From positions 3,136,001-3,200,000 of the forward strand of contig OZ241744.1 in NCBI GenBank assembly GCA_965200965.1: a stretch of DNA of 64,000 nucleotides. The letters run 5' to 3'. The notes under the pieces are model-generated. The model was not told the origin of the DNA, ran no database searches, and saw only the letters and a list, made by a program, of their open reading frames with translations. Every line of letters starts with the position of its first letter. Position 1 is the first letter of the stretch. This document shows positions 1 to 64,000 of the stretch, piece after piece. The translations under genes and the position numbers were made by a program. Source of the stretch: an uncultured Candidatus Binatia bacterium. Its GTDB lineage: Bacteria; Desulfobacterota; Binatia; Bin18.

Positions 1-3000
1 GGCTCCAGGTCTATTCGTCATCTGGGCGCGCTTACCAACGCCGGCCACAGCTTTGAACACAAAGGCGGCGGAGAAAAAGAGGTCGTGGCCGCACTGCTGA
101 GGCTGGACTATGTGTGTCGCGCCTCCCGGTTCATCCTCGGTCATAACCTGCTCGGCCATGACTTTCCGGTTTTACGCAGCATCAGACCGGAGCTGGCGCT
201 GCTCAACAAACCCGTTATCGACACCCTGTTTCTCTCCCCGCTGGCCTTTCCCCGCAACCCCTATCACCGTCTGGTAAAAGACTACAAACTGGTCCGGGAT
301 TCGATCAACGACCCCGTCGCCGACGCCCGCCTCGCCCTGTCCGTCTTCACCGAACAATACCAGGCTTTCCTGGAGCAGCGGACACAGGAGCCGGGGCTCC
401 TCCGCTTCTACCACTACTGTTTTGCAACGGCTGCCGATGACAACGACTACCGGGGGCTGGCCGAGGTATTTCGGTCCCTGATTGAGGAGCCATTCGGCTC
501 CGATTGGCAGGCATTCCAGGCCCCGCTCGACATCTGTCAAGGGCTGGCGTGTCCACACCAGTTGAGAAAAGTCGTCCTCCACCATCCACCCGAACAGAGG
601 GTCAGCCTGCCCTACTGTCTCGCATACCTGACCGTCTCCGGCGGCAATTCTGTACTGCCCCCGTGGGTCCGCCGCCATTTTCCGGCCATACCCACGCTGC
701 TCAAACGGGTGCGCGAGGAGCACTGTGGCAACGATCGCTGTCCGTACTGCACCGACAATCACGATCCGGTCAAACACTTGCAGTGCTATTTCGGCTACCC
801 CGACTTCCGCACCACCAGCGACGGCCAGCCGCTGCAACAAGACCTTGTCAGGGCCGGCATGGATGGCCAATCGCTGCTGGGCATTTTGCCCACCGGCGGC
901 GGCAAGTCCCTCTGTTTTCAGATTCCGGCCCTGGTCCGCTACGAGCGGCGCGGGCTGCTGACCGTGATTATTTCGCCGCTGCAAGCCCTGATGAAAGATC
1001 AGGTGGGCAATCTCACAAAGAAAACCGGCTCCCCCGCGGTCGCCGCGCTCTCCGGGCTGCTGACCCCGCCAGAACGGGGGGCCGTACTTGAACGGGTCCG
1101 GCTGGGCGATACTGGTCTGCTGTATATTTCGCCGGAGCAGCTGCGGAACACATCGGTGACTCGCGTCCTTGCGCAGCGTGAAATTGGCTGCTGGGTTTTT
1201 GACGAAGCCCACTGCCTGTCAAAGTGGGGGCATGATTTCAGGCCCGATTACCTCTACTGCAGCCGCTTTATTCGTGAGCAGACCAGCAAAACCAACTCTC
1301 TCCCGCCGCCAATTGCCTGCTATACCGCTACCGCCAAAGCCGAGGTGATTGAGGATATCCGCGGTCACTTCCAGACCACACTCGGTCAGGAACTCATCCT
1401 CTTTCAGGCTGGCGTCGAGCGGTCCAACCTGTCCTACGAGGTCTATCCTGTCAGCCAAGTGGCCAAAGACATCAGGGTTGCAGAGCTGATTGAGGAGCGC
1501 CTTCCCGAAGAGGGAAGCTGCATCGTCTATTGCGCCACCCGAAGACACACAGAAGAACTGAGCGCCTTTCTGGGCCACAAGGGGCTAGCGACCGAGCATT
1601 TTCATGGCGGTCTGGAAGCTCCCACCAAAAAAGACATCCTGGAGCGGTTTGTTCAGGACAAGCTCCGTATCATCTGTGCCACCAACGCCTTTGGCATGGG
1701 CGTCGATAAAGAGAATGTCCGCCTGGTCGTTCACGCCGATGTGCCTGGCTCCCTGGAGAACTATCTCCAGGAGGCTGGCCGCGCCGGTCGGGATGAACAA
1801 CTGGCCGAATGCGTCTTGCTGTTCGACGAACAGGATATTGAAGCCCAGTTCAAACTTGGTGCCATATCAGAAGTCCGGCAACGGGACATCCAGCACCTCC
1901 TCCGGGGCATCCGTCGTCTGGAGAAGAAGAAACCCGGCCAGGCTGTCGTCCTCACCACCGGCGAACTGCTCCGTGCCGAGGCAGTCAACACCTCTTTTGA
2001 CCTTGACGATAGCTTCGCCGATACCAAAGTCAAAACCGCGGTTGCCTGGCTGGAACGGGGTGGTTTTCTGGAGCGCAACGAGAATGTCACCCAGGTCTTT
2101 CAGGGCAAGCCCCTGTTCAGCAACCTTGACGAAGCGACAAAAAAGCTGGACTGCCTGCACCTCTCTCCCCCTCAGCGTAAACGCTGGGATCTGATCCTGT
2201 CCGCCCTCATCAATGCCGACCCAGACGAAGACATCAGCGCTGATCGCCTGGCCGAGCAGATTGGCCCCCACCTCACAGACAAAGACCACTTGGCGACCAC
2301 CGACATTATGGCCATCCTCAACCAGATGGCGGATGTCGGACTTGTGTCCCACGGCTTGCTGATGACAGCCTTTCTGCGGCCCAAGGGGAGAAATAACGCC
2401 AGGGATGTCCATCAGAAATTGTGCCGTCTGGAACGCGCCATGCTGGCCGCGCTGCGGCAAGCCCACCCGGACGACCACGACCAGACCGCCTGCCCACTCG
2501 ATTTGCGGGCGCTGAACCAGAAGCTGTTGGATGACGGGCTGGAGTTCAGTACCCCCGCTCTGCTGCGCATCCTGCTGAGGAGTCTGTCCGAAGACGGTAG
2601 GGGGCTGGCCGGGGTACAGGGCAGCGTTGCAGTGCGCTACGCGTATCGAGATCACTACCGCCTGAGGCTGCATCGGACCTGGACCGCCATCGAAGCGATC
2701 ATGGAGAGACGCCAGGCACTTTCCCAACATATTCTGGACGCGCTCTATCACGAGATTCCTCCGTCCGAGCAGTCCTCCCAGGGAGAGGTGTTGGTGGAGT
2801 TCTCCCTGCAAGCCCTGCGCGAGGCCATCAAGCAGCACATGACCCTGGCCGTCCGTGCCGATAAGGAGCTGGCCGCCATTGAACGTGGCCTGCTGTTTCT
2901 ACACGAGCAGAGCGTCATTCTTCTCCAGCACGGCCTGGCAGTCTTCCGTCAGGCCATGACCCTCAAGGTGAATCCCGCGGCTCAGGGGCGGCGCTACAAC

Positions 3001-5085
3001 AGAGGAGACTACGACCCGCTCAGCCGCCACTACAAAGCCCGTGTCACCCAGGTGCATGTGATGAACGAATATGCCCATCTGGGGCTGGACAAGATGCGCT
3101 CCGCCCTGCGACTGGTGCGGGATTATTTTGAGCAGGACACCCCCAGCTTTCTCAACCGCTATTTCAGAGGCCGGCGGAAGCTGCTGGAACTGGCCACCAG
3201 TCAGCAGTCGCTCAGGGATATTGTTGAATCGCTCGGCAACCCCCACCAGCAGGCAATTGTGCAAGCCCCGGCAGATACCAACATGCTGGTGCTGGCCGGC
3301 CCGGGCTCGGGCAAAACCCGCGTGGTGGTGCATCGCTGCGCCTACCTGACCCGGGTCCAGCGCGTTCAGCCCTTCAGTATCCTGGTGCTGTGCTATAACC
3401 ACAGCGCTGCCGTTACCCTGCGGAAGCGACTCAAGCACCTGCTGGGCCGTGAAGCCCGAGAAATTATTGTGCAGACCTTCCACGGCCTGGCCCTGCGTCT
3501 GACCGGGGCCAGCCTGCACCCCAGCGTCCGAGAGAAGGGGTTTGACGACCTCATTCCCAAAGCCACGGCCCTGCTCCGGGGCGATATCCTGCCACCGGGC
3601 ATTGCCGCGGACCAGATACGCGAAAAGCTGCTGGCCGGCTTCCAATACATCCTGGTTGATGAATATCAGGACATTGACCAACACCAGTATGATATGATCT
3701 CCGCCATTGCCGGGCGGACCCTGAGTGAGGGCGAAGAAAAACTCAGTATTCTGGCGGTGGGCGATGATGACCAGAGCATCTATGGTTTTCGCCGGGCCAA
3801 CATTACCTACATTCGGCAGTTTGAGCGGGATTATCAGGCAGAGCGCCGCTATCTGGTGCAAAACTACCGCTCAAGCGGGCATATCATCAACGCGGCCAAC
3901 AGCCTGATCGCCCACAATCGGGACCGGATGAAGACCAAGCAGGAAATCGCTATCAATGACGCCCGCAAAGGGCAGTCGGCCGGAGGAGTGCTGGCGAGGC
4001 GTGATCCGGTCGGCAGGGGCAAGGTCCAGCTTCTTGTCTGCCGCACCATCATCGCCCAAACCCTGGCTGTGGTGCAGGAGCTCAAGCGACTGAGACGGCT
4101 GTGGCCTGAACTGCGGTGGACAGACTGCGCCATTCTTGCCCGCCACGGTATCGGCAAACCGGAGCTGGCCCATATGCGGTCGGCTCTGGAAAACGCGCAT
4201 ATCCCCATCAGCCTTCCTCTGGAAACCGGGCACTCCCTCCCCCTGCCCCGTATCAGAGAGTTTGACGCCCTGCTGTGTCATCTGGCCCGGCATCGAGAAG
4301 CCTTGATGAACGCCGAACGGCTGAGTGGCTGGATCGCCCAGTTGAACCTTGCTCCCGGCCCTTGGAGCGGCAAGTTGCGTGCCCTGGTGGAGAGTTGGGA
4401 AGCAGAAACCGACGGTGCTGAGCTGCCTGTCGGCGCTTTTTCTGCGTACCTGGTGGACGCTTTACGCGAGGCTGGCCGCGACCAGCGTCTCGGAGAAGGG
4501 GTTCACCTGGGCACGGTTCATAGCGCGAAGGGCATGGAGTTTCCGGTTGTGATTCTGCTTGACGGCGGCTGGCAGACGCACTACCAGAATGACCGGGAAG
4601 AAGAGCGTCGACTGTTTTATGTCGGCATGACCCGAGCCAGGGACTCCCTGGTCGTCTGTCAGCGGCAGGATGCCCAGAACCCGCACCTCGAGCTGCTGGC
4701 TGAAGAAGCCTGCTTGGAGCGGTCGGTCTCACCTCCGGGTCAGTATCCGCTCAAACACTATCAAGTGCTGGGCATGAGAGATCTCTACCTCAGTTATGCC
4801 GGACGGTTTGTGCCAGAGCACACAATTCATACCGTCCTGAGCCGGCTGAATGCGGGTGACCCGGTTGTGCTGCAATCTGACCGGCATGGCACAAAAATCT
4901 TCAGTCACGATCTCGCCATTGCCGCCCTGAGTAAAGAAGCGCATGGCCGGCATGGGCACAGGCACGGCGGCCGGGTGGTAGCGATGGTACGGCGTCGGCG
5001 TGACGATGGGGACGAAGCCTATCGAGACAGATATCGGTGTGAAGCCTGGGAAGTCCCCCTGGTGGAACTGGTCTGGAACGGGTGA
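1..5085 (+). CDS. Large helicase fusion: N-terminal DEDD-like exonuclease region + RecQ-family (SF2) helicase + UvrD/Rep-family (SF1) helicase; 5' end lies outside the window
   Basis: Frame is open from base 1 (ORF track starts at 85). RecQ motifs LPTGGGKS, SPLQALM, FDEAHC, ATNAFGMG, QEAGRAGRD. UvrD motifs AGPGSGKT, VDEYQD, VGDDDQSIY, NYRS, TVHSAKGMEF, EERRLFYVGMTRA. GHNLLGHD...IDTL near the N-terminus. Confidence 0.9.
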   Translation, partial: GSRSIRHLGALTNAGHSFEHKGGGEKEVVAALLRLDYVCRASRFILGHNLLGHDFPVLRSIRPELALLNKPVIDTLFLSPLAFPRNPYHRLVKDYKLVRDSINDPVADARLALSVFTEQYQAFLEQRTQEPGLLRFYHYCFATAADDNDYRGLAEVFRSLIEEPFGSDWQAFQAPLDICQGLACPHQLRKVVLHHPPEQRVSLPYCLAYLTVSGGNSVLPPWVRRHFPAIPTLLKRVREEHCGNDRCPYCTDNHDPVKHLQCYFGYPDFRTTSDGQPLQQDLVRAGMDGQSLLGILPTGGGKSLCFQIPALVRYERRGLLTVIISPLQALMKDQVGNLTKKTGSPAVAALSGLLTPPERGAVLERVRLGDTGLLYISPEQLRNTSVTRVLAQREIGCWVFDEAHCLSKWGHDFRPDYLYCSRFIREQTSKTNSLPPPIACYTATAKAEVIEDIRGHFQTTLGQELILFQAGVERSNLSYEVYPVSQVAKDIRVAELIEERLPEEGSCIVYCATRRHTEELSAFLGHKGLATEHFHGGLEAPTKKDILERFVQDKLRIICATNAFGMGVDKENVRLVVHADVPGSLENYLQEAGRAGRDEQLAECVLLFDEQDIEAQFKLGAISEVRQRDIQHLLRGIRRLEKKKPGQAVVLTTGELLRAEAVNTSFDLDDSFADTKVKTAVAWLERGGFLERNENVTQVFQGKPLFSNLDEATKKLDCLHLSPPQRKRWDLILSALINADPDEDISADRLAEQIGPHLTDKDHLATTDIMAILNQMADVGLVSHGLLMTAFLRPKGRNNARDVHQKLCRLERAMLAALRQAHPDDHDQTACPLDLRALNQKLLDDGLEFSTPALLRILLRSLSEDGRGLAGVQGSVAVRYAYRDHYRLRLHRTWTAIEAIMERRQALSQHILDALYHEIPPSEQSSQGEVLVEFSLQALREAIKQHMTLAVRADKELAAIERGLLFLHEQSVILLQHGLAVFRQAMTLKVNPAAQGRRYNRGDYDPLSRHYKARVTQVHVMNEYAHLGLDKMRSALRLVRDYFEQDTPSFLNRYFRGRRKLLELATSQQSLRDIVESLGNPHQQAIVQAPADTNMLVLAGPGSGKTRVVVHRCAYLTRVQRVQPFSILVLCYNHSAAVTLRKRLKHLLGREAREIIVQTFHGLALRLTGASLHPSVREKGFDDLIPKATALLRGDILPPGIAADQIREKLLAGFQYILVDEYQDIDQHQYDMISAIAGRTLSEGEEKLSILAVGDDDQSIYGFRRANITYIRQFERDYQAERRYLVQNYRSSGHIINAANSLIAHNRDRMKTKQEIAINDARKGQSAGGVLARRDPVGRGKVQLLVCRTIIAQTLAVVQELKRLRRLWPELRWTDCAILARHGIGKPELAHMRSALENAHIPISLPLETGHSLPLPRIREFDALLCHLARHREALMNAERLSGWIAQLNLAPGPWSGKLRALVESWEAETDGAELPVGAFSAYLVDALREAGRDQRLGEGVHLGTVHSAKGMEFPVVILLDGGWQTHYQNDREEERRLFYVGMTRARDSLVVCQRQDAQNPHLELLAEEACLERSVSPPGQYPLKHYQVLGMRDLYLSYAGRFVPEHTIHTVLSRLNAGDPVVLQSDRHGTKIFSHDLAIAALSKEAHGRHGHRHGGRVVAMVRRRRDDGDEAYRDRYRCEAWEVPLVELVWNG

Positions 5086-5127
5086 GTCGGCGATGGGCCG
5101 GCTGAGCCGTCGGGCGTAAGCTGACCT

Positions 5128-5157
5128 GTCGGATTACGCTTCGCTAATCCGACCTAC
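5128..5157 (-). repeat. GTAG-type REP-like palindrome (with a degenerate facing partner at ~5095-5126)
   Basis: Minus strand reads GTAGGTCGGATTAGCGAAGCGTAATCCGAC (GTAG + GTCGGATTA/TAATCCGAC stem), between convergent genes. Confidence 0.7.
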
Positions 5158-5185
5158 CAGGAGAGAGGCCGGCCATGTGGGCGGG

Positions 5186-7504
5186 TCAGTTCGCCTCTTC
5201 CCGTTCTTCCTCCAGGGCTGCTTCTGCTGCTTCGGGAGGCGGCTCAAGAGGCAGGGTAATTCGCAGCTCGGTGAAGGTGCCCTCTTCGGTGTCGAGATGG
5301 ATGGAGCCGCCGTGGCGGGTGAGAATGTCGGCGGTCAGGGACAGGCCAAGCCCGGTGCCCTCGCCCGGCTTTTTGGTGGTGACAAAAGGCTCAAAGATCT
5401 GCTCACGCATCGCCTCTGGGATACCGATGCCGTTATCACGGATGCAGAACTCGGCCTGCTCTTTGAGGCGACGGCTGGAGATGCGTAACTCCGGCTCATA
5501 GCCGCCATTCGCCTGGTGGCGTTTTTCTTCAATCGCCTGGTAGGCGTTGGTGGCCAAGTTGAGGAACACCCGGCCGAGGTCCTGGGGAATGACCGAGAAT
5601 TTGCCCATGTCGGGGTCGAGGTCATCGGTCAGGGTCACATTGAAGTTGGTGTTGTGGGCCCGCATGGCGTGATAGGCGAGCTCGACATACTGCTTGAGCA
5701 GGGCGTTCACGTCAATCTCGCGCCACTGGCCCGGGGTAGCCCGGGAATGGTCAAGCATGCTGCGCACAATGCCGTCGGCGCGCTGGCCGTGCTCTTTGAC
5801 CTTCTGGAGGTTGAGCCGCAGGTCTGAGAGGATGGGGCTGATCTCTTCGGACAACTCAAGCGGCTCTTCTTTGGCTTCCTCCATCACTTCTTCAATCTCG
5901 TCAACGAGTTCAACCGAGACATCCGAGAAGTTGTTGACAAAGTTGAGCGGGTTCTTGAGTTCGTGGGCCACGCCGGCGGTGAGCTGGCCGAGTGAGGAGA
6001 GCTTTTTCTCGGCAACAATCTGTTCCTGGGCGCTCTTGAGGTTGTCCAGGGTTTGCTCCAGGGTCTGGTTTTTGGCGTTCAACTCTTCGGCCAGCTTCTC
6101 AACCAGGTTCAGCCGCTGGACCTCGAGGGCATGGCGGCGGAAGACTTCCAGGGCCTTGGCCATATCGGTCACTTCGTCACTGCCCTTGACCTCGACCGGC
6201 ACTTCGAGGTTGCCGCCGGCCATAGAGCGCATGGCCGTGGCCAGCCCGACGAGGCGGCGGACGAGGTGGCGGCCCACAAACAGCCAGCCGATGAGGAAGG
6301 CACCGGTGACGCTCGTGATGTTGAGCATGACCAGGAGTAGCAGCCCGGTCTGGGCCGCGGACCGTGAGGCGTTACTGACGTTGACGGCCTCGTCGCTGAT
6401 CCCTGTCACCAGCTTATTCACTTCGGCCAGGAGCAGGCTGGAAGCGGTGCGAGCTTTGGCCAGCGCTTCCTGCTCTCGTTCCAGCCGCAGCAGGCCTTCC
6501 TGGCGGAGGGGAATGATCCCGCCGCCGCCGGATTCTCCTGTTTGCGCGAGGCGTTCCAGGTCTCCGCCCAGCAGGCTGGCTGGCATTGAGATACGGGACG
6601 ACAGCCCAACATAGGCGCGCTGGAAGTTCTGGACGGCGCTGCGGAAACGTTCCCGCAAGGGCAGCAGAAGCCCCCGGTCGGACAGGACAAAGGCTTCGTC
6701 AAGCAGCAGCACGGCCAAGTTGGCCTGGTGGTTCACCTCGGTCAGGTCCCGATAGTAGGCCAGTTCGGTCCCGGAGGCCCGCTCGGCCACCGGGTCGGGC
6801 TGGTCGTCGTTCAGGCTGCGCAGACCCTCCACCAGGTAAAAGCCCTGGTCGTCAATAGCGTTTACGATATGGCGTTCAATGCGCCGGCTGGTCTCGGCCA
6901 GCTCTCCCCTGAGACGCTCCAGGATATCGGCGATGACGAGCCGGCGGGCCGACGATTCCCGGATCTCTTCCATGTAGCCGCCGAGTTCGTTGAGATGCGC
7001 TTTGATCAACTGGGTCCGCTCGCCAAAGGCGGAGCGGGATTCAAGCTCGTTGATGAGCGTGCTGAGGGCGCTCCGCTCGTCCGCAACCGTTTTGGCCACG
7101 GCCTCATGCTGCTCGGGTGAAGAGGCGGAGATGAGACGCAGTGCGCCATTGACCACCGCGGCGCTCTGGCGGGCCGTATCTATCGCACTGCTCAGGTTGG
7201 GGATGCTGTACTCGGCAAGTCGGGCTTCGTAGTAGAGGATCTGGCGAAAGGAAAAATAGGCCACCAGGCTGGCGAGCAGGGTGAGGGCGACACCGCCGGC
7301 CAGGCCGAGGTAGAGTTGCTGACCGATCCCGAGCCAGCGCTTCTTGTCTGGCGCTGAGCTCCCCGCCGGCATGACCGGTGGTACCGCCAGGGCGTCGCCG
7401 GCACTGGCGGTGGGGGGGTCGCTCTTGCTCGTTGCGGCACCGTTCTGCACACCGGCTGGAAGCGGGCCGTTGGGATTGGCGGTAGGGCGGTCGGTAGTAC
7501 TCAT
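5186..7504 (-). CDS. Membrane sensor histidine kinase (TorS-like periplasmic domain, HAMP, HisKA, HATPase)
   Basis: Two TM segments, HAMP (GNLEVPVEVKGSDEVTDMA), H-box GVAHELKNPL, DNGIG and GTGLGL boxes. Confidence 0.92.
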   Translation of the reverse strand: MSTTDRPTANPNGPLPAGVQNGAATSKSDPPTASAGDALAVPPVMPAGSSAPDKKRWLGIGQQLYLGLAGGVALTLLASLVAYFSFRQILYYEARLAEYSIPNLSSAIDTARQSAAVVNGALRLISASSPEQHEAVAKTVADERSALSTLINELESRSAFGERTQLIKAHLNELGGYMEEIRESSARRLVIADILERLRGELAETSRRIERHIVNAIDDQGFYLVEGLRSLNDDQPDPVAERASGTELAYYRDLTEVNHQANLAVLLLDEAFVLSDRGLLLPLRERFRSAVQNFQRAYVGLSSRISMPASLLGGDLERLAQTGESGGGGIIPLRQEGLLRLEREQEALAKARTASSLLLAEVNKLVTGISDEAVNVSNASRSAAQTGLLLLVMLNITSVTGAFLIGWLFVGRHLVRRLVGLATAMRSMAGGNLEVPVEVKGSDEVTDMAKALEVFRRHALEVQRLNLVEKLAEELNAKNQTLEQTLDNLKSAQEQIVAEKKLSSLGQLTAGVAHELKNPLNFVNNFSDVSVELVDEIEEVMEEAKEEPLELSEEISPILSDLRLNLQKVKEHGQRADGIVRSMLDHSRATPGQWREIDVNALLKQYVELAYHAMRAHNTNFNVTLTDDLDPDMGKFSVIPQDLGRVFLNLATNAYQAIEEKRHQANGGYEPELRISSRRLKEQAEFCIRDNGIGIPEAMREQIFEPFVTTKKPGEGTGLGLSLTADILTRHGGSIHLDTEEGTFTELRITLPLEPPPEAAEAALEEEREEAN

Positions 7505-8652
7505 TGCGGCACCATTCTGCGCATCGGCTGAAATGCTCCCTGCTCGTCAATCCTCGTCAGATACACCCGGTCGGACCCCTGGTTGTCCTGTGGGCCGTAG
7601 TGCAGGGGGAAGCCACCCAGGTCAATCGTCTCAGCCTCTTGCAGCGCTTTCAGAAATCCTTCCCGGGTCGGCTTCAGCCCGGCCAGCCGCAGCCCTTCTA
7701 TCACCAGGCGGCCGGCCAGATAGCCTTCCAGCGACACAAAGCCCGACACGCTCTCAGGGTCTAGGGCGGTCAGGGCCTGCCGATATTCCGCTACCACAGG
7801 CGGGCTGTCCCCTCTGGGAAAAGGGACGACCTGCGTGACGTACACCCCGGCTCCATCAGGGCCGAGTTCCGCGGCCAGGGCCGAACTGCCGACAAAGGAG
7901 ATGTTGAGAAAATAGGGGTTGAAGTTGATCCGTCTCGCCCAGCGGATCATGGCTGCCGCCGGCTTGTAGGCCCCGATGATGACGATGGCCTCGGGACGGA
8001 AGCGACGCAGGTCAAGCAGGGCGATCTTCACCGCCTCGGTGTTGCGCAGATAGTCTGCCTCGGCGATGATGTCCATGCCGCGACGGGTGACAGCCCGGCG
8101 CAACCCCGACAGCCCGGCCCGTCCGTAGGAATCGTTCTGGTACAGGATACCGATACGTTGGACTTTCAGATCCTCGGTGAGGCGGGTCACCATCTCCTCG
8201 GTTTCCTGGTAGTACGAGGCGCGCACATTGAGCACATTGGGCCGCGGCCCGGCGTCGCGTAGAAACTCGGCCCCGGTAAAAGGGGCGAGGTAGGGCACGC
8301 CGGCCTCGGTGGCGATGGGCTGGGCCGCGGTGGAGGTGGGAGTGCCGACCGCGCCGACGAGAGCAAAGACACCGCGCCTGATGAGTACGCGGGTGTTGGC
8401 GATGGCCGCCTCGGGCTCATAGGCGTCGTCCAGAGACTCAAGGACGAGACGCTGACCGTGGACCCCACCCTGATCATTGATCCACTTGAAGGCCGCCAGG
8501 AGACCGAGGCGCATCCCCTGGCCGAGTTCGCTGGCCGGCCCGCTCAGGGCCGCGGACTGGCCAAAGACAATCCGGTTGTCTGCCCGCGTCTCCGCTGGCG
8601 TCAGCCCGAGCAGGACCACGGGGAACAGCGCTGTGCGAAAACAGCGAAGCAT
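7501..8652 (-). CDS. Periplasmic binding protein, branched-chain amino acid (LivJ-like) type, paired with the kinase
   Basis: Signal peptide, GQSAALSGPA, DDAYEP, GAVGTPT; 4-bp overlap with the kinase. Confidence 0.88.
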   Translation of the reverse strand: MLRCFRTALFPVVLLGLTPAETRADNRIVFGQSAALSGPASELGQGMRLGLLAAFKWINDQGGVHGQRLVLESLDDAYEPEAAIANTRVLIRRGVFALVGAVGTPTSTAAQPIATEAGVPYLAPFTGAEFLRDAGPRPNVLNVRASYYQETEEMVTRLTEDLKVQRIGILYQNDSYGRAGLSGLRRAVTRRGMDIIAEADYLRNTEAVKIALLDLRRFRPEAIVIIGAYKPAAAMIRWARRINFNPYFLNISFVGSSALAAELGPDGAGVYVTQVVPFPRGDSPPVVAEYRQALTALDPESVSGFVSLEGYLAGRLVIEGLRLAGLKPTREGFLKALQEAETIDLGGFPLHYGPQDNQGSDRVYLTRIDEQGAFQPMRRMVPQ

Positions 8653-8724
8653 GGTGCCACCTCTCTCGATTATGCCATTTTACTTGTCAGGGCCGTAAGC
8701 GTGAACGATGCTCTCGTCCGGCTC

Positions 8725-9960
8725 TCACGAAAGCGTAGCGTTGAAGCGCATCGCCACGCAGGTGATGTCGTCCGATTGCGGGGCATCAACAGCAAACGCC
8801 TGCACGGCCTCAACCACCCCGGTCACGACTTCGTTCACGCTCGCCTTGCCCAGGCTGGCGAGTTTCTGGTCAAGCCGATCTTCTCCAAACTCCTCCTGGC
8901 CGGGGCTCTCGGCCTCGGTGACTCCGTCAGTGTACAGGAAGAGTGTGTCACCGGGTGCGAGTTGGACCTCGGCGTTACTATAGTCATGCCCGGCGGCTAC
9001 CCCTAGGACAAGGTTGCCGGTGGGCTGTAACTCTTCAACCCGGGAGCCGTAGCGCACCAGACGGGGAGGATTGTGGCCGCCGTTACAGTACTGGAGGCTT
9101 CCGCTGCGCAGGTCAAGCACTGCGTAAAACAAGGTGATAAAAATCAGCGCCTCGTTGTCTTCAGCCAGCAGATTGTTCACCCTGGTCAGGCAGTCAGCCG
9201 GCGACGGGGAGCTTTTGGCCACACTCTTGAGCAGGGTCCGGGTCACCATTGTGAACAGCGCCGCCGGAACCCCCTTGCCCGAAACATCGGCGATGACTAC
9301 CCCGACGAGATGCTCATCAAGGCTGAAAAAATCGTAGAAGTCCCCGCCGATCTCGCGGGCCGGGATCATCCGTGCCTGGATGGTGTGGGTCTCGTTGCTC
9401 GGCGGGGACTTGGGCAGGACAGACATCTGGACTTCCTTGGCCACTTCGAGTTCCCGCGTGATGGCAACCAGACGGTCGCGCGACTGCAGCGCGCTCTGTA
9501 AGGCCTGGATATGTTTGAGGGTCTTCTCGATGGTGATTTCGAGATCATTGAAATCAATCGGCTTGGTGACAAAATCAAACGCGCCCCGGTTCATGGCGGT
9601 ACGGATATTTTTCATGTCGCCATAGGCGGAGATGATGATCGCCCGCACATCGGGTTTGACATCCTCAAGTTGGCTCAACAGCGTCAGCCCGTCCATCACC
9701 GGCATGTTGATGTCCGAGAGCACAAGGTGGATGTCAGGGTTCTCTTTGAGCCTTTCGAGCGCCTCCTTGCCGTTATGGGCAAAGATAAAATCGAGTTCGC
9801 CACGCCGGATACGCCGGCGAAATTTCTGACGCACCAGCAGTTCAACGTCCTCTTCATCATCTACCACAAGAAGCCGGATGGGTGAGTTCTCCAAGATAGA
9901 CTCCTTCTTTTTGGACACAGCGAAAGATGATGACAACTTTTCCTCTGGAATGCGTTTCAC
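8725..9960 (-). CDS. Receiver domain + SpoIIE/PP2C phosphatase (RsbU-like)
   Basis: VVDDEE, SDINMP receiver motifs; GGDFYD, ADVSGKG, YTDGVTE, DDIT phosphatase motifs. Confidence 0.93.
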   Translation of the reverse strand: MKRIPEEKLSSSFAVSKKKESILENSPIRLLVVDDEEDVELLVRQKFRRRIRRGELDFIFAHNGKEALERLKENPDIHLVLSDINMPVMDGLTLLSQLEDVKPDVRAIIISAYGDMKNIRTAMNRGAFDFVTKPIDFNDLEITIEKTLKHIQALQSALQSRDRLVAITRELEVAKEVQMSVLPKSPPSNETHTIQARMIPAREIGGDFYDFFSLDEHLVGVVIADVSGKGVPAALFTMVTRTLLKSVAKSSPSPADCLTRVNNLLAEDNEALIFITLFYAVLDLRSGSLQYCNGGHNPPRLVRYGSRVEELQPTGNLVLGVAAGHDYSNAEVQLAPGDTLFLYTDGVTEAESPGQEEFGEDRLDQKLASLGKASVNEVVTGVVEAVQAFAVDAPQSDDITCVAMRFNATLS

Positions 9961-10322
9961 AGACTGCTCAGGGCCTCGCCGCGGCTGTCGTACATCGCCA
10001 GGATGTCGGTGAAACCGCTGATTTCAAAGACATGGGCGATGGGCTCGGTCAGCCCGCAGAAGCGAGTTGCACCCCCTTCCGCCTGCAAGCGACGGGCCGT
10101 TCCCAGAAGCACCCACAGACCCGCACTGCTGATGTAGTTCAGGTCGGTCAGATCGAACACGAGGTTCTGTTCGCCGGCTTCCGTCTGTTCCCGGATGGCG
10201 TTTTCCAGGATTTTGACATTGTTCCCGTCAACCCGCCCCACGGGACAAACGATTATGGCTTTGTCACTGCGCTCGGTTTGCACCAACAGCGTATGCTCAC
10301 TTGTCACTGTGCTGTCCCCCAA
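9957..10322 (-). CDS. STAS domain anti-sigma factor antagonist (RsbV-like); true start may be slightly downstream
   Basis: GRVD, LNYISSAGL phospho-acceptor motif, VFEISGF. Confidence 0.9.
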   Translation of the reverse strand: MGDSTVTSEHTLLVQTERSDKAIIVCPVGRVDGNNVKILENAIREQTEAGEQNLVFDLTDLNYISSAGLWVLLGTARRLQAEGGATRFCGLTEPIAHVFEISGFTDILAMYDSRGEALSSL

Positions 10323-10758
10323 TCACGATTTGCAAGGTAATACGATTCCGGTCGCCGACACGCTCATAGGTGCTGCTGTCGGTGAGTTGCTTAGCCAGAA
10401 AGACCCCTAGCCCTCCGATCTGTCGCTCCGTCAACCCCAGGCTGGTATCCGGCTCCGGGGCCTCTTCAAAAGGGTCAAATTCCGCGCCGTTATCCTCGAT
10501 CTGCGCCACCACCTGACCGTGGGCAAGCGCGAGACGCAGGCACATCTCGGGCTCGGCAACCTCCGGCAAGGCGTAGCTGACGCTGTTGGTAATAAGTTCG
10601 TCCAGCGCCAAGTTCAGGCGTCCCTGGAGGTCTTCGCCCAAGGCGTGCGCGGCTCCGAAGTCCTGTATGGTCTGGGCGAGCATGGCAAGGGCCGACAGGT
10701 CGGTAGGCAGAGAGACCTCGACGCTGTTGCCGCTCGGTGCAGATTCATCAGGCTTCAT
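10297..10758 (-). CDS. Anti-sigma factor / Ser kinase (RsbW-like HATPase)
   Basis: LALDELITNSVSY, EDNGAEFDP, GGLGVFL. Confidence 0.9.
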   Translation of the reverse strand: MKPDESAPSGNSVEVSLPTDLSALAMLAQTIQDFGAAHALGEDLQGRLNLALDELITNSVSYALPEVAEPEMCLRLALAHGQVVAQIEDNGAEFDPFEEAPEPDTSLGLTERQIGGLGVFLAKQLTDSSTYERVGDRNRITLQIVIGGQHSDK

Positions 10759-10778
10759 TGGGTGTCCCTGTCAGACGC

Positions 10779-11756
10779 TCATGTGCTGGGTTCGGCCGGG
10801 TAATACACATAGGTCCGCTCCAGGGCTTCATGGAATAATCGGCACAAAGCCACGAATTGCTCGAAACGCTCTTCGTCTCGTCCGTCGACCGCCAGATTGG
10901 TTGCAGAACGGGACAGGGCCGCGTCCAGCCGTTCGGCAATAAGGTGTGGCTCTGCAGCAGGCCGGCCGCGGAGCCGTGGATCAATAATCTCCAGGCTGCC
11001 GCGGAGCTGGTCTACCGCAAAACGCAGCGAAGAGGGCAGCTCGGGGTCGTACACCAGAAAGTTCATCACCTCTTCGCCCCTGACCTGGGCCCCATGCACT
11101 TGGCAGTAGGCTTCAAAGGCATGACAACCCCCTAGCAGGCCGGCCCAGTCTGCCTCCTCGCCGGTCGAGTCCTCGAGCGCAGCGCAGTGCGCGCCGAGCA
11201 GAGAGCCGATGAGCTGGGCACGCTCCAGGAAGCGTCCGAGGCGCATGAAGTGCCAGCCGGTATCACGGCGCATTGAACTGGTGCATACGCCGTCAAAGAG
11301 TTGCACCGCCTCAACGATAGCCTGGTAGAGCCTGGCGGGTTCTGTGGCCCACACATCTACCAGAGCCAGGGACCGGAGGCGGAGGTATTCGCGGTTGAGG
11401 CTTGACCAGATTGCGTTGCTGATGGAGTCGCGGACCTGGCGGGCGTTCTCCCGGGCCGCGGTCAGACAGAACATAATAGAAACGGTGTTATCAAGCTCAA
11501 AGGTCAGATAGTCAGTCAGGGCGTAGCCGTCGGCAAAAAAGAACTCGTCCGCGTCCTCCGCGTCGCCATAGCTGTCCGCGCCCGGCGGACGGGTGTCAAT
11601 GCTGCGGAAGAGCCGTTGCCAGCCGGCGGCGATTTCTCGGGCCGGGCTGGAAGGCAGGCGCTCGAGTTGCAGCCTGAGGAGGCGGGCGGTGTGCTCAGTC
11701 CGCTCCAAATAGCGGTTCATCCAGTAGAAGGAATCGGCGACACGGGCAAGTATCAT
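10779..11756 (-). CDS. Alpha-E domain protein
   Basis: N-terminal LARVADSFYWMNRYLER, ARENAR, LGRFLERA (ER motifs), PSSLRF. Confidence 0.9.
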   Translation of the reverse strand: MILARVADSFYWMNRYLERTEHTARLLRLQLERLPSSPAREIAAGWQRLFRSIDTRPPGADSYGDAEDADEFFFADGYALTDYLTFELDNTVSIMFCLTAARENARQVRDSISNAIWSSLNREYLRLRSLALVDVWATEPARLYQAIVEAVQLFDGVCTSSMRRDTGWHFMRLGRFLERAQLIGSLLGAHCAALEDSTGEEADWAGLLGGCHAFEAYCQVHGAQVRGEEVMNFLVYDPELPSSLRFAVDQLRGSLEIIDPRLRGRPAAEPHLIAERLDAALSRSATNLAVDGRDEERFEQFVALCRLFHEALERTYVYYPAEPST

Positions 11757-13261
11757 AGATCGTCCTGTTCAATAACCCAGGCATCTTTGGAACCGCCGCC
11801 CTGGCTCGAATTGACCACCAAGCTGCCCTTGCGCAGGGCCACCCGGCATAACCCGCCCGGTACCAGTCGGGTGTCTACCCCGTGGAGTACAAAGGGTCTG
11901 AGGTCAACGTGACGCCCTTCGAGCCGCCCGTCAATCAGACACGGTGCCCGTGACAGGGCCAGGGTGGGCTGGGAGATGTAGGTGTCGGGCCGATCGCGGA
12001 GCCTGGCCGCAAACTCCTCACGCTCTGCCTGGCTGGCGTGCGGCCCGACCAGCATCCCATACCCGCCCGACTCGCCGACCGCCTTCACCACGAGTTGATC
12101 GAGGTGGTCCAGGGTGTAGGCTAACTCATCAGCTTCCCGGCACAGGTGGGTTTCTACATTGTCCAGGAGCGGTTCCTGGTCAAGGTAATAGCGGATCATG
12201 CGCGGCACATAGGCGTACACCGCCTTGTCGTCGGCCACCCCGGTGCCAGGCGCGTTGGCCAGGGCGAGGTTGCCGGCACGATAGACCTCAAACAGCCCGG
12301 GAACACCCAGGCAGGAATCCGGGCGAAAGACCTGTGGGTCAAGGAAATCGTCGTCAAGCCGCCGGTACAGCACATCCACCGACTGCAAGCCCTGGACGGT
12401 GCGCATGTACAACCGCTCACCCTGCACAATCAGATCATCGCCCCTGACCAGTTCAATTCCCATTTCCCGAGCCAGAAAAGCGTGTTCGTAGTAGGCCGAG
12501 TTATAGACCCCGGGCGTGAGCAGGGCGATAGTCGGCTCTTCTCCCGGCCGGGGCGTGAGGGAGCGCAAGACCGCCAGGAGTTCCTGGCCATAATGCTCAA
12601 CCGAGCGGACACGGTAGCGGCGGAAAAGACGCGGAAAGGCGCGCCGGATCGCATCTCGGCAGGCCAGCAGGTACGACACCCCGGACGGGACCCGGAGGTT
12701 GTCTTCCAGCACTTTGAAGCCTTCCTCGGTCCGTACAATGTCGCTGCCACACACCGACACATAGGCCCCAAGCGGAACCTGTACGCCCTCCATCTCGGGC
12801 CGGTAGTTGGGACAGCCGCGCACCAGATCGCGCGGCACAGTGCCGTCATTCAGGATGTGGCCGGGGCCGTAGACATCGGCCAGGAAGAGGTTCAGGGCTT
12901 CTACCCGCTGAATGAGACCGCGCTCCAGACCCTCCCACTCCTGGGCCAGCAGGAGACGGGGGACACAGTCAATGGGAAAAACCCGCTCAACCGATTCCTC
13001 GTCCCCGTACACCGTAAAGGTAATGCCTTCGTGGAGAAATGAGCGGGTCACCCGGTCCTGGAGCCGCTCCACCTCGTCCCGGGGCATCTCGCGCATGGCG
13101 TCAATAAGCATCCGGTAGTGGGCGCGCGGCCGGCTCTCAGACTCAAAGGTCTCATCAAAAAAGCGGCTGTCAATCTCGTAGCGCTCAAAGAACGCCCGCG
13201 CCGCGCTGTTGTCCTGGCTGCGATCCGACCCGTTGGAACTCATACTGCCTGGTATCGCCAT
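11753..13261 (-). CDS. Circularly permuted type 2 ATP-grasp protein
   Basis: GITFTVY, VLEDNLRVPSGVSY, LTPGVYNSAYYEH, YRRLDDDFLDP, NSSQGGGSKD. Confidence 0.92.
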   Translation of the reverse strand: MAIPGSMSSNGSDRSQDNSAARAFFERYEIDSRFFDETFESESRPRAHYRMLIDAMREMPRDEVERLQDRVTRSFLHEGITFTVYGDEESVERVFPIDCVPRLLLAQEWEGLERGLIQRVEALNLFLADVYGPGHILNDGTVPRDLVRGCPNYRPEMEGVQVPLGAYVSVCGSDIVRTEEGFKVLEDNLRVPSGVSYLLACRDAIRRAFPRLFRRYRVRSVEHYGQELLAVLRSLTPRPGEEPTIALLTPGVYNSAYYEHAFLAREMGIELVRGDDLIVQGERLYMRTVQGLQSVDVLYRRLDDDFLDPQVFRPDSCLGVPGLFEVYRAGNLALANAPGTGVADDKAVYAYVPRMIRYYLDQEPLLDNVETHLCREADELAYTLDHLDQLVVKAVGESGGYGMLVGPHASQAEREEFAARLRDRPDTYISQPTLALSRAPCLIDGRLEGRHVDLRPFVLHGVDTRLVPGGLCRVALRKGSLVVNSSQGGGSKDAWVIEQDDL

Positions 13262-13332
13262 TTTTTATCGGCCTGTCAAGGCTTGCACACCGCCACCAGA
13301 GACGACAACGCACCCGCGCCGGCCCATCGGTC

Positions 13333-14358
13333 TCAGTCCTCATCAAATTCCCGTACCAGCCACATACGCCCGTCCCGGGGCGCGGCCATTCTGGCCAGCC
13401 AACTGGCGCGAGCCGTCAGCTTTTTGCGGGATACAATGCCCCGGTCCGTGAGCAGAGATTTGAGGCCGGCCAGCCAGCACTCGTAATATGTCGGCCTGAC
13501 TGTCGGCTCCTGCCTTCCCGCGGCGGCGATATGGGCAATCAGCCGCGCCTGAAAATCCGCCCAGGCATAGTGTCCCCGCTCGCACAGGGCAACTGCCAGC
13601 GCAAAAGCAATGCCCTCCCACGGGTCCTGGAACAGCAGTTCACCGCTCTGCCGAGGCAGGGCGGCCTGTCCGGCCATATCGGCAACCCGACGTTGGGCGC
13701 TGCTTTCCCGAACCTTCGGATCAAGCCGCACCTCAGCCACGCCAATCATGGCGTCTCGCGTGACCAGCCCTGCCAGCTCGTCTTCGCCCAGATGCTCAGT
13801 TCCGGCCGGCCGTTGCGGAAGCGCCATATAGCGGGTCTGGGCACTGCTGTTCCAGACCAGGATTTCCCGCTCCGGACCGATCTCCACACCAAACTCGCTC
13901 AGCACCTCACGCGGCCGGCCACCGACCCGCGAGCGGTAGGCGTGGCTCTTGTACCAGAACGGCGGCAGACCCAAGACCGGCCAGGGATAGCACGAACACA
14001 AGACGCACACGACCACATTGTGAACCTGAGGGGTGTTTTCGACGACCATCAAATGCTCGCCCTGCAAGCCGCCAAACCCCAACTCGGCAATCGCCTCGGC
14101 CCCGTTTTGCAGCAGCCGTTCCTTATACGCCAGATCAACCCAGGCCCGAGCAACCACCTTGGCCCCGTTCAGGGGTCCAATATCATTCTCATACGCCTCC
14201 ACAACCGCATCCAGATCCCGGGGCGTCACAAGCCCATCTTCCTCCAGGACAGACCCTAGCGCCGTGGTCTGGATCTCACGCGCCTTGGTCTCCGCTCGAC
14301 TGAGCTGCCGTTGCGTATAGGCCGGTGCAGGGCCGTAGTGGCCGCGCTGATCGCTCAT
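13333..14358 (-). CDS. Nitrile hydratase alpha subunit fused in frame to a nitrile hydratase accessory (beta-N-terminal-like) domain
   Basis: [27 protein letters not shown] metal motif, VTRDAMIG; then [25 protein letters not shown]...YYECWL of the accessory family. Confidence 0.8.
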
Positions 14359-14438
14359 GTCCAGTAGGCTAATGCCGACCGACCGGCCAGTCAAGCCGCA
14401 AGGCTCTCCCCCACCTTGACGTTCCCTCTGACCCGGCT

Positions 14439-14902
14439 TTGAATGCTCCCATAAGCCGATCCTTTCTCTGCTGCGTCCCGGCACTCCTCCTTATGCCCGG
14501 CCCCCCGTGGGTGGTGGAGGCGACCCCGGCCCTGACCGACCGGGAGATTGCAGAGCGGCTGACCCGGCTTGAAGAAGGGCAGCACGGGCTGCGGAAGACA
14601 TGGGCCAGTTGCGGGCCGACATGCAGCAACTGCGGGTAGACCTTGACCAGCAGTTTACCCGCCAGTCTCAACCGACCCTGGCAGTGTTGGCCGCCTTCAC
14701 AGCCCCCGTGGCGGCTATCATCGGCTTTGCGCTGTGAGGCCGGCGGACCATGATTCGCCCTTTTGAGCGGACGGTGCGCAGTCTCGCGGACCATATCGGC
14801 GGCAATCGGCGTTAGCTCGAAGCACTCCTCAACGCCTTCCGGGCCTCAGGTCAACGCACCCCGGAAGTCGCCGGGGTGCTGCGCCATTTTCACCTGTTGT
14901 AA
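14439..14902 (+). pseudogene. Frameshifted/stop-interrupted small coiled-coil + TM protein
   Basis: LTDREIAERLTRLEEGQ, frameshift to MGQLRADMQQLRVDLDQQF...AIIGFAL*GRRTMIRPFE...LRHFHLL*; internal stops. Confidence 0.55.
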
Positions 14903-15008
14903 GGCCCGCCGGCTGCGCCCGCTCGCAGCACTTCTCCCCGGACCTCCCGCATCTTGCTCTCGCTCCCGCTGACGCGATAAGCTACACCGGCAGAAGGAGG
15001 ATGCCGCT

Positions 15009-15881
15009 GTGCATGAGTTTGATTTCGCTGTCCCAGACACCTTACACCAGGCGCTTGAGTTGCTGAGCCGCGCCAATGACGAGGCACGCCCCCTGGCCGG
15101 GGGGACCGACCTGATCCCCCAGCTTAAAGAAAACCGCTGTCGCCCGAGTCTGGTTGTGGACATCAAAAACATTCCAGAACTCAAGGTGCTGGCCTACGAC
15201 GCCAACGGGCTGCGCATCGGTGCCGCGGTGTCGTGTACCCGTATCGCCGGCTTTGCCGCAGTCAGGCAACACTACCCGGCCCTGGCCGAGGCCTGCGGCC
15301 TGATTGGCTCGTACCAGATTCAGAACCGGGCCGCCCTGGGCGGCAATATCTGTAACGCCGCTCCGTCGGCCGATGCGGTGCCGCCGGTCCTGTCATACAG
15401 CGGCCGGCTGGTGATTGCCGGCCCGAACGGACAACACCGCGAGCTGGCGGCAGAGACATTTTTTACCGGCCCGGGGCAAACCGTTCTGAGCAAGGGCGAA
15501 GTGCTGCTTGAGATATATCTTCCGCCACCCCCGGCCAACTCGGGCGCGGCCTATCTGCGTTTTATCCCGCGCGAGGAAATGGATATTGCGGTGGCCGGGA
15601 TCGGATCGTTTGTTCAACTCAGTAGCGACGGCCAGCGCTGCCAGCAGGCTCGGATCACGCTCGCCTCGGTTGCGCCCACCCCGGTCCGTGCCACCGAAGC
15701 CGAAGCGTTTGTAGCCGGCAAGGTATTAGACGCGAGCGCCATCGCCGAGGCCGGCGAGTTGGCAGCCAAAGCGGCGCGGCCTATCTCGGATGTGCGCGCC
15801 TCGGCCGCCTATCGGCTTGAGCTGGTCAAGGTCCTGACCCGCCGGACCTTGCAGACCGCGCTGCAAAGAGCCACTGGCTAG
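15009..15881 (+). CDS. Molybdenum hydroxylase (xanthine dehydrogenase family) FAD-binding subunit
   Basis: LAGGTDL, IQNRAALGGNICNAAPSAD, PISDVRASAAYR. Confidence 0.92.
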   Translation: MHEFDFAVPDTLHQALELLSRANDEARPLAGGTDLIPQLKENRCRPSLVVDIKNIPELKVLAYDANGLRIGAAVSCTRIAGFAAVRQHYPALAEACGLIGSYQIQNRAALGGNICNAAPSADAVPPVLSYSGRLVIAGPNGQHRELAAETFFTGPGQTVLSKGEVLLEIYLPPPPANSGAAYLRFIPREEMDIAVAGIGSFVQLSSDGQRCQQARITLASVAPTPVRATEAEAFVAGKVLDASAIAEAGELAAKAARPISDVRASAAYRLELVKVLTRRTLQTALQRATG

Positions 15882-15894
15882 GAAGGAGACGCGA

Positions 15895-16371
15895 ATGAAA
15901 CGGGCCATAGACCTCACCGTCAACGGCGACCCCCACACCGCAATTATTGATGCACGCGAGACCTTGCTCGACAGCCTGCGCTATACCCTGAACTTCATGG
16001 GTCCCAAGGAGGGCTGCGGAAACGGAAACTGTGGAGCCTGCACCGTCATGCTGAACGGCCAACTGGTCAATGCCTGTCTGGTTCTGACCCTGGAGACAGA
16101 AGGGGCCGAGGTGCAGACAGTCGAAGGTGTGGCCGACGGAGACCAACTCCACCCGGTCCAGCGGGCCTTTATTGATAACGCCGGGCTGCAATGCGGGTTT
16201 TGTACGCCGGGTTTCATCATGTCGGCCAAGTCCCTCTTAGAGCGTAACCCGAATCCCAGCGAAGCCGAAATCCGTCTGGCGATTTCGGGCAACCTGTGCC
16301 GCTGTACCGGCTACGACAAAATCGTCAAGGCCATCCAGGCCGCATCCCAGGCTCTTTCACGCGCCGCCTGA
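15895..16371 (+). CDS. Molybdenum hydroxylase (2Fe-2S) subunit
   Basis: KEGCGNGNCGACTV, QCGFCTPG, GNLCRCTGY. Confidence 0.95.
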   Translation: MKRAIDLTVNGDPHTAIIDARETLLDSLRYTLNFMGPKEGCGNGNCGACTVMLNGQLVNACLVLTLETEGAEVQTVEGVADGDQLHPVQRAFIDNAGLQCGFCTPGFIMSAKSLLERNPNPSEAEIRLAISGNLCRCTGYDKIVKAIQAASQALSRAA

Positions 16372-16381
16372 GACAAGGAGA

Positions 16382-18673
16382 ATGTATATGGCAGAACATA
16401 CGGTTATTGGTACACGTCTGGCAAAGGTTGATGGTCCAGAGCGGGTGACCGGCAAGGCCACTTTTGGCGCAGACCTTCTCCTGCCCAATATGCTGTGGGC
16501 CAAGCTGGTCCGCAGCCCCTACAGCCACGCCCGGATTAAAAAGATCGATCCCAGCAAAGCCCTGGCCCTGCCCGGGGTCAAAGCCGTCATCTGTGCTGCC
16601 GACCTGCCGCCCCTGGCCAAGGGTACGACCGCGCCGCTGGTCGGCGAGGTGAGCATTGACATGAGTGCCATTCGGGAGCTGGTCATGGCCTCAGACAAGG
16701 CGCGCTATCACGGACAGGCTGTGGCCGCGGTGGCCGCCACCGATCCGTTCACGGCCGAGGAAGCCGCGGAGTTGGTTGAAGTTGAATACGAGGAACTGCC
16801 GGTGGTCGGCAATGTACTCCAGGCCATGCAGCCCGACGCCCCGCTGGTGCATGAAGACTTATACACCACCGAAGAGGCGACTCAGGAAAAGTCGGCCCAG
16901 CCGAGTAATATCGCCACCCATATGGTCTACACCCACGGCGACCCGGAAGCCGGTTTTCAACAGGCCGATGTCGTCCTGGAAAAGACCTATACCACCCAAA
17001 TGGTCCATCAGGGCTATATGGAACCCCAGGCGTGCGCGGCCCGGGTCGAACCCGACGGCAAGCTGACCGTCTGGACCTCGGCCCAGGGGCATTTTACCGT
17101 TCGCAACCAGCTCGTCGCCCTGCTTGCTCTGCCAGCCAGCCGTTTGAACGTCATTCCAATGGAAATCGGCGGCGGCTTTGGCGGCAAAGCCCTGGCCCTG
17201 TTCGAGCCAACAGTGGCCACCCTGGCCCAGAAAACCGGCCGGCCGGTCAAACTCGTGATCTCCCGAGAAGAAGTCCTGCGCGCAACCGGTCCGGGTTCGC
17301 CGGCGGTGATCACCGTCAAAGCCGGGGCCAGGAAGGACGGTACCCTGACCGCCGCCTCAGCCATCATGCGCTACGACGCCGGGGCGTTTCCCGGCTCGCC
17401 AGTCTCGCGCGGCCTGCTCGTTGGCCTCGCGCCCTACAGACTGGCCAACCTCCACGCCGAGGGCTATGACGTAGTCACCAACAAACCCCGGGTGGCCGCC
17501 TATCGGGCACCGGGCGGTACGCCGGCCGGGTTTGCCGTTGATTCCCTCATGGATGAGCTGGCCGAAGCCCTTACCATTGACCCGCTGGAGTTCCGCCGCC
17601 GTAACGCCGCGCAGGAGGGCGATATCCTGCCGCTAGGTATGCCGCTCAACCGCATCGGCCTCAGCCAGATGCTCGACCAGATCACCACCCACCCGTGCTG
17701 GACCGACCCCCTTGACGGTCCCAACCGGGGCCGGGGTCTGGCCTTAGGCTATTGGATCGGAGGGTCTTTTACGTCCAGCGCAGAAATCAAGATCAACCCC
17801 GATGCAACAGTGGCGATTTTTGTCGGGACCGTTGACCTGACAGGAACACGGACGACGATCAGCCAAATGGTGGCCGACGAACTCCAGCTTGACCCCGGTC
17901 AGGTCACTATCAAAGTCGGTGATACCGACAGCGCGCCCTACGCCGACCTCAGCGGCGGCAGCCGGATTACCTATACAATGAGCGTGGCCACCCATCAGGC
18001 CTGTCAGGATGTCCTCGGCCAGCTCAAAGCCCGGGCGGCCGAAAAACTCAAGGTCTCGACCAACGAGGTCGAGTACACCCAGACAAAACTGTGGGCCAGG
18101 AGCGACCCTCAGCAGGTGGTGACGCTGGAAGAGCTGGCCCGCGAGAGTGTTGCCTGGGGCAGCGGGCCGATCGTCGGCAAGGGCAGCACCACCCGCATGC
18201 AACCGGCCCACGCCTACGCCGCCCATGTTGCCGATGTGGAAGTCGATCCAGACACGGGCAAGGTCACAATCCTGCGCTACACCTGTTTCCAGGATGTCGG
18301 CAAAGCCATCAATCCGGCCCAGGTCGAAGGCCAGATTCAGGGCGGAGCGGTGCAGGGCATCGGCTGGGCGCTGAACGAGGAATATATCTTTGACAAGGGG
18401 GTGCTGGCCAACGCCAGCCTGCTCGACTATCGCTGCCCGGTTGCGCTTGATCTGCCAATGATCGAGGTCTCGCTGACCGAGGTCCCGGCCTCAGAAGGCC
18501 CCTACGGGCTGCGCGGGGTGGGCGAGGTGCCGATTGTGCCGCCCGCGGCCACCCTGGCCAACGCCATCTATCGGGCGACTGGAACGCGCTTGCAGGAACT
18601 CCCGATGAACCCGGAGCGCATATTCTGGGCGCTGCACAAGAAAGACGCCCAGCCGCTGGCCGCCGCGGACTGA
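16382..18673 (+). CDS. Molybdenum hydroxylase molybdopterin-binding large subunit
   Basis: VRSPYSHARI, IGGGFGGK, AYRAPG, VEGQIQGGAVQGIG, GVGE. Confidence 0.93.
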   Translation: MYMAEHTVIGTRLAKVDGPERVTGKATFGADLLLPNMLWAKLVRSPYSHARIKKIDPSKALALPGVKAVICAADLPPLAKGTTAPLVGEVSIDMSAIRELVMASDKARYHGQAVAAVAATDPFTAEEAAELVEVEYEELPVVGNVLQAMQPDAPLVHEDLYTTEEATQEKSAQPSNIATHMVYTHGDPEAGFQQADVVLEKTYTTQMVHQGYMEPQACAARVEPDGKLTVWTSAQGHFTVRNQLVALLALPASRLNVIPMEIGGGFGGKALALFEPTVATLAQKTGRPVKLVISREEVLRATGPGSPAVITVKAGARKDGTLTAASAIMRYDAGAFPGSPVSRGLLVGLAPYRLANLHAEGYDVVTNKPRVAAYRAPGGTPAGFAVDSLMDELAEALTIDPLEFRRRNAAQEGDILPLGMPLNRIGLSQMLDQITTHPCWTDPLDGPNRGRGLALGYWIGGSFTSSAEIKINPDATVAIFVGTVDLTGTRTTISQMVADELQLDPGQVTIKVGDTDSAPYADLSGGSRITYTMSVATHQACQDVLGQLKARAAEKLKVSTNEVEYTQTKLWARSDPQQVVTLEELARESVAWGSGPIVGKGSTTRMQPAHAYAAHVADVEVDPDTGKVTILRYTCFQDVGKAINPAQVEGQIQGGAVQGIGWALNEEYIFDKGVLANASLLDYRCPVALDLPMIEVSLTEVPASEGPYGLRGVGEVPIVPPAATLANAIYRATGTRLQELPMNPERIFWALHKKDAQPLAAAD

Positions 18674-18683
18674 GGACCACGCC

Positions 18684-19976
18684 ATGCCATCAGACCCCTT
18701 GAGCCGGCGCTGGTCGCCAGACGCGCTTGACGATCTGGCCCACAAAGTCGGCACCCCCTTCCTGCTGTATGATGCCGCGGTCATCCGCCGCAAGATCGCC
18801 GCTATCAAAGACATAACGGCCGGCCCAGGTCTCCAGGCCCGCTTTGCCATGAAAGCCTGCTCCGGCCACCAGGTCTTGCACGCCATGCGGCAGAATGGCA
18901 TCTGGATCGACGCGGTGTCGGGCAATGAGGTCTTGCGAGCGCGGAAAGCCGGTTTTCCGCCCGGCCAGCAGCCACCCACAATTCTCTACACCTCGGACGT
19001 GTTCCGTGATAACGCCCTTGAGGTCATTGTGGCCGAGAACATCCTGCCCAATGTCGGCACCCCGTCCATGCTCGAGGCCCTGGCCCGGGCCGGCTATCGG
19101 GGCGCGATTGGCCTGCGCCTGAATCCCGGCTTCGGTCACGGCCATGTCCAGGCCTGCGATACCGGCGGCCCCAGCTCAAAACACGGGCTGTGGTACGAAG
19201 ATATTGACGCGCTCAAAAACGCGCTTGAGACCGCCGGCCTCACCGTCAGCCTGCTGCACGCCCATATTGGAACCGGCCCCGAGATCGCCGAGTTTCAAGC
19301 CAATATGCGCCGCCTCGTCAATTTTTTTAGCGCTCGCCTGCCGCTCTTTCCCCAGGTCGAGGCGATCAACTTCGGGGGGGGGATTCCCCACCCGTACAAG
19401 CCCGGGGCGGCCAGTATTGACCTCGACGCCTGCGGAGCGGTGTTCCACCACGCCCAACAGGCGTTTCAAGAGGCGGCCGGCCGCGCCATCCGGGTCGAGA
19501 TTGAACCGGGCCGTTTTTTTGTCGCTGACGGGGCATCTCTCATCACCCGGGTCCACGGCTTGAAATCGACCCGGACCAACGAGAAAGGCCCGGGCCAGAG
19601 GTTTGTGATGGTGGACGCCGGCTTCTGCGACCTGCTCCGCCCGGCCATGTACGGTGCCTACCACCATATCGAAGTCGTCGGCAGAGCCGGCCAGCCTCAG
19701 GAAGACCTGATCGTCGCCGGCCCCATGTGCGAGTCGGGCGACGTATTTACCCGCGATGCCGACGAGATGCTCGACCCCCGCCCCCTGCCGGTCCCGGAGG
19801 TCGGCGACCTGCTCGCCATCCACGACGCCGGTGCCTATGGCGAGACCATGAGTTCCAACTACAATTCGCTCGGCCGCGTACCCCAGGTGTGGTGCGACGA
19901 CAGCGGGGCCTACCTCGTGTCTCGCCGTCAGACGCTGGACGACATTATTCGGACCGAGTGTTTTGAGAAGTTGTGA
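18684..19976 (+). CDS. lysA: Diaminopimelate decarboxylase
   Basis: FAMKA (PLP lysine), DAVSGNE, SKHG, HAHIG, EPGR, GPMCESGDVF, GAYG..MSSNYNS. Confidence 0.9.
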   Translation: MPSDPLSRRWSPDALDDLAHKVGTPFLLYDAAVIRRKIAAIKDITAGPGLQARFAMKACSGHQVLHAMRQNGIWIDAVSGNEVLRARKAGFPPGQQPPTILYTSDVFRDNALEVIVAENILPNVGTPSMLEALARAGYRGAIGLRLNPGFGHGHVQACDTGGPSSKHGLWYEDIDALKNALETAGLTVSLLHAHIGTGPEIAEFQANMRRLVNFFSARLPLFPQVEAINFGGGIPHPYKPGAASIDLDACGAVFHHAQQAFQEAAGRAIRVEIEPGRFFVADGASLITRVHGLKSTRTNEKGPGQRFVMVDAGFCDLLRPAMYGAYHHIEVVGRAGQPQEDLIVAGPMCESGDVFTRDADEMLDPRPLPVPEVGDLLAIHDAGAYGETMSSNYNSLGRVPQVWCDDSGAYLVSRRQTLDDIIRTECFEKL

Positions 19977-20757
19977 CGCGCGTACCAATGTGGCCTTGCT
20001 GTGCCTCACCGCCCTGTGCTTGGTCCTGTGCCTGCTCGCCGGCGGCCCAGACGCGGCCGCCGGCACGCCCCAAACCGTCTTTTTCCAGGCCAACGCCTTA
20101 TACAGCCAGGGGCAGTACGCCGAGGCCGCCCGGGCTTATGAACAGATCCTGGCCGCCGGCCATCGCAGCGGCAACCTGTATTTCAATCTGGGCAACGCCT
20201 ATTTCAAAAATGGCCGGCTCGGCAGCTCGATTCTGAACTACGAACGGGCACGCCGCATCGTGCCCGGCGACACCGATGTCGAGGCCAACCTGGCCCATGC
20301 CCGGTCTGTCGCCGGGGTAGACGGCTGCCCACCCCGGCTGTGGCACACCCTGGCCTTTCCCCTCACCCACCGCTTGTCCACCAACGGCTTGGTGTGGACG
20401 GCGAGTGCCGCCTACAGCCTGGCCCTGGTGGCCTGTGCCGGCTATCTGCTGTGGCCCCGTCGGCCGTGCTGGCTGGCGGCCGCGGCCCTGCTGGCCGGCG
20501 GACTGTTCGTGGTGGCCGGCGTGTCGCTGGCACGCCAGATTTTTCTCAACGACTGGCAGCGGCCGGCGGTCGTGCTGACCGACGGGAAGACGCCGGCCCG
20601 TTTTGCGCCAGCCGAAACCGGCACCGAACACTTTGTCCTCACACAGGGCGCACTCGTCCGCCTGCTCGTCAGCCGCCCGGGCTGGCATCAGATTGCCCGC
20701 TGCGACGGCAAGCGCGGCTGGGTGGCTGAACACCACCTGGAACGCCTGTGGAAGTAG
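19963..20757 (+). CDS. BatE-like TPR / TM / SH3 protein
   Basis: Signal peptide, FFQANALY, LYFNLGNAYFK..LGSSILNYERA, two TMs, C-terminal GWV SH3-like segment. Confidence 0.75.
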   Translation: MRSCDARTNVALLCLTALCLVLCLLAGGPDAAAGTPQTVFFQANALYSQGQYAEAARAYEQILAAGHRSGNLYFNLGNAYFKNGRLGSSILNYERARRIVPGDTDVEANLAHARSVAGVDGCPPRLWHTLAFPLTHRLSTNGLVWTASAAYSLALVACAGYLLWPRRPCWLAAAALLAGGLFVVAGVSLARQIFLNDWQRPAVVLTDGKTPARFAPAETGTEHFVLTQGALVRLLVSRPGWHQIARCDGKRGWVAEHHLERLWK

Positions 20758-20775
20758 CGCATCGGGCAAACCAGC
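20748..20775 (+). repeat. 28-bp direct repeat, copy 1
   Basis: GTGGAAGTAGCGCATCGGGCAAACCAGC, identical at 21718-21745; includes the stop codon of the BatE-like gene. Confidence 0.95.
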
Positions 20776-21048
20776 AATGCTCTTAAGGATTACGCGCCCT
20801 CCAGGAAGAAGGTATCTGCCAACGCTTCTACCTCGTCTCGCAGGACCCGGTTGAGCGGCTGGCAGACGGGACCACGCGGTTCATTGGCGGACCTTTCTGA
20901 GTCGTGTATGGGCGGGGCAGCCGTAAGCGCCACCTTCCTTCGCTGCCTTCGCGTTTATTGAAAGAGAAGCGAAATTTTTCAGATTTAAGGTCAGAACGCT
21001 TGACATTCTGGCCTAACTCTGGATATTCACTTCGCCAGGTATACAAGC

Positions 21049-21312
21049 ATGGTGTATGTTGTCATTCCCTTTCGGCCAGGCCCGGCGATTCAGCAACTAA
21101 TAGAAGCCCTTCCCAATATGGGCGTATACATCGCAATGGCCCCCTCCGCCTATTTTATCTCCTATCGAGGCACCACCAAGGAATTGGCAGAAGCGATTGG
21201 ATACAACGGGGATGAGGGGGCAGGAACTGGCATCGTCCTTCCCGTCTCGAATTACTTCGGCTATGCATCAAAAGACTTATGGGAATGGTTAGCGATTCAC
21301 GCCAATGACTGA
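21049..21312 (+). CDS. Small hypothetical protein (87 aa)
   Basis: Lower-GC ORF, TTGACA at 21000-21005 upstream, ends DLWEWL, overlaps next ORF. Confidence 0.65.
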   Translation: MVYVVIPFRPGPAIQQLIEALPNMGVYIAMAPSAYFISYRGTTKELAEAIGYNGDEGAGTGIVLPVSNYFGYASKDLWEWLAIHAND

Positions 21313-21571
21313 CCACCAGAAAGAGACGCCCCCGCCTCCAGAAGGATCGACCCCAGACTACCCGTCAGGAACCCTTCCTGGTACGCAACAATGGTTGATG
21401 CTGATGCTCAACCAGATGTCCGACCGGCTCACCGCCATAGAACAACGCCTCAGCAAGGTTGAGAAAATGGCATGGGTTCTAATTGGTGGCCTGAGTGTCA
21501 TAGCGGTGGGATGGGCGCTGGTTCAATTCTTTTTCTCTCATTTTGAGCTCACCATTGTTCCCAAGCGATAG
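21305..21571 (+). CDS. Small coiled-coil + C-terminal TM protein (XhlA/DUF1640-like architecture)
   Basis: RLTAIEQRLSKVEK followed by hydrophobic AWVLIGGLSVIAVGWALV. Confidence 0.65.
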   Translation: MTDHQKETPPPPEGSTPDYPSGTLPGTQQWLMLMLNQMSDRLTAIEQRLSKVEKMAWVLIGGLSVIAVGWALVQFFFSHFELTIVPKR

Positions 21572-21585
21572 AGCCCTCACTCTCT

Positions 21586-21717
21586 ATCGCTGATGCCGTC
21601 CGTGCCGCAGATGGCGAGGTGATATTCTTCACGAGAGAACGGGGTCAGGGCTAGCGCTCTCATCAGTTCCTGGTGACGGTCACGCAAGACCCGAAAGAAG
21701 TGCATCACTTCGCCGTC
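21586..21717 (-). pseudogene. Duplicated internal fragment of the neighbouring DNA adenine methylase
   Basis: 21613-21701 is identical to 22720-22808 (FFRVLRDRHQELMRALALTPFSREEYHLA), with diverged but alignable flanks. Confidence 0.9.
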
Positions 21718-21745
21718 GTGGAAGTAGCGCATCGGGCAAACCAGC
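21718..21745 (+). repeat. 28-bp direct repeat, copy 2
   Basis: Identical to 20748-20775. Confidence 0.95.
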
Positions 21746-21767
21746 GTGTGAACAGTCTGCCGTTGCC

Positions 21768-22159
21768 TCAAGACCGATTGTCGCTCTCGGCAGTGTGCCG
21801 CAAGGCGAGGAAGGCTTGTTTGAGGGACTGACTGACGGCGGAATCAGGCTCATTGAGAACCAAGGCCTGATACGCATTCAGGTAGGCAGTGCGGATGCGG
21901 GAGAACAGGTGCAGGAAGTGTCGCAGAAAACCAACGCAATCGAGAACGGCAATCTCGACTCCATCCGTCTTGTCGTACAACGTGGCCGCGTATTTGGTCA
22001 CAACAGGGTCAATCACATCCGTGGTCACAAACAGGTAATTATGAATCCTGGGCAGACAGAATCAACCCGCTCCCTGATATCCGAGTCAAGGATAACGGAC
22101 GTGTGCAAGGTCTCAGCAGCGCGTTCATAGATGTGACGCAGTATGTCTTCTGGCCTCAT
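21768..22159 (-). pseudogene. Probable type II restriction endonuclease remnant with large internal deletion
   Basis: ATG overlaps the methylase stop (ATGA). MRPEDILRHIYERA...RERVDSVC joins out of frame to IHNYLFVTTDVID...VLDCVGFLRHFLHLF...AFLALR. Family recalled as SacI-like, not verified. Confidence 0.6.
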
Positions 22160-23082
22160 GCAAAGAGTCCCTTTTGGACTTCCGGCTCATAATTGGTCCA
22201 CAGCACTTCGCGGCGAGTGCCTTTGGTGGAGTGGATGGTCTTGGCCGGACCACAGGTCTTGCGCCAGCGTCCAGGACTGAAGAGATCATCCATCAAGGGA
22301 TGATCGTAGCCAGAGACAGAAACCATACCCTGACACGCATTCACGGCTTGTGCAAATTCGCGGTGCTGGCTCTCGTCCATTTCAAACCCGTAAGCCTTGG
22401 TATCGCCGCGTGTGGCGTGCAGGTATGGCGGATCACAATAGAACAGGGTCTTGGGGCTGTCGTAGAGGCGAATCACATCAAGCGCCGGCCTGTTCTCAAT
22501 CTGCACCCGCACCAGACGCCGGGCGATATCATCGAGCGCATTCACCCCACCCAACCAACGGGAAACCACGCCGGACATGCCAGCACGGCTGGTCTCCTTG
22601 CAGTTCGCCCAGCGTCCAAGGGAGGCCGATTGCGCAAGCCCGGTGCGGGTCTGCCGCGCCCTGACATAAAAGCGCCGCGCGCGTTCAACATCGCTGAGGC
22701 CATCCGTGCTGCCATAGACGGCGAGGTGATATTCTTCACGAGAGAACGGGGTCAGGGCTAGCGCTCTCATCAGTTCCTGGTGACGGTCACGCAAGACCCG
22801 AAAGAAGTTCACCACTGCGCCGTCAATGTCGTTGTAGGTTTCGACCAGTGCCGGCTCTCGGTTAAGCAGCACGGCCGCGGAGCCGGCGAAGGGCTCGCAG
22901 TAATGGTGACACGGTGGCAGCAGAGGCAGCAGCCAATTGAGGTGTGAGAACTTCCCGCCATACCAGCCAAAGGCAATGCGGCGGCGTCTGTGGCAGGTGA
23001 CGTTTGAGTGTTCGCGCTGGCCGGCCTCATCAAGATAGATTGGGGAAGGGCCTCGCCCGCGTGTTGTGGCGTGTTCGGCCAT
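22156..23082 (-). CDS. DNA adenine methylase (Dam/D12-like)
   Basis: WYGGK, EPFAGSAAV, YND, YCDPPY, EVLWTNY. Confidence 0.93.
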   Translation of the reverse strand: MAEHATTRGRGPSPIYLDEAGQREHSNVTCHRRRRIAFGWYGGKFSHLNWLLPLLPPCHHYCEPFAGSAAVLLNREPALVETYNDIDGAVVNFFRVLRDRHQELMRALALTPFSREEYHLAVYGSTDGLSDVERARRFYVRARQTRTGLAQSASLGRWANCKETSRAGMSGVVSRWLGGVNALDDIARRLVRVQIENRPALDVIRLYDSPKTLFYCDPPYLHATRGDTKAYGFEMDESQHREFAQAVNACQGMVSVSGYDHPLMDDLFSPGRWRKTCGPAKTIHSTKGTRREVLWTNYEPEVQKGLFA

Positions 23083-23111
23083 ATGCTCCTTTCCGATGGG
23101 TGATGGAGGGC

Positions 23112-24314
23112 CTAGCCCCAGCTCGCCTCATCGTCGCTCATTGAGATGTCAAAGGCGGTCTTGCCCAGCAACTCCAACGTGTCGTCGGCGTCAACCGGGT
23201 GAAACAGGCCGGCCCGTACATCACGGAAATAGCGTTCTAGGGGCAGCCGCTTGTAGTAGGAGATGCCACCGACCGCGCGCATGGCCAAGTCAACCACGCG
23301 CACCGCGTTTTCAATCGCGATCAGCCGGGCGGCCACGCTTTTGCGGCCCCACAGGCGGATGTCGTCGCGTTCGACCTCGGCACCGGCTTTCCACATCGCC
23401 GCCCGCGCACCCTCGATCAGCACATCCATCTCACCGACTTTGTTATACACGCTGGGCAGGTGACTCATCGGCCGCTTGTGCGGAAAACGCGACCGGTCGC
23501 GCATGAACTCGACCACAAAGTTACGCGCCGCCACCGCAATGCCGAGATAGACCGCGCCCATTGAGAACGGGGCTTTGAGAAACAGGCTCAGGAGGCCGCC
23601 CCGGGTAAAGACCGGCCGTTCCAGAAAAACCGCGTCGTTCGGCACAAAGGCATTCTGGAGCTCGGTGCTGCGCGACTCGGTCGCCCGCATACCCATCGTA
23701 TTCCAGTCGTCTTTCATCAGCAGACCGGGCGTGTCGCGGGGAATCAGAAACGAAATAATCGTGCCCTCTCTGGGGTTGTCGCTCGGCCCCCAGGTGGCCT
23801 CGGAAAAATAGCGATCGACGGCAATGCTCTGGGTGCTGAAAATCTTCTTGCCGCTGACCCGCCAGCCGCCGGTTGCCGGCTCGGCGGTGGCCCTCGGACG
23901 CAGCACCGTGACCGCGTTATCGGCCTCTGAGCCTGAGCCGCCGACAATCCAGCGGTGGTGTGCGATCTGGCGCAGCAGGGCTTCGGCCCGGGTGTCTTTG
24001 GTCGTGCGCCACACATCGGTCACTACGCCGAGAATGTTGAAGTGCATGTTGATCGCCAGCGCGGTCGGCCCGCAGCCTTGGGCCAGACGTTCCTGGGCCT
24101 TGATCCGCTCCAGCAGGCTGGCCCCACCTCCCCCCAACTCGGTCGGGATGGTCATGCTTGAGTAGCCTGTCTGGCGGAGTTGGGCGTAGTTTTCGTAGGG
24201 AAAGGAGCGTTCCTCGTCGTGCTGGGCGGCGCGCTGGGCGAAATCATCGGCCATGCGGCCGGCCACCTCAATCCAGCCCTGCTCGCCCGCGTTGTGATGT
24301 TGTTGCATGTCCAT
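23112..24314 (-). CDS. Acyl-CoA dehydrogenase family protein / flavin monooxygenase
   Basis: IPTELGGGG, INMH, SGKKIFST, WNTMGMRATES, LERYFRDVRAG. Confidence 0.9.
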   Translation of the reverse strand: MDMQQHHNAGEQGWIEVAGRMADDFAQRAAQHDEERSFPYENYAQLRQTGYSSMTIPTELGGGGASLLERIKAQERLAQGCGPTALAINMHFNILGVVTDVWRTTKDTRAEALLRQIAHHRWIVGGSGSEADNAVTVLRPRATAEPATGGWRVSGKKIFSTQSIAVDRYFSEATWGPSDNPREGTIISFLIPRDTPGLLMKDDWNTMGMRATESRSTELQNAFVPNDAVFLERPVFTRGGLLSLFLKAPFSMGAVYLGIAVAARNFVVEFMRDRSRFPHKRPMSHLPSVYNKVGEMDVLIEGARAAMWKAGAEVERDDIRLWGRKSVAARLIAIENAVRVVDLAMRAVGGISYYKRLPLERYFRDVRAGLFHPVDADDTLELLGKTAFDISMSDDEASWG

Positions 24315-25233
24315 CGGGTTCCCCTGTGTTGGCCTGCCTCGGGGTGAGTCCAGCCTCGCCGGCAAAGCGTTCCATCAGCCGCAGCACCTCGTCGAACTGA
24401 TCGGTCCAGGCGAAGAAGGCCAGGACGACATGGGTCAGACCGCCGGCCTCATAGCGCGCCAAGGCGGCCAGCACATCTTCAAAGCTGCGCTCATAGGACA
24501 GCGCGGCATAGCTCAGCGAGTCGGGGTCGCGGCCGGCCTGCTCGGCTCGGCGTTTGATCGCCGTAATATCCTGGGCAAAGCCGTCCGGGTCGCGCCAGAA
24601 CACATGCCCATACCAGCCGTCGCCGAGCGTGGCGGTGCGCCACAGGGCGCGTTTGCTGTGGCCCCCGATCCAGATCGGCGGATGTGGCTGTTGCACCGGT
24701 TTGGGCGCGCAAACAATGTCTGAGAAGTGTTCGTAGCGACCCTTGAACTGTGCCCGGTCCTGGGTCCACAGCGCTTTCATGACCTGGAGATACTCATCGG
24801 TCTGGTTGCCGCGCTCGTGGTAGGGGGCGTGGAGTGCAGCAAACTCCTCTTGCAGCCAGCCCGAGCCACCGCCGAGGATCACCCGCCCGTGCGACAAGAC
24901 ATCCATGCTGGCGACCATCTTGGCGGTCACGACCGGATTCCGGTACGGCACGATCAGCACCCCTGTGCCCAGCCGGACGCTCGTGGTACAGGCGGCGACA
25001 TAGCTCAGGACGGTCAGGGGGTCAAGAAAATTGTCGGTGCTGTCAACCGGGAATTTCCCCTCCGGGTGATAGGGATACCTGGACTGGAGCCGGGCTGGAA
25101 ACACCACATGATCGCCGACCCAGACCGAGTGATAGCCCAGCCCATCCGCCTGCCGGGCCACAGCCTGAATCCGCTCAACCACCCGCTCGCGGGCAAACGC
25201 GCCGATATGGGGAAGCACAACGCCGAACTCCAT
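24268..25233 (-). CDS. LLM class (probably F420-dependent) oxidoreductase
   Basis: MEFGVVLP, SVWVGDHVV, RLGTGVLIVPYRNP, PKPVQQPHPPIWIGG; GGAGG RBS. Confidence 0.9.
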   Translation of the reverse strand: MEFGVVLPHIGAFARERVVERIQAVARQADGLGYHSVWVGDHVVFPARLQSRYPYHPEGKFPVDSTDNFLDPLTVLSYVAACTTSVRLGTGVLIVPYRNPVVTAKMVASMDVLSHGRVILGGGSGWLQEEFAALHAPYHERGNQTDEYLQVMKALWTQDRAQFKGRYEHFSDIVCAPKPVQQPHPPIWIGGHSKRALWRTATLGDGWYGHVFWRDPDGFAQDITAIKRRAEQAGRDPDSLSYAALSYERSFEDVLAALARYEAGGLTHVVLAFFAWTDQFDEVLRLMERFAGEAGLTPRQANTGEPDGHATTSQRGRAGLD

Positions 25234-25346
25234 GCGCCCTCCTTGTTCGTCAAAAAAGCGGGGGCGACGCCCCACTCTCAGCGTCTTGTCACGTTTCGGC
25301 TCAAACCACAAGCGACATGGCCTGTGGAGGGCGACAAGCGGCCCGG

Positions 25347-26699
25347 TCAGAAGGCGTAGGTGTCGAAGGAGTAGGCGAGCGAGACGCTGAACACGTCGGA
25401 GGCCGCGGTGTTGCGGCCGTCAATGACGGTGGCGTAGAACAGGCCAAGGCTGATCTGGTCGGTGAGGGCGACGCTGAGACTGCCGCCGAGGAGTTGCAGT
25501 TCTTCCTTCAGCACTTGGAGCAGGTCCAGGGCGAGGGGTCGGCCCACTGGATGTCCTCCCACACGACCAGCAGGGGACATTGGGCGGCCTGGCGCAGCAC
25601 GCCGGCGACAATCGCCTCTTGGCTGCGCTGCTTTTGGCGCTCGGGGCTTCCCTGCCAAGCCGTATAGCGTCGTCCAACGGGATGGACAGCAGGGCCGCGC
25701 GCAGCGGGATGACCTCGTGGTTGCCAAAGGGGTGATCGGCAAACAGGGTTTCCAGCCTGAACAGCTTATCCGCGGCCGGCTCCTCCCGCCAGACCTGGAC
25801 TTGGCGCTGGAAATACTCAATCTGGGGATAGAAGGCGCTATGTCGGAAGTGGTCTGAGCAACGAAACTCGATCTCGCTCCCGCCCTCAACCGGTATGCGT
25901 TCCTTGAGTTCCTGCACCAGACGGGATTTTCCGATTCCTGGCTCTCCACTCAGCAGCACGACCTGGCCGGTGCCGTTTTTGGCCTTCTGCCAACTGTTGA
26001 GCAAGGCTTCCAGCGTCTCCTGGCGGCCAACCAGGGGCGACAGACCGTGCCGAACCGCCACCCGAGAGCGGTCCCACATCCCGCTCTCGGCTATGACCTG
26101 ATAGGCTTGGACAGACCGCGGAGCGGACGCTCACCAGCGCCCGCCACTCCACAGCCCCTCAACCAGGCGGGCGGTCGCCCCGCTGATGACAACCGTATCG
26201 GGCCGGGCCAGGTTCTGGAGGCGCGCTGCGATATTCGGCGTCTCGCCTAGTGCCAGCCGTTCATGCCGACCACTACTTGGCCGGTATGAATCCCGACCCG
26301 CACCCGGACCGGCTTGGCAGCCTGCCTGAGCGGGGGTGAAGTGCACACCGCCTCAACGATGCGCAGACCAGCCCCCACGGCCTGGATCGCGTCATCCTCA
26401 TGGGCGACCGGATAACCAAAATAGACTAGCAGCCCATCGCCCAGGTATTGGGCGATGGAGCCGTCAAAGGCGACCACCACCTCCGCGCACAGCTCCTGGT
26501 AGGCGCGGATGACATCGCACAGCTCCTCCGGGTCGAGCCGTTCGGCCAGACGGGTTGAGCCCACCACATCGCAGAACAGGACGGGCAACTGCCGCCGCTC
26601 GGCCACAGGCCGGTCGACCCCGGACGACAGATCGGTTCCGCACTCATCACAAAACTTGGCCGCCGAGCGATTTTGCGTTCCCCAGCGTGGGCAGCGCAT
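25347..26699 (-). pseudogene. Fragmented zinc-ribbon/adenylate-guanylate cyclase/AAA-ATPase gene, joined to an unrelated beta-barrel-like C-terminal fragment
   Basis: [56 protein letters not shown] spread over several frames; tail LGGSLSVALTDQISLGLFY...SLAYSF. Confidence 0.8.
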
Positions 26700-26770
26700 A
26701 CGACCCTCTTCCCGTTATGAGACCCCGTTGAACGCTGCGTTCTCTGTCATGCCGGCGCGCAGTGGATCGT

Positions 26771-27925
26771 TCACCGGGCTGGACTCAAGGACGCTGGAGC
26801 CAGAAAGCGGGGCAGCGCGCAGGCCGTCAGCCCGAGCGCCGCCGCCAGCACGAGGGCCGCCCCAAGGACATGTAGTCGTTCGGTCACATAGCCGCCCAGC
26901 CACGGACCGAGGACAAGGCCGATGCTGAAGGCGACATTATAGAAACCAAACGCCTTGCCGGCCTGGCCGTGGATCAGCTCGTCCGCAATCAGCGGCATGG
27001 ACGGGGCCAGGGCGGCCGACAGGGCGATGATCACACCCAGAGCCAGGACAAAGAACCAGCCCGACTCCAAGGCCAAAAACAGGCCCGGAATCAGGAAGGC
27101 CGCGGCCACCAGGCCCAGGATCATCGGCTCCTGGCGGCCGCGCCGGTCTGACCAGGCACCGATCAGCGGTTGACACAGCAGGGCGGCCGCCCCCCAGGCG
27201 GCAAACAACAGGCCGATCTCGTGGCGCGACCAGCCGATGTGGGCGAGCTGGAGCGGGAGGAGCATCTCCATCGCGCCCAGCGCCGCGCAGGACACCAGAA
27301 TGACCAGACAGGCGCTGCTCAGACGCGACGACAGGACTTGGCGCAGGGCCGCAAGCGACAGGGGATCGTCGGACCCAGCCGCCGCTCGGCGGTCTGGAAT
27401 GACACAAAAGGCCAAGCCGGCCAGGACAAGGGGCAGGACGGCAAAATATGCAAACGGCTCACGCGCTTGGCCAAAACTGCCGAGGACCGGCCCGCCAATT
27501 GCCCCCAGACTGAAGGCGACCGGCACGATGCTCATTTCCAGCCCGCGCTGGTTTTTGTTGGCCAGGCGGGCGGCCAGCGGCAGGGTGGCCGCCCAGGTTG
27601 CCGAGGCGGCCACCCCTTGGGCAAGCCGACACGCCAGCAAAGGCCAGAAGCCCGACACGAGCGAAAACATCACCGCGGTCAGGCCCAGCAGCAGCATTCC
27701 GGCCGTGAGCCACAGACGCTCCCCGACCCGATCGACCACATGGCCAAAGGGCAGGTAGAGCAGGAGGGAGATCAGCCCATACGAGGCGTAAAAAATACCC
27801 GCCCAGGTTTCGGTCAGTTCCAGTTCACGCGCCAGGGTTGGCAGCACAGGGATAATCAGGGTATAGCCGACCGAGTCGGCAAACATGATAGCGGCGGCAA
27901 CGCCTAAGACACACCAGCGTGACAT
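26771..27925 (-). CDS. MFS transporter
   Basis: ~12 TM segments, GHVVDRVGER and GAWSDRRGR loop motifs. Confidence 0.9.
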   Translation of the reverse strand: MSRWCVLGVAAAIMFADSVGYTLIIPVLPTLARELELTETWAGIFYASYGLISLLLYLPFGHVVDRVGERLWLTAGMLLLGLTAVMFSLVSGFWPLLACRLAQGVAASATWAATLPLAARLANKNQRGLEMSIVPVAFSLGAIGGPVLGSFGQAREPFAYFAVLPLVLAGLAFCVIPDRRAAAGSDDPLSLAALRQVLSSRLSSACLVILVSCAALGAMEMLLPLQLAHIGWSRHEIGLLFAAWGAAALLCQPLIGAWSDRRGRQEPMILGLVAAAFLIPGLFLALESGWFFVLALGVIIALSAALAPSMPLIADELIHGQAGKAFGFYNVAFSIGLVLGPWLGGYVTERLHVLGAALVLAAALGLTACALPRFLAPASLSPAR

Positions 27926-28028
27926 CGTCCTCGTTTGACTCGTCCGTCAAGGGCAGGAGGTCAGGCCCTCCCCAACCGTAGGCGCTTTCCCGGCGTTCGG
28001 CAATAGCGGGATGGTCGTGCAGCAGGCG

Positions 28029-28823
28029 CTAGGGCAGGACCAGGGCCACACCGCCCAGCGCCCAGCAGTAATAGGCAAACGGCGAGAGACTGCGGTCCCG
28101 GGTCAGGCCGACCAGCAGCGGAATGCTGGCGTAGCCGACCCCGGCCGCGACTAGCGCACCGAGCGCATAGGACACCAGGTCAAGCCCGTTGACGACTGCT
28201 TCCCAGTGCGATGCGAGTTGCAGGACAAAAGCGCCGCCAACGGCCGGAATCGACAGCAGGAATGAATAGCGGACCAGCGGCCCGCGTTCCAGGCCGAGAA
28301 AGACGCCGGTCGCAATCGTGGTCCCCGAGCGGGACAGACCAGGAATGATCGCCAAGCCCTGAGCCAGCCCGATCAGCGCCGCGTCGCCCAGCCGTATCCC
28401 GGTCCTGCCCCGTGGCTGAACCCGGTCGGTGGCAAATAGCAGGCCGCCGGTGACCAGCAGGGCCAGCCCGGCGCTGTGGGGGTCGCTGAACAGGGCTTCG
28501 AACTGCTCACGAAAGCTGAGGCCGACCGCCATTGTCGGGAGCGAGCCGGCGATCAGCAGCCACAGCAAACGCCGTGAGGCCGCGGCCCCCGGATGGTGGG
28601 GAGAGACGCAGGCCACCGCCAGGAGAGACAGGTCGCGCCGAAAATAGACACATACCGCGGCCAGCGTGCCCAGATGCAGCACCGCGTCGAGCAGCCCGCC
28701 GGGCTGAGAGAAGCCGGGGATGGCGTACTGGGCCACCACCAGGTGGCCCGAACTGCTGACCGGCAGGAACTCGGTCAAGCCCTGGAGCAGGCCGAGCAGT
28801 GCAACCGGCAGGCTGACCCCCAC
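28029..28823 (-). CDS. uppP: Undecaprenyl-diphosphate phosphatase
   Basis: QGLTEFLPVSSSGHL, PGLSRSGTTI. Confidence 0.95.
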   Translation of the reverse strand: MGVSLPVALLGLLQGLTEFLPVSSSGHLVVAQYAIPGFSQPGGLLDAVLHLGTLAAVCVYFRRDLSLLAVACVSPHHPGAAASRRLLWLLIAGSLPTMAVGLSFREQFEALFSDPHSAGLALLVTGGLLFATDRVQPRGRTGIRLGDAALIGLAQGLAIIPGLSRSGTTIATGVFLGLERGPLVRYSFLLSIPAVGGAFVLQLASHWEAVVNGLDLVSYALGALVAAGVGYASIPLLVGLTRDRSLSPFAYYCWALGGVALVLP

Positions 28824-28847
28824 AACTCGCCCTCTTGAGTGGAGTCT

Positions 28848-30050
28848 TCAGACCGAAAAGATATGGATGGAGGCCGCGGCGTTTTCTCCGCCAAGCACCC
28901 CACCCCCATTCTCGGTCAGCCCCACCCGCGCGCCGGGCACTTGGCGTTTATCGGCCTGACCGCGCAGCTGCCAAAAGATTTCGGCAATCTGGGCCACCCC
29001 GGTTGCCCCCACCGGATGGCCCTTGGCCAACAGGCCGCCGCTCGGGTTGACCGGCAGCCGGCCGCCCAGCGCGGTGGTGCCGTCGGCAACCAGTCGGCCG
29101 CCGCCGCCGGCCTCACACAGCCGCAACTCTTCGTACACCAGCAACTCGGCCGGCGCGGTGGCGTCGTGGACCTCAACAACGTCGAGTTCGCCCGGCCCAA
29201 TCCCGGCCATAGCGTAGGCTGTGTCGGCTACCTTGGTGACAATACCGGGGGCGTGCGGACCGGGCTCTTCGCTCGAGCCGAGCGTAGACGCTCTGACAAA
29301 GACCGGCCTGGAGGTGAACTGGCGGGCTTTGTCCGCCGTGGTGACGACGGCCGCGGCCGCCCCGTCGCCAATCGGGGAGCACATCATGCGGGTCAGCGGC
29401 TCGGCGATCAGCGGGGCGGCCAGAATCTCGTCAACGCTGCGCGGGGTCTGGTACTGGGCGTGCGGATTGAGGCTGCCGTTGGTGTGGTTTTTGGCCGCAA
29501 TCCGGGCGTAGTGCTCTTTGGTCGTGCCATACTCGGCCATGTGGCGGCGGGCCAGATTGGCGTAATAGTCCATGAACACACTGCGCGATTCACCCGCCCC
29601 GGCGCTCTGCTCTCCGCTCATTTCACGCGCAAACGCCTCGGCCCGCTCCAGGTCAATGGCGCTGCCAATAGCCTCAAAGGTCCGCCGTTTTTCAGTGTGA
29701 AAGAGCTTCTCCATGCCCAGGGCCAGCACCGTGTCATACAGGCCCGAGGCAACGTACAGCCAAGCCAGATGAAAGGCGGTGGACGAACTGGCGCAGGCGT
29801 TTTCGGTGTTAATGACCGGGATGCCGCCAATCCCCATCTCGCGCAGCACGACCTGGCCGCGAATGCACTCCTGGCCGGTGACGAGGCCGGCCACCGCGTT
29901 GCCGACTGCCGCGGCTTGCAGCGCGCGCCGCTCAAGGCCGGCCGCGCCCAGCGCGCGTTCCACGGCCTGCCGGGCCAAGTCTTTCATACTCCGATCGAGA
30001 TATTTGCCAAAACGGGTCATGCCCGCGCCGATAACTGCGACCTCTCGCAT
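28848..30050 (-). CDS. Thiolase family protein (SCP2-type)
   Basis: GMTRFG, ENACASSS, CSPIGDGAAA, EVHDA, NPSGGLLAKGHPVGATG. Confidence 0.92.
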   Translation of the reverse strand: MREVAVIGAGMTRFGKYLDRSMKDLARQAVERALGAAGLERRALQAAAVGNAVAGLVTGQECIRGQVVLREMGIGGIPVINTENACASSSTAFHLAWLYVASGLYDTVLALGMEKLFHTEKRRTFEAIGSAIDLERAEAFAREMSGEQSAGAGESRSVFMDYYANLARRHMAEYGTTKEHYARIAAKNHTNGSLNPHAQYQTPRSVDEILAAPLIAEPLTRMMCSPIGDGAAAAVVTTADKARQFTSRPVFVRASTLGSSEEPGPHAPGIVTKVADTAYAMAGIGPGELDVVEVHDATAPAELLVYEELRLCEAGGGGRLVADGTTALGGRLPVNPSGGLLAKGHPVGATGVAQIAEIFWQLRGQADKRQVPGARVGLTENGGGVLGGENAAASIHIFSV

Positions 30051-30157
30051 ACGCGCCTCCTGTTTGCGCCGTAGTCCGCCTCATGTTCGCCAACCAACTC
30101 CAACATGATAGGCTGGACAGCTTAGCAGGCAGGACAGCAAACGCAAAGGAGACCGAC

Positions 30158-30388
30158 ATGGAAGACGCACTGGCGGTGGTGGGGCATTGGATCGGTTTAC
30201 TCAAGGCGGCCAAGTTTGCGGTGGCCGAGGTCAACCGCGACTGTGAGGAGCGCGTCGCCGCGGGGAGTGCGGAAGCCGAAGACGGGTTCCGCCACGACCT
30301 CGATACGGTCTTTGAAGCCCTGAGCGCCCTGCTCGTCCGCCTGGAGGAGCAAGCGGAAAGCCTGGAGGACGAGTTGGAGGACGAGTGA
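30158..30388 (+). CDS. Small acidic hypothetical protein
   Basis: AAGGAG RBS before ATG 30158; helical acidic sequence. Confidence 0.55.
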   Translation: MEDALAVVGHWIGLLKAAKFAVAEVNRDCEERVAAGSAEAEDGFRHDLDTVFEALSALLVRLEEQAESLEDELEDE

Positions 30389-30407
30389 GGGGCTGCCCGC
30401 CCCGCCG

Positions 30408-31349
30408 CTATGGCCCGGGCCGGCCCGAGTCCTGCCAGCGCAGCAGGCGAAAGCGGCCAGCCCCCAGCCGCTCCACAACGCCGGCCACCCGGCGCGTCAC
30501 CTGACTGTCATCCAGGAAGCCGACGCTCTCAATCGTCATCACGGTCGGCAGGCTCAGACTCCCCGAACGCCCATAGGCGGCCAGCAGGCCCGAGGCGTCA
30601 GGCCCGGACATCTCGGCCCGCTGCTCGGCAAGCTGCTCGGCCTCCTCGGCGTCAATGCCCAACACCGCCTGCAAGACCAGCGGGCCGGCCGTCATCAGGT
30701 TGACCCGGTCCGCCCCGTATACGGTAAAGACCTCGGTCAGAACGTGCTCGTACAGCTCGGGGCTGACCCCGCGCACCAGCACCAGCTCGTCCGGGGTGTC
30801 AAACGGGCCGTCCTTGGCCGGATAGGGCAGCGGCAGGCTGAGATAATAGTCGCTTTCAACGCCGTTCAGGCGCTCCAGCGGGTCCGGGTCGCGCCAGTCC
30901 AGAACGGCCGCGGCCAACTCCTGCGCCGGCTCGGGGGCCAGGTCAAGATGCTCAAAAATCTCCCGCAGGGCAGGCTCCTCAACGGTGTTGAGATTGACCT
31001 TGCCGCGCTCATCCCTGACCCGGACCCGATAGCCGCCGGCCCCAAACGCTTCGAGGACCCAGCGCCCGTCAGCCCGCAGCCAGATATCAACCGGGTCGGG
31101 ATCAGCCGACGGATCGAGCGCCCCCGGACTATTCGCCAAGTCCTCTCCGGCCTGGGCTGCCCGCAGGACAGCGTGCAGGGTCCGGTGAAAACCGGCCTGG
31201 GCCAGATAGTAGGCCCGGGTTTGCTGGGCATGGGTCAGGGCTGTCAGCGCCTCAACCCGCATCGTCTGCGACAGCTCAAAGGACACCACCATCAGCGCCA
31301 TCAGCGCCCACAACACCACAACCAGGACAAGGCCCTGCTCGTTTCTCAT
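30408..31349 (-). CDS. gspK: Type II secretion minor pseudopilin K
   Basis: QGLVLVVVLW prepilin-like site, DERGKVNLN, AAVLDWRDPD, ELVLVRGV. Confidence 0.88.
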   Translation of the reverse strand: MRNEQGLVLVVVLWALMALMVVSFELSQTMRVEALTALTHAQQTRAYYLAQAGFHRTLHAVLRAAQAGEDLANSPGALDPSADPDPVDIWLRADGRWVLEAFGAGGYRVRVRDERGKVNLNTVEEPALREIFEHLDLAPEPAQELAAAVLDWRDPDPLERLNGVESDYYLSLPLPYPAKDGPFDTPDELVLVRGVSPELYEHVLTEVFTVYGADRVNLMTAGPLVLQAVLGIDAEEAEQLAEQRAEMSGPDASGLLAAYGRSGSLSLPTVMTIESVGFLDDSQVTRRVAGVVERLGAGRFRLLRWQDSGRPGP

Positions 31350-31369
31350 GCGTGTCGACGCCTCGGTGC

Positions 31370-32050
31370 CTAGCGCGGCTCCCGCCTTTGACGGCTGCCG
31401 CTCTGCGGGCTGGCCCGCAGTTCCGGGGGGGCGGTCTGGACCTGGATCGGGACCTCCACCTGCCACTCCAGGGGCAAGTGGCCGAGCCGGGCGTGCCAGA
31501 CGCAGCGGATGGCCTTGGGCAAACGCCCGTACTCCTGGCCGTCCCATTGGTCGGTCCACTCATCCTGGGTCTCGACCTGCCCGAAATAGCCCCAGCGTAA
31601 CTCGTCCACCTGGGCAAGCAGCCGGGATTCCTGCACCACGCCGCCCTCAACATCGTCGAGCAGGTCAACTGGCAGAACGGGGGCGCTGGCGCGGACCCAC
31701 AGGCCGAGCTGCCCGTCCTCTTCTCTGAGAAAATAGGTGATTTTGCTCAGCCCGCCCACTTCGGCGCGCCCGTCTCCAGAGATAAAACTCAATTCCTGCG
31801 GTCCACCAAAAAAATACACAAAGGGTTCGCCCTCGTCTTGGAGGGTGAGCGGGTAGGCCGATTTGAGTTGACGGGTCAGCAGCGACAGCGCGGCCCGGGC
31901 GTGCTGGTTGTCAAGCGCCCGCGCCGTTCCCCGCGCGGTGGCTTCGGCCCCGATATTGAGAGCGGTGTAGACCGCCACAATGATCAGACTGAAGATGGTC
32001 AGGCTGATCAGCAGTTCCAGCAGGGTAAAGCCGGCCGCCAGGCGTCTCAC
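31370..32050 (-). CDS. gspJ: Type II secretion minor pseudopilin J-like
   Basis: GFTLLELLISL N-methylation site; position between I and K. Confidence 0.78.
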   Translation of the reverse strand: MRRLAAGFTLLELLISLTIFSLIIVAVYTALNIGAEATARGTARALDNQHARAALSLLTRQLKSAYPLTLQDEGEPFVYFFGGPQELSFISGDGRAEVGGLSKITYFLREEDGQLGLWVRASAPVLPVDLLDDVEGGVVQESRLLAQVDELRWGYFGQVETQDEWTDQWDGQEYGRLPKAIRCVWHARLGHLPLEWQVEVPIQVQTAPPELRASPQSGSRQRREPR

Positions 32051-32541
32051 GGCTCCGGCCCCCTGGCGGCGTCCGGGTCCAGGCCGGCCTCCGCCTCTTC
32101 GGTGAAAGCGCGCAGTGAGCGCAGAACAAAGACTTTGGGCGCGAAAGATTCCTGCCACTCAACCCGCACCTCAATCTCTTTGAGATGCAGAAAATTCGTC
32201 GGGCTCTCCTCCTCGGAGCGCAGGCGCTCATCAGCGTCGTCTGGAAGGCGTTCCCGGACCAGGACCTGCCAGCTATAGCCGTCGGGCAATTCCCCGGTCT
32301 GCTCGCCGTTTTCAAGAACGGTCTGGGCAAAGAGCCGCTCCATGACCTGTTGTCCGTACAGTGCGGCCCTGGTGCGGGAGGAGGCCCTGCCGCCGAGCCG
32401 TATGCTGCCGGCGAAGAGTTCCAGGACGGTCACGAGGCCAACCGCCAGGATCATCAGGGCGATCATGACTTCGAGCAGGGTAAAGCCGGCCCGGGCCGGC
32501 GTCTGCCGAGTCCTGGCCGACGCACGGTGTGGCGTATCCAT
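32047..32541 (-). CDS. gspI: Type II secretion minor pseudopilin I-like
   Basis: GFTLLEVMIAL site; C-terminal IEVRVEW. Confidence 0.78.
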   Translation of the reverse strand: MDTPHRASARTRQTPARAGFTLLEVMIALMILAVGLVTVLELFAGSIRLGGRASSRTRAALYGQQVMERLFAQTVLENGEQTGELPDGYSWQVLVRERLPDDADERLRSEEESPTNFLHLKEIEVRVEWQESFAPKVFVLRSLRAFTEEAEAGLDPDAARGPEP

Positions 32542-32543
32542 CC

Positions 32544-33023
32544 TCAGTCTCTTTCGCGGTGGACGCTGACCGTGCCCAGGAGCGGGTCAAGGGCAACGAC
32601 AAAGACCAGCCCGGGGCCGGCGTCTGGTCCAGTCCGGGCCGGCTCAATCCGGATTTCCCCCCCGGAATTTGTCCCGTCTGGATAAAAACGAAACTCCACC
32701 TCGTCATCCTCGCCCAGCCACCGACCGGAGGCCGACAGCAGGCCGTCTCGGGGCGCGACCTCGATCACTGCGCCGCTGCCCTGGTGGCGGTAGGTGTTGC
32801 TGCGCGGCTCCACCACAAAGACCTGCTGCTCGGCGCGCTGGACGGCATACAGCCGCATCAGGCCGAGCGCCGAGCGCAGCCGCCAAGCGGTCTGCTGGGG
32901 GTCTCCCCGGCTCAAGCGCTGTCCGATCATCGGCACCACCAAGCCGACAGTGATGCTCAGAATCAGCACAACCAGGAGCAGTTCCAGAAAGCTGAATCCG
33001 GCGTGTTTCCACAGGGGGCGCAT
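32544..33023 (-). CDS. gspH: Type II secretion minor pseudopilin H-like
   Basis: GFSFLELLLVV site; RFYPDGTNSGG. Confidence 0.8.
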   Translation of the reverse strand: MRPLWKHAGFSFLELLLVVLILSITVGLVVPMIGQRLSRGDPQQTAWRLRSALGLMRLYAVQRAEQQVFVVEPRSNTYRHQGSGAVIEVAPRDGLLSASGRWLGEDDEVEFRFYPDGTNSGGEIRIEPARTGPDAGPGLVFVVALDPLLGTVSVHRERD

Positions 33024-33099
33024 GGTACGGGGGCGTGTCCTGTTACCGCTTCGGGAGTGAGACACCCGGCGGTCCACCGCGAGCCAGGCGGGGGCAGCC

Positions 33100-33285
33100 T
33101 TACTCGTCTGCCGGGACGTTTTTGAGGGCCTGTATTTTGAAGACAATGACCAGGCCGGCCAAGCCGGTCGCCACCAGACAGCGGACCTCGCTGAGCGGTG
33201 CCGGCGAGGCCAGCAACTCTTGCCCACACACAAAAATCACGAGCGCCATCAGGCCGATCATGACCCGGTCCCAGAGTTTGCGCAT
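33100..33285 (-). CDS. Small two-TM hypothetical protein
   Basis: 61-aa ORF with two hydrophobic segments, GGGGA RBS-like sequence. Confidence 0.5.
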   Translation of the reverse strand: MRKLWDRVMIGLMALVIFVCGQELLASPAPLSEVRCLVATGLAGLVIVFKIQALKNVPADE

Positions 33286-33351
33286 CGCTCGTCCCCCGCA
33301 GTGAATGATGACGACCTGCGGCGTCGGGCAGGCGGTCATCGCTCCCTCTGC

Positions 33352-34527
33352 CTAGCGGATCACCTCCGGCCGGCGGGTCAAATCTTTGGTGATATTTTTC
33401 TGATGGGCCTCCAGCGTCCCGCCGCCAATCTCCAGCAGCTTGGCGTCCCGCCACAAGCGTTCGACCACATATTCGCTGAAATAGCCGTAGCCGCCCAAGA
33501 CCTGCATGGCGTTGTCGGCCACCTGCTTGGCCATGCTGGTGGCAACGAGCTTGACGCCGTCCGAGTCGATCCGCTGGCCCGGGCTGTCGAGGCTCATGCG
33601 TGTGGCGGTGTGGTACACATAGGTGCGGGCGGCCATGTACTGGGCGTAGGAATCGGCAATATAGCGCTGGACCTGTCCAAAGGCGTTGATCGGCTCGCCG
33701 TAGGCCGTCCGTTCGCTGGCGTAGCGTGTCATGATTTCGACACACCGCCCGGCAATCCCGGTTGACATGGCGGCAATCGTGACCCGTTCGATTTCGAGGT
33801 TGCGCATCATGTGCAACAGGCTCTCGCCCTCTTGGCCGAGACGGTTCTCAACCGGCACCGCGCAGTCTTCAAACACCAGCTCGGCGGTCATCGAGGCCCG
33901 CATCCCGGTTTTGCCGTGCAGGCGTTGGCCGAGCGAAAAGCCGTGGAAGTCTTTCTCGACCACAAACGAACTCAGACCCCGGTCGGTTTTGGCGTAGACC
34001 AGGAAGATATCGCCGAGTGTCGTATCATTGAGGGCACCGTTGGTGATGAACATTTTGCGGCCGTTCAGGTAATAGCTATCCCCGCGCCGGACCGCCTGGG
34101 ACTTCATGCCCAGCACGTCCGTGCCGGCCGAGGGCTCAGTCATGCACATGCCGCCCACCCACTCGCCCGATATCACTTTATCGAGATAGCGCCGGCGCTG
34201 GGCGTCGTTGGCGTTGCGGCAAAAATTGTTCACAAACAGCATGGCGTGGGCCAGATAGGCCAGACACAAGCCCGGATCAACGGCCGACAGCTCTTCGTGG
34301 ACGATGACGGCCGCCACCGCGTCCATACCGGCCCCGCCGTAGCGCTCCGGCACCGATATCCCGAGCAGGCCCAAGTCGCCCAGCCGACGGAACAGACCGA
34401 GGTTGAAGCGCTCCTGTCTGTCCGTTTCGAGCGCCTGGGGTTCGACCTGTTCACGCGCAAAATCGCGCACCGTCTGGCGCAACAGGGCGTGCTCGTCGCT
34501 TGGCTGGAACAGGCGGTCGGTCTCCAT
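33352..34527 (-). CDS. ivd: Isovaleryl-CoA dehydrogenase-like acyl-CoA dehydrogenase
   Basis: MCMTEPSAGTDV, NGRKMFITNG, GMRAS.TAELVFED, RLWRDAKLLEIGGGT. Confidence 0.82.
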   Translation of the reverse strand: METDRLFQPSDEHALLRQTVRDFAREQVEPQALETDRQERFNLGLFRRLGDLGLLGISVPERYGGAGMDAVAAVIVHEELSAVDPGLCLAYLAHAMLFVNNFCRNANDAQRRRYLDKVISGEWVGGMCMTEPSAGTDVLGMKSQAVRRGDSYYLNGRKMFITNGALNDTTLGDIFLVYAKTDRGLSSFVVEKDFHGFSLGQRLHGKTGMRASMTAELVFEDCAVPVENRLGQEGESLLHMMRNLEIERVTIAAMSTGIAGRCVEIMTRYASERTAYGEPINAFGQVQRYIADSYAQYMAARTYVYHTATRMSLDSPGQRIDSDGVKLVATSMAKQVADNAMQVLGGYGYFSEYVVERLWRDAKLLEIGGGTLEAHQKNITKDLTRRPEVIR

Positions 34528-34553
34528 GCCACGCTCTTCTGCAACGGGCGGCT

Positions 34554-36023
34554 CTAGGCCGTCCCGGCAGCTCCAGTGCTGTCGGACAGAAACTGCTGGA
34601 CCTGCGGCTCAATGGCCGTGCCGGCAAAGAAGTCGGGGTTCATCCCCGTCCACAGGCGGACCGGATTGGTAAACACAAAGTCGCGGAAATCGTCCGGGCT
34701 GATAACGCCGTCCTCAACCCCTTCATACGCCTCGCCTAATACATCGGTCATATTCGGCACGTCAAAATGGCCGATGTCCGAGCCAAAGACCGCGTTCAGC
34801 TTCGCCCCCAACGGGTTCACCTGACGATTAAACGCCCAGGCGTTGACCGGATCATCGGCCTCGCAGCCAAAATAGAAATTCGACACAAACAAATCCCGGA
34901 TATCCTCGGCGCACCCAATCTGACACCGGGCAAAGTCGTCGAGTTCGTCGGGGCGGTCGGTCAACAGCCCGCGGCCGATGGCGGTGTGGAGCTCGCCGGC
35001 CTTCTCCACCACCCCGGCAGAGCCGTAGCGTTGGATCAGGTCAAGTAACAGTTCGTGGTTCAGGTTGGCCGGATCGACCTCTTCCAGCGCCCTGGGGTTG
35101 CGCTTGCTCCAGTGGCCAATCAGGTCGCTGTACAGGCTGCACGCCCAGCCAACCCCGCCCTCCAGAAAGGACAGGCGCAGACCCGGAAAGCGCCGGGTCA
35201 CTCCATTCAGAAAGAGGGACTTGCACACGGCTTCACTGGCCGCGGCAAAATGGCCGATGTGGTTATACACAAAGTTGGAGATTGAGGTCCGCAACCCGAT
35301 TCCTGACGAAGCCGAATGAAAACTGGGCGGGATGCCGAGTTCCACGCACTTGGCCCACACCGGGTCGTAATCGTGCTCGCTGTCCAGCCCCAGGGTATCG
35401 TGCCATTGGGCATAGCGGCTGGCCTCGGGCGTATTTTTGGCCACCGCGGGGACCGGTCGGCGCTGGAGGCTGGCCAGCATGGCCGCTTTGGTACCGAGGT
35501 TTTTGGCCACAAATTCCAACTCTTCAACCGCCTCTTGAGGCGTGTGCATGGGAATCACCGCGGCCGGGGTCAGCCGGTCCTCCAGGCCCTTGAACTGATC
35601 GGCCGTATACATGTTGAACGCTCGGCAGGCGGCCCGGCGGACCTCCTCGTCCCGCAGAAAGGGCGCAAACAAGGCCCCGCCGGTGGGGTACATGACCGAA
35701 AAATCCAGCCCCAACTCGTCCATCCGTTCGTACAGCAGTCCGGGCAGCATGGCTGTTGCCCGGTCGCGCGTGTTCCTGGTCGGCACGCCCCACCAGGCGG
35801 GTTGCAGCATCCGCCGCTCACGGCGGTCTTGGGGCGACATCCGGGCCCACTTTTTATTGCCGAACTGGTTGGCGACCTGCTGGTAACGTGCAACAATGTG
35901 CCCGCCGCCGACCTGGCGCAGATAGTCCAGGGCCGCGGGTTCAAACTCGATCCAGTGACCGTCAGAGTCAATCACCGGATGGCCCAGACGGGCGTGAATG
36001 CTTGCCGGAGATGGGTATGACAT
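34554..36023 (-). CDS. Amidohydrolase family protein
   Basis: VIDSDGH, SFH, FLEGGVGW, FGSDIGHFD. Confidence 0.88.
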   Translation of the reverse strand: MSYPSPASIHARLGHPVIDSDGHWIEFEPAALDYLRQVGGGHIVARYQQVANQFGNKKWARMSPQDRRERRMLQPAWWGVPTRNTRDRATAMLPGLLYERMDELGLDFSVMYPTGGALFAPFLRDEEVRRAACRAFNMYTADQFKGLEDRLTPAAVIPMHTPQEAVEELEFVAKNLGTKAAMLASLQRRPVPAVAKNTPEASRYAQWHDTLGLDSEHDYDPVWAKCVELGIPPSFHSASSGIGLRTSISNFVYNHIGHFAAASEAVCKSLFLNGVTRRFPGLRLSFLEGGVGWACSLYSDLIGHWSKRNPRALEEVDPANLNHELLLDLIQRYGSAGVVEKAGELHTAIGRGLLTDRPDELDDFARCQIGCAEDIRDLFVSNFYFGCEADDPVNAWAFNRQVNPLGAKLNAVFGSDIGHFDVPNMTDVLGEAYEGVEDGVISPDDFRDFVFTNPVRLWTGMNPDFFAGTAIEPQVQQFLSDSTGAAGTA

Positions 36024-36142
36024 CGTGTTCGTCTCCTTGTGTCAGGGTGTGGACCGCGGCGCAGTCCGCCGGACCATCCTACTCGGCCCCGCCCCCGATT
36101 CCTAGACCCATGTCCGGGACCTGCGCCGGCAGACCGCTCAGG

Positions 36143-36193
36143 GAGGACGGAACGCGTCGCCTTCCGTTCAATCTGATGACACGTTCCGTCCTC
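36143..36193 (-). repeat. 51-bp palindromic element, copy A (intergenic; overlaps the stop codon of the SLT gene)
   Basis: Minus strand: GAGGACGGAACGTGTC atcagattgaacggaaggc GACGCGTTCCGTCCTC. Confidence 0.9.
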
Positions 36194-36890
36194 AGGACAC
36201 CAGACAGACCCGCACGGGCGCGAGTTCGTGTTTATCTGAGGGTGGGGACAGCGGATAGTCGAGAACCGGATAGAAAGGAGTGTAGCCGGAGCGGATTTTA
36301 TCGGCTCGCTGCAACACCTGGCGGACATATCGCTGCGTCTCCCGATAGGGGTGGTAGTCCCGCTGTTTCAGACGGGTCGGCCCCATATTATAGGCGGCCA
36401 GAGCGGGCTCCATATCATCAAAGCGGGACAGCATGGTTTTGAGATAGGACAGCCCGCCGTACACCAGGACCGGCAAGGCGTGCTCAGACCGGGACAGGCC
36501 GACTTCCTCCAGGGCGACAGGTCTGATTTGCAGCGGTCCACGTCCGCCCCGCGGGCCGCGTTTCATCGGGTCTCGGGTGTCGCTCTCCTGAAGCAGGAGC
36601 GCAACGGCCAAGGTCTCGTCCAACTCCAGTTCCCGCGCCAGGCAGCGGGTATACTGCTCAAGGGTAGGCCCGCCCCGGGGGGTCTTGTCCACGGCCGGCG
36701 GCCTCACCTGTCCCGCCGCTACCGCCGGCGGCTTTTGGCTCGGCTCCGGCTCTTGGCCAGGAATCGGCGCGACGCGCGGTGGTGGCTGAAGGAGGAGGAA
36801 CGTGACACTCAACAGCGCGACAGCCAGGCAGCCGTAGCGGTAAGCCGGATGACTCGGAAAGGGGGAGGGGTCAGTGTTCATACGATACAT
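36192..36890 (-). CDS. Lytic transglycosylase (SLT domain) protein
   Basis: AAGGAG RBS, N-terminal TM, LLLQES, GPLQI, ALAAYNMG, ETQRYV. Confidence 0.85.
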   Translation of the reverse strand: MYRMNTDPSPFPSHPAYRYGCLAVALLSVTFLLLQPPPRVAPIPGQEPEPSQKPPAVAAGQVRPPAVDKTPRGGPTLEQYTRCLARELELDETLAVALLLQESDTRDPMKRGPRGGRGPLQIRPVALEEVGLSRSEHALPVLVYGGLSYLKTMLSRFDDMEPALAAYNMGPTRLKQRDYHPYRETQRYVRQVLQRADKIRSGYTPFYPVLDYPLSPPSDKHELAPVRVCLVS

Positions 36891-37226
36891 TTCTCCTTGG
36901 GATGCAAGGTTTCTCAGCAGACGCAAGGCAACACGGCAGGGCTGGCGGATCGGCCGGTGTCGCTCAGCAGCGATGATAGACGGGGGGGGGTATTCCACCT
37001 GGATTGATTCGCGGTGACAAGTCCCGGCATGGGAGATGCCAGACTTGCGCGGGAGGGCTGATATGGCAGCATTTCACTATCCGCAGTCCGCGACGACAGA
37101 GGCACCGCTTGATCAGCTTGCCCAGCGGGCGATTCCTCTGGCTGCCGGCCTTCTCGCCAAGCGGCAGCACAACAGGTCGGCCCATAGTGCCAAAATTGCC
37201 CGCATGATGGAAGACCCCCTCGCCCT

Positions 37227-38945
37227 TCACTCCCGGGCCAGAGCAAAAACCCACAGCACACCGCCCTGCGGAACGTGGACCGTGCGGCCAAAGGCTTTAT
37301 CAAGCAACTCTTGTTTGCGCTGGGCGTCCACGCCCCAGCCGGACTGCACGGCGATATACTGGACGCCGTCAATCGCATAGCTGCTGGGCACGCCGGTCAC
37401 GCCCGAGTTGGTCCGCTGCCGCCACACCACCTCGCCGGTTCTGGCGTCAAAGGCGCGGAAGTAGCGGTCGTTGGTGCCGCCCGAGAACACCAGGCCGCCG
37501 CCGGTGGTCAGCACCGGTCCCCAGTTATGCGACCGAAAGGTTGTCGTCCAGACCCGCTTGCCGGTGTTCATGTCCCAGGCTTGCAGCTCGCCGATATGCG
37601 CCTTGGCGTCCTCGTGCGGGATGACTTCGATATCCGAGATTTTCAGACCGATGAACAGCTCGCCCGGCCGGTAGGTGGCCGGCTCGCCCCGCATGGCCCC
37701 ACACAGGTTTTCGTTGGCCGGGATGTACACATAGCCGGTCTTAGGGCTGTAGGCCGAGGGTGGCCAGTCTTTCCCGCCCCAGACCGAGGGGCAGAACTCG
37801 GCCCGTGTGCCGATATCGGGAATCCTGACCGGGTCGTACTCGGGCCGGCCGGTCGTGGGATCAAGCCGGGTGAACACGTTCTGGCGGACAAAGGGTTGAG
37901 CATCAACAAAGCTGATCTTGTCGGCGCTGCGCTCCAGCAGCCACAGATAGCCGTCGCGGCCGGCGTGGACCAGCCCTTTGAAGGCGCGGCCGTCCCGCTC
38001 CACATCGATCAGCAGCGGGGCGGACACCTCGTCCCAGTCCCAGGAACCGTTCCAGTGGTACTGGTGCCAGCCCTTGAGTTCACCGCTGTCGGCGTCCAGG
38101 GCGATGACCGAGGTGGCGTACAGATTATCGCCGGGGCGGGTGCTGCCCATGAACGGCCCGCCGTTGCCCGTCCCCCAGTAGGTCAGATTCGTCTCCGGGT
38201 CATAACTGCCGGTGATCCAGATCGACACCCCGCCGGTTTTCCAGGTGTCGCCGGCCCAGGTGTCGTGGCCGGGCTGGCCGGGACCCGGAATGGTATAGGT
38301 TTTCCACACCGACTCACCCGTCTCGGCGTCAAACGCCTGGATAAACCCCCGAATGCCCATCTCACCGCCGGACACGCCCACGACAACCTTGCCCTTCACA
38401 ACCAGGGGGGCCAGGGTCATGTAATAACCGGCCAGGTAATTCTCGACCTCGGTCTCCCACGCCACCGCCCCGGTCCTGGCGTCCAGGGCCACCAGATAGG
38501 CGTCCACCGTAGCGACATACACCTTGTCGCCATACAGGCCGACCCCTCTGTTGGTCGGGTGCAACTGGAACAGGTCCTCGGGCAGCTCACGGCGATAGCG
38601 CCAGAGCAGGTCGCCTTTTCTGGCGTCCAGAGCCAACACTTGGTTCTGGGGGGTGGTGATGAACATCACCCCGTTATTGACAATCGGCGGGGCCTGGTGG
38701 CCCTCATCAACCCCGGTCGAGAAGGTCCACACCGGCACCAGCTTGTTCACATTCCGGGGCGTGATCTGGTCCAGCCGACTGTAGCCCCAGCTGTCGTACG
38801 TCGCCCGGTACATCAGCCAGTTTTCCGGCTCGGGTGTGAGCAGCCGCTCGTTGGTGACCGGGCTGTAGTCAAGAGCCTCAGCGGCCGCGGAGCCGGGCAG
38901 CAGCCCGACGCTCAGCAGCATGATAAGAACGCGCAGTAGGGACAT
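37227..38945 (-). CDS. PQQ-dependent alcohol dehydrogenase family protein
   Basis: Signal peptide, beta-propeller W motifs, SGGEMGIRG, WGTGN, WDWDE, GGKDW, DGVQYIAV. Confidence 0.92.
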   Translation of the reverse strand: MSLLRVLIMLLSVGLLPGSAAAEALDYSPVTNERLLTPEPENWLMYRATYDSWGYSRLDQITPRNVNKLVPVWTFSTGVDEGHQAPPIVNNGVMFITTPQNQVLALDARKGDLLWRYRRELPEDLFQLHPTNRGVGLYGDKVYVATVDAYLVALDARTGAVAWETEVENYLAGYYMTLAPLVVKGKVVVGVSGGEMGIRGFIQAFDAETGESVWKTYTIPGPGQPGHDTWAGDTWKTGGVSIWITGSYDPETNLTYWGTGNGGPFMGSTRPGDNLYATSVIALDADSGELKGWHQYHWNGSWDWDEVSAPLLIDVERDGRAFKGLVHAGRDGYLWLLERSADKISFVDAQPFVRQNVFTRLDPTTGRPEYDPVRIPDIGTRAEFCPSVWGGKDWPPSAYSPKTGYVYIPANENLCGAMRGEPATYRPGELFIGLKISDIEVIPHEDAKAHIGELQAWDMNTGKRVWTTTFRSHNWGPVLTTGGGLVFSGGTNDRYFRAFDARTGEVVWRQRTNSGVTGVPSSYAIDGVQYIAVQSGWGVDAQRKQELLDKAFGRTVHVPQGGVLWVFALARE

Positions 38946-38978
38946 GGCTATTTCCTTTTCTTGCCGGCGTCCGGCCGC

Positions 38979-40280
38979 TCAGCCTCCGACCGGCCTGAAC
39001 TCGATGTGCAGCTCCTTGAGCGCCCGCAGGGCGAAATTGGGAGCAACGCTGAAGTCGTTCTTGCCCGGCGCAAACCACATCTCCTCAACACGGTCGAGCA
39101 ACGCCTTGAAGGCCCAGTACAGCTCCCGCCGGGCGAGCGGCGCGCCCAGGCAGTGATGGACGCCGGAGCCAAACGCGAGGTGCCGGCCGGGCTTGTCACG
39201 CTCCAGGTCCAGCACCTTGGGGCGGTCGAACTCGCGCTCGTCGCGGTTGCCGGCGGCGTAGCGGATGTTCAGGATGGAGCCTTTGGGGATGGCGACGCCG
39301 TGCAACTCAAGGTCGGTGGCGGTCGTGCGGAAGAGGCCCTGCACTGGGCTTTCCAGGCGCAGGGCCTCTTCGACAAAGGTGCGCAGGTGTTTGTCCGGGT
39401 CGGCCTTGAGCATGTGCCAGGCGGTTGGGTTCTCAATGAGCAGCTTGACGCCAAAGCCAATGGCGTTGGTCGAGGTCTCGGAGCCGCCGACAAAGGTATC
39501 GGCCATCATTTCGGCGTGCAGCTCGTTGTCGCTCAGCGGCCGGCCCCACTCGGGGACGGTGCGGTTGACCAGCTCAGACAGCAGGGTGTCGTCCGGCTGT
39601 TGGCGCAGGCGCTCAAAGATGGGCTGAAAATAGTGCTGGGCCTCTATCTCCATCTCCACCGACCATTGTTCTTCCTCCTCGGTCTGCATCATGCCGAGAC
39701 GCTGCACCCAGGCGTCTGTCCAGGCCTTGATCTGCCAGATATCGGCTTCGGGCACGCCCATCTGCCGGCCGATGACGATCAGGGGCAGCGGCACGGCGAA
39801 CTGCCGCACCCAGTCGCAGGAGCCGTCATCAAGAAAACCGTCAATGAGCCGGCAGGCGGTCTGCTCAACAAAGGGGTCCATCTCGTTGATCCTGGCCGGC
39901 CGGAAGGCTTCGTTGAACATGGCCCGCATCTGGCGGTGGCCGGGGTCGTCGCGGCCGGCCAGGGTCTCGGCCGGCAGCCAGCCGTTTTCTTCGTACAGCT
40001 TGCGCATCCGCTCGGCGCGCTGCGGGTCAATCCGCTCGCGCCCCCCGCCCTGGCCGCCGCGCATCCCGTTGACAAAGCGTTCGGTGTCGAGCAGGACGCG
40101 GCGCACATCCTCAAAGCGGGTGATGACGTAGAAGCCGGTCAGCGGGTCTTTCCATACCGGGGCCTGGTCGCGCAGCTTTTGATAGGCGTGATACGGGCAG
40201 TTCTGCAAACCCGTATCCAGCAGCTTGATATCGTCGAGGGATTCGGGCCTGATTGGCTGGGAGGGCACTTGTTCAGTCAT
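38979..40280 (-). CDS. Cytochrome P450
   Basis: GGSETS I-helix, EEALR (ExxR), FGSGVHHCLG haem motif. Confidence 0.95.
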   Translation of the reverse strand: MTEQVPSQPIRPESLDDIKLLDTGLQNCPYHAYQKLRDQAPVWKDPLTGFYVITRFEDVRRVLLDTERFVNGMRGGQGGGRERIDPQRAERMRKLYEENGWLPAETLAGRDDPGHRQMRAMFNEAFRPARINEMDPFVEQTACRLIDGFLDDGSCDWVRQFAVPLPLIVIGRQMGVPEADIWQIKAWTDAWVQRLGMMQTEEEEQWSVEMEIEAQHYFQPIFERLRQQPDDTLLSELVNRTVPEWGRPLSDNELHAEMMADTFVGGSETSTNAIGFGVKLLIENPTAWHMLKADPDKHLRTFVEEALRLESPVQGLFRTTATDLELHGVAIPKGSILNIRYAAGNRDEREFDRPKVLDLERDKPGRHLAFGSGVHHCLGAPLARRELYWAFKALLDRVEEMWFAPGKNDFSVAPNFALRALKELHIEFRPVGG

Positions 40281-40292
40281 TTGGGGTCCTCA

Positions 40293-40892
40293 CTATTTCT
40301 TGCCGCCGACCCGGCCGCTGAACGGGCCGGCAACCCGCAGACTGCCGTTGACGACTTGCAGCGGCAGGGCCGGCAGCGGTTTGGGCGCGGGTCCGCCGTG
40401 AATCCGCGCCCGGTCTTTGGGGTCAAAGGCCGAGGAATGGCACGGACACACAAAATGCTGCTGTTCGGCGTCCCACTCGGAGATGTTGCAGCCGGTGTGG
40501 GTACACACCCCGGAATAGGCCACAATGCCGTCCACCGCGCCCGGCCGGGTCCTGACGCTCAGCTCTTCCGGGGCAAAGCGGACCAGGAGAATCTGGTTCA
40601 GGCGTGAGCGGTCGCGGGCGACTTGGGTTTGCGGGTCTCTGGGATAGGCCAGGACCGGCGGGCCGCCGAGCGGGATATCAGCCTGGGTAATCAGCCGTCC
40701 GTCGTTTTCCCAGAACGGATAGACCAACTCATCCCCGGCCCGGGGGCGGAGTTTTCTGGGGTCGTCCTTTTTCCTGGGAGCACCGGCCGCCCTGTCGGCC
40801 AGCGACAGGCTCGCCCCGGCCGCTCCCAGCAGCGACTTGAGCAGCGTCCGCCGGCTCAGGCTCCAGCCATGCGGACAACCGGCACAGTGCAT
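40293..40892 (-). CDS. Tat-exported Rieske (2Fe-2S) protein
   Basis: SRRTLL twin-arginine signal; CTHTGC and CPCHSS. Confidence 0.9.
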   Translation of the reverse strand: MHCAGCPHGWSLSRRTLLKSLLGAAGASLSLADRAAGAPRKKDDPRKLRPRAGDELVYPFWENDGRLITQADIPLGGPPVLAYPRDPQTQVARDRSRLNQILLVRFAPEELSVRTRPGAVDGIVAYSGVCTHTGCNISEWDAEQQHFVCPCHSSAFDPKDRARIHGGPAPKPLPALPLQVVNGSLRVAGPFSGRVGGKK

Positions 40893-40963
40893 TGTCGGAG
40901 GCTCCTTTGCATCGGATTCTTTTACTGCCGGGGGCGAGCGGAGTCAATTGAGGCACGGGCCTG

Positions 40964-40993
40964 TTGACAGCCAGAAGCGCCCTCCGGTAGAAC
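40964..40993 (+). promoter_or_regulatory. Probable sigma70 promoter of the tRNA
   Basis: TTGACA-18 bp-TAGAAC, ending ~26 bp upstream of the tRNA. Confidence 0.55.
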
Positions 40994-41019
40994 AGCAGTC
41001 GGCCACAAGTTCCCAGTGT

Positions 41020-41103
41020 GCCGGGATGGCGGAATTGGTAGACGCAGTGGACTCAAAATCCACCGCTGGCGACAGCGTGCGAGTTCGAGCCTCGCTCCCG
41101 GCA
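41020..41103 (+). tRNA. tRNA-Leu(CAA)
   Basis: GCCGGGA/TCCCGGC acceptor stem, GTGGA-CTCAAAA-TCCAC anticodon arm, long variable arm, GTTCGAG T-loop; CCA not encoded. Confidence 0.96.
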
Positions 41104-41153
41104 GTCGCCCACTCCCCTATCCGCCTGCCTCTCCACACAAGCCCTGATATCTG

Positions 41154-41168
41154 TTACCTGTAAGGTAA
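41154..41168. promoter_or_regulatory. Palindromic candidate operator upstream of higBA
   Basis: TTACCT-GTA-AGGTAA inverted repeat 18 bp before the toxin start. Confidence 0.5.
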
Positions 41169-41186
41169 TGTAAAGCAGATACCAGG

Positions 41187-41522
41187 GTGGAAATCGTCTT
41201 TCGGACTACACGGCTCGCCAAAACGTTCAACTCTGCCAGCGCTCTCCAGGCGGCATACGGCGGCCGCATAGCGCCTGTTATTATGAAGCGTCTTGCAGTT
41301 CTCAAGAACGCCAGGACACTATTGCTGGTACCGACCAGCCGGCCGGAGCGACGCCATCAGCTTCGTGGTGGGCGGAGCGAGCAGTACGCCGTCGATCTCG
41401 TGCATCCCCACCGGCTGGTTTTCACACCAAACCATGAGCCGCTCCCACGCAGGGCGGATGGAGGGGTGGACACGGACCAGGTAACCGCAATTACCATTAT
41501 TGAAGTAGTGGACTACCACTGA
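41187..41522 (+). CDS. higB: HigB/RelE-like toxin (plasmid maintenance killer family)
   Basis: MEIVFRTTRLAK, RRHQLRGGR.EQYAVDL..PHRLVF, IIEVVDYH end. Confidence 0.85.
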   Translation: MEIVFRTTRLAKTFNSASALQAAYGGRIAPVIMKRLAVLKNARTLLLVPTSRPERRHQLRGGRSEQYAVDLVHPHRLVFTPNHEPLPRRADGGVDTDQVTAITIIEVVDYH

Positions 41523-41536
41523 AGGAGGGTAAGGAC

Positions 41537-42637
41537 ATGGGGACTGAGGCCCATCACTACCGACCCGACTACGCGGTTGCGCCGGGCGCAATCGTGCTCG
41601 AGCGCCTTGCGGCGCGTGGCATCTCGCGGGCCGAGTTCGCCCGGCGGTGCGACCGCTCCCCAAAGCGCCTCAGTGAGATCATTGCTGGAAAGGCACCGGT
41701 TGAGCCGGAAACGGCTCTGCAATTCGAGAAAGTCTTGGGTGTTGATGCAAGCATCTTGCTCGGCATTGAAACAGACTATCAACTCCATCGGGCGCGTGAG
41801 GCTGAGGCGAAAAAAACACAAGAGGCCTCTTCCTGGACACAGGCGTTTCCCCTGCAAGAGTTAGTGAGGCGAGGGATCATGGAGAAGCCTTCCTCCGATT
41901 CCAACACGGTGGCACGGCTGCTGACCTTCTTTGAGGTCGGGTCGGTCAAGGCCTGGTACGCGAAGTATGAACGGATGAGCGTTGCCTATCGACATTCGCC
42001 GAGCTTCAGGAGCGAAACACCCGCACTGGCAACCTGGCTGCGGCTTGGGGAGTTGGAGGCAGAGAAGCAGGAATGCGCCGATTACGACGCAGAGCAGTTC
42101 AGGCGGGTGTTGAGGAGAATTCGTGGGCTTACCCAGACGCCAGTAGCAGACGCTATAGAAAAGGCGCAACACCTCTGCAACAAGGCCGGTGTTGTGCTGG
42201 CTCCGCTCAAGCCTTTCCCCAAAATCGCGCTCAGCGGTGCCGCCTGGTGGTTGACCCCTCGCAAGGCGGTGATTACGCTCAGCGCACGCCATAAAACAGA
42301 CGATCACCTGTGGTTCAGCCTGTTCCACGAAGCGGCCCACCTCCTGCTGCATAGCAAGAAGGCCGTTTTTCTTGACGGGATGCAGAAGAATAACACTGGT
42401 GCGGACATTGAGACGCAGGCCGACAAGTGGGCGTCCGATTTTCTTGTTCCTCGTTCTCATTGGGAGCAGTTTGTCAACGCGGCTTCCTACAGCGAAAGGG
42501 CTATCCGTCAATTCGCCAGGGAACAGGACATAGCCCCAGGCATCATTGTCGGGAGGCTTCAGCACGAAAAGCATCTCAGCTGGGGAACGCCTCTGAACAA
42601 GCTGAAAGTACGGCTGGAGTGGAAAACGGCCTCGTGA
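41537..42637 (+). CDS. higA: HigA-type HTH antitoxin fused to an ImmA/IrrE-like metallopeptidase
   Basis: PDYAVAPG, HTH with ETALQFEKVLG, WFSLFHEAAH (HExxH), E.QADKWA. Confidence 0.85.
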   Translation: MGTEAHHYRPDYAVAPGAIVLERLAARGISRAEFARRCDRSPKRLSEIIAGKAPVEPETALQFEKVLGVDASILLGIETDYQLHRAREAEAKKTQEASSWTQAFPLQELVRRGIMEKPSSDSNTVARLLTFFEVGSVKAWYAKYERMSVAYRHSPSFRSETPALATWLRLGELEAEKQECADYDAEQFRRVLRRIRGLTQTPVADAIEKAQHLCNKAGVVLAPLKPFPKIALSGAAWWLTPRKAVITLSARHKTDDHLWFSLFHEAAHLLLHSKKAVFLDGMQKNNTGADIETQADKWASDFLVPRSHWEQFVNAASYSERAIRQFAREQDIAPGIIVGRLQHEKHLSWGTPLNKLKVRLEWKTAS

Positions 42638-42657
42638 ACGATCCAAGCCTGTCTGCA

Positions 42658-45600
42658 ATGACAGCGGTCCCGGATTCCAAATTTGACCGCCTGAAGGCCA
42701 TCCTGCGGACGATGTTCCAGCTCGACCGCGGGGATCTCGACTTCGGCCTGTACCGGATCATGAACCGGAAAGCCGGGGAAATTACGCATTTCCTCGACAC
42801 CGAACTGTTGCCGCAGGTCCGGGCTGCGTTGGCCGGCAACAGCGCCGGCCAGCAGGCCGCACTGAACAAGGAACTGGAGCAGGCCAGGCAGCAGGCCAGG
42901 GGGTTGGGCGTTGACCCGGACACCACCCCCGCGGTCCGGGAGTTGCAACGCCGGTATGCCAATGCCAGGGCCGACGCCAACGCAGAGGCCGAGGTCTACA
43001 ACCACCTGACCAACTTCTTTAGCCGCTATTATGACGAGGGCGACTTCATGTCGTTGCGCCGGTATTCGGGCGGTGGCCGGCCGACCTATCTGATTCCCTA
43101 CAACGGCGAGGAGGTGAAGCTGCACTGGGCCAATGCCGACCAGTATTACGTCAAGTCAACCGAGAATTACGCTGCCTATGTTTTCACGCTGGCCACGGAC
43201 GCACAAACCCGCCGGGTGCGCTTCGAGATCACGCGGGCGGACACCGAACGGGACAACGTGAAGGAAACCGCCGGCCGCCAGCGTCGCTTTGTGCTGGCCG
43301 AGGACCCAGGGTCGGTCGTTGTTGACAAGGGCGAACTGGTCGTTCGTTTTGAGCACCGGCCCCTGACGGCCACCGAGAAGAAAGCCTATCCCTCCGGCGG
43401 CAAGCAGCAGGACCGGATCAACGAGGCGGCACGCGACCGCATCCTGAAAGCCCTGCCCCCGGACTGGCTGAGGCCGCTGGCCAGCCCCGCCCCGTCCGAG
43501 AGGACGAAACGTGTCACCAGCTCGGGAGGAGGGCGATACGTTTCGTCCTTGAGCCAGCCCGATCGCACCGTGCTGGACAAGCACCTTGCCGTCTACACGG
43601 CCAAGAACAGCTTTGATTATTTCATTCACAAGGACCTGGGCGGCTTCCTGCGGCGCGAGTTGGACCTGTACCTGAAGACCGAGGTGCTGGACCTGGACGA
43701 CCTGGCGATGAGCGACACCGCCCAACTCAACCGGGCCTTGGGACGCCTGCGGGCCGTCCGCCAAGTGGCGGACAAGATCATCGCCTTTCTGTCCCAGATT
43801 GAGGACTTTCAAAAGCAGCTCTGGCTCAAAAAGAAGTTCGTGCTGGACACGCACTATTGCGTGACGCTCGACCGCGTGCCCGAAGCCTTCTACCCAGCAA
43901 TAGCGGCCAACAAGGCCCAGCATGACGAATGGCTACGGCTGTTTGCCATTGACCGGATTGCGGCCGCCCTGACCACCCCCGGTTACACCAACCCCCTGAC
44001 CGTGGAGTTTCTGAAAGCCAACCCCTTTCTGGTGCTGGACACCCGCCACTTTGACCGGGACCTGAGCGACCGGCTGCTCGCCGCCCTGTCAGACGCCGGG
44101 CCGCTTGACGAGCAGATGGACGGCCTGCTTGTCCACGGCGAGAACTTCCAGGCGTTGCACCTGCTCCAGACCTGCTATCAGGGGCAGGTGCAGTGCGTCT
44201 ACATCGACCCGCCGTATAACACCGGAAATGACGACTTCCTGTACAAAGACAGCTATGAAGATTCAAGTTGGCTGTCCATGATGCAGAACAGACTGACGCT
44301 AGCCTATCAACTGCTTGATAAGAATTCAGGAAGCCATGCAATCAGCATTGATGACCGAGAGTTGTCCGCTCTCTTATTTTTGCTACGAAGCGTTGCTCTC
44401 GAAAAGGCTGCTAAAACCGTTACTGTGAAGATGGCTGAACCGACCGGAGTGAAGATGGCACATGTTGTACGCTCTGGTGGGATTCCTAAGCTCAAGGAGT
44501 ATATCGTCCTTGCCAAACCGTCGGGAATTCAGGGTTTTCATCTTGAAAAAGTGCCAAAGGAACAATGGGACGCCGAATACAACTTGATGGTGACCGGTAT
44601 CTCGCATGATGAAGTGAGATGGCTGAAGGACATCATCCATGACTCAAATAGAACGGATGGAGATGTGAAAATTGCTGATGATCTATGTCAGCGTATTTCC
44701 CTACGGCCAGTTGCGGAGATACTTACTGAAAATGGTGTTCCATCCAAGCAAACCGATTCTTGGAAGCGTGAGAATGCCTGGCGGATCGTTCGCACGGTTG
44801 CCACAACCGCTAGCGCAAAAACTTTGGCTGATGAAAAGAAGAGGCATTTTCCCACAAACTGCTTCACTGTGGTGACTTCTTTACAGCGAATGTACGTTAT
44901 GAAAGCTGAATATGAACGGGAGGCAGAACAACCCCGCGTCCGCATTCTATTTGCGGATGACTATCTGAACGTTCATCCTGGCGATTTCTGGCAGGACATT
45001 AAAACGACCGGCCTGGATAATGAGGGCGGGGTTGAGTTGATCAGTGGGAAAAAGCCGGAAAAGCTCCTCAAGCGTATAATTGGAATGGCCTCTTCGTCTG
45101 GAGAGTTGGTTTGTGATTATTTCCTCGGTAGTGGTACAACCACTGCCGTAGCTCAGAAGATGGGCAGAAAATGGCTTGGAGTCGAGTCAGCACCCTTCTT
45201 TGCGAGTCTTCCACTTAAGCGGATGAAATTGGTGCTCCGCGGAGAAAAAGGTGGAGTCAGTGAAGAGGAATCTTGGAAGGGCGGTGGCCTATTCAAATAC
45301 ATCCGCCTCGAATCCTACGAAGACACGCTGGACAGCCTCGAACTTACCCCCCGCTCAGACGCGCAGGAGGAACTGCTGACCGCCAACCCGGCCCTGGCCG
45401 AAGATTACCTGTTGCGCTACACCCTTGGCGAAGAAACAGCCGCCAGCGCATGCCTGCTGGGCACGCATTTCACCGACCCCTTCGCCTACACCCTGTCGGT
45501 CGTGCGGGACGGCGCACGCCGGCAAACGCCTGTTGACCTGCCCCAAACCTTCAACTACCTGCTCGGCCTGCGCGTCTCAGCCTGGCGTCGCCTTGACGGC

Positions 45601-45858
45601 CTGCTGACCATCACCGGGACCGATGCCTCGGGCCAACGCTGCCTGATCCTGTGGCGCAATCTGAACGACACCGACAACGCCGGCCTGAGCGACTGGTTCA
45701 CCCGCCACCGGCCGGCCTTTGCCGAGCCGTTTGATCTGCTCTACGTCAACGGCGACCACACCCTGAACGCCTTGCGACAGCCACACGACACCTGGACAGC
45801 CCAGACCATCGAGCCGGTCTTCCGGGAGCTGATGTTTGCGAATACCCGGAAGATGTAG
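42658..45858 (+). CDS. mod: Type III restriction-modification methyltransferase (Mod); alternative GTG start at 42634
   Basis: DLDFGLYRIMN, YNGEEVKLHWANADQYYVK, DYFIHKDL, YIDPPYNTG, DYFLGSGTT, YIRLESYEDTL. Confidence 0.92.
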   Translation: MTAVPDSKFDRLKAILRTMFQLDRGDLDFGLYRIMNRKAGEITHFLDTELLPQVRAALAGNSAGQQAALNKELEQARQQARGLGVDPDTTPAVRELQRRYANARADANAEAEVYNHLTNFFSRYYDEGDFMSLRRYSGGGRPTYLIPYNGEEVKLHWANADQYYVKSTENYAAYVFTLATDAQTRRVRFEITRADTERDNVKETAGRQRRFVLAEDPGSVVVDKGELVVRFEHRPLTATEKKAYPSGGKQQDRINEAARDRILKALPPDWLRPLASPAPSERTKRVTSSGGGRYVSSLSQPDRTVLDKHLAVYTAKNSFDYFIHKDLGGFLRRELDLYLKTEVLDLDDLAMSDTAQLNRALGRLRAVRQVADKIIAFLSQIEDFQKQLWLKKKFVLDTHYCVTLDRVPEAFYPAIAANKAQHDEWLRLFAIDRIAAALTTPGYTNPLTVEFLKANPFLVLDTRHFDRDLSDRLLAALSDAGPLDEQMDGLLVHGENFQALHLLQTCYQGQVQCVYIDPPYNTGNDDFLYKDSYEDSSWLSMMQNRLTLAYQLLDKNSGSHAISIDDRELSALLFLLRSVALEKAAKTVTVKMAEPTGVKMAHVVRSGGIPKLKEYIVLAKPSGIQGFHLEKVPKEQWDAEYNLMVTGISHDEVRWLKDIIHDSNRTDGDVKIADDLCQRISLRPVAEILTENGVPSKQTDSWKRENAWRIVRTVATTASAKTLADEKKRHFPTNCFTVVTSLQRMYVMKAEYEREAEQPRVRILFADDYLNVHPGDFWQDIKTTGLDNEGGVELISGKKPEKLLKRIIGMASSSGELVCDYFLGSGTTTAVAQKMGRKWLGVESAPFFASLPLKRMKLVLRGEKGGVSEEESWKGGGLFKYIRLESYEDTLDSLELTPRSDAQEELLTANPALAEDYLLRYTLGEETAASACLLGTHFTDPFAYTLSVVRDGARRQTPVDLPQTFNYLLGLRVSAWRRLDGLLTITGTDASGQRCLILWRNLNDTDNAGLSDWFTRHRPAFAEPFDLLYVNGDHTLNALRQPHDTWTAQTIEPVFRELMFANTRKM
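43500..43550 (+). repeat. 51-bp palindromic element, copy B, in frame inside mod
   Basis: GAGGACGAAACGTGTC accagctcgggaggagggc GATACGTTTCGTCCTT; encodes RTKRVTSSGGGRYVSSL. Confidence 0.9.
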
Positions 45859-45887
45859 GTCGGCTCAGCCACCAGGCGTAAGCCGAC
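45855..45887 (+). repeat. GTAG-type REP-like palindrome overlapping the mod stop codon
   Basis: GTAGGTCGGCTCAGCCACCAGGCGTAAGCCGAC; same layout as 5128-5157; degenerate copy at ~47089. Confidence 0.7.
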
Positions 45888-45922
45888 AAACCAGCATCCG
45901 CCCCTGCCCACACGGAGAAAAG

Positions 45923-46159
45923 ATGAGCCCAGAAATTATTGCCATCGCCACCGTAGGCACAGCCCTGGCCGCCCTGATCCTGACCGGCCAGCGGACCATC
46001 CGCGCCGAACTGGCCGCCCAGCGTCAAGACCTCGCCGCCCAGCGGCAGGACTTGGCCGCCCAACGCCAGGACCTCGCCGCTTTGCGTGAGCGAATGGCCC
46101 ACCTTGAGGGGCTGCTTGAAGGGCTCCGGGAAGCCCTCACCCGCGAGCGAGCCGCCTAG
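45923..46159 (+). CDS. Small N-terminal TM + heptad-repeat coiled-coil protein, copy 1
   Basis: GGAGA RBS; LAAQRQD x3 encoded by 21-bp tandem repeats. Confidence 0.75.
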   Translation: MSPEIIAIATVGTALAALILTGQRTIRAELAAQRQDLAAQRQDLAAQRQDLAALRERMAHLEGLLEGLREALTRERAA

Positions 46160-46183
46160 AAGCCTGATGTTCAAAGGAAAAAT

Positions 46184-47107
46184 GTGATGGCATCCAAAGA
46201 CGACGATTTCTACAAGCAGACCTTTTCACAACGGGAAGGCAAGGCCCCACTGCCTGAGCCTATGCGGCTGGAGCATATCCCACAAAAATTCAGACAGTTG
46301 GTATGGGGCTTTATAGACAAAGAAATTGCTGCCTCGCGCTGGCTTAGTCCGGGTGAATTCGGTCGTGGTTCGTCTCAATGGCGCGACCGTAGCAGGAATC
46401 TCGGGATCATTATAAGAGCCTACAAATTCAATATCCTGGGGATGTTGCATGATGAAATAGGTCGATGTGACCCGGAAGACTCTTTAATATTTTTCAAGCA
46501 AGTGATAACAGAGGGGAAATACCACGAAATCCTGGCGCTCATTGAATTCGTCCTGCGACACGAACTCTGTTCGGAAACTCTCCGCAAGAACCTCGTTAGC
46601 GCTTTTGACGACACTCCAATCGCTTATTTCGTTGAGGAGATAAATGGGGTTCCAACCATTATGCCACGGGTGAGCCGTGAAGCTGGTGAGGGGACACAGC
46701 AAGCCGTCCAGAGTATAAGCGCAGGTGGCTTCGAAGGAGCGGCAACCCATCTACGGCAAGCAGCGGAGCAGATAAACACGGGACAATATGCAAAGTCGAT
46801 TGTGGACAGCATCCACGCCGTTGAATCCGTAGCGCGTGAAATTGCTCCAAAAGAGAGCAAAACCCTCGGCCCCGCGCTCAATTCTCTTTCAGAGGCCGGG
46901 CTTCTGCATCCGGCGCTCAAGGAGGGATTCAAAAAGATATACGGTTACACAAACGACGAGCAGGGAATACGACACCCCCTTGTTGATAGGGACTCCCCCG
47001 ATGTCGGGCTGGATGAGGCCATGTTCATGTTTGGGGCGTGCGCGTCCTTTACCGCTTATCTCGTCAGCAAACACCGGAAGATGCAGGGCGGCTCAGCCAC
47101 AGGCTAG
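46184..47107 (+). CDS. AbiJ-NTD4-like / HEPN-like abortive-infection-associated protein
   Basis: TFSQREG N-terminus, SIHAVESVAR, TLGPAL, LHPALKEGFKKIYGYTND.QGIRH, EAMFMFGACASF; lower GC. Confidence 0.65.
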   Translation: MMASKDDDFYKQTFSQREGKAPLPEPMRLEHIPQKFRQLVWGFIDKEIAASRWLSPGEFGRGSSQWRDRSRNLGIIIRAYKFNILGMLHDEIGRCDPEDSLIFFKQVITEGKYHEILALIEFVLRHELCSETLRKNLVSAFDDTPIAYFVEEINGVPTIMPRVSREAGEGTQQAVQSISAGGFEGAATHLRQAAEQINTGQYAKSIVDSIHAVESVAREIAPKESKTLGPALNSLSEAGLLHPALKEGFKKIYGYTNDEQGIRHPLVDRDSPDVGLDEAMFMFGACASFTAYLVSKHRKMQGGSATG

Positions 47108-47184
47108 CGGCTTCCGCTCCGTCTATCCGCCCCGCGGCTGCCCACACGGAGAAAAGATGAGTCCAGAGATTATTGCCGCCCGGG

Positions 47185-47433
47185 TCAGGATGCAGCTTGC
47201 CCGTTGCTCCATAACTCATACTCGCTGATATCAATATCGCTGCTCCACACCACCGCATAACCGCCCCGCTCTACTTGAACGGATCTGAAGAAAGCCGGGG
47301 TTTTCAGAGGGGCAAACCGTTCTCTTTTGAGCAAAGGCACCACATCATATGTTCGTTTTTGCGCGTTATCAAATCCAACCAGAAGAGTATGGTCGTCAAT
47401 GATTTCAACAGATTGTATCCTGGGATATGGCAT
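47185..47433 (-). CDS. DUF2442-like protein (putative TA partner)
   Basis: IQSVEII.DHTLLVGFDN...FAPLK...FFRSVQV..GG.AVVW..DIDI. Confidence 0.75.
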   Translation of the reverse strand: MPYPRIQSVEIIDDHTLLVGFDNAQKRTYDVVPLLKRERFAPLKTPAFFRSVQVERGGYAVVWSSDIDISEYELWSNGQAAS

Positions 47434-47435
47434 GG

Positions 47436-47578
47436 CTACTCCAACGGTGGTAGTCTGCGAAACTCCTGAGAGTTCCACATTTCGTTCAGTTCCCGCCTGT
47501 TCAGAGTTGCCCACTCACTAACAAGTTTTCTGGCTCTTTGCGGCAGATCGCCTTCTATTATTTCCAAAGTAAGGAGGT
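47436..47578 (-). pseudogene. 5'-truncated DUF4160-like gene
   Basis: TLEIIEGDLPQRARKLVSEWA.LNRRELNEMW...RLPPLE; N-terminus missing at the repeat junction. Confidence 0.7.
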
Positions 47579-47582
47579 AAAG

Positions 47583-47798
47583 ATGAGTCCAGAGATTATT
47601 GCCATCGCCACCGTAGGCACAGCCCTGGCCGCCCTGACCCTGACCGGCCAGCGGACCATCCGCGCCGAACTGGCCGCCCAATGTCAGGACCTCACCGCTT
47701 TGCGTCAGGACCTCGCCGCTCTGCGTGAGCGGATGGCCCACCTGGAGGGGCTGCTTGAAGGGCTCCGGGAAGCCCTCACCCGCGAGCGAGCCGCCTAG
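47583..47798 (+). CDS. Small N-terminal TM + coiled-coil protein, copy 2
   Basis: Near-identical to 45923-46159 but one heptad shorter; AAGGAGGT RBS. Confidence 0.75.
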   Translation: MSPEIIAIATVGTALAALTLTGQRTIRAELAAQCQDLTALRQDLAALRERMAHLEGLLEGLREALTRERAA

Positions 47799-47857
47799 CC
47801 GGCTGTGTCAGCTTCCGCTCCGCTCTTCCGCCCTGCACCCCGGCGGCTGACCAAAGG

Positions 47858-50800
47858 ATGTTGCTCATGCCTCAGACAGGCACCACGCCCCTGCAAAACC
47901 GCCTCGTGCTGCACCGCTTTGTCTGTCGGGAGTTCGGCTATGAGGACATGCCGGCCATGCTGGACCGGCTGCGCAACGTGCCGGCCCGGCTTGACCCCAG
48001 TGGCGAGAGCGAGTACGCCCGCGCCCTGTACCTGAACCCGGATCGCGCTACAGTCAGCCCCGAGCATCTGGCCACCTACGACGCCAACATCACGGCCCAC
48101 AGCCGCCGGCTGCGCCTGGCCGGCGAACACGGGCGGACCTGGAAGCCCTATCAGTACCTCGCCCTGCTGTTCACCGAACACTACCTGTGCCGCTATTTTG
48201 ACGACCCCGAAGGGCTGCGGGCTGCGCTGAACGCGGCCAGAGGGCTTGACCCGGCCATGCCCGAGTATACGCCCGAGGAACTGCGCACCCTGGCCTTTCA
48301 GAGCGCCACCGGCTCGGGCAAGACCCTCCTCATGCACGCCCACATCCTGCAATTCCAACACTACCGCAAGCGGGCCGGCCAGCCGCTCAACAACATCGTC
48401 CTGCTGACACCCAACGAGCAGATGTCGGGCCAGCACGAACGCGAGTTGCGGGCCAGCGGCCTGTCGGCGCGCCTGTTCTCTGCCGAAGCCGGGGCCGAGC
48501 TGTTCTCACCCATCGAGATCATTGACCTGAACAAGCTGGCCGAAAAGACGGGCGTCAAGCGGGTGGCTGTGCAGGACTTTGGCGACAATAACCTTGTACT
48601 GGTTGATGAAGGACACCTGGGCGCGTCCGGCAAGGTGTGGCGCGAGCGGCGCAAGGAGTTGTCCCGCGGCGGCTTTACCTTTGAGTATTCGGCCACCTTC
48701 AACCAGATCGCCACCAAGAAGGAAGCCGACCTGCTCAATGCCTACGGCAAATGCCTGCTGTTTGACTACGCCTACCGCCAGTTTCACGACGACGGCTACG
48801 GCAAGGACTACGCCATCTCCAACCTGCCGGAGGACGCCGGCAACCGCATGTACCTGCTCGGCTGCCTGCTGACCTTTTACCAGCAGTGCCGCATCTGGCG
48901 GGACAAAGGCGCGGGCTGGGCGGCCTTCAACCTCGCCAAGCCGCTGTGGGTCTTTCTGGGCAAAACCGTCACCGGCTCCAGCCAGACCAACGTCCAGACC
49001 AGGTCTGACGTTGCGCTCATCCTGGACTTCCTGGCCTGGGTGCTGGCACACGGGCAGGCGGTCCGGCCCATGCTTGCCCGCCTGCTGGCCGGTCAATCCG
49101 GCCTGTCTGACGAGCGGGGCCGGGAGTATTTTGCCGGCCGCTTCGCCTATCTCACCCAGCAAGGAGTGAACGTGTCATCAGATCGACAGGAGGGCGACAC
49201 GTTCACTCCTTCCCGCGCCGGCGACCTGTACGCCGATATGTGTCAACTCCTGTTCCACGGCCAGGGCCGGCTCCATGTCGTCTATCTGACCGCCGGCGAA
49301 GGTGAACTGCACCTGCGCAGCGCCGATAACCCGGTGTTCGGCGTGGTCAACATCGGCGACGCCGCGGCCCTCTACAGCCTGCTGACCGAACAGGCGAACC
49401 CCGACCTGTCCACCGAGCGGGAAGCCGGCTTTGCCGAGCGGCTGTTCGCCGACATGGACCGGCCGGACTCGCCGGTCAACATGGTCATTGGCGCACGGCG
49501 CTTTATTGCCGGCTGGAACTCCTGGCGGGTCAGCACAATGGGGCTGATGCATGTCGGGGTGGGCGAAGGGCCGGAGATCATCCAGATGTTCGGCCGCGGC
49601 GTGCGGCTCAAAGGCTGGAAGGCCGGCCTCAAACGCCACCGCCACAGCGCAGTGCCGCCGCCCAAGGACAGCGCCGAGCTGGCCGAACTGGAAACGCTGT
49701 ACATCTTCGGGCTGCGTGCCAACTATATGCAGACCTTCCGCGACCTGCTGCACAAAGAGGGGATGCGGGTGGAGCGGGAAACCGTCAGGCTGCCCGTGAC
49801 CTGGAACCTGGGCCAGCGGCCAGACCTGAAACTGCTCCGTATCCGGGCCGACCAGCAGTTTGAATGCTCCGACGAGCACCCGGTCCTGCCCAACCCTGAT
49901 GAGCCGGGCCGGCCGCTGGTGACGCTGGACCTGTACGCCCGGTTGCAGGCCGTGGCCTCCGGGGCAGCACCGGCCGGCCCCATTCAGCACCAGACCCCGG
50001 TTACACTTGAGCCGCGCCATACCGGCTTTTTCAACTACAGCCGGCTCTACGACGCGCTGCTGAGGCAAAAGCAGCACAAGGGCTGGCACAACCTGCGTAT
50101 CAGGCCAGAGACAGTTGAGCGTCTGTTGCAGGATAGCGGCTGGTACAAGCTGTACATGCCGGCGGAGCGCCTGAATGTGGCCGATTTTCAGGGCGTGAGG
50201 GCGCTGGAAGACATCGCGCTTGCGCTCATCACCGCCTATGCTGATCAGTTCTGGCGCGCTCAGCGCCGGCGCTGGGAGAGCGACAACATGGAGGTGGTCA
50301 GGCTGGACGAGGCTGACCCCAACAATGTGCGGACCTACGAGTTGTCGGTGGATGCCGCCCACAGCCGGCTGATCGACGACCTGCGCCAACTGGCGGCAAA
50401 TGTCAGGGAAGGTTATTGCGCGAGCCTGCAACTCGGCGTCATGCTGGCCGGGGCGCACGCCTATCAGCCGCTTGTGTACGCCGGGGAGGGCTGCCAAGTC
50501 AGCGTCCGGCCGCTGGCCCTGGACGAGCATGAGAAACTGACGGTCGAGAAACTCGCGGCACTGGCCGAGGGCCGGGACCCATGTCTCGGCGGCAGAGATC
50601 TGTATCTGATCCGTAACCTGAGCCGGGGCCGGGGCGTATCGTTTTTTGACGACTTCGGCTATTACCCCGACTTCATCGTCTGGCTGAAAAACCCGGACTG
50701 CCAGCACATCATTTTTCTTGACCCCAAAGGCTTGGGCCGGTTCGGGGGCAGAGAGCGCCGAAAGGTCGAGTTGCACCGCACCATCAAAGCCCTTGAAGAG

Positions 50801-50977
50801 CGGATTCGGAAAACCGACCCCGACCTGCGCCTGCACGCCTACGTCCTGTCCGTCACCCCGGCACACGAGATTGACGACGGCAGCCGCCCTGCCTCCGCCT
50901 GGCAGAACGCCGGCGTCTATTTCCTGGAGGAACCCGATTGCCTGAAGCGGGTGATTGAGCACGCCTTGGGCGCGTAG
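47858..50977 (+). CDS. res: Type III restriction endonuclease/helicase (Res)
   Basis: SATGSGKT, LVDEGH, FEYSATF, IQMFGRGVRL, C-terminal YYPDFIVW...FLDPKG nuclease. Confidence 0.9.
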   Translation: MLLMPQTGTTPLQNRLVLHRFVCREFGYEDMPAMLDRLRNVPARLDPSGESEYARALYLNPDRATVSPEHLATYDANITAHSRRLRLAGEHGRTWKPYQYLALLFTEHYLCRYFDDPEGLRAALNAARGLDPAMPEYTPEELRTLAFQSATGSGKTLLMHAHILQFQHYRKRAGQPLNNIVLLTPNEQMSGQHERELRASGLSARLFSAEAGAELFSPIEIIDLNKLAEKTGVKRVAVQDFGDNNLVLVDEGHLGASGKVWRERRKELSRGGFTFEYSATFNQIATKKEADLLNAYGKCLLFDYAYRQFHDDGYGKDYAISNLPEDAGNRMYLLGCLLTFYQQCRIWRDKGAGWAAFNLAKPLWVFLGKTVTGSSQTNVQTRSDVALILDFLAWVLAHGQAVRPMLARLLAGQSGLSDERGREYFAGRFAYLTQQGVNVSSDRQEGDTFTPSRAGDLYADMCQLLFHGQGRLHVVYLTAGEGELHLRSADNPVFGVVNIGDAAALYSLLTEQANPDLSTEREAGFAERLFADMDRPDSPVNMVIGARRFIAGWNSWRVSTMGLMHVGVGEGPEIIQMFGRGVRLKGWKAGLKRHRHSAVPPPKDSAELAELETLYIFGLRANYMQTFRDLLHKEGMRVERETVRLPVTWNLGQRPDLKLLRIRADQQFECSDEHPVLPNPDEPGRPLVTLDLYARLQAVASGAAPAGPIQHQTPVTLEPRHTGFFNYSRLYDALLRQKQHKGWHNLRIRPETVERLLQDSGWYKLYMPAERLNVADFQGVRALEDIALALITAYADQFWRAQRRRWESDNMEVVRLDEADPNNVRTYELSVDAAHSRLIDDLRQLAANVREGYCASLQLGVMLAGAHAYQPLVYAGEGCQVSVRPLALDEHEKLTVEKLAALAEGRDPCLGGRDLYLIRNLSRGRGVSFFDDFGYYPDFIVWLKNPDCQHIIFLDPKGLGRFGGRERRKVELHRTIKALEERIRKTDPDLRLHAYVLSVTPAHEIDDGSRPASAWQNAGVYFLEEPDCLKRVIEHALGA
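49161..49211 (+). repeat. 51-bp palindromic element, copy C, in frame inside res
   Basis: AAGGAGTGAACGTGTC atcagatcgacaggagggc GACACGTTCACTCCTT (perfect 16-bp arms). Confidence 0.92.
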
Positions 50978-51009
50978 CCGTCGCCCGGGTCAACCACGGG
51001 CACGGCCCG

Positions 51010-51383
51010 ACACCAGGCCGCCGGCAACTCTACGGTGAGCTCGCGCCCGAGCCGGCGCAGGGCTTTGTGAATACGGTTTACGGTAGTGTGACGGCGCAGG
51101 TCAAGCAGCTGCCGGACCACTTTGGCGCAGGGTGACAAGCGGCTGTCACGAAAGGCAAGCGCGAGGGCAGGCTTTGCCGCCATGTCGGGCATGTCGGGGG
51201 GCACACTGATGAGCCGCTCGCCGGTGCGTCGTCGGCAATGCGGCCGGCGACGGCTTCCTCCAGCGCGTCCCGGGCCTCGGCTTTGTCGGCCCCGGAGGTG
51301 AGACACTCGGGCAGGTCTCTGAATGAGACAATGAGTTGGCCCGAGCTATAGGGCTGAAGCCGTGCCGGGTAGCGGAACTGCAT
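51010..51383 (-). pseudogene. Frameshifted HicB-family antitoxin
   Basis: MQFRYPARL...VSFRDLPECLTSG...ARDALEEAVAGRI, then in another frame AAKPAL...VRQLLDLRRHT...KALRRLGREL; no hicA seen. Confidence 0.75.
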
Positions 51384-51416
51384 GGCTCTCTCCTTACTCA
51401 CGCGGGGCCCGTATTG

Positions 51417-52451
51417 TCAGCCCTCCCTCAGCGGCGGGTCGGCGATTTTCAGCAGTTGCTTGCCCAGGTTTTTGCCCTCAAACAGACGCAGGAAGGTACG
51501 CGGGGCGTTGGCAAAGCCGGTCTGGATGTCTTCCTGGTGGACGAGCTGCCGGCTGTCGAGCCAGGTCCGCAGTTCTTGCACTGCCTCGGCAAAACGCGGG
51601 TAATAATCGACCAGAATAAAGCCCTCCATACGCGCCCGCTGAAGAATCAGATTGAAATAGTTTCTGGGGCCGGGCTGGAGGGCTTCGTCGTTGTAGCGGG
51701 AGATGCCGCCACACAGCACGATGCGTGCCTTCATCGCAATCTGGGCCAGGGCCGCATCCAGAATCTGGCCGCCAACATTATCAAAAAAGAGGTGGATGCC
51801 GTCCGGGCACAGCTCCCGCAGCCGGCCGGCGACATCTTCGGACTTGTAGTCAATCGCCGCGTCAAAACGGGCCGTCTCGGTCAGCCAGGTACACTTGTCC
51901 GGCCCGCCGGCAATGCCAACCACCCGGCAGCCCTTGATTCTGGCGATCTGCCCGGCAATAGAGCCGGTCGCCCCCGCCGCCCCGGACACCACACAGGTCT
52001 CCCCGGCCTTGGGCTGGCCGATATCGAGCACCCCAAAATAGGCGGTCAGGCCGGTGATGCCGAGCACCCCGAGCGGGGCGGTCAGCGATGTCCCAGGGGG
52101 GATTTTTGAAGCCGGCATCAGGCCGCCCTTGCCGGTGGTAACGGCGTAGTCCTGCCAGCCAAAGCCGCCCTGCACATAGTCCCCGGGCTGATAGTCGGGA
52201 TGTCTGGAAGCCGCCACCTGTCCGGTGGTGACGGCCCGCATGACCTCGCCGAGCTGGATCGGCGGAATATAGCTGGGCCGGTCATCCATCCAGCCCCGCA
52301 TGGCCGGTTCAAAAGCAATGTAGCAGTTACGGACCAGGAACTGGCCATCGTCCAACTCTGGAACAGGCGCTTCATGATACTCAAAATCGGACGCTTTGAC
52401 CATGCCCCGGGGGCGGGCGGCCAGCAGCCATTGGCGGTTCATCTGGGTCAT
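51417..52451 (-). CDS. NADP-dependent oxidoreductase (CurA/prostaglandin reductase-like)
   Basis: NRQWLLAARPRG, GLTAYFG, VSGAAGATGS, FDNVGG, GKNLGKQL. Confidence 0.92.
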   Translation of the reverse strand: MTQMNRQWLLAARPRGMVKASDFEYHEAPVPELDDGQFLVRNCYIAFEPAMRGWMDDRPSYIPPIQLGEVMRAVTTGQVAASRHPDYQPGDYVQGGFGWQDYAVTTGKGGLMPASKIPPGTSLTAPLGVLGITGLTAYFGVLDIGQPKAGETCVVSGAAGATGSIAGQIARIKGCRVVGIAGGPDKCTWLTETARFDAAIDYKSEDVAGRLRELCPDGIHLFFDNVGGQILDAALAQIAMKARIVLCGGISRYNDEALQPGPRNYFNLILQRARMEGFILVDYYPRFAEAVQELRTWLDSRQLVHQEDIQTGFANAPRTFLRLFEGKNLGKQLLKIADPPLREG

Positions 52452-52483
52452 TGTTTCCTCCTTGGAGTATTCGTCGGCGTGCT

Positions 52484-53329
52484 TCACAGGCCGGCAAAGT
52501 AGGCGCGGACAATCCGCGCCACCTCGTCCGGCCTCTCCATCGGCAAAAAATGGCTGGTGTCCGGGACCGTGACCAGGCTGGCGCGGGGAATGCGCCGGGC
52601 GGCACGCTCGGCAATGGCGAACAGCGGCGGGTCTGTTTGCGCGCCGCGGATGACTACCGTCGGACAGTCCACCCGGCTCAGCGGGGTGTACAGGTCGGCA
52701 AGCGGGGCCTGGGCGAAGACATGGGCTTCTACCCTGACCGGACATTTGAGCTGGATACGTCCGTCGGGCAGGTCGGCCGTGCCGTGGGTGACATAATCCC
52801 ACAGGATCGCTTCCTGCCAGCCGGCAAAGGTGGCTTTGGTCCGGTAGGCGTCAAACAACTGTTGGCGTGAGTCCCACACTTCCCGCCGGCGCAAGGTCTG
52901 CTCAACAAGCGGTCGCTCGGTCGGAGAGGCCGGCCGCAGTTCAGGCGGAAAGGTCACCGGCTCAAGCAGGGCCAAGCCCTTCACCCGGCCATGCTGGTTG
53001 GCCGCGTAGCCGGCCAGCAGGGCCGCCCCGCCGGAATGGCCCAGCCCATAAAAATCACCCAGCCGCAACTCGGCAACCGTCGCGGCGACATCCCGGGCCA
53101 TGTCCTGCCAGTGGGTGTCTCGGAGGGCCGGCTTGTCGCTGTCGCCCTGACCACGCAGGTCAAGGGTATACACCTGGTAGGCGTCTTCAAGGTGCCGGAT
53201 CAACTCCCGGTAGACCTGGCCAAGAAAACCGTTGGCATGCACCAGCAGCAGGGCCGGCCCGGCACCGCCCCAGTCGGCAACATGGAGTTTGACACCGCCC
53301 ACCTCAATGAATTGGCTGCGGGGCTTCAT
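52484..53329 (-). CDS. Alpha/beta hydrolase
   Basis: HANGF, DLRGQGDS, GHSGG nucleophile elbow, SHFLPME. Confidence 0.9.
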   Translation of the reverse strand: MKPRSQFIEVGGVKLHVADWGGAGPALLLVHANGFLGQVYRELIRHLEDAYQVYTLDLRGQGDSDKPALRDTHWQDMARDVAATVAELRLGDFYGLGHSGGAALLAGYAANQHGRVKGLALLEPVTFPPELRPASPTERPLVEQTLRRREVWDSRQQLFDAYRTKATFAGWQEAILWDYVTHGTADLPDGRIQLKCPVRVEAHVFAQAPLADLYTPLSRVDCPTVVIRGAQTDPPLFAIAERAARRIPRASLVTVPDTSHFLPMERPDEVARIVRAYFAGL

Positions 53330-53335
53330 AGCGTT

Positions 53336-53386
53336 AAGGACGGAACGTGTCGTCAGAGCAAATGGAAGGCGACATGTTCCGCCCTC
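53336..53386 (+). repeat. 51-bp palindromic element, copy D, just upstream of the hydrolase start
   Basis: AAGGACGGAACGTGTC gtcagagcaaatggaaggc GACATGTTCCGCCCTC. Confidence 0.88.
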
Positions 53387-53525
53387 GTGGTGTAAACCAC
53401 GCGCTGGCATTTGTCCAGTACGCAGCTTCAGCTTCGAATCGGGGGCCGTATCCCTTGCGCAGACCCCCGGCCTTTAGTAAGAGGTGTACTGAATGCCGAA
53501 CGATCGTATGAAGGAGGACCAGCGT

Positions 53526-53912
53526 ATGAGTGCCCACGAGATCGAAGCCCTCACCAGAGAGTTCTTTGACACTTTCAGCCGCAACGACATGGCCGCGGCG
53601 GCAAGCATGTTGTCCGATGACCTTGAGGTCATTGACCATGTGCCCTATCGGTTTGACACCAAGCAGGAGTTTGTCGAGTTTCTCCACAGCGCAATGGCCG
53701 GCATTGAGGCCGGAACCTTTGGCTGTCGGCAACTGTCGTGCCGGGTGTTCAATGACAACGGGGCGGTGGCCAACACCTACGACACCTTTTCGGGCGTGGG
53801 CAAAAACGGCAAACCCATGAGCTCCCACGGCCGCACCACCCTGGTGTTTGCCAAAGAAGGCGGCCAGTGGAAGATTGTCAGTTGCCACTTCTCGCCGCTG
53901 CCCAGCCACTAA
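53526..53912 (+). CDS. SnoaL/NTF2-like protein, paralogue 1
   Basis: GGAGG RBS; GRTTLVF..EGGQWKIVSCHFS. Confidence 0.85.
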   Translation: MSAHEIEALTREFFDTFSRNDMAAAASMLSDDLEVIDHVPYRFDTKQEFVEFLHSAMAGIEAGTFGCRQLSCRVFNDNGAVANTYDTFSGVGKNGKPMSSHGRTTLVFAKEGGQWKIVSCHFSPLPSH

Positions 53913-53943
53913 ACGCGATATCCCTTTTCAAGGAGGACCGCCC

Positions 53944-54327
53944 ATGAGTGCAGAAATTGAGGCCCTGGCCCACGAATTTTTCGCCGCCTTCACCAGAAAC
54001 GATATCCAGGCCGCCCTGGATATGCTGTCTGACGACCTGGAGGTCATTGATCATGTGCCCTATCGGTTTGACACCAAGCGGGAGTTTGCCGGGTTTCTCC
54101 ACGGCGCGATGGCCGGCATTGAGTCGAATACCTCGGCCATACGGCAGCTCTCGTGCCGGGTGTTCAACGACAGCCTGGCCGTTGCCAACGGCTACGACAC
54201 CTTCAGCGGGGTGACAAAAAGCGGACAGGGCCAGAACCTGAACGGCCGCACCACCCTGGTGTTTGCCAAAGAAGGTGGCCAGTGGAAGATCGTCAGCTGT
54301 CATTTTTCGCCGCTGCCGACGCACTAG
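53944..54327 (+). CDS. SnoaL/NTF2-like protein, paralogue 2
   Basis: GGAGG RBS; highly similar to the upstream gene. Confidence 0.85.
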   Translation: MSAEIEALAHEFFAAFTRNDIQAALDMLSDDLEVIDHVPYRFDTKREFAGFLHGAMAGIESNTSAIRQLSCRVFNDSLAVANGYDTFSGVTKSGQGQNLNGRTTLVFAKEGGQWKIVSCHFSPLPTH

Positions 54328-54385
54328 CCGCGTTCGGAATAAGCAGGGGGCCTCTGTCAGAGGCAGCGTCAAGGAGGACAAACGG

Positions 54386-55147
54386 ATGGCAGACATGTTG
54401 AAAGACAAGGTGGTGCTCATCACCGGCGGGAGTTCGGGCATTGGCCGGGCGACCGCCCTGGCCTGTGCCCGCGAGGGGGCCAGGGTGGCGGTTGCCGACA
54501 TCGTGGTGGCCGGCGGCCAAGAGACCGTCCGGCAGATCAAAGAGGCCGGTGGCGAGGCCCTGTTCATCCAAGCCGATATGACCCGGGCGAGCGACCTCGA
54601 GGCGATGGTCACCACCGTCGTCAAGACCTGTGGGCGGCTTGACTGCGCCCACAACAACGCCGGCATTGAGGGCGCGTTGGGCAAGACCGCCGACTACGAC
54701 GAGGCGGCCTGGGACCAAGTCATCGCCATCAACCTGACCGGGGTATGGCTGTGCATGAAATACGAGATTCCGGCCATGCTCAACACCGGCGGCGGAGCGA
54801 TTGTCAACACCGCCTCGGCCGCCGGCCTGCTGGGCGTGCCGCATATGCCGGCCTACGCGGCCAGCAAACACGGCGTGATCGGTCTGAGCAAGACGGCCGC
54901 CCTGGAATACGCCAAGGCCGGCGTCCGGGTCAACGCGGTGTGCCCGGGCATTATTCAAACCCCGATGGTAGAACGGCTGACTGGCGAGCGGCCGGGCATG
55001 TTTGAAAAAATCGCTACCGCCGAGCCGGTCGGGCGGGTTGGCCAGCCGGAGGAAATCGCCGAGTCGGTGGTCTGGCTGTGTTCGGACGCAGCCTCTTTTG
55101 TGACCGGTCACGCCATGTCGGTTGACGGCGGCGTTGTGGCCCAGTGA
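54386..55147 (+). CDS. SDR family oxidoreductase
   Basis: TGGSSGIG, NNAG, YAASK, NAVCPG, VDGG. Confidence 0.93.
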   Translation: MADMLKDKVVLITGGSSGIGRATALACAREGARVAVADIVVAGGQETVRQIKEAGGEALFIQADMTRASDLEAMVTTVVKTCGRLDCAHNNAGIEGALGKTADYDEAAWDQVIAINLTGVWLCMKYEIPAMLNTGGGAIVNTASAAGLLGVPHMPAYAASKHGVIGLSKTAALEYAKAGVRVNAVCPGIIQTPMVERLTGERPGMFEKIATAEPVGRVGQPEEIAESVVWLCSDAASFVTGHAMSVDGGVVAQ

Positions 55148-55164
55148 AGACAACGGAGGCACAC

Positions 55165-56058
55165 ATGCGGTACGGCGTACACATAGGCGGCGGCGCGGTC
55201 ATGGGCAAGCCCTCAGCCGCCCGGCAGATTGGCGAACTGGCCGACGAACTCGGCTACGACGGCATTGTCACCGGCGACCATATCACCATTCCCAAACAGA
55301 TCGGCTCAACCTACCCGTATACCAAACTGGCCGAGTCAATGGGCTACAACCCCTATGCGGTATTCACCAGCATGGATTGGCTGGACGCCTTTACGGTGCT
55401 CGGCCTGTTGGTGCCAGTGACCAAGACGGTCCGCCTGGGCACGAGCGTCACGATTGTGCCCTACCGCCACCCCCTGGATATGGCCCGGGTGGTGGCCAGC
55501 CTGGATGTAGCTTCCGGCGGACGGATTATTTTTGGGGCCGGCGTCGGCTGGATGCGCGAAGAGTTCGCCCTGCTCGGCGTGCCATACAAAGAGCGCGCGC
55601 CACGCACGCGCGAATATCTGCGCGTCATGCAGGAGGTCTGGACTAAGGACACCCCCCGCTTTGACGGCGCATACGTCCAGATCGACAAAGATCTGCACTT
55701 CGCCCCCAAGCCGGTCCAAAAGCCCCATCCGGCCATCTGGGTCGGCGGAGAATCCACCCCGGCCTTGAAACGGGTGGTTGAGTTCGGCTCGGGCTGGCAT
55801 ATCGGCCCGGTCGATATTGAAGATGTCCGGCCCCGCTTTGAGGAACTGCGGGGGCTGATGGAAGCCGCCGGCCGCAATTACGACGAGCTGGAGATTACCT
55901 GGATGGTCGATAACACGCGCACAGATGCGGCCGCCATCCGGGCCTATCGTGACCTGGGCGTCCATGGCTTATATGTGACCGCGGCCGCGGCCGACCCGGA
56001 CGAGGTGTGCGCGATCATGCGCGATTTTCCCAAGAAAGTGCAGGACGCGGTGGGCTGA
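55165..56058 (+). CDS. LLM class (probably F420-dependent) oxidoreductase
   Basis: GDHI, RLGTSVTIVPYRHP, GVGWMREEF, PKPVQKPHPAIWVGG. Confidence 0.9.
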   Translation: MRYGVHIGGGAVMGKPSAARQIGELADELGYDGIVTGDHITIPKQIGSTYPYTKLAESMGYNPYAVFTSMDWLDAFTVLGLLVPVTKTVRLGTSVTIVPYRHPLDMARVVASLDVASGGRIIFGAGVGWMREEFALLGVPYKERAPRTREYLRVMQEVWTKDTPRFDGAYVQIDKDLHFAPKPVQKPHPAIWVGGESTPALKRVVEFGSGWHIGPVDIEDVRPRFEELRGLMEAAGRNYDELEITWMVDNTRTDAAAIRAYRDLGVHGLYVTAAAADPDEVCAIMRDFPKKVQDAVG

Positions 56059-56069
56059 CCCGGCCATCG

Positions 56070-56105
56070 GACACAGCGGGCCGGGGCCGACCGGCCCGCT
56101 GTGTC
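56070..56105 (+). terminator. 15-bp perfect hairpin after the LLM gene
   Basis: GACACAGCGGGCCGG-ggccga-CCGGCCCGCTGTGTC; weak U tract. Confidence 0.55.
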
Positions 56106-56306
56106 AATTCGAATACCATCGGCCTGCTAGATTCTGAACACCACGCCCCCGCCGCTCTCCAGCCGACCGTTCTGACTACCCCAGCAAAATCAAGACCTTA
56201 GCGCGTGTCCGGCCAAGCCCACACGCCTGGCACGTTTTCTGCACACCCAAGGGACAGCCTTCTCTCCCCAGCGCAACGCTCGGGTCCCTCCTCCGGGCCT
56301 TGCCTC

Positions 56307-56341
56307 AAGCCCCCGGGGCCTCTGTTCCCGGGGGCTTTTTC
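56307..56341 (+). terminator. Intrinsic terminator upstream of the DUF420 gene
   Basis: AAGCCCCCGGG-loop-CCCGGGGGCTTTTT. Confidence 0.7.
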
Positions 56342-56376
56342 AGGCTCCTGTCATCAGATAGTGTGGGTAGCCGGCT

Positions 56377-56907
56377 ATGCTTACACCCACCCGCCGCACC
56401 CCGCTGAGTTGGACTGTGCCGCTGAGCGTCGCCATCAGCGTGTTTCTGCTGTGGTTGATCTACTGGAAGCCGGCCGCCACCAGCCAAGCCGGCTGGGTCA
56501 CGGCGCTGCCGGCCACCAACGCCCTGTGTAACGGGCTGAGCGCGGGCTGCCTGGTGGCAGGATTTGTGAACATCCGCCGCGGCCGGCGGACGGCCCACAT
56601 CCGCTGTATGCTGGGCGCGCTGGCGTGTTCCGGCCTGTTTCTGATAGGCTATGTTGTCTACCACCATTTTCATGGCGATACGCCGTTTCCGGGCCAGGGG
56701 CTTGTACGACCGCTCTACTTCACCATTCTCATCAGCCACATTGTCCTGTCCATCGTCGCCCTGCCGCTGGTCTTGACCACACTCTATTACGCCGCAACCG
56801 CCCAGTACCAGACCCACCGCCGGCTGGCCCGCTATACCTTGCCCATGTGGCTGTATGTCTCAGTCACCGGCGTGGCCGTGTTTTTCTTTTTGCGCGCCTA
56901 CACCTGA
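56377..56907 (+). CDS. DUF420 membrane protein
   Basis: LPATNALCN, HIRCML, YFTILISHIVLS, HRRLARYTLPMWLYVSVTG. Confidence 0.88.
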   Translation: MLTPTRRTPLSWTVPLSVAISVFLLWLIYWKPAATSQAGWVTALPATNALCNGLSAGCLVAGFVNIRRGRRTAHIRCMLGALACSGLFLIGYVVYHHFHGDTPFPGQGLVRPLYFTILISHIVLSIVALPLVLTTLYYAATAQYQTHRRLARYTLPMWLYVSVTGVAVFFFLRAYT

Positions 56908-56921
56908 ACCGGGATGGAGCC

Positions 56922-57133
56922 ATGCGTATCAGCCTGCTTGCCGACACCCACCTGCCGAGCACGATCCGGGACCTGTGGGGCGAGGGCAGAGAGGTCTTTG
57001 CCGGGGTGGACCTGATGGAGCCCGAGGAATATCCGATTGTGTGCCTCAGAGAAGTCTATCCTGGCGGGCAGCCGGAACAAGGCAAAGCCCGGCACCTCGG
57101 CCCGTTGGGGATCGGTCGCACAGACGCCGACTT
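56922..57133 (+). pseudogene. Metallophosphoesterase remnant
   Basis: GGAG RBS then MRISLLADTHLP...VFAGVDL; expected HAGD and GN motifs absent. Confidence 0.55.
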
Positions 57134-57592
57134 TCACCGTGAAGGCGTGTGCGGCAGAGGCTCGGTGCCGGTCTGGCCGCCAAAGCGCGGCAAGCTGTCT
57201 CCGAGCGTGACCCACTCGGCCCGGTCCGAAACATAATAGTGCGCTTGTGGCTCACGGTCGATCGGGTCGTGCACGTTGGCCAGGACGATATCAATCACGT
57301 CCGGGTGGCGGCTGGAGATGCAGAACAGGGTGCTGCCGCAGGTCCGGCAGAACGAGCGGCGACCGTGGTCTGAGGAGTGGTAGACGGTCAGGGCTTGTTC
57401 GCCGGCCACAAAGCGGAACTGGGTGTCCTTGACCCCGATCCAGGTGACATAGCCGGCCCCGTGGCTCCGCCGGCACATGGAACAGTGGCAGTGGCCGCAG
57501 AAAAGGGTCGGCAGCGTGATTTCAAAGCGGACGGCCCCACAGAAACACCCGCCCCGGACCGGCCTCAACTCGCCGTTGGTTTCGCTCATCAT
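57134..57592 (-). CDS. GFA (CENP-V/glutathione-dependent formaldehyde-activating) family protein
   Basis: GGCFCGAVRF, CHCSMCRR, RSFCRTCGSTL. Confidence 0.92.
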   Translation of the reverse strand: MMSETNGELRPVRGGCFCGAVRFEITLPTLFCGHCHCSMCRRSHGAGYVTWIGVKDTQFRFVAGEQALTVYHSSDHGRRSFCRTCGSTLFCISSRHPDVIDIVLANVHDPIDREPQAHYYVSDRAEWVTLGDSLPRFGGQTGTEPLPHTPSR

Positions 57593-57855
57593 TTCCTCCC
57601 CACGCGATCGGCCATATACGCCGGCAGGCCGGTCGGGTATACACGCGGGAAATCTAGCAGCCGGGGAAGGGCCGCGAAAGAGGCGAGAGCGAGGCATATG
57701 GAGCAGGGACAGGTGAAGACGAAATCCCGGCCGACATCCTGGTCCTGGAGCGGGAGACCCAGCGGCTGCTGGGGGAGATTATCGGCACAAACGAAAAGTG
57801 AAAACCTGACCAGACTCTCGCCGCTTGACGGAAGGGCTGGGGACGGAGGGGAAAC

Positions 57856-58623
57856 ATGAGCGCAGACGGGCAGTGGCAGACGATCAATGAGGACGGGTTC
57901 CGGCTGTATCAGCAGGGGGCGTATGAGCAGGCCGAGCGGCACTTTCGTGAGGCGCTGGAGTTGGTTGAGGCTTTTGGGCCAAAGGATACGCGGGTGGCGA
58001 TGGTGCTCAATAACCTAGCCAACCTGTGCCATAACCAGGGCAAATTCCGGGAGGCCGAGCGGCACTATGAGCGGGCGCTGACTATCCGGCGGGAGCACTA
58101 CGGCCCGGATCATCCCTTTGTGGCCCAGAGCCTGAACAATCTGGCCTCGCTGTACCGCGAGCTGGGCAAACTTGACGAGGCCGAGGCCTTCTTGCGCAAG
58201 GTCCTGGCGATTGCCGAGGCCCTTGTCGGCCCTGACCACTGGCGGGTCACAAACTGCCTCAATAATCTGGCCGCGGTGTATATGGAGCAGACGCGCTATG
58301 ATGAGGCGTCGGCTCTGTTTGCGCGCTCGCTCAGCATCCGCACCCGCTTTTTTGGGCCTGAGCATCATTCGGTGGCAACGACCCTGTGCGGGCAGGCCGA
58401 AGTTGCGGTGGCCCGGGGCCGGGATGACGAGGCCACCCCGATTTTTCAGCGCGCCCTGGAGATCCGGCAGCAGAAGCTCGGTCCTGACCACCCCGCGGTG
58501 GCCCTGTTGCTGGAGAAGTATGCCCCGCTGCTGCGCCGGGCAGACCGGGTAGATGAGGCGCTCCGGCTGGAAGCCAGGGCGAAGGCAATCCGTGGCAGGC
58601 AGGCTGAGGCCAGCGGCGGGTGA
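57856..58623 (+). CDS. Tetratricopeptide repeat protein
   Basis: Repeated GPDHP.VA.SLNNLA 42-aa units. Confidence 0.9.
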   Translation: MSADGQWQTINEDGFRLYQQGAYEQAERHFREALELVEAFGPKDTRVAMVLNNLANLCHNQGKFREAERHYERALTIRREHYGPDHPFVAQSLNNLASLYRELGKLDEAEAFLRKVLAIAEALVGPDHWRVTNCLNNLAAVYMEQTRYDEASALFARSLSIRTRFFGPEHHSVATTLCGQAEVAVARGRDDEATPIFQRALEIRQQKLGPDHPAVALLLEKYAPLLRRADRVDEALRLEARAKAIRGRQAEASGG

Positions 58624-58628
58624 GGGGC

Positions 58629-59549
58629 CTAGAGTTGGGTCAGCAACTCAAGCGACGGGGCAAAGAAGTGTGCGCCTGAGACGGCCTGGGTGAAGTCCAT
58701 CAGGCGGTCGTGGTGGCCGTCGCCAGTAGCGCCGAGCATCCGGCGCAGCATTTGTTCTGGAATATCCAGGTTTCTGGTGTAGGCAATGAAGAACAGGCCG
58801 TGCTCGTTCAGGGTGCCGTAGGGAAAACTGTGGCGGACGATCTCCAGCTCCTCGCCGTTCTCCTCAATCACGACCCGGCTGATGTGGGCACTCGGCGGTT
58901 TGATGGTCTCGGGCAACTCTTTGCTGTCGGCCTTGCTGCGTCCGATGGCCGCTTCCTGTTCCGGCTCGGAGAGGGCGGCCCAGGTATTCAGTTTGTGGAC
59001 ATAGCGCTGGACAAAGACATAGCTCCCGCCGGCAAAGTCGGGGTCCTCGTCGCCGATCAGAGCGACCGCCGCCCGCTGTGCGTCTCCTGACGGGTTTTCG
59101 GTGCCGTCAATAAAGCCGGTCAGGTCGCGGGAGTCAAGGTAGCGAAAGCCGTGGACCTCGTCCAGGACTTTGACTCGGTCGCCCAGCCGCTTGGCCAGTT
59201 GCAGGAGCAGTTCAAAGTTCAGGTCGTGGCGCGTGGAGAGCATATGCAGGAGCACATCCCCGCCGGTGCTCGGCGCGGTTTTGCCGCGGGTGTCAAGAGC
59301 GGTGAAGGGCCGCAGCCCTGCCGGGCGTCTGGCCGGGGAGATGATATCCCAGAAGCCTGAGCCAAAACCGACCGTTCCCACCAGGGCCGCAGCCCGGTCG
59401 CTTGCGCCAAGGCTGCCAAGCAGGGTCGGGACGCCGGCCAGGATGTTGGCGACAGAGGGGCCGTCGTGGATCGGATCGCGGACGCGCAGAATCGCAAATA
59501 AGGCGTTGGGGCTGGGTTCGGGCACGATCCCGGACTGGGGAGTGGGCAT
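58629..59549 (-). CDS. Dyp-type peroxidase
   Basis: RDLTGFIDGTENP, GGSY, SAHI, RHSFPYG, FFAPS. Confidence 0.93.
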   Translation of the reverse strand: MPTPQSGIVPEPSPNALFAILRVRDPIHDGPSVANILAGVPTLLGSLGASDRAAALVGTVGFGSGFWDIISPARRPAGLRPFTALDTRGKTAPSTGGDVLLHMLSTRHDLNFELLLQLAKRLGDRVKVLDEVHGFRYLDSRDLTGFIDGTENPSGDAQRAAVALIGDEDPDFAGGSYVFVQRYVHKLNTWAALSEPEQEAAIGRSKADSKELPETIKPPSAHISRVVIEENGEELEIVRHSFPYGTLNEHGLFFIAYTRNLDIPEQMLRRMLGATGDGHHDRLMDFTQAVSGAHFFAPSLELLTQL

Positions 59550-59600
59550 GAATCTATGGAAAAGCGTTCGGGCTGGTATGTCAAGCCCTGTTTGAGCGGC

Positions 59601-60061
59601 TCATCTTTCGGCGGTGGCCGGCGGAAAAAAGCTGGCCCAGTCAACCAGGGATTGATAGACCGCGGCGACCTGGAGCAGCACATCTTCCCGGAAGTGCTGG
59701 GCGACCAGCATCAGGCCGACCGGCAGACCCTCGAATTTTCCGCACGGGATGCTGAGTGCCGGGTGGCCGGTCAGGGTGAAGGGAGCGGTGTTGTGGGCGG
59801 CCAGACCAAGGTCCATGCCCAGCACTTGCGGATAAAGACATTGAGCGGGTGTTCTGCCTCGGTCCGACGATCGCCGGGGTCCCGGTCGGTGACGGTGAGG
59901 GGCAGTTGCTCTTCCTCAATCGCAAAGCGTGAAAGGACTCAAAGCTGGCGATGTGCTGAGCCATACGGGACTGCATGCTGCGTGCCCTCGGCTTGGCTGA
60001 GGGCCAAGCCGAGGGCTCTGCCGTATTCGAGAACATCCTCAATGCTTGGCTGTGGCAACAT
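59601..60061 (-). pseudogene. Amidase remnant with large internal deletion and frameshifts
   Basis: N-terminal MLPQPSIEDV...HPLNVFIRKC joined directly to C-terminal NTAPFTLTGHPALSIPCG..GLPVGLMLV; catalytic core missing. Confidence 0.8.
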
Positions 60062-60120
60062 GCTCTGGCCTTCCTGTACCGAGGGTGCTTTGTAGCCTGC
60101 GCTTTGCGCTCCAAGCCTGG

Positions 60121-60471
60121 TCACGATGTCAGCTTCACCAGGGCGACGGTGAGGCTGACCGTCAGCCCTACAATGCCGGCGGCCATCGCCCACAGGTGGC
60201 GGTAGAGGCGCGTTTCCATTTCTGCCAAGTCAACCCTGACTGCGGCGACATCGGCCTTGAGTTCGGTCTTGACTTCGCCTAGCTCGGCCCTGACTGCGGC
60301 GACATCGGCCTTGAGTTCGGTCTTGACTTCGCCCAAGTCGGCCCTGGTGGCGATGTTCTCGCCAAAGGCATCGCCAATCGTGACAACGACGGCTTCAGCC
60401 AGGGGTTCATCGGCCCCGGCTTCCCGGAGCGCCTTGACGGCTTTATGCGTATCGAATACGAGACCGGCCAT
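60121..60471 (-). CDS. DUF1640/CCDC90-like coiled-coil + TM protein with a 54-bp tandem repeat
   Basis: FDTHKAVKALREAG, ATRADL, LGEVKTELKADVAAVR x2 (60234-60341), C-terminal TM. Confidence 0.82.
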   Translation of the reverse strand: MAGLVFDTHKAVKALREAGADEPLAEAVVVTIGDAFGENIATRADLGEVKTELKADVAAVRAELGEVKTELKADVAAVRVDLAEMETRLYRHLWAMAAGIVGLTVSLTVALVKLTS

Positions 60472-60618
60472 GCGTTCTGTCCTACTGCACGCCTGCCGAC
60501 TCGTCAAGGCTGAGTGCCAAATCCATGACTGCTTATCGGAGGAGCGAGGCTGTGCTAAGGTATACACATCAGAGCGTCCGCCGGCCGGCATGGTGGGTGG
60601 GCGGAAGGAGGGTGTCAT

Positions 60619-61146
60619 ATGACGCAGAAAGGCTTTTCGCATCTTGGCATGTCCACCTTGGACTTGGACAAAACCCGTGACTTTTACGAGAATATCCTGG
60701 GCTTTAAGCCGGTGCGCTGCGATACGATCAAGGTGAAGGAGGGCGGGCAGATCCGGCACATCTTTTTTGATACCGGCCGCGACCAGTTGTTGGCCTTTAT
60801 GGAGGCCCGCGATGTGCCGGGCGTACCCAGGGAATACGACGCCGGTATCAACCGGGGGCTGGGTGTGCCGAACGCCTTTTATCATTTTGCGTTTGAGGCC
60901 GGGACCGAGGCCGGTCTGGAGGCTAAGCGTCGGGAGTTGCTGGACAAGGGCGTGGCCGTGTCCGAGGTGGTTGATCACGACTGGGCCAAGTCGATCTATT
61001 TCAAAGACCCCAACGGCTTGCAACTGGAGTTCTGCTGTCTGACGCGGGATTTTGTTGACGACGATGCGGTCATGCAGGAGCGCTTTCACGCCTCGATCCG
61101 GGCGCTGGGTCTTGATGACACGAGCGAGCTTAAGGCGACCGACTGA
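60619..61146 (+). CDS. VOC/glyoxalase family protein
   Basis: FSHLG, FYENILG, YHFAF, SIYFKDPNGLQLE. Confidence 0.9.
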   Translation: MTQKGFSHLGMSTLDLDKTRDFYENILGFKPVRCDTIKVKEGGQIRHIFFDTGRDQLLAFMEARDVPGVPREYDAGINRGLGVPNAFYHFAFEAGTEAGLEAKRRELLDKGVAVSEVVDHDWAKSIYFKDPNGLQLEFCCLTRDFVDDDAVMQERFHASIRALGLDDTSELKATD

Positions 61147-61165
61147 GCCCGGCTGTTGGGGCTGC

Positions 61166-62605
61166 TCAGTCGGCGATCTTGTCCAGCAGACGGGCCACCA
61201 TCGCCTTGTACTGCTTGACCGCGGGCGAACGATAGAAGCGGGCGCGGGTGAAATTGGGGTCGCCGGCGTAAAACCATTCGTACTGGAGTTGGCGACTGCC
61301 GAACTGCTCGCCCAGCATGTCCCAGGCCAGCTTGAAGAGTTGAATGCGATCCCGGGCCGGCCGGTCCTTGCCGGCCAGGTATTGTTCAAGATAGGCCGCG
61401 ATGTCGGGATTCTGGAGGTCTTTTTCGGTCGGGGTCAGAATCAGGCCGCTGCCGCTGAGTTGCCGCAGGACTTCGGCCGCCCGCATATGGGCTTGGGGCA
61501 GAAACACCCACAGGCTGGCCGCCAGGGCGCGCAGTGAGGTCCCTTCCTGCCGGCCCCTGTCTACATCCTGGGCGGCTGCCCGCAGTAAGCCGCCGGCGAT
61601 TTCGACGTTGGCGACCAACTCGCCGAGTTGGGTCTGAACCTGCGGGGCCGCGGTCCGGCCTATGGCTTCAGCCACCGAACACGCCAAGCCGGCCATGAAC
61701 CGCAGCTTGACCGTGCCGCGGATCACCCCTTGGAGCAGGGCATAGCCGGGTGCGTGGCCAAGAATATAGTTTGCCGCCTCAATATCGCCATTGATAAAGA
61801 CTCGCTCCCACGGGACTTCCACGTCATCGAAAATCGCCAGTGCGTCTTCCTCGTCAAAGCGGGACGACAGCGGCCGGTCAAAAGCGCTGCGGCCGGCGCT
61901 GTACGATTCACGGCAGACAAATTTCAGGCCGGCGATATCCATCGGCACGGCAAAGCACAGGGCGTAGGCTTCTTCGCCCGGCTTGCGCGGATAAAACGGG
62001 CCGACCCACAGTTCATTGGAGAACGGGGCCAGGGTGGACAGCATGCGCGCCCCGCGGACAACCAAGCCCCGGTCGGTCTCCCGAACGCGGTGCAGGGCGG
62101 CTTCGGGGTCGGCCTGCTCGGCCGGGCCTTTTGAGCGGTCAATCTGGGGATCGACCAGGGTGTGGGTCAGGCACCAGTCCCGGTCCCGGCAGGCTTCGTA
62201 ATAGCGCAGGATATTGTCGCCAAACTGTGTGTTGCGCTGGCTGATAAACGTGTGGGCGACCGCCGCGTCTGTGACCAGGGCATTCATAAAGTCGGGCAGC
62301 CGGCCCATCAGCCCGAAGGTGGCCTCGGCCCGCAGTTCTTCGGCCCGGACACGACGGTCTACATCTGCGGCGGTGTCGGTAATCAGGAAGGACAGGCTGA
62401 CCGGCTGAGCGTCGGCGGGTGAGGGATAGGTGAGGAGGGGCTGATGTTGGGGGTCGTGCTGGAGGTCGTACAGCATGGCCAGGGTACTAATCGCGCCCTG
62501 AAACGGTGGATAGGCGGTCACATCTGTGAGCCGTTCGCCGTTGACGTAGATGCTGCGCTTGTCGCGCAGGCTTTGCCGGTACTCTGTACCGCTCCGAATC
62601 CCCAT
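61166..62605 (-). CDS. 4-hydroxyphenylacetate 3-hydroxylase-like (HpaB family) flavin monooxygenase
   Basis: GRLPDFMN, HTLVDPQIDR, GARMLST, PLSSRFDEED, FGSRQLQYEWFYAGDP. Confidence 0.88.
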   Translation of the reverse strand: MGIRSGTEYRQSLRDKRSIYVNGERLTDVTAYPPFQGAISTLAMLYDLQHDPQHQPLLTYPSPADAQPVSLSFLITDTAADVDRRVRAEELRAEATFGLMGRLPDFMNALVTDAAVAHTFISQRNTQFGDNILRYYEACRDRDWCLTHTLVDPQIDRSKGPAEQADPEAALHRVRETDRGLVVRGARMLSTLAPFSNELWVGPFYPRKPGEEAYALCFAVPMDIAGLKFVCRESYSAGRSAFDRPLSSRFDEEDALAIFDDVEVPWERVFINGDIEAANYILGHAPGYALLQGVIRGTVKLRFMAGLACSVAEAIGRTAAPQVQTQLGELVANVEIAGGLLRAAAQDVDRGRQEGTSLRALAASLWVFLPQAHMRAAEVLRQLSGSGLILTPTEKDLQNPDIAAYLEQYLAGKDRPARDRIQLFKLAWDMLGEQFGSRQLQYEWFYAGDPNFTRARFYRSPAVKQYKAMVARLLDKIAD

Positions 62606-62623
62606 CAGAATCCCTCCCTGCGT

Positions 62624-63118
62624 CTATTGCCGCATGGCCGCGATCACGTCGCGCACGCCTTTGTCCTGCTCGGCGTAGTCGAGCTTTTCCACGCCCAGAT
62701 AGGCGTTGGGGTAGCGCACATATTCGGCTGGGTCGTTATCACAGTAGACTTCGAGTTCGTAGCCGTCCGGGTCTTCAAAGTAGACGCTTTTGGTGATGCC
62801 GTGGTTGACCGTAAAGTGAACCGGCACGCCTTTGTCCTTGAGTTCTTCGTAGGCGGCCTTGAGCGCTTCCTGACTGCTGAGGCGAAAGGCGAGGTGGGCC
62901 AGCCCGACCGCCTTGGGGTTCGGGGCTTCGGCTGTAGAGCCGATTTCAAACAGGGCCAACTCGTGGTGGTCGCGGCCGTGGTTGGCCAGAAAGACGGCCC
63001 GAATCTCGGGCACATCCTTCATGACCTGCATGCCCAGGACTTCGGTGTAGAACTTGCGCGAGCGGTCTAAGTCACGGACCTTGATAACGGCGTGGCCAAT
63101 ACGTTCGGGGCGAATCAT
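62624..63118 (-). CDS. VOC family protein (ring-cleavage dioxygenase-like)
   Basis: IGHAVIKVRDL, HHELAL, GLAHLAF, SVYFEDPDG.ELE. Confidence 0.88.
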   Translation of the reverse strand: MIRPERIGHAVIKVRDLDRSRKFYTEVLGMQVMKDVPEIRAVFLANHGRDHHELALFEIGSTAEAPNPKAVGLAHLAFRLSSQEALKAAYEELKDKGVPVHFTVNHGITKSVYFEDPDGYELEVYCDNDPAEYVRYPNAYLGVEKLDYAEQDKGVRDVIAAMRQ

Positions 63119-63334
63119 GGGGACCTCCTTTCATAGGGCGTGGAACTTCGGTCTGCGTACTCTTAGGCGTTTTTCTCGATTTTCTCCACAGGGCGTCCCT
63201 TGTCATGCTCCGGGGTGGAGCGGGCGATGTCATAGCCAGCGACAACCGCCGGCTGGCCGAACAGTTCCACCGCGGGGGCGACTTCGGCCAGCGACAGGTC
63301 AGCGGCGAGGCGTAATGGTAGCTTTGTATGCGCC

Positions 63335-63665
63335 TTAGGTCGGAGAAGCTTGCTTTAATTGTTCTACTAGGGCGGAAAATGTGTCCTTAAAGTCTTCAAA
63401 GTACTTCTCGACAACAAAATAATATCGTTGTTCTGTGTCATCGTAACCGGTTGGCGGTGCCAGACTAGAACCTTGCAGCATTGCGATAGTACAGGTTTTC
63501 CTGACGTAATACTCATGGGCCAAGCCGCAACGAAAAATTTTCAGGAATACCGGCTTTTTCGATCAACACTATTCCTTCTGGCCTCTCGCTGGCTTTCGCC
63601 AAGGCGATTTCTCGTTCTATGTCCCGGCTTCGATGTTGGTTGTGGTGGGATTCATATCGCGTCAT
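63335..63665 (-). pseudogene. Possible frameshifted low-GC hypothetical gene
   Basis: GGAG RBS and ATG at 63665, stop after ~50 codons just past an A/T run; overlapping frame continues to 63335. Confidence 0.3.
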
Positions 63666-63728
63666 ACTCCTCTCAGGGCCGTGCGAGACAGTTGGTGAGA
63701 GTCCTCTTCAGGGAATGTACCACACCCC

Positions 63729-63944
63729 CTAAGTGGAGAAGGACTTGAGCAGCAGGGAGATGACGCCGGCGACAATCGCGCCGGTCATCCACTTTACGAC
63801 CGACAGCTCCCGCTCAAGTCGCACAATATCGGCCTTGGTCGCCAGACTTTCTTCTGACATGGCTTGGGCGGCCGCGCGCGCTTTTTCTTCCGGCGCACCA
63901 GCCGCCATCAGCGCGTCATACAGTTCAGTCACCATCGTACTCAT
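63729..63944 (-). CDS. Small DUF1640-like coiled-coil + TM protein
   Basis: ELYDALMAAGAPEEKARAAA, LATKADI, VVKWMTG + TM. Confidence 0.78.
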   Translation of the reverse strand: MSTMVTELYDALMAAGAPEEKARAAAQAMSEESLATKADIVRLERELSVVKWMTGAIVAGVISLLLKSFST

Positions 63945-64000
63945 GGCGCGAATATACGATCTCACCCGGCAATGGGCAAGGAGGGCAGGCGAATCCAGCC

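Follow-up and report, generated by a model that had tools for sequence, protein, structure and literature searches.

Results

The 51-bp element and its copies in the window

The window, that is, the whole 64,000-nt stretch of DNA analysed from an uncultured Candidatus Binatia genome (this genome, G000), carries four copies of a gene-less 51-bp palindromic mobile element that is inserted bluntly three bases past a C and may be moved by the host type IA topoisomerase TopA. Judging from its sequence footprint, we give this reading a probability of about 0.4.

As the first-pass annotation had described, there are four copies of 51 bp, built as 16+19+16, and their positions and strands were as given there. 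Copy A (36143..36193, minus strand) is flanked by an amidohydrolase gene and by an SLT-domain gene, whose stop codon it touches, and its site is empty in G007, the same-genus genome used for orthologous sites. A target motif T(-5)C(-4), assigned from the sequence and the family statistics, stands 5' of its junction at 36138..36139 (+). Copy B (43500..43550, +) adds 17 codons in frame to the ORF of a type III restriction-modification methyltransferase (N6_N4_Mtase; 42619..45858, +), whose reading frame is intact; G007 is shorter here by exactly 51 bp, without duplication, and the sequence again has T(-5)C(-4) 5' of the copy, at 43495..43496 (+). Copy C (49161..49211, +) is in frame within the intact ORF of the type III restriction subunit (ResIII; 47858..50977, +), and G007 is likewise shorter by exactly 51 bp. 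Its 16-bp arms are perfect: the left arm (49161..49176, +) has at position 4 the best-conserved arm base, a G, and the 3' end of the bottom strand thereby has C at -4; the spacer (49177..49195, +) is asymmetric and 19 nt long; and the right arm (49196..49211, +) ends in TCCTT, fitting the TCNTT part of the E. coli topoisomerase I cut motif. Copy D (53336..53386, +) lies between divergent genes, with the predicted start of an alpha/beta hydrolase gene 7 bp away, and its site is empty in G007, G001 and G003. At copies C and D both strands show C at -4. Arm mismatches in copies A, B, C and D are 1, 2, 0 and 3 per 16, and DNA hairpin folding of all four gave z scores of -4.7 to -6.9, with equal folding in 0 of 200 shuffles. 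In a polymorphism check restricted to these four copies, all were occupied in contigs of conspecific strains; therefore, the element may no longer be active, and its enzyme may be gone.

Structure and covariation of the family

With a profile iterated from the four window copies and a cut-off of 18 bits, 98 matches were obtained in the whole genome, and in 95 of these 9 or more of the 16 arm positions pair; two 6-mer-shuffled genomes, scanned on one strand each, gave 0. Thus, further copies exist. The architecture is a 16-bp arm, a 19-nt spacer and a second 16-bp arm, without coding capacity. The length had been called invariant; however, the 51-column profile partly builds this in, 23 matches are partial or length variants, and hairpins of 46-54 bp also occur. 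The ends read RAGG/CCTY, with TGTC/CGTC inside the paired arm, and lack the GTAG end of the REPs, as the first reading had it. GTAG REPs are present in the window at 45855 (+) and 5124 (-) and are unrelated to the 51-bp element.

The compensatory arm changes proposed from four copies held when 51 copies were aligned: the arms pair in 87% of cells, changes on both sides are seen in 13 of the 16 pairs, the covariation score was reached by 0 of 500 shuffles, and the two pairs of highest mutual information are arm pairs 6-46 and 7-45. In this genome pairing is conserved more than sequence, bases being free to vary if paired; across two genera the arms are almost invariant. The spacer is conserved within this genome and variable in a sister family (50-57 bp, in two genera), and it points either way relative to the target motif. 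The SD-like GGAAGG/GGAGG noted earlier is present in it, but nothing ties this motif to translation. The spacer somewhat resembles SRP helix 8 or the sarcin-ricin loop, but this idea was dropped, as there was no Rfam support and the loop is variable.

Almost half of the copies (46/95) lie in frame within predicted ORFs, and the phases that carry stop codons are seldom used. The roughly 46 predicted proteins with 17-residue inserts include ThrRS, MurF, the CCA-adding enzyme, PhoR and Cas3. Intergenic copies showed no enrichment in divergent regions (8 versus 8.7 expected).

The copies might be kept for a function, as RNA hairpins or as sites bound by a protein, an alternative that had been raised from the sequence. 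The strong covariation speaks for this, as do the few sites occupied in both genera with near-identical arms. However, mismatches were G.T in 65 and A.C in 72 cases overall, without a G.T excess in spacer orientation, and on the mRNA strand of the 46 intragenic copies they were shifted towards the helix-breaking A.C (47 versus 16 G.T, p=1e-4), while 26 tandem intergenic copies showed no G.T/A.C bias. Moreover, the Rfam search that had been suggested gave no match, and a close relative lacks the element at most of the alignable sites (see below). We consider a structured RNA or binding site very unlikely.

Empty sites and junctions

Comparison with G007 gave 68 alignable sites. At 28 of them the difference is exactly 51 bp, and at another 6 it is 49-53 bp; the remainder comprises 12 shared or remnant sites and 22 with other net gaps. 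The majority of alignable orthologous sites is empty in this same-genus genome. The longest flank repeat was 0, 1, 2 and 3 bp in 55, 25, 10 and 5 of the 95 copies, respectively, and the 51-bp junctions are exact, with neither deletion nor microhomology. Insertion is blunt and without target duplication.

These data bear on the idea that the element is a conventional MITE, mobilised by a DDE transposase, that has lost its autonomous partner. Such an origin would suit the 16-bp terminal inverted repeats, the lack of coding capacity and the many copies, but it is largely refuted by the blunt empty sites, and neither arms that vary while pairing is kept nor a one-sided target motif fits it; we regard it as scarcely credible. 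The earlier proposal of a miniature, RPE-like mobile element mobilised in trans is supported (empty orthologous sites, 95 copies, in-frame insertions), but the element is neither a MITE nor a GTAG/CGTC REP, since it has no terminal tag and the fetched Y1 loci are without its arms.

A one-sided target and matching element ends

The target is one-sided, CNNN^, and the ends of the element match it, which adds to what the first-pass annotation had recorded. C at -4 of the junction was found on at least one strand at 88 of 95 sites (chance about 52%, p=1e-17), whereas offsets 1-3 and 5-9 gave counts of 28-64 of 95; almost any base is tolerated at -3 to -1, so that this C is the only requirement. 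It was present on both sides at 23 sites, on the left only at 30, on the right only at 35 and on neither at 7. The two sides are thus anticorrelated (Fisher p=1e-4), which indicates that one strand is read, and a symmetric target was rejected for G000 on this ground. T at -5 occurred in 29 of the 65 one-sided sites (p=3e-6), and a terminal A/G was rejected as a polarity marker, its signal being weak (p=0.06). The cut strand showed no bias with respect to leading and lagging (31/34) or coding and template strands (15/16).

The same C at -4 recurs at 24 of 28 G007 copies and at 74 of 98 sister-family sites; 21 of the 24 sister-family sites without it have C at -3. C at +5 is enriched in both families (33/65 and 35/56), and sister-family sites favour a G at -5 on either side (110/196 half-sites). 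Of the 190 3' ends of the element itself, 181 carry C at -4 and 109 fit TCNTY. They read TCCTT/TCCTC on both strands, and those of the sister family read TCTTT in 142 of 196, against a background in which TCNTT makes up 0.27% of genome 5-mers.

Integration of a folded single-stranded hairpin at degenerate sites by host XerC/XerD or another tyrosine recombinase, in integron or CTX style, would draw on the tyrosine recombinases of G000, which are just two and XerC/XerD-sized. It would also suit the symmetrised flanks, which look weakly palindromic, KCNNN^NNNGM, with a core of 6 bp, and the two-sided G of the sister family. On the other hand, the C of the G000 targets is one-sided, the element enters midway through the 6 bp with no coupling sequence, and at the 28 clean sites junction mismatches were not clearly above flank background. 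No flank pairing across the junction was seen either, by which a hairpin target was also rejected. We judge a tyrosine recombinase unlikely.

Local spread

Copies are clustered, with 35 gaps below 5 kb versus 11.6 expected. Mean differences between copies were 11.2 at less than 2 kb versus 16-18 at more than 10 kb; since neighbouring copies are more alike, local hopping is indicated. In addition, 7 of the 12 copies found only in G007 have a G000 copy no more than 2.5 kb away (p=4e-5). Capture of a hairpin at nicks or breaks during repair or replication, without a recombinase and with C at -4 as the mark of a TopA break and not of strand transfer, accounts for the target motif and the local spread with no new chemistry. 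Yet it accounts neither for the retention of C at -4 at the ends of the element itself nor for the exactness of the junctions, and it appears improbable to us.

Search for the mobilising enzyme

No transposase was found among the 31 of 196 listed window ORFs scanned against Pfam, in agreement with the first impression. In G000, Y1 (PF01797), IS110 and serine recombinases were not found, the near-identical gene families listed for this genome contained no multicopy IS-like gene, and the 79 genes beside clustered copies included no named mobility gene, some being without an NCBIfam match. GIY-YIG gave one match, in a 659-aa frame of UvrC size. A single reverse transcriptase gene, TAG-broken and apparently of the defence type, was discarded, having no link to the element. 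Type IB topoisomerase, whose site is (C/T)CCTT, was detected in Deinococcus radiodurans as a positive control and in 0 of 55 family genomes, and an element mobilised by this enzyme was rejected. Type IA TopA was present in 45 of 46 genomes. G000 has a single topA gene, and each element-bearing genome examined gave one match, so an extra or special topA was also rejected. In an alignment of the G000 and E. coli TopA proteins the C-pocket RRxxDRxxxY is intact (RRILDRLVGY versus RRFMDRVVGY).

It is distinctly possible that a dedicated phosphotyrosine strand-transfer enzyme, HUH/Y1-like or topoisomerase-like and encoded on a now-absent mobile element or phage, read the conserved arms and a CNNN^ or CNN^ target. 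Y1/HUH transposition gives blunt insertions and no duplication, as established for IS200/IS605, the near-invariant arms over two genera resemble a protein-bound site, and both the slip between -3 and -4 and the C at +5 suit an enzyme other than TopA. Among the genomes searched the element is restricted to two genera, and its patchy occurrence there (6 of 7 g1 and 21 of 28 g8 genomes, some with 1-4 matches) also points this way, as does the fixation of the window copies in conspecific strains. However, the HUH/RAYT gene flanked by the same arms that was to be looked for was not encountered: the 30 Y1 loci of the family have no arm pair and only one weak arm match with 3 mismatches, and those Y1 genes that were inspected in genomes with the element resemble RAYT, three being accompanied by GTAG REPs. 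No autonomous IS with these ends was recognised from the half-copies in G000 or from the 9 unpaired arms at 60 metagenome loci, which seem to be decayed or to have arisen by chance. No match was obtained in viral contigs (three patterns), phage records or plasmid records, and there is no lagging-strand bias. Finally, a dedicated enzyme would share the motif of TopA by coincidence.

Proposed role of TopA

Cleavage by bacterial topoisomerase I selects C at -4 (PMC3467081), and the in vivo motif of the E. coli enzyme is TCNTTA/T, cut at TA, four bases past the C (PMC9352719). The element's 3' ends, and loosely its targets, match TCNTT^A, which points to topoisomerase-I-like chemistry. In the mechanism that we propose, the arms would fold into a hairpin on transiently single-stranded DNA and thereby juxtapose two CNNN^ sites, one at the passage from target to element and the other at that from element to target. 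If TopA cut at both and the ends were religated crosswise, a closed 51-nt hairpin with the junction TCCTY^R would be set free; in reverse, these steps would place it at a CNNN^ site nearby. The new copy would become fixed by replication, with the old one still on the sister strand, template switching between the arms could generate compensatory changes and spacer flips, and selection would retain copies that leave the reading frame open. The strand-transfer step of this scheme is taken from general background on the enzyme.

Several observations weigh against TopA. A matching motif does not by itself establish which enzyme acts. TopA is near-universal and the element was found in two genera only; thus, a further factor binding the inner arm or the spacer may be needed. 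The one-base slip in the sister family is unexpected for a strict ruler, the enriched C at +5 is outside the AT-rich E. coli motif, and a closed 51-nt hairpin leaves little single-stranded DNA at the junction. Our literature search found no report of TopA-mediated strand transfer or of TopA mobilising a natural element.

Discussion

Bacterial MITEs such as RUP and Correia/NEMIS, as described in PMC3733652, are 70-300 bp long, with terminal inverted repeats of 15-30 bp and no coding capacity. The 51-bp element shares these repeats and the lack of coding capacity, but it is shorter, makes no target duplication, and conserves arm pairing more than sequence.

Elements of the IS200/IS605 group read one strand of the target, recognise hairpins and pass through a single-stranded circle. 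Their target is a fixed tetra- or pentanucleotide beside the cut, chosen by base pairing, and they show a lagging-strand bias. These Y1 HUH elements insert without target duplication (PMC6006769), which, together with one-strand target reading, they have in common with the 51-bp element, and they served as the template for the proposed model. In contrast, our element needs only the C at -4, has no strand bias and came with no transposase in the searches above.

With REPs of the GTAG and CGTC type (RAYT/TnpA-REP, REPINs), the element has in common that they are small dispersed stem-loops, some of them intragenic; CGTC families are likewise without a known dedicated transposase (PMC3733652). It differs in having no unpaired terminal GTAG or CGTC/TGTC tag, and in a 16-bp stem and 19-nt loop versus stems of 6-13 bp and mostly short loops. 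Furthermore, REPINs are dimers and the element occurs mostly as single copies, and GTAG REPs flank RAYT (Y1) genes, whereas Y1 was absent from G000 and not arm-flanked in its relatives.

The Rickettsia palindromic elements (RPEs) are roughly 100-150 bp long. Like the 51-bp element, they are gene-less palindromes that lie in frame within ORFs that stay open, and their mobiliser is given as unknown (PMC3733652); the element described here is presumably unrelated to them in sequence and is shorter, and its one-sided CNNN^ target and its blunt junctions were measured. The mobility of RPEs, CGTC REPs and other orphan palindromic repeats has long been a puzzle, which a family with clean empty sites and a measurable footprint makes testable by naming a candidate enzyme.

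For TopA itself, the agreement lies in the C four bases 5' of the cut and in TCNTT^A, which is found at the element ends and loosely at the targets (PMC3467081, PMC9352719). The enzyme is described as resealing the same strand, whereas the proposed mechanism needs swapped religation. If the TopA reading is true, a housekeeping topoisomerase acts as a transposase and the element is a 51-nt scarless insertion module; whichever enzyme is involved, the 17-residue inserts are there. We propose, as a tentative generalisation, a class of mobile DNA without a transposase, own or in trans: hairpins of 51-54 nt, with optimal topoisomerase I sites at both ends, that would be excised and reinserted by TopA and would add inserts of 17-18 residues to proteins. 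The same footprint may explain RPEs and CGTC REPs.

A mobile 51-bp palindrome present in about 95 copies

The first-pass annotation had reported four copies of a palindrome made of a 16-bp arm, a 19-nt spacer and a second 16-bp arm, and all four were recovered, at 36143-36193 (minus strand, copy A), 43500-43550 (plus, copy B), 49161-49211 (plus, copy C) and 53336-53386 (plus, copy D), with 1, 2, 0 and 3 arm mismatches, respectively, and with folds much better than those of shuffled sequence. In the whole genome, G000 (a single contig of 3.62 Mb with 61.5% G+C, in which the window occupies 3,136,001-3,200,000, and about 99% like contigs present in a sequencing run labelled sponge metagenome), an iterated profile gave 98 matches, 95 of them with at least 9 of the 16 arm pairs, and none in two shuffled genomes. 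The invariant length also claimed is partly built in because the profile has 51 columns, and partial copies and 46-54 bp variants exist. Adjacent or tandem copies were seen in the compared genomes G006 and G007 (loci L192, L187 and L099).

The palindrome is a real element and, as had been proposed, a mobile one: G000 holds 95 copies, and the same-genus relative G007 has orthologous sites lacking exactly these 51 bp. In this comparison, which used 1.2 Mb of the 3.6 Mb of G007, both flanks could be aligned at 68 of the 95 sites; the difference was exactly 51 bp at 28 and 49-53 bp at 6 more, the element was shared or left as a remnant at 12, and 22 had net gaps of another size, in many cases caused by indels in the flanks. 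Reciprocally, among 16 G007 copies compared with G000, 4 were shared, 3 were clean 51-bp insertions and 1 was a 52-bp insertion, several sites were imprecise or remnants, and 3 did not have both flanks. At the site of copy D, G007, G001 and G003 lack the element. Contigs of conspecific strains span all four window copies without gaps; therefore, these insertions are older than the split of those strains.

Junctions are blunt, the longest flank repeat being 0, 1, 2 and 3 bp in 55, 25, 10 and 5 copies, that is, there is no target duplication. A DDE MITE is the least probable source of such insertions, and their capture during repair is improbable; both fit worse than the two phosphotyrosine enzymes considered below.

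Insertions within host genes

A simple in-house gene caller places 46 copies within ORFs and 38 between genes; the other 11 overlap the end of an ORF. Host genes include those for ThrRS, MurF, the CCA-adding enzyme (two copies), PhoR (two) and Cas3 (three). All three sense phases are used (9, 13 and 13 copies) and nearly only one antisense phase (1, 9 and 1), the least-used antisense phase being open in only 12 of the 95 copies. Since purging of stops alone would leave about 79% of copies intragenic, in-frame inserts also seem to be selected against. The last tenth of the gene holds 14 of the 46 intragenic copies.

Copy B lengthens the type III Mod gene by 17 codons and copy C the type III Res gene by 17. 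Both genes belong to a defence island at 41020-50977 that follows a tRNA and comprises an HTH/IrrE-like gene, Mod, an AbiJ-NTD4 fragment and Res; the Mod region of G007 appears duplicated or rearranged. At G000 position 1912171 (L005), where G007 has a full element, a left-arm remnant stands directly before an ATG and may now serve as ribosome-binding site.

Arm pairing is a feature of the DNA

Strong covariation was found between the arms. Mismatches read in spacer orientation are equally G.T and A.C (65 versus 72), and pairing is thus a feature of the DNA. When intragenic copies are read on the mRNA strand, A.C mismatches outnumber G.T (47 versus 16, p=1e-4; 27 versus 8 copies), and 26 tandem intergenic copies show no such bias. 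This excess, scored on unpolarised substitutions, suggests that selection in G000 has favoured a weaker hairpin within coding regions, where an mRNA hairpin would be a burden. A functional RNA is very improbable and fits worse than either phosphotyrosine enzyme.

At site 3254063 the spacer of G000 runs opposite to that of G007, and two metagenome contigs (L230 and L283) likewise carry oppositely oriented spacers at one site. Template switching, which homogenises arms and inverts spacers according to PMC8604942, accounts for both the covariation and the inversions without selection on structure.

A single cytosine is read at the target

Elements are flanked by C at -4 and G at +4 from the insertion junction. 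These are anticorrelated (both in 23 copies, left only in 30, right only in 35, neither in 7), so that a single C is read on one strand: 88 of the 95 copies have it four bases 5' of the junction, against 28-64 for other offsets from 1 to 9. It recurs in 24 of 28 G007 copies (from the fetched part of that genome, and some common to G000). At 65 one-sided G000 sites, T at -5 (29, p=3e-6) and C at +5 (33) are enriched. The spacer is oriented either way relative to the motif (53 versus 42).

The element ends match the target. C at -4 is the most conserved arm position (181 of 190 3' ends), and the 3' ends read TCCTT/TCCTC. Published accounts state that bacterial topoisomerase I picks a C four bases upstream of the cut through R169, R173 and Y177 (PMC3467081) and that the in vivo motif of the E. 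coli enzyme is TCNTTA/T, cut at TA (PMC9352719). With its two ends joined, an element would read TCCTT^A or, with the TCTTT ends of a sister family (142 of 196), TCTTT^A, which is the E. coli consensus. G000 has one topA gene, encoding the type IA topoisomerase TopA, with the equivalents of R169, R173 and Y177 intact.

Distribution, sister family and local spread

A covariance model was run on 121 genomes, with scoring limited to 49 candidates in each. Matches came from 6 of the 7 genomes belonging to the genus and from 21 of 28 in one other genus of the same family; the remaining genomes gave a single weak match. Viral contigs, phage records, plasmid records and Rfam gave no match. The sister family, found in relatives, has near-invariant arms AAAGAG(G/T)AAACGTGTC, variable spacers and a total length of 50-57 bp, with 54 bp as the length at 50 of the 98 distinct sites. 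Insertion is likewise blunt at the few empty sites of this family that could be aligned, and C at -4 is present at 74 of 98 sites. Sister-type elements occupy the same site across two genera (G000 position 3271108 and L163; also L157, L181, L263 and L282), with similar arms and diverged spacers; these are old insertions or repeated insertions at one site.

Gaps between copies of less than 5 kb number 35 versus 11.6 expected, mean differences between copies rise from 11.2 at <2 kb to 13.3 at 2-10 kb and 16-18 at greater distances, and of the 12 copies present only in G007, 7 map no more than 2.5 kb from a G000 copy that occupies another site (p=4e-5). We therefore infer that the element spreads by local hopping.

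Candidate mobilisers

No gene for a Y1 transposase, IS110, a serine recombinase or TopIB was found in G000, the TopIB search giving no match in any of 55 family genomes. The near-identical gene families listed for G000 include no IS-like gene; among 79 genes next to copies in clusters, some of them without a match, no mobility gene was named; and none of the 30 family Y1 loci that were retrieved carries an arm pair. G000 does encode two tyrosine recombinases of Xer size, and an Xer-type recombinase is an improbable mobiliser that fits worse than TopA or a lost enzyme. Its one reverse transcriptase is broken, split by a stop codon and apparently of defence type (L300, 2404925-2406298). GTAG-type REPs occur in the window at 45855 (plus) and 5124 (minus), and in G001, G006 and G024 REPs of this kind lie next to RAYT genes; no RAYT was found in G000. 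Two arrays of about 20 genes (271700-305600 and 1131700-1165200) are nearly identical in their members, which are at least 80% alike, reach about 800 aa and probably encode membrane proteins; several smaller tandem families encode short coiled-coil-like proteins.

We tentatively propose, with a probability of about 0.4, that host TopA excises and reinserts the hairpin. On single-stranded DNA the arms would fold and bring two CNNN^ sites side by side; two 5'-phosphotyrosine cleavages, with the ends exchanged on religation, would release the hairpin as a closed molecule and leave the target restored, the reverse reaction would insert it nearby, and replication would raise copy number. Either strand would be usable because both ends fit the TopA motif, in agreement with the random spacer orientation. 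Against TopA, the enzyme is near-universal and the element is not, the scheme does not account for G at -5 or C at +5, the closed-hairpin junction would be barely single-stranded, and the literature search found no paper on the intermolecular joining by TopA that the scheme requires. Sister sites without C at -4 also speak against it: in 21 of these 24 a C stands one base off, at -3, usually preceded by T or G (L152-L194 and L225-L284). A dedicated phosphotyrosine enzyme, since lost, is nearly as likely as TopA.

Relation to known systems

A literature search, with most subscription papers outside its scope, found no description of such an element or mechanism, and the footprint of the element makes a new mechanism directly testable. 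The element does not qualify as a MITE, a REP or an IS200/IS605 element. Chemically, it resembles the peel-and-paste transposition of IS200/IS605. In its workings it is comparable with RPEs and CGTC REPs, palindromes that lie in frame and have no known mobiliser according to PMC3733652.

Follow-up and report, generated by a model that had tools for sequence, protein, structure and literature searches.

Both subunits of a type III restriction-modification system from an uncultured Candidatus Binatia bacterium carry in-frame copies of a genome-wide 51-base hairpin repeat

Rickettsia palindromic elements (RPEs), according to the sections of PMC10969869 and PMC1458961 that describe them, are dispersed non-coding palindromes which lie between genes and also, in frame, within unrelated housekeeping genes. 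There they are predicted to add a peptide to the protein without destroying its fold; in R. bellii, by the same accounts, 53 of the 526 RPEs are intragenic. The relevant parts of PMC10969869 and PMC3733652 give a length of about 150 nt and a CGTC-tagged end. RPEs have been linked to the CGTC class of repeats, for which the corresponding part of PMC3733652 names no associated transposase.

Short palindromes are also carried in frame by both subunits of a type III restriction-modification (R-M) system in the window analysed here, a stretch of 64,000 nucleotides from an uncultured Candidatus Binatia bacterium (contig OZ241744.1, positions 3,136,001 to 3,200,000). The features of the locus, together with two further copies of the same repeat, are:

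36143..36193, minus strand: hairpin copy A, same family; a 268-aa ORF (36192-36998) takes the end of its stop codon from the first two bases of this copy
42637..45858, plus strand: type III Mod (methyltransferase), 1073 aa; GTG start, inferred via homologues
43500..43550, plus strand: hairpin copy B, in Mod; 51 nt, in frame, without target duplication, left flank C at -4
44221..45290, plus strand: target-recognition region of Mod; low GC (48%), replaced in conspecific strains that keep insert B
45919..47805, no strand assigned: cargo between mod and res; two imperfect heptad-repeat small-ORF copies flank an AbiJ_NTD4/PDC-S32 gene and a DUF4160/DUF2442 pair
47858..50977, plus strand: type III Res (helicase-nuclease), 1036-1039 aa; Pfam ResIII, PADLOC REase_III (E 2.7e-139)
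49161..49211, plus strand: hairpin copy C, in Res; 51 nt, in frame, without target duplication, left flank C at -4
53336..53386, plus strand: hairpin copy D, same family; lies between genes, with an alpha/beta hydrolase gene called to start 7 nt away; site empty in the sister genome G007

The reading frame of mod is open from 42427, and its product matches Pfam N6_N4_Mtase and PADLOC MTase_III (E 9.8e-169). The catalytic motifs DPPY (at 524) and DYFLGSGTT (FxGxG; 827-835) are intact, as are the GSGKT (Walker A), DEGH (DExH) and PD (PD-(D/E)xK) motifs of Res. With the motifs of both subunits present and mod preceding res, the locus is by sequence a type III R-M system, and from the intact catalytic motifs we infer that the insert-bearing enzymes would be active. 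A PDB sequence search using the Res alignment returned no solved relative.

The initial annotation had described a 17-codon palindrome in each subunit, and this description holds: both inserts are 51 nt long, lie on the plus strand in open frames, and encode the peptides then given. Its readings of the empty sites in Mod and in Res (YLTQPRAGDLY for the latter) are likewise confirmed. The genome of the window (G000) has a sister in the same genus (G007), in which exact gaps of 17 aa and 51 nt are found in both mod copies and in res (tblastn, blastn); at both sites, orthologues in the closest relative lack exactly those 51 nt. In a further genome, G025, the mod gap recurs unchanged, and res has a comparable gap. 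In contigs of other studies, the mod insert is spanned in X3 and X8 and the res insert in X3, X8 and X12, and the inserts are therefore not an assembly artefact; X1, which may be the source sample, spans them too. Both copies fold as hairpins (about -32 kcal/mol; z = -3.8; 0/200 shuffles).

Homologues do not fill these positions with other residues of equal length. At the Mod site, 112 of the best 120 homologues are exactly 17 aa shorter and five, 98% identical across the N-terminal part, carry the insert; the remaining three differ by -18, -15 and +27, the last of which looks like an alignment artefact. At the Res site, 64/120 are 17 shorter and 53 are 11-19 shorter, one is the window's own cluster and two have unrelated longer loops. 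Insert B is retained by five conspecific Mod clusters, four of them with a different specificity region, and the window's copy differs from these variants by a His-to-Tyr change within the stem.

Independent insertion of the two copies is supported, because B and C share only 39/51 bases while each has a closer relative elsewhere in the genome (43/51 and 48/51). Their entry points differ, copy B having entered after the second base of a codon and copy C after the first. The suggestion that the inserts are tolerated in loops also gains support, from the exact gaps, the intact motifs and predicted structure. Both sites (Mod 287-308, Res 434-451) map to predicted coil between helices with pLDDT under 50, in models that are weak (mean pLDDT 58.9 and 66.3); 'loop' is weak evidence here because AlphaFold gives a low score to any insert missing from the alignment.

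Copies B and C belong to a genome-wide family of 51-base hairpins. There are 107 matches in the genome, of which 88 are near-full, whereas the reversed genome gives three weak matches. Every near-full copy is distinct in sequence. In the stem, 91% of cells are paired and two-sided changes are seen in 12/17 pairs. The element has 16-bp terminal inverted repeats ending in RARG/CYTY and no coding capacity. Related forms of 50-57 nt occur in two Binatia genera, and 27 genomes carry the element. In-frame hosts include ThrRS, DnaX, the CCA-adding enzyme (two copies), a Mur ligase, MurJ, an IspE-like GHMP kinase, a D-Ala-D-Ala carboxypeptidase and cas3, where exact gaps against orthologues cover two of three inserts; in relatives IleRS, AddB, BamD and a MiaB-like protein are hosts. 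Copies are clustered, with 30/87 gaps under 5 kb against 9.9 expected, and copies less than 3 kb apart have an identity of 0.79, those more than 30 kb apart one of 0.68-0.69. The quarter of the genome nearest the origin holds 41/88 copies and 24/55 clusters. Rfam gave no match over the elements, and a scan for the exact pattern found none in metagenome contigs and one in genome contigs (uncultured Candidatus Binatia bacterium). A search of the openly accessible literature by titles and abstract starts found no paper on the element. Self-BLAST of the genome is dominated by two tandem arrays.

Insertion follows a one-sided target rule. A cytosine stands four bases before the junction in 61/65 sites and in 18/18 exact empty sites; a symmetric target model is rejected (p = 0.0009), whereas a one-sided model fits (p = 0.74). 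A target duplication of at least 4 bp is found at none of the 88 copies (18 exact empty sites). Not every site is clean, since other gap sizes occur at 20/47 G007 sites and 9/33 mappable G000 sites; each of the two genomes has private insertions. No strand bias is seen with respect to replication (25:19) or transcription (17:24). Element columns and flank positions share no mutual information, element-target complementarity is not above that of shuffles, and whether a 5' end bears A or G is unrelated to the loop, to the target C and to the replication strand.

Only 29/88 copies lie in coding frames, though 86% of the genome codes. Stop codons occur in 2/29 of these against 10.0 expected (P = 2.7e-4), a count of 29 that includes 90163, probably intergenic, and the 'stop' case 3576550, near a gene end. 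All six classes of orientation and phase are used, save the one that nearly always contains a stop. The shortage of stops in coding copies makes it likely that the inserts are translated, as 17 extra residues, rather than spliced. Were the element instead removed from RNA, as a tiny intron or by ribosome bypass, or excised from DNA in some cells, the proteins would be normal; the long stem closing both ends of the element and the scar-free empty sites would suit such a process. This is hardly credible, however, given the purging of stop-containing frames, an element length that is a multiple of three, the use of both orientations, the lack of an Rfam match and four DNA-contig runs in which none of the 15 joints listed, of 72, skips 51 nt at either site. 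The initial annotation had further proposed that the hairpins tune mod and res expression at the mRNA level; pausing, cleavage or polarity could be the means. Their stable folds, the strong covariation of the stem and the presence of the inserts in every close strain that could be read would fit with this, but the covariation is a family property that intergenic copies show to the same degree, and correction of one arm against its partner, instead of selection on an RNA, may have produced it. Moreover, 114/120 Mod homologues are 15-18 residues shorter at the insert position, and 117/120 Res homologues 11-19 shorter, and thus lack the insert; the conspecific variants of copy B differ from the window's within the stem; and, with stop-free frames taken into account, coding copies show a marginal orientation bias (21/27, p = 0.051). 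Tuning of this kind is accordingly very improbable. Steering of the element to R-M and cas3 genes, whether, for instance, to blunt the restriction of the host or because such loci frequently break or become single-stranded, has more in its favour. Such genes (57; 3.6% of called coding DNA) hold 6/30 near-full coding copies against 1.1 expected (p = 6e-4), or 9/36 with partial copies, and the excess persists without mod and res (4/28, p = 0.015; partial copies included, 5/28 genes, p = 0.002). cas3 has three copies, and partial copies in another Res, HsdM and another Mod fall at 12-, 5- and 12-residue extensions over homologues, the last judged against a 37%-identical protein. Nevertheless, the intergenic density (32 copies in 488 kb) multiplied by the stop-free fraction predicts 4.8 copies in R-M/cas3 genes, on the assumption that intergenic DNA is unconstrained. 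The three cas3 copies are one cluster, and the genes are not broken by their inserts. The true defence fraction is also larger than that used, because the set was built from three Pfam families and cas3 alone, and nine matches fell in no called gene. Among seven relatives, R-M or Cas proteins account for 0/38 host or neighbouring proteins in the regions around top-scoring copies, a non-random sample. Tolerance explains the R-M/cas excess without targeting. Preferential targeting of the R-M locus, an earlier suggestion, is improbable and unneeded: the roughly 100 sites are mostly outside defence genes, and 50/57 R-M/cas3 genes have no copy.

Very probably, then, B and C are independent copies of the genome-wide 51-base repeat, likely translated within predicted loops and likely persisting as near-neutral insertions. 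Landing sites would be more or less random in the neighbourhood of existing copies and of the replication origin, and selection would remove most coding insertions, so that copies remain in intergenic DNA, at the ends of genes and, within loops, in frames free of stops. Dispensable R-M/cas genes would retain copies at about the neutral rate (6 vs 4.8), which in other genes would drop to roughly one fifth. Rather than being an adaptation of the R-M system, the copies are thus probably selfish DNA that is simply tolerated in defence genes.

Three routes might account for the movement of the repeat. A single-strand hairpin 'peel-and-paste' of the HUH type (IS200/IS605, REP/RAYT), acting in trans, is tentatively favoured; IS200/IS605 elements are not known to duplicate their target. 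Against it, neither G000 nor G007 has a Y1 or Y2 transposase, the Y1 genes of relatives (20 loci) have no element nearby, and neither a replication-strand nor a transcription-strand bias is seen. An unrecognised or host enzyme is the second choice, itself rather doubtful. Alternatively, a tolerated insertion could be the MITE of a blunt-cutting DDE insertion sequence since lost; the 16-bp terminal inverted repeats and non-coding nature of the element agree with this, as do the many IS4/5-, IS1595- and IS630-type transposases in other genomes of the genus. It is nonetheless unlikely, since target duplications of at least 4 bp are absent throughout, the symmetric target model is rejected, no unpaired arms flank a transposase in G000 or in 20 stretches of four relatives, and G000 and G007 have no IS4/5, IS1595 or IS630 matches, yet each has private insertions. 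The unpaired arms that relatives do have, two inverted pairs at spacings of 2.6 and 2.9 kb among them, are separate degenerate copies or chance matches. No cognate insertion sequence with the same ends was found within the limited sampling of G000 and stretches of relatives. In G000, a search of seven families gave no match to Y1_Tnp, IS110, Y2_Tnp, DDE_Tnp_1, IS1595, rve or DDE_3. The only reverse transcriptase, which we take to be Abi-like, is interrupted by a stop, and the only two tyrosine recombinases are presumably XerC and XerD. Of two TnpB-domain matches, one is weak and the other frameshifted, without an adjacent TnpA, and intact at the same G007 site. A more speculative, somewhat unlikely reading is that the element is a 51-base DNA dumbbell without its own transposase, moved by a host or undescribed enzyme, and hence a new minimal class of mobile DNA. 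If so, it would keep inserting without a scar, three bases downstream of a C, in G000 and G007, which lack the tested transposase families, and would probe the proteome, including its defence enzymes, with a natural series of in-frame loop insertions.

Compared with type III R-M systems, the locus has in common the mod-res order, best PADLOC matches to MTase_III and REase_III, intact motifs and an exchangeable specificity region. It differs in the cargo genes that separate mod from res, in the large size of Mod (about 1070 aa), which has a long extension at its N terminus, and in the 17 residues inserted into each subunit. About R-M as such, the finding adds a modest point, namely two loop sites at which a large type III Mod/Res pair without a solved close relative tolerates an insert. 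Integron attC sites have RYYYAAC...GTTRRRY ends, measure at least about 57 bp and are served by an integron integrase; the element was rejected as an attC site, its AAC/GTT pair being internal, 35 nt apart and variable, and the genome having only two tyrosine recombinases.

As treated in the relevant part of PMC10969869, bacterial MITEs (RUP, Correia/NEMIS, ERIC) are, like the element, short and non-autonomous, with terminal inverted repeats and high copy number, but the element is much shorter, lacks a target-site duplication and differs in every copy. With REP/REPIN-RAYT and IS200/IS605, as portrayed in parts of PMC8266576 and PMC3733652, it shares hairpin DNA, clustering, occasional intragenic copies and asymmetric site choice. 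It lacks the GTAG tetranucleotide at the hairpin foot (column profile), G000 and G007 lack a RAYT, and the Y1 loci of relatives carry no copy; its conserved target base lies three bases off the junction rather than at it, without a guide-like element-flank correlation or strand bias.

By analogy, the element would work like RPEs, with which it shares a dispersed palindrome, a stable hairpin and in-frame insertion in unrelated, intact genes. The RPE descriptions cited above set it apart by length (51-57 nt vs about 150 nt) and ends (RARG/CYTY vs the CGTC tag); it also belongs to a different phylum, is intragenic in about a third of copies (29/88, against the R. bellii figure) and follows the one-sided rule of a C at -4. 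The family is unusually tractable for the long-standing problem of the spread of coding palindromes of the RPE kind, offering about 100 copies in one genome, 27 carrier genomes, paired empty and filled sites, a strict length, a target rule and genomes nearly without insertion sequences. It also makes selection quantitative, with in-frame inserts kept near the neutral rate in defence genes and at about a fifth of it elsewhere in genes.

The type III restriction-modification genes mod and res are each interrupted by a copy of the same hairpin repeat, of which two further copies lie in the window.

Features of the window (window coordinates)
42637-45858, mod gene; best PADLOC match, type III MTase
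43500-43550, insert in mod, a 51-nt imperfect palindrome
47858-50977, res gene; best PADLOC match, type III REase
49161-49211, insert in res, a 51-nt imperfect palindrome
36143-36193 and 53336-53386, further copies of the 51-nt palindrome

In the closest relative, the same-genus genome G007, both mod copies and res lack exactly the 51 bases, with no duplication of the flanks. At the Mod site, 112 of the 120 best homologues are 17 residues shorter, five near-identical proteins carry the insert and three are otherwise different. The Res site is variable in length, with 117 of 120 homologues 11-19 residues shorter (64 by exactly 17), the others being the window's own cluster and two proteins with unrelated longer loops. 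The initial annotation, which had described an in-frame 17-codon palindrome in each gene and anticipated 17-residue gaps in homologues, is thus correct in all checkable details. The res insert is bridged by contigs of three other studies and the mod insert by two. The catalytic motifs of Mod and Res are intact, and the specificity region differs in four of the five conspecific Mod clusters that carry the insert, which suggests that the system stayed in use after insertion. It had also been proposed that the inserts occupy loops; AlphaFold models predict low-confidence coil between helices for both Mod (287-308) and Res (434-451), but as these models are weak, the prediction is only consistent with such a placement. 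Two Res homologues from other organisms (P0217 and P0238) have their own, unrelated repeats of 21-36 residues at the res insert site.

An iterated profile finds 107 places at E < 1 in the 3.62-Mb genome holding the window (G000), against three weak matches on the reversed genome. Near-full copies, with pairing at 12 or more of the 17 stem positions and E < 0.1, number 88, all distinct in sequence. The element has a 15-16-bp stem that starts with RARG, ends with CYTY and contains a conserved mismatch close to its top, and a loop rich in purines; across 55 aligned copies, 91% of cells in the stem pair and two-sided changes occur in 12 of the 17 pairs. Target duplications of at least 4 bp are found in none of the 88 copies (2 bp in nine, 3 bp in five). 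When G000 was compared with 28 stretches of G007, the 47 G007 copies gave seven exact empty sites, five within 3 nt, eight shared sites, 20 other gaps and seven unmappable sites, while the 107 G000 copies gave 11 exact, two near, seven shared, nine other gaps, four with one flank and 74 outside the fetched stretches. Most mappable sites are thus private to one lineage, and some are older than the split. The two genomes have opposite loop directions at two sites, by in-place inversion or re-insertion. The 5' ends carry A at one end and G at the other in 43 of 65 intact copies (A/A in 14, G/G in three), irrespective of loop direction, an asymmetry that may stem from loop inversion and arm correction. 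Element ends also resemble a Shine-Dalgarno sequence with TGA and GTG after it (for example stretch L024, 7274-7324), and copies supply a stop (eight) or called start (three) to adjacent genes, including a SIS-domain gene.

Preferential targeting of this defence locus had been offered as one explanation for the double insertion. The defence set comprised 57 called genes matched by N6_N4_Mtase, ResIII, N6_Mtase or cas3, with housekeeping helicases removed from the ResIII matches by judgement (113.8 kb, 3.6% of coding DNA). Of the 30 near-full intragenic copies, six fall in this set, where 1.1 would be expected, or nine of 36 counting partial copies, although the set is incomplete and a fuller one would lower the excess further. 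Without mod and res, it holds four of 28 copies, of which three are in cas3 (p = 0.015), or, counted as genes and with partial copies included, five of 28 (p = 0.002). This surplus relative to other genes is genuine. Targeting is nevertheless not needed to explain it, because the 32 intergenic copies in 488 kb, multiplied by 64% stop-free frames, already predict 4.8 copies per 113.8 kb against the six seen, and 50 of the 57 genes hold none. Other coding DNA carries eight copies per Mb against about 42 under neutrality. Read most simply, these figures mean that purging removes few inserts from defence genes and about four in five from other genes. Given the intergenic rate and the four copies clustered within 17 kb, the double insertion in mod and res is an expected kind of event.

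Directly upstream of mod (41020-42637) lie, in order, a tRNA (Rfam), an ORF lacking a Pfam match, which we take to be HigB-like, and an HTH and IrrE/ImmA peptidase gene with a weak PD-Lambda-2_B match; the locus resembles a defence island anchored at a tRNA. Between mod and res (45919-47805), two small heptad-repeat ORFs, imperfect direct copies of each other, flank a PDC-S32/AbiJ_NTD4 gene and a DUF4160/DUF2442 pair; this ORF family has eight tblastn matches in the genome. In G007 (stretch L011, 9106-16590), a single res is preceded by two complete mod genes in tandem, which differ in their specificity regions, and by the 75-aa start of a third; this arrangement may be a reservoir from which specificities are shuffled. 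The methyltransferase load of G000 is very large for 3.6 Mb (32 N6_N4_Mtase, 18 N6_Mtase and 24 ResIII matches). Elsewhere, its contig G000:C1 contains two related long tandem arrays (about 271700-305600 and 1131700-1165200) of ~2.4-kb units with 90-95% identity, and small-protein genes about 80% identical stand in tandem duplicate at 53493-54327 of the window (repeats D1, D8).

When the element was removed in silico and the interrupted frame was required to score as coding on both sides, 29 of the 88 copies were found to interrupt a coding frame, far below the 86% coding share; of the other 59, 32 are intergenic, 11 overlap a gene end and 16 lie in called genes but fail this stricter test. 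Stops occur in only two of the 29, whereas random orientation and phase would give 10.0 (P = 2.7e-4). Such a depletion would not arise under splicing or bypass, so the sequences indicate that coding inserts are likely translated. Host genes include those for ThrRS, DnaX, the CCA-adding enzyme, a Mur ligase and MurJ, and in relatives IleRS, AddB and BamD. The sole clear case of a coding copy with a stop falls within an enoyl-CoA hydratase region that is already in fragments (stretch L090, 1984-2810).

The restriction-modification aspect is an ordinary consequence of the element family, and the more interesting part is the mobiliser with its one-sided target rule. Of 65 intact copies, 61 have a C at the fourth base ahead of the junction on one or both strands (52% expected), as do all 18 exact empty sites, seven of which are G007 insertions outside the first set. 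It occurs on both strands in 17 copies, on one in 44 and on neither in four; with one fitted parameter each, a one-sided model fits (p = 0.74) and a symmetric model is rejected (p = 0.0009). No relation was found between the side of this C and the replication or transcription strand. Copies are clustered and similar to their neighbours, and local subtypes recur at orthologous G007 loci in different positions, which suggests short-range spread from founder copies. They crowd near the GC-skew minimum (2.485 Mb, near mnmE/mnmG), the nearest quarter holding 41 of 88 copies and 24 of 55 clusters. By a strict pattern, related 50-57-nt forms occur in 27 of 55 family genomes, all within two genera, and in none of 19 genomes of the family's other eight genera; a covariance model search found no element in 124 genomes of other families. 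Near-identical DNA is present in runs labelled sponge metagenome.

The mobilising enzyme was not found in the families searched: searches of G000 for Y1, IS110, Y2, IS4/5-type, IS1595, rve and IS630-type families gave no match, nor did those of G007 for the six of these seven that were tested there, and the relatives' Y1/RAYT and DDE genes have no element copy nearby. All that remains in G000 are orphan TnpB genes and a reverse transcriptase that is interrupted. One orphan TnpB occupies the same site in both genomes, frameshifted in G000 and intact in G007, without an adjoining TnpA (stretches L034, 2863-4135, and L173, 4643-6103). Insertion sequences appear to be nearly absent from G000. The hairpin, the lack of duplication, the one-sided target and the local spread point, by analogy, to a single-strand HUH-like route such as that described for IS200/IS605 and TnpA-REP in PMC8266576. 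The offset target base and the absence of a guide signal and of strand bias argue that mobilisation would not be by one of the described systems.

A literature search found no description of the element, and membership tests place it outside the RPE families proper, REP/RAYT and the classical MITEs. It works like the Rickettsia palindromic elements, as these are portrayed in PMC10969869, PMC1458961 and PMC3733652.
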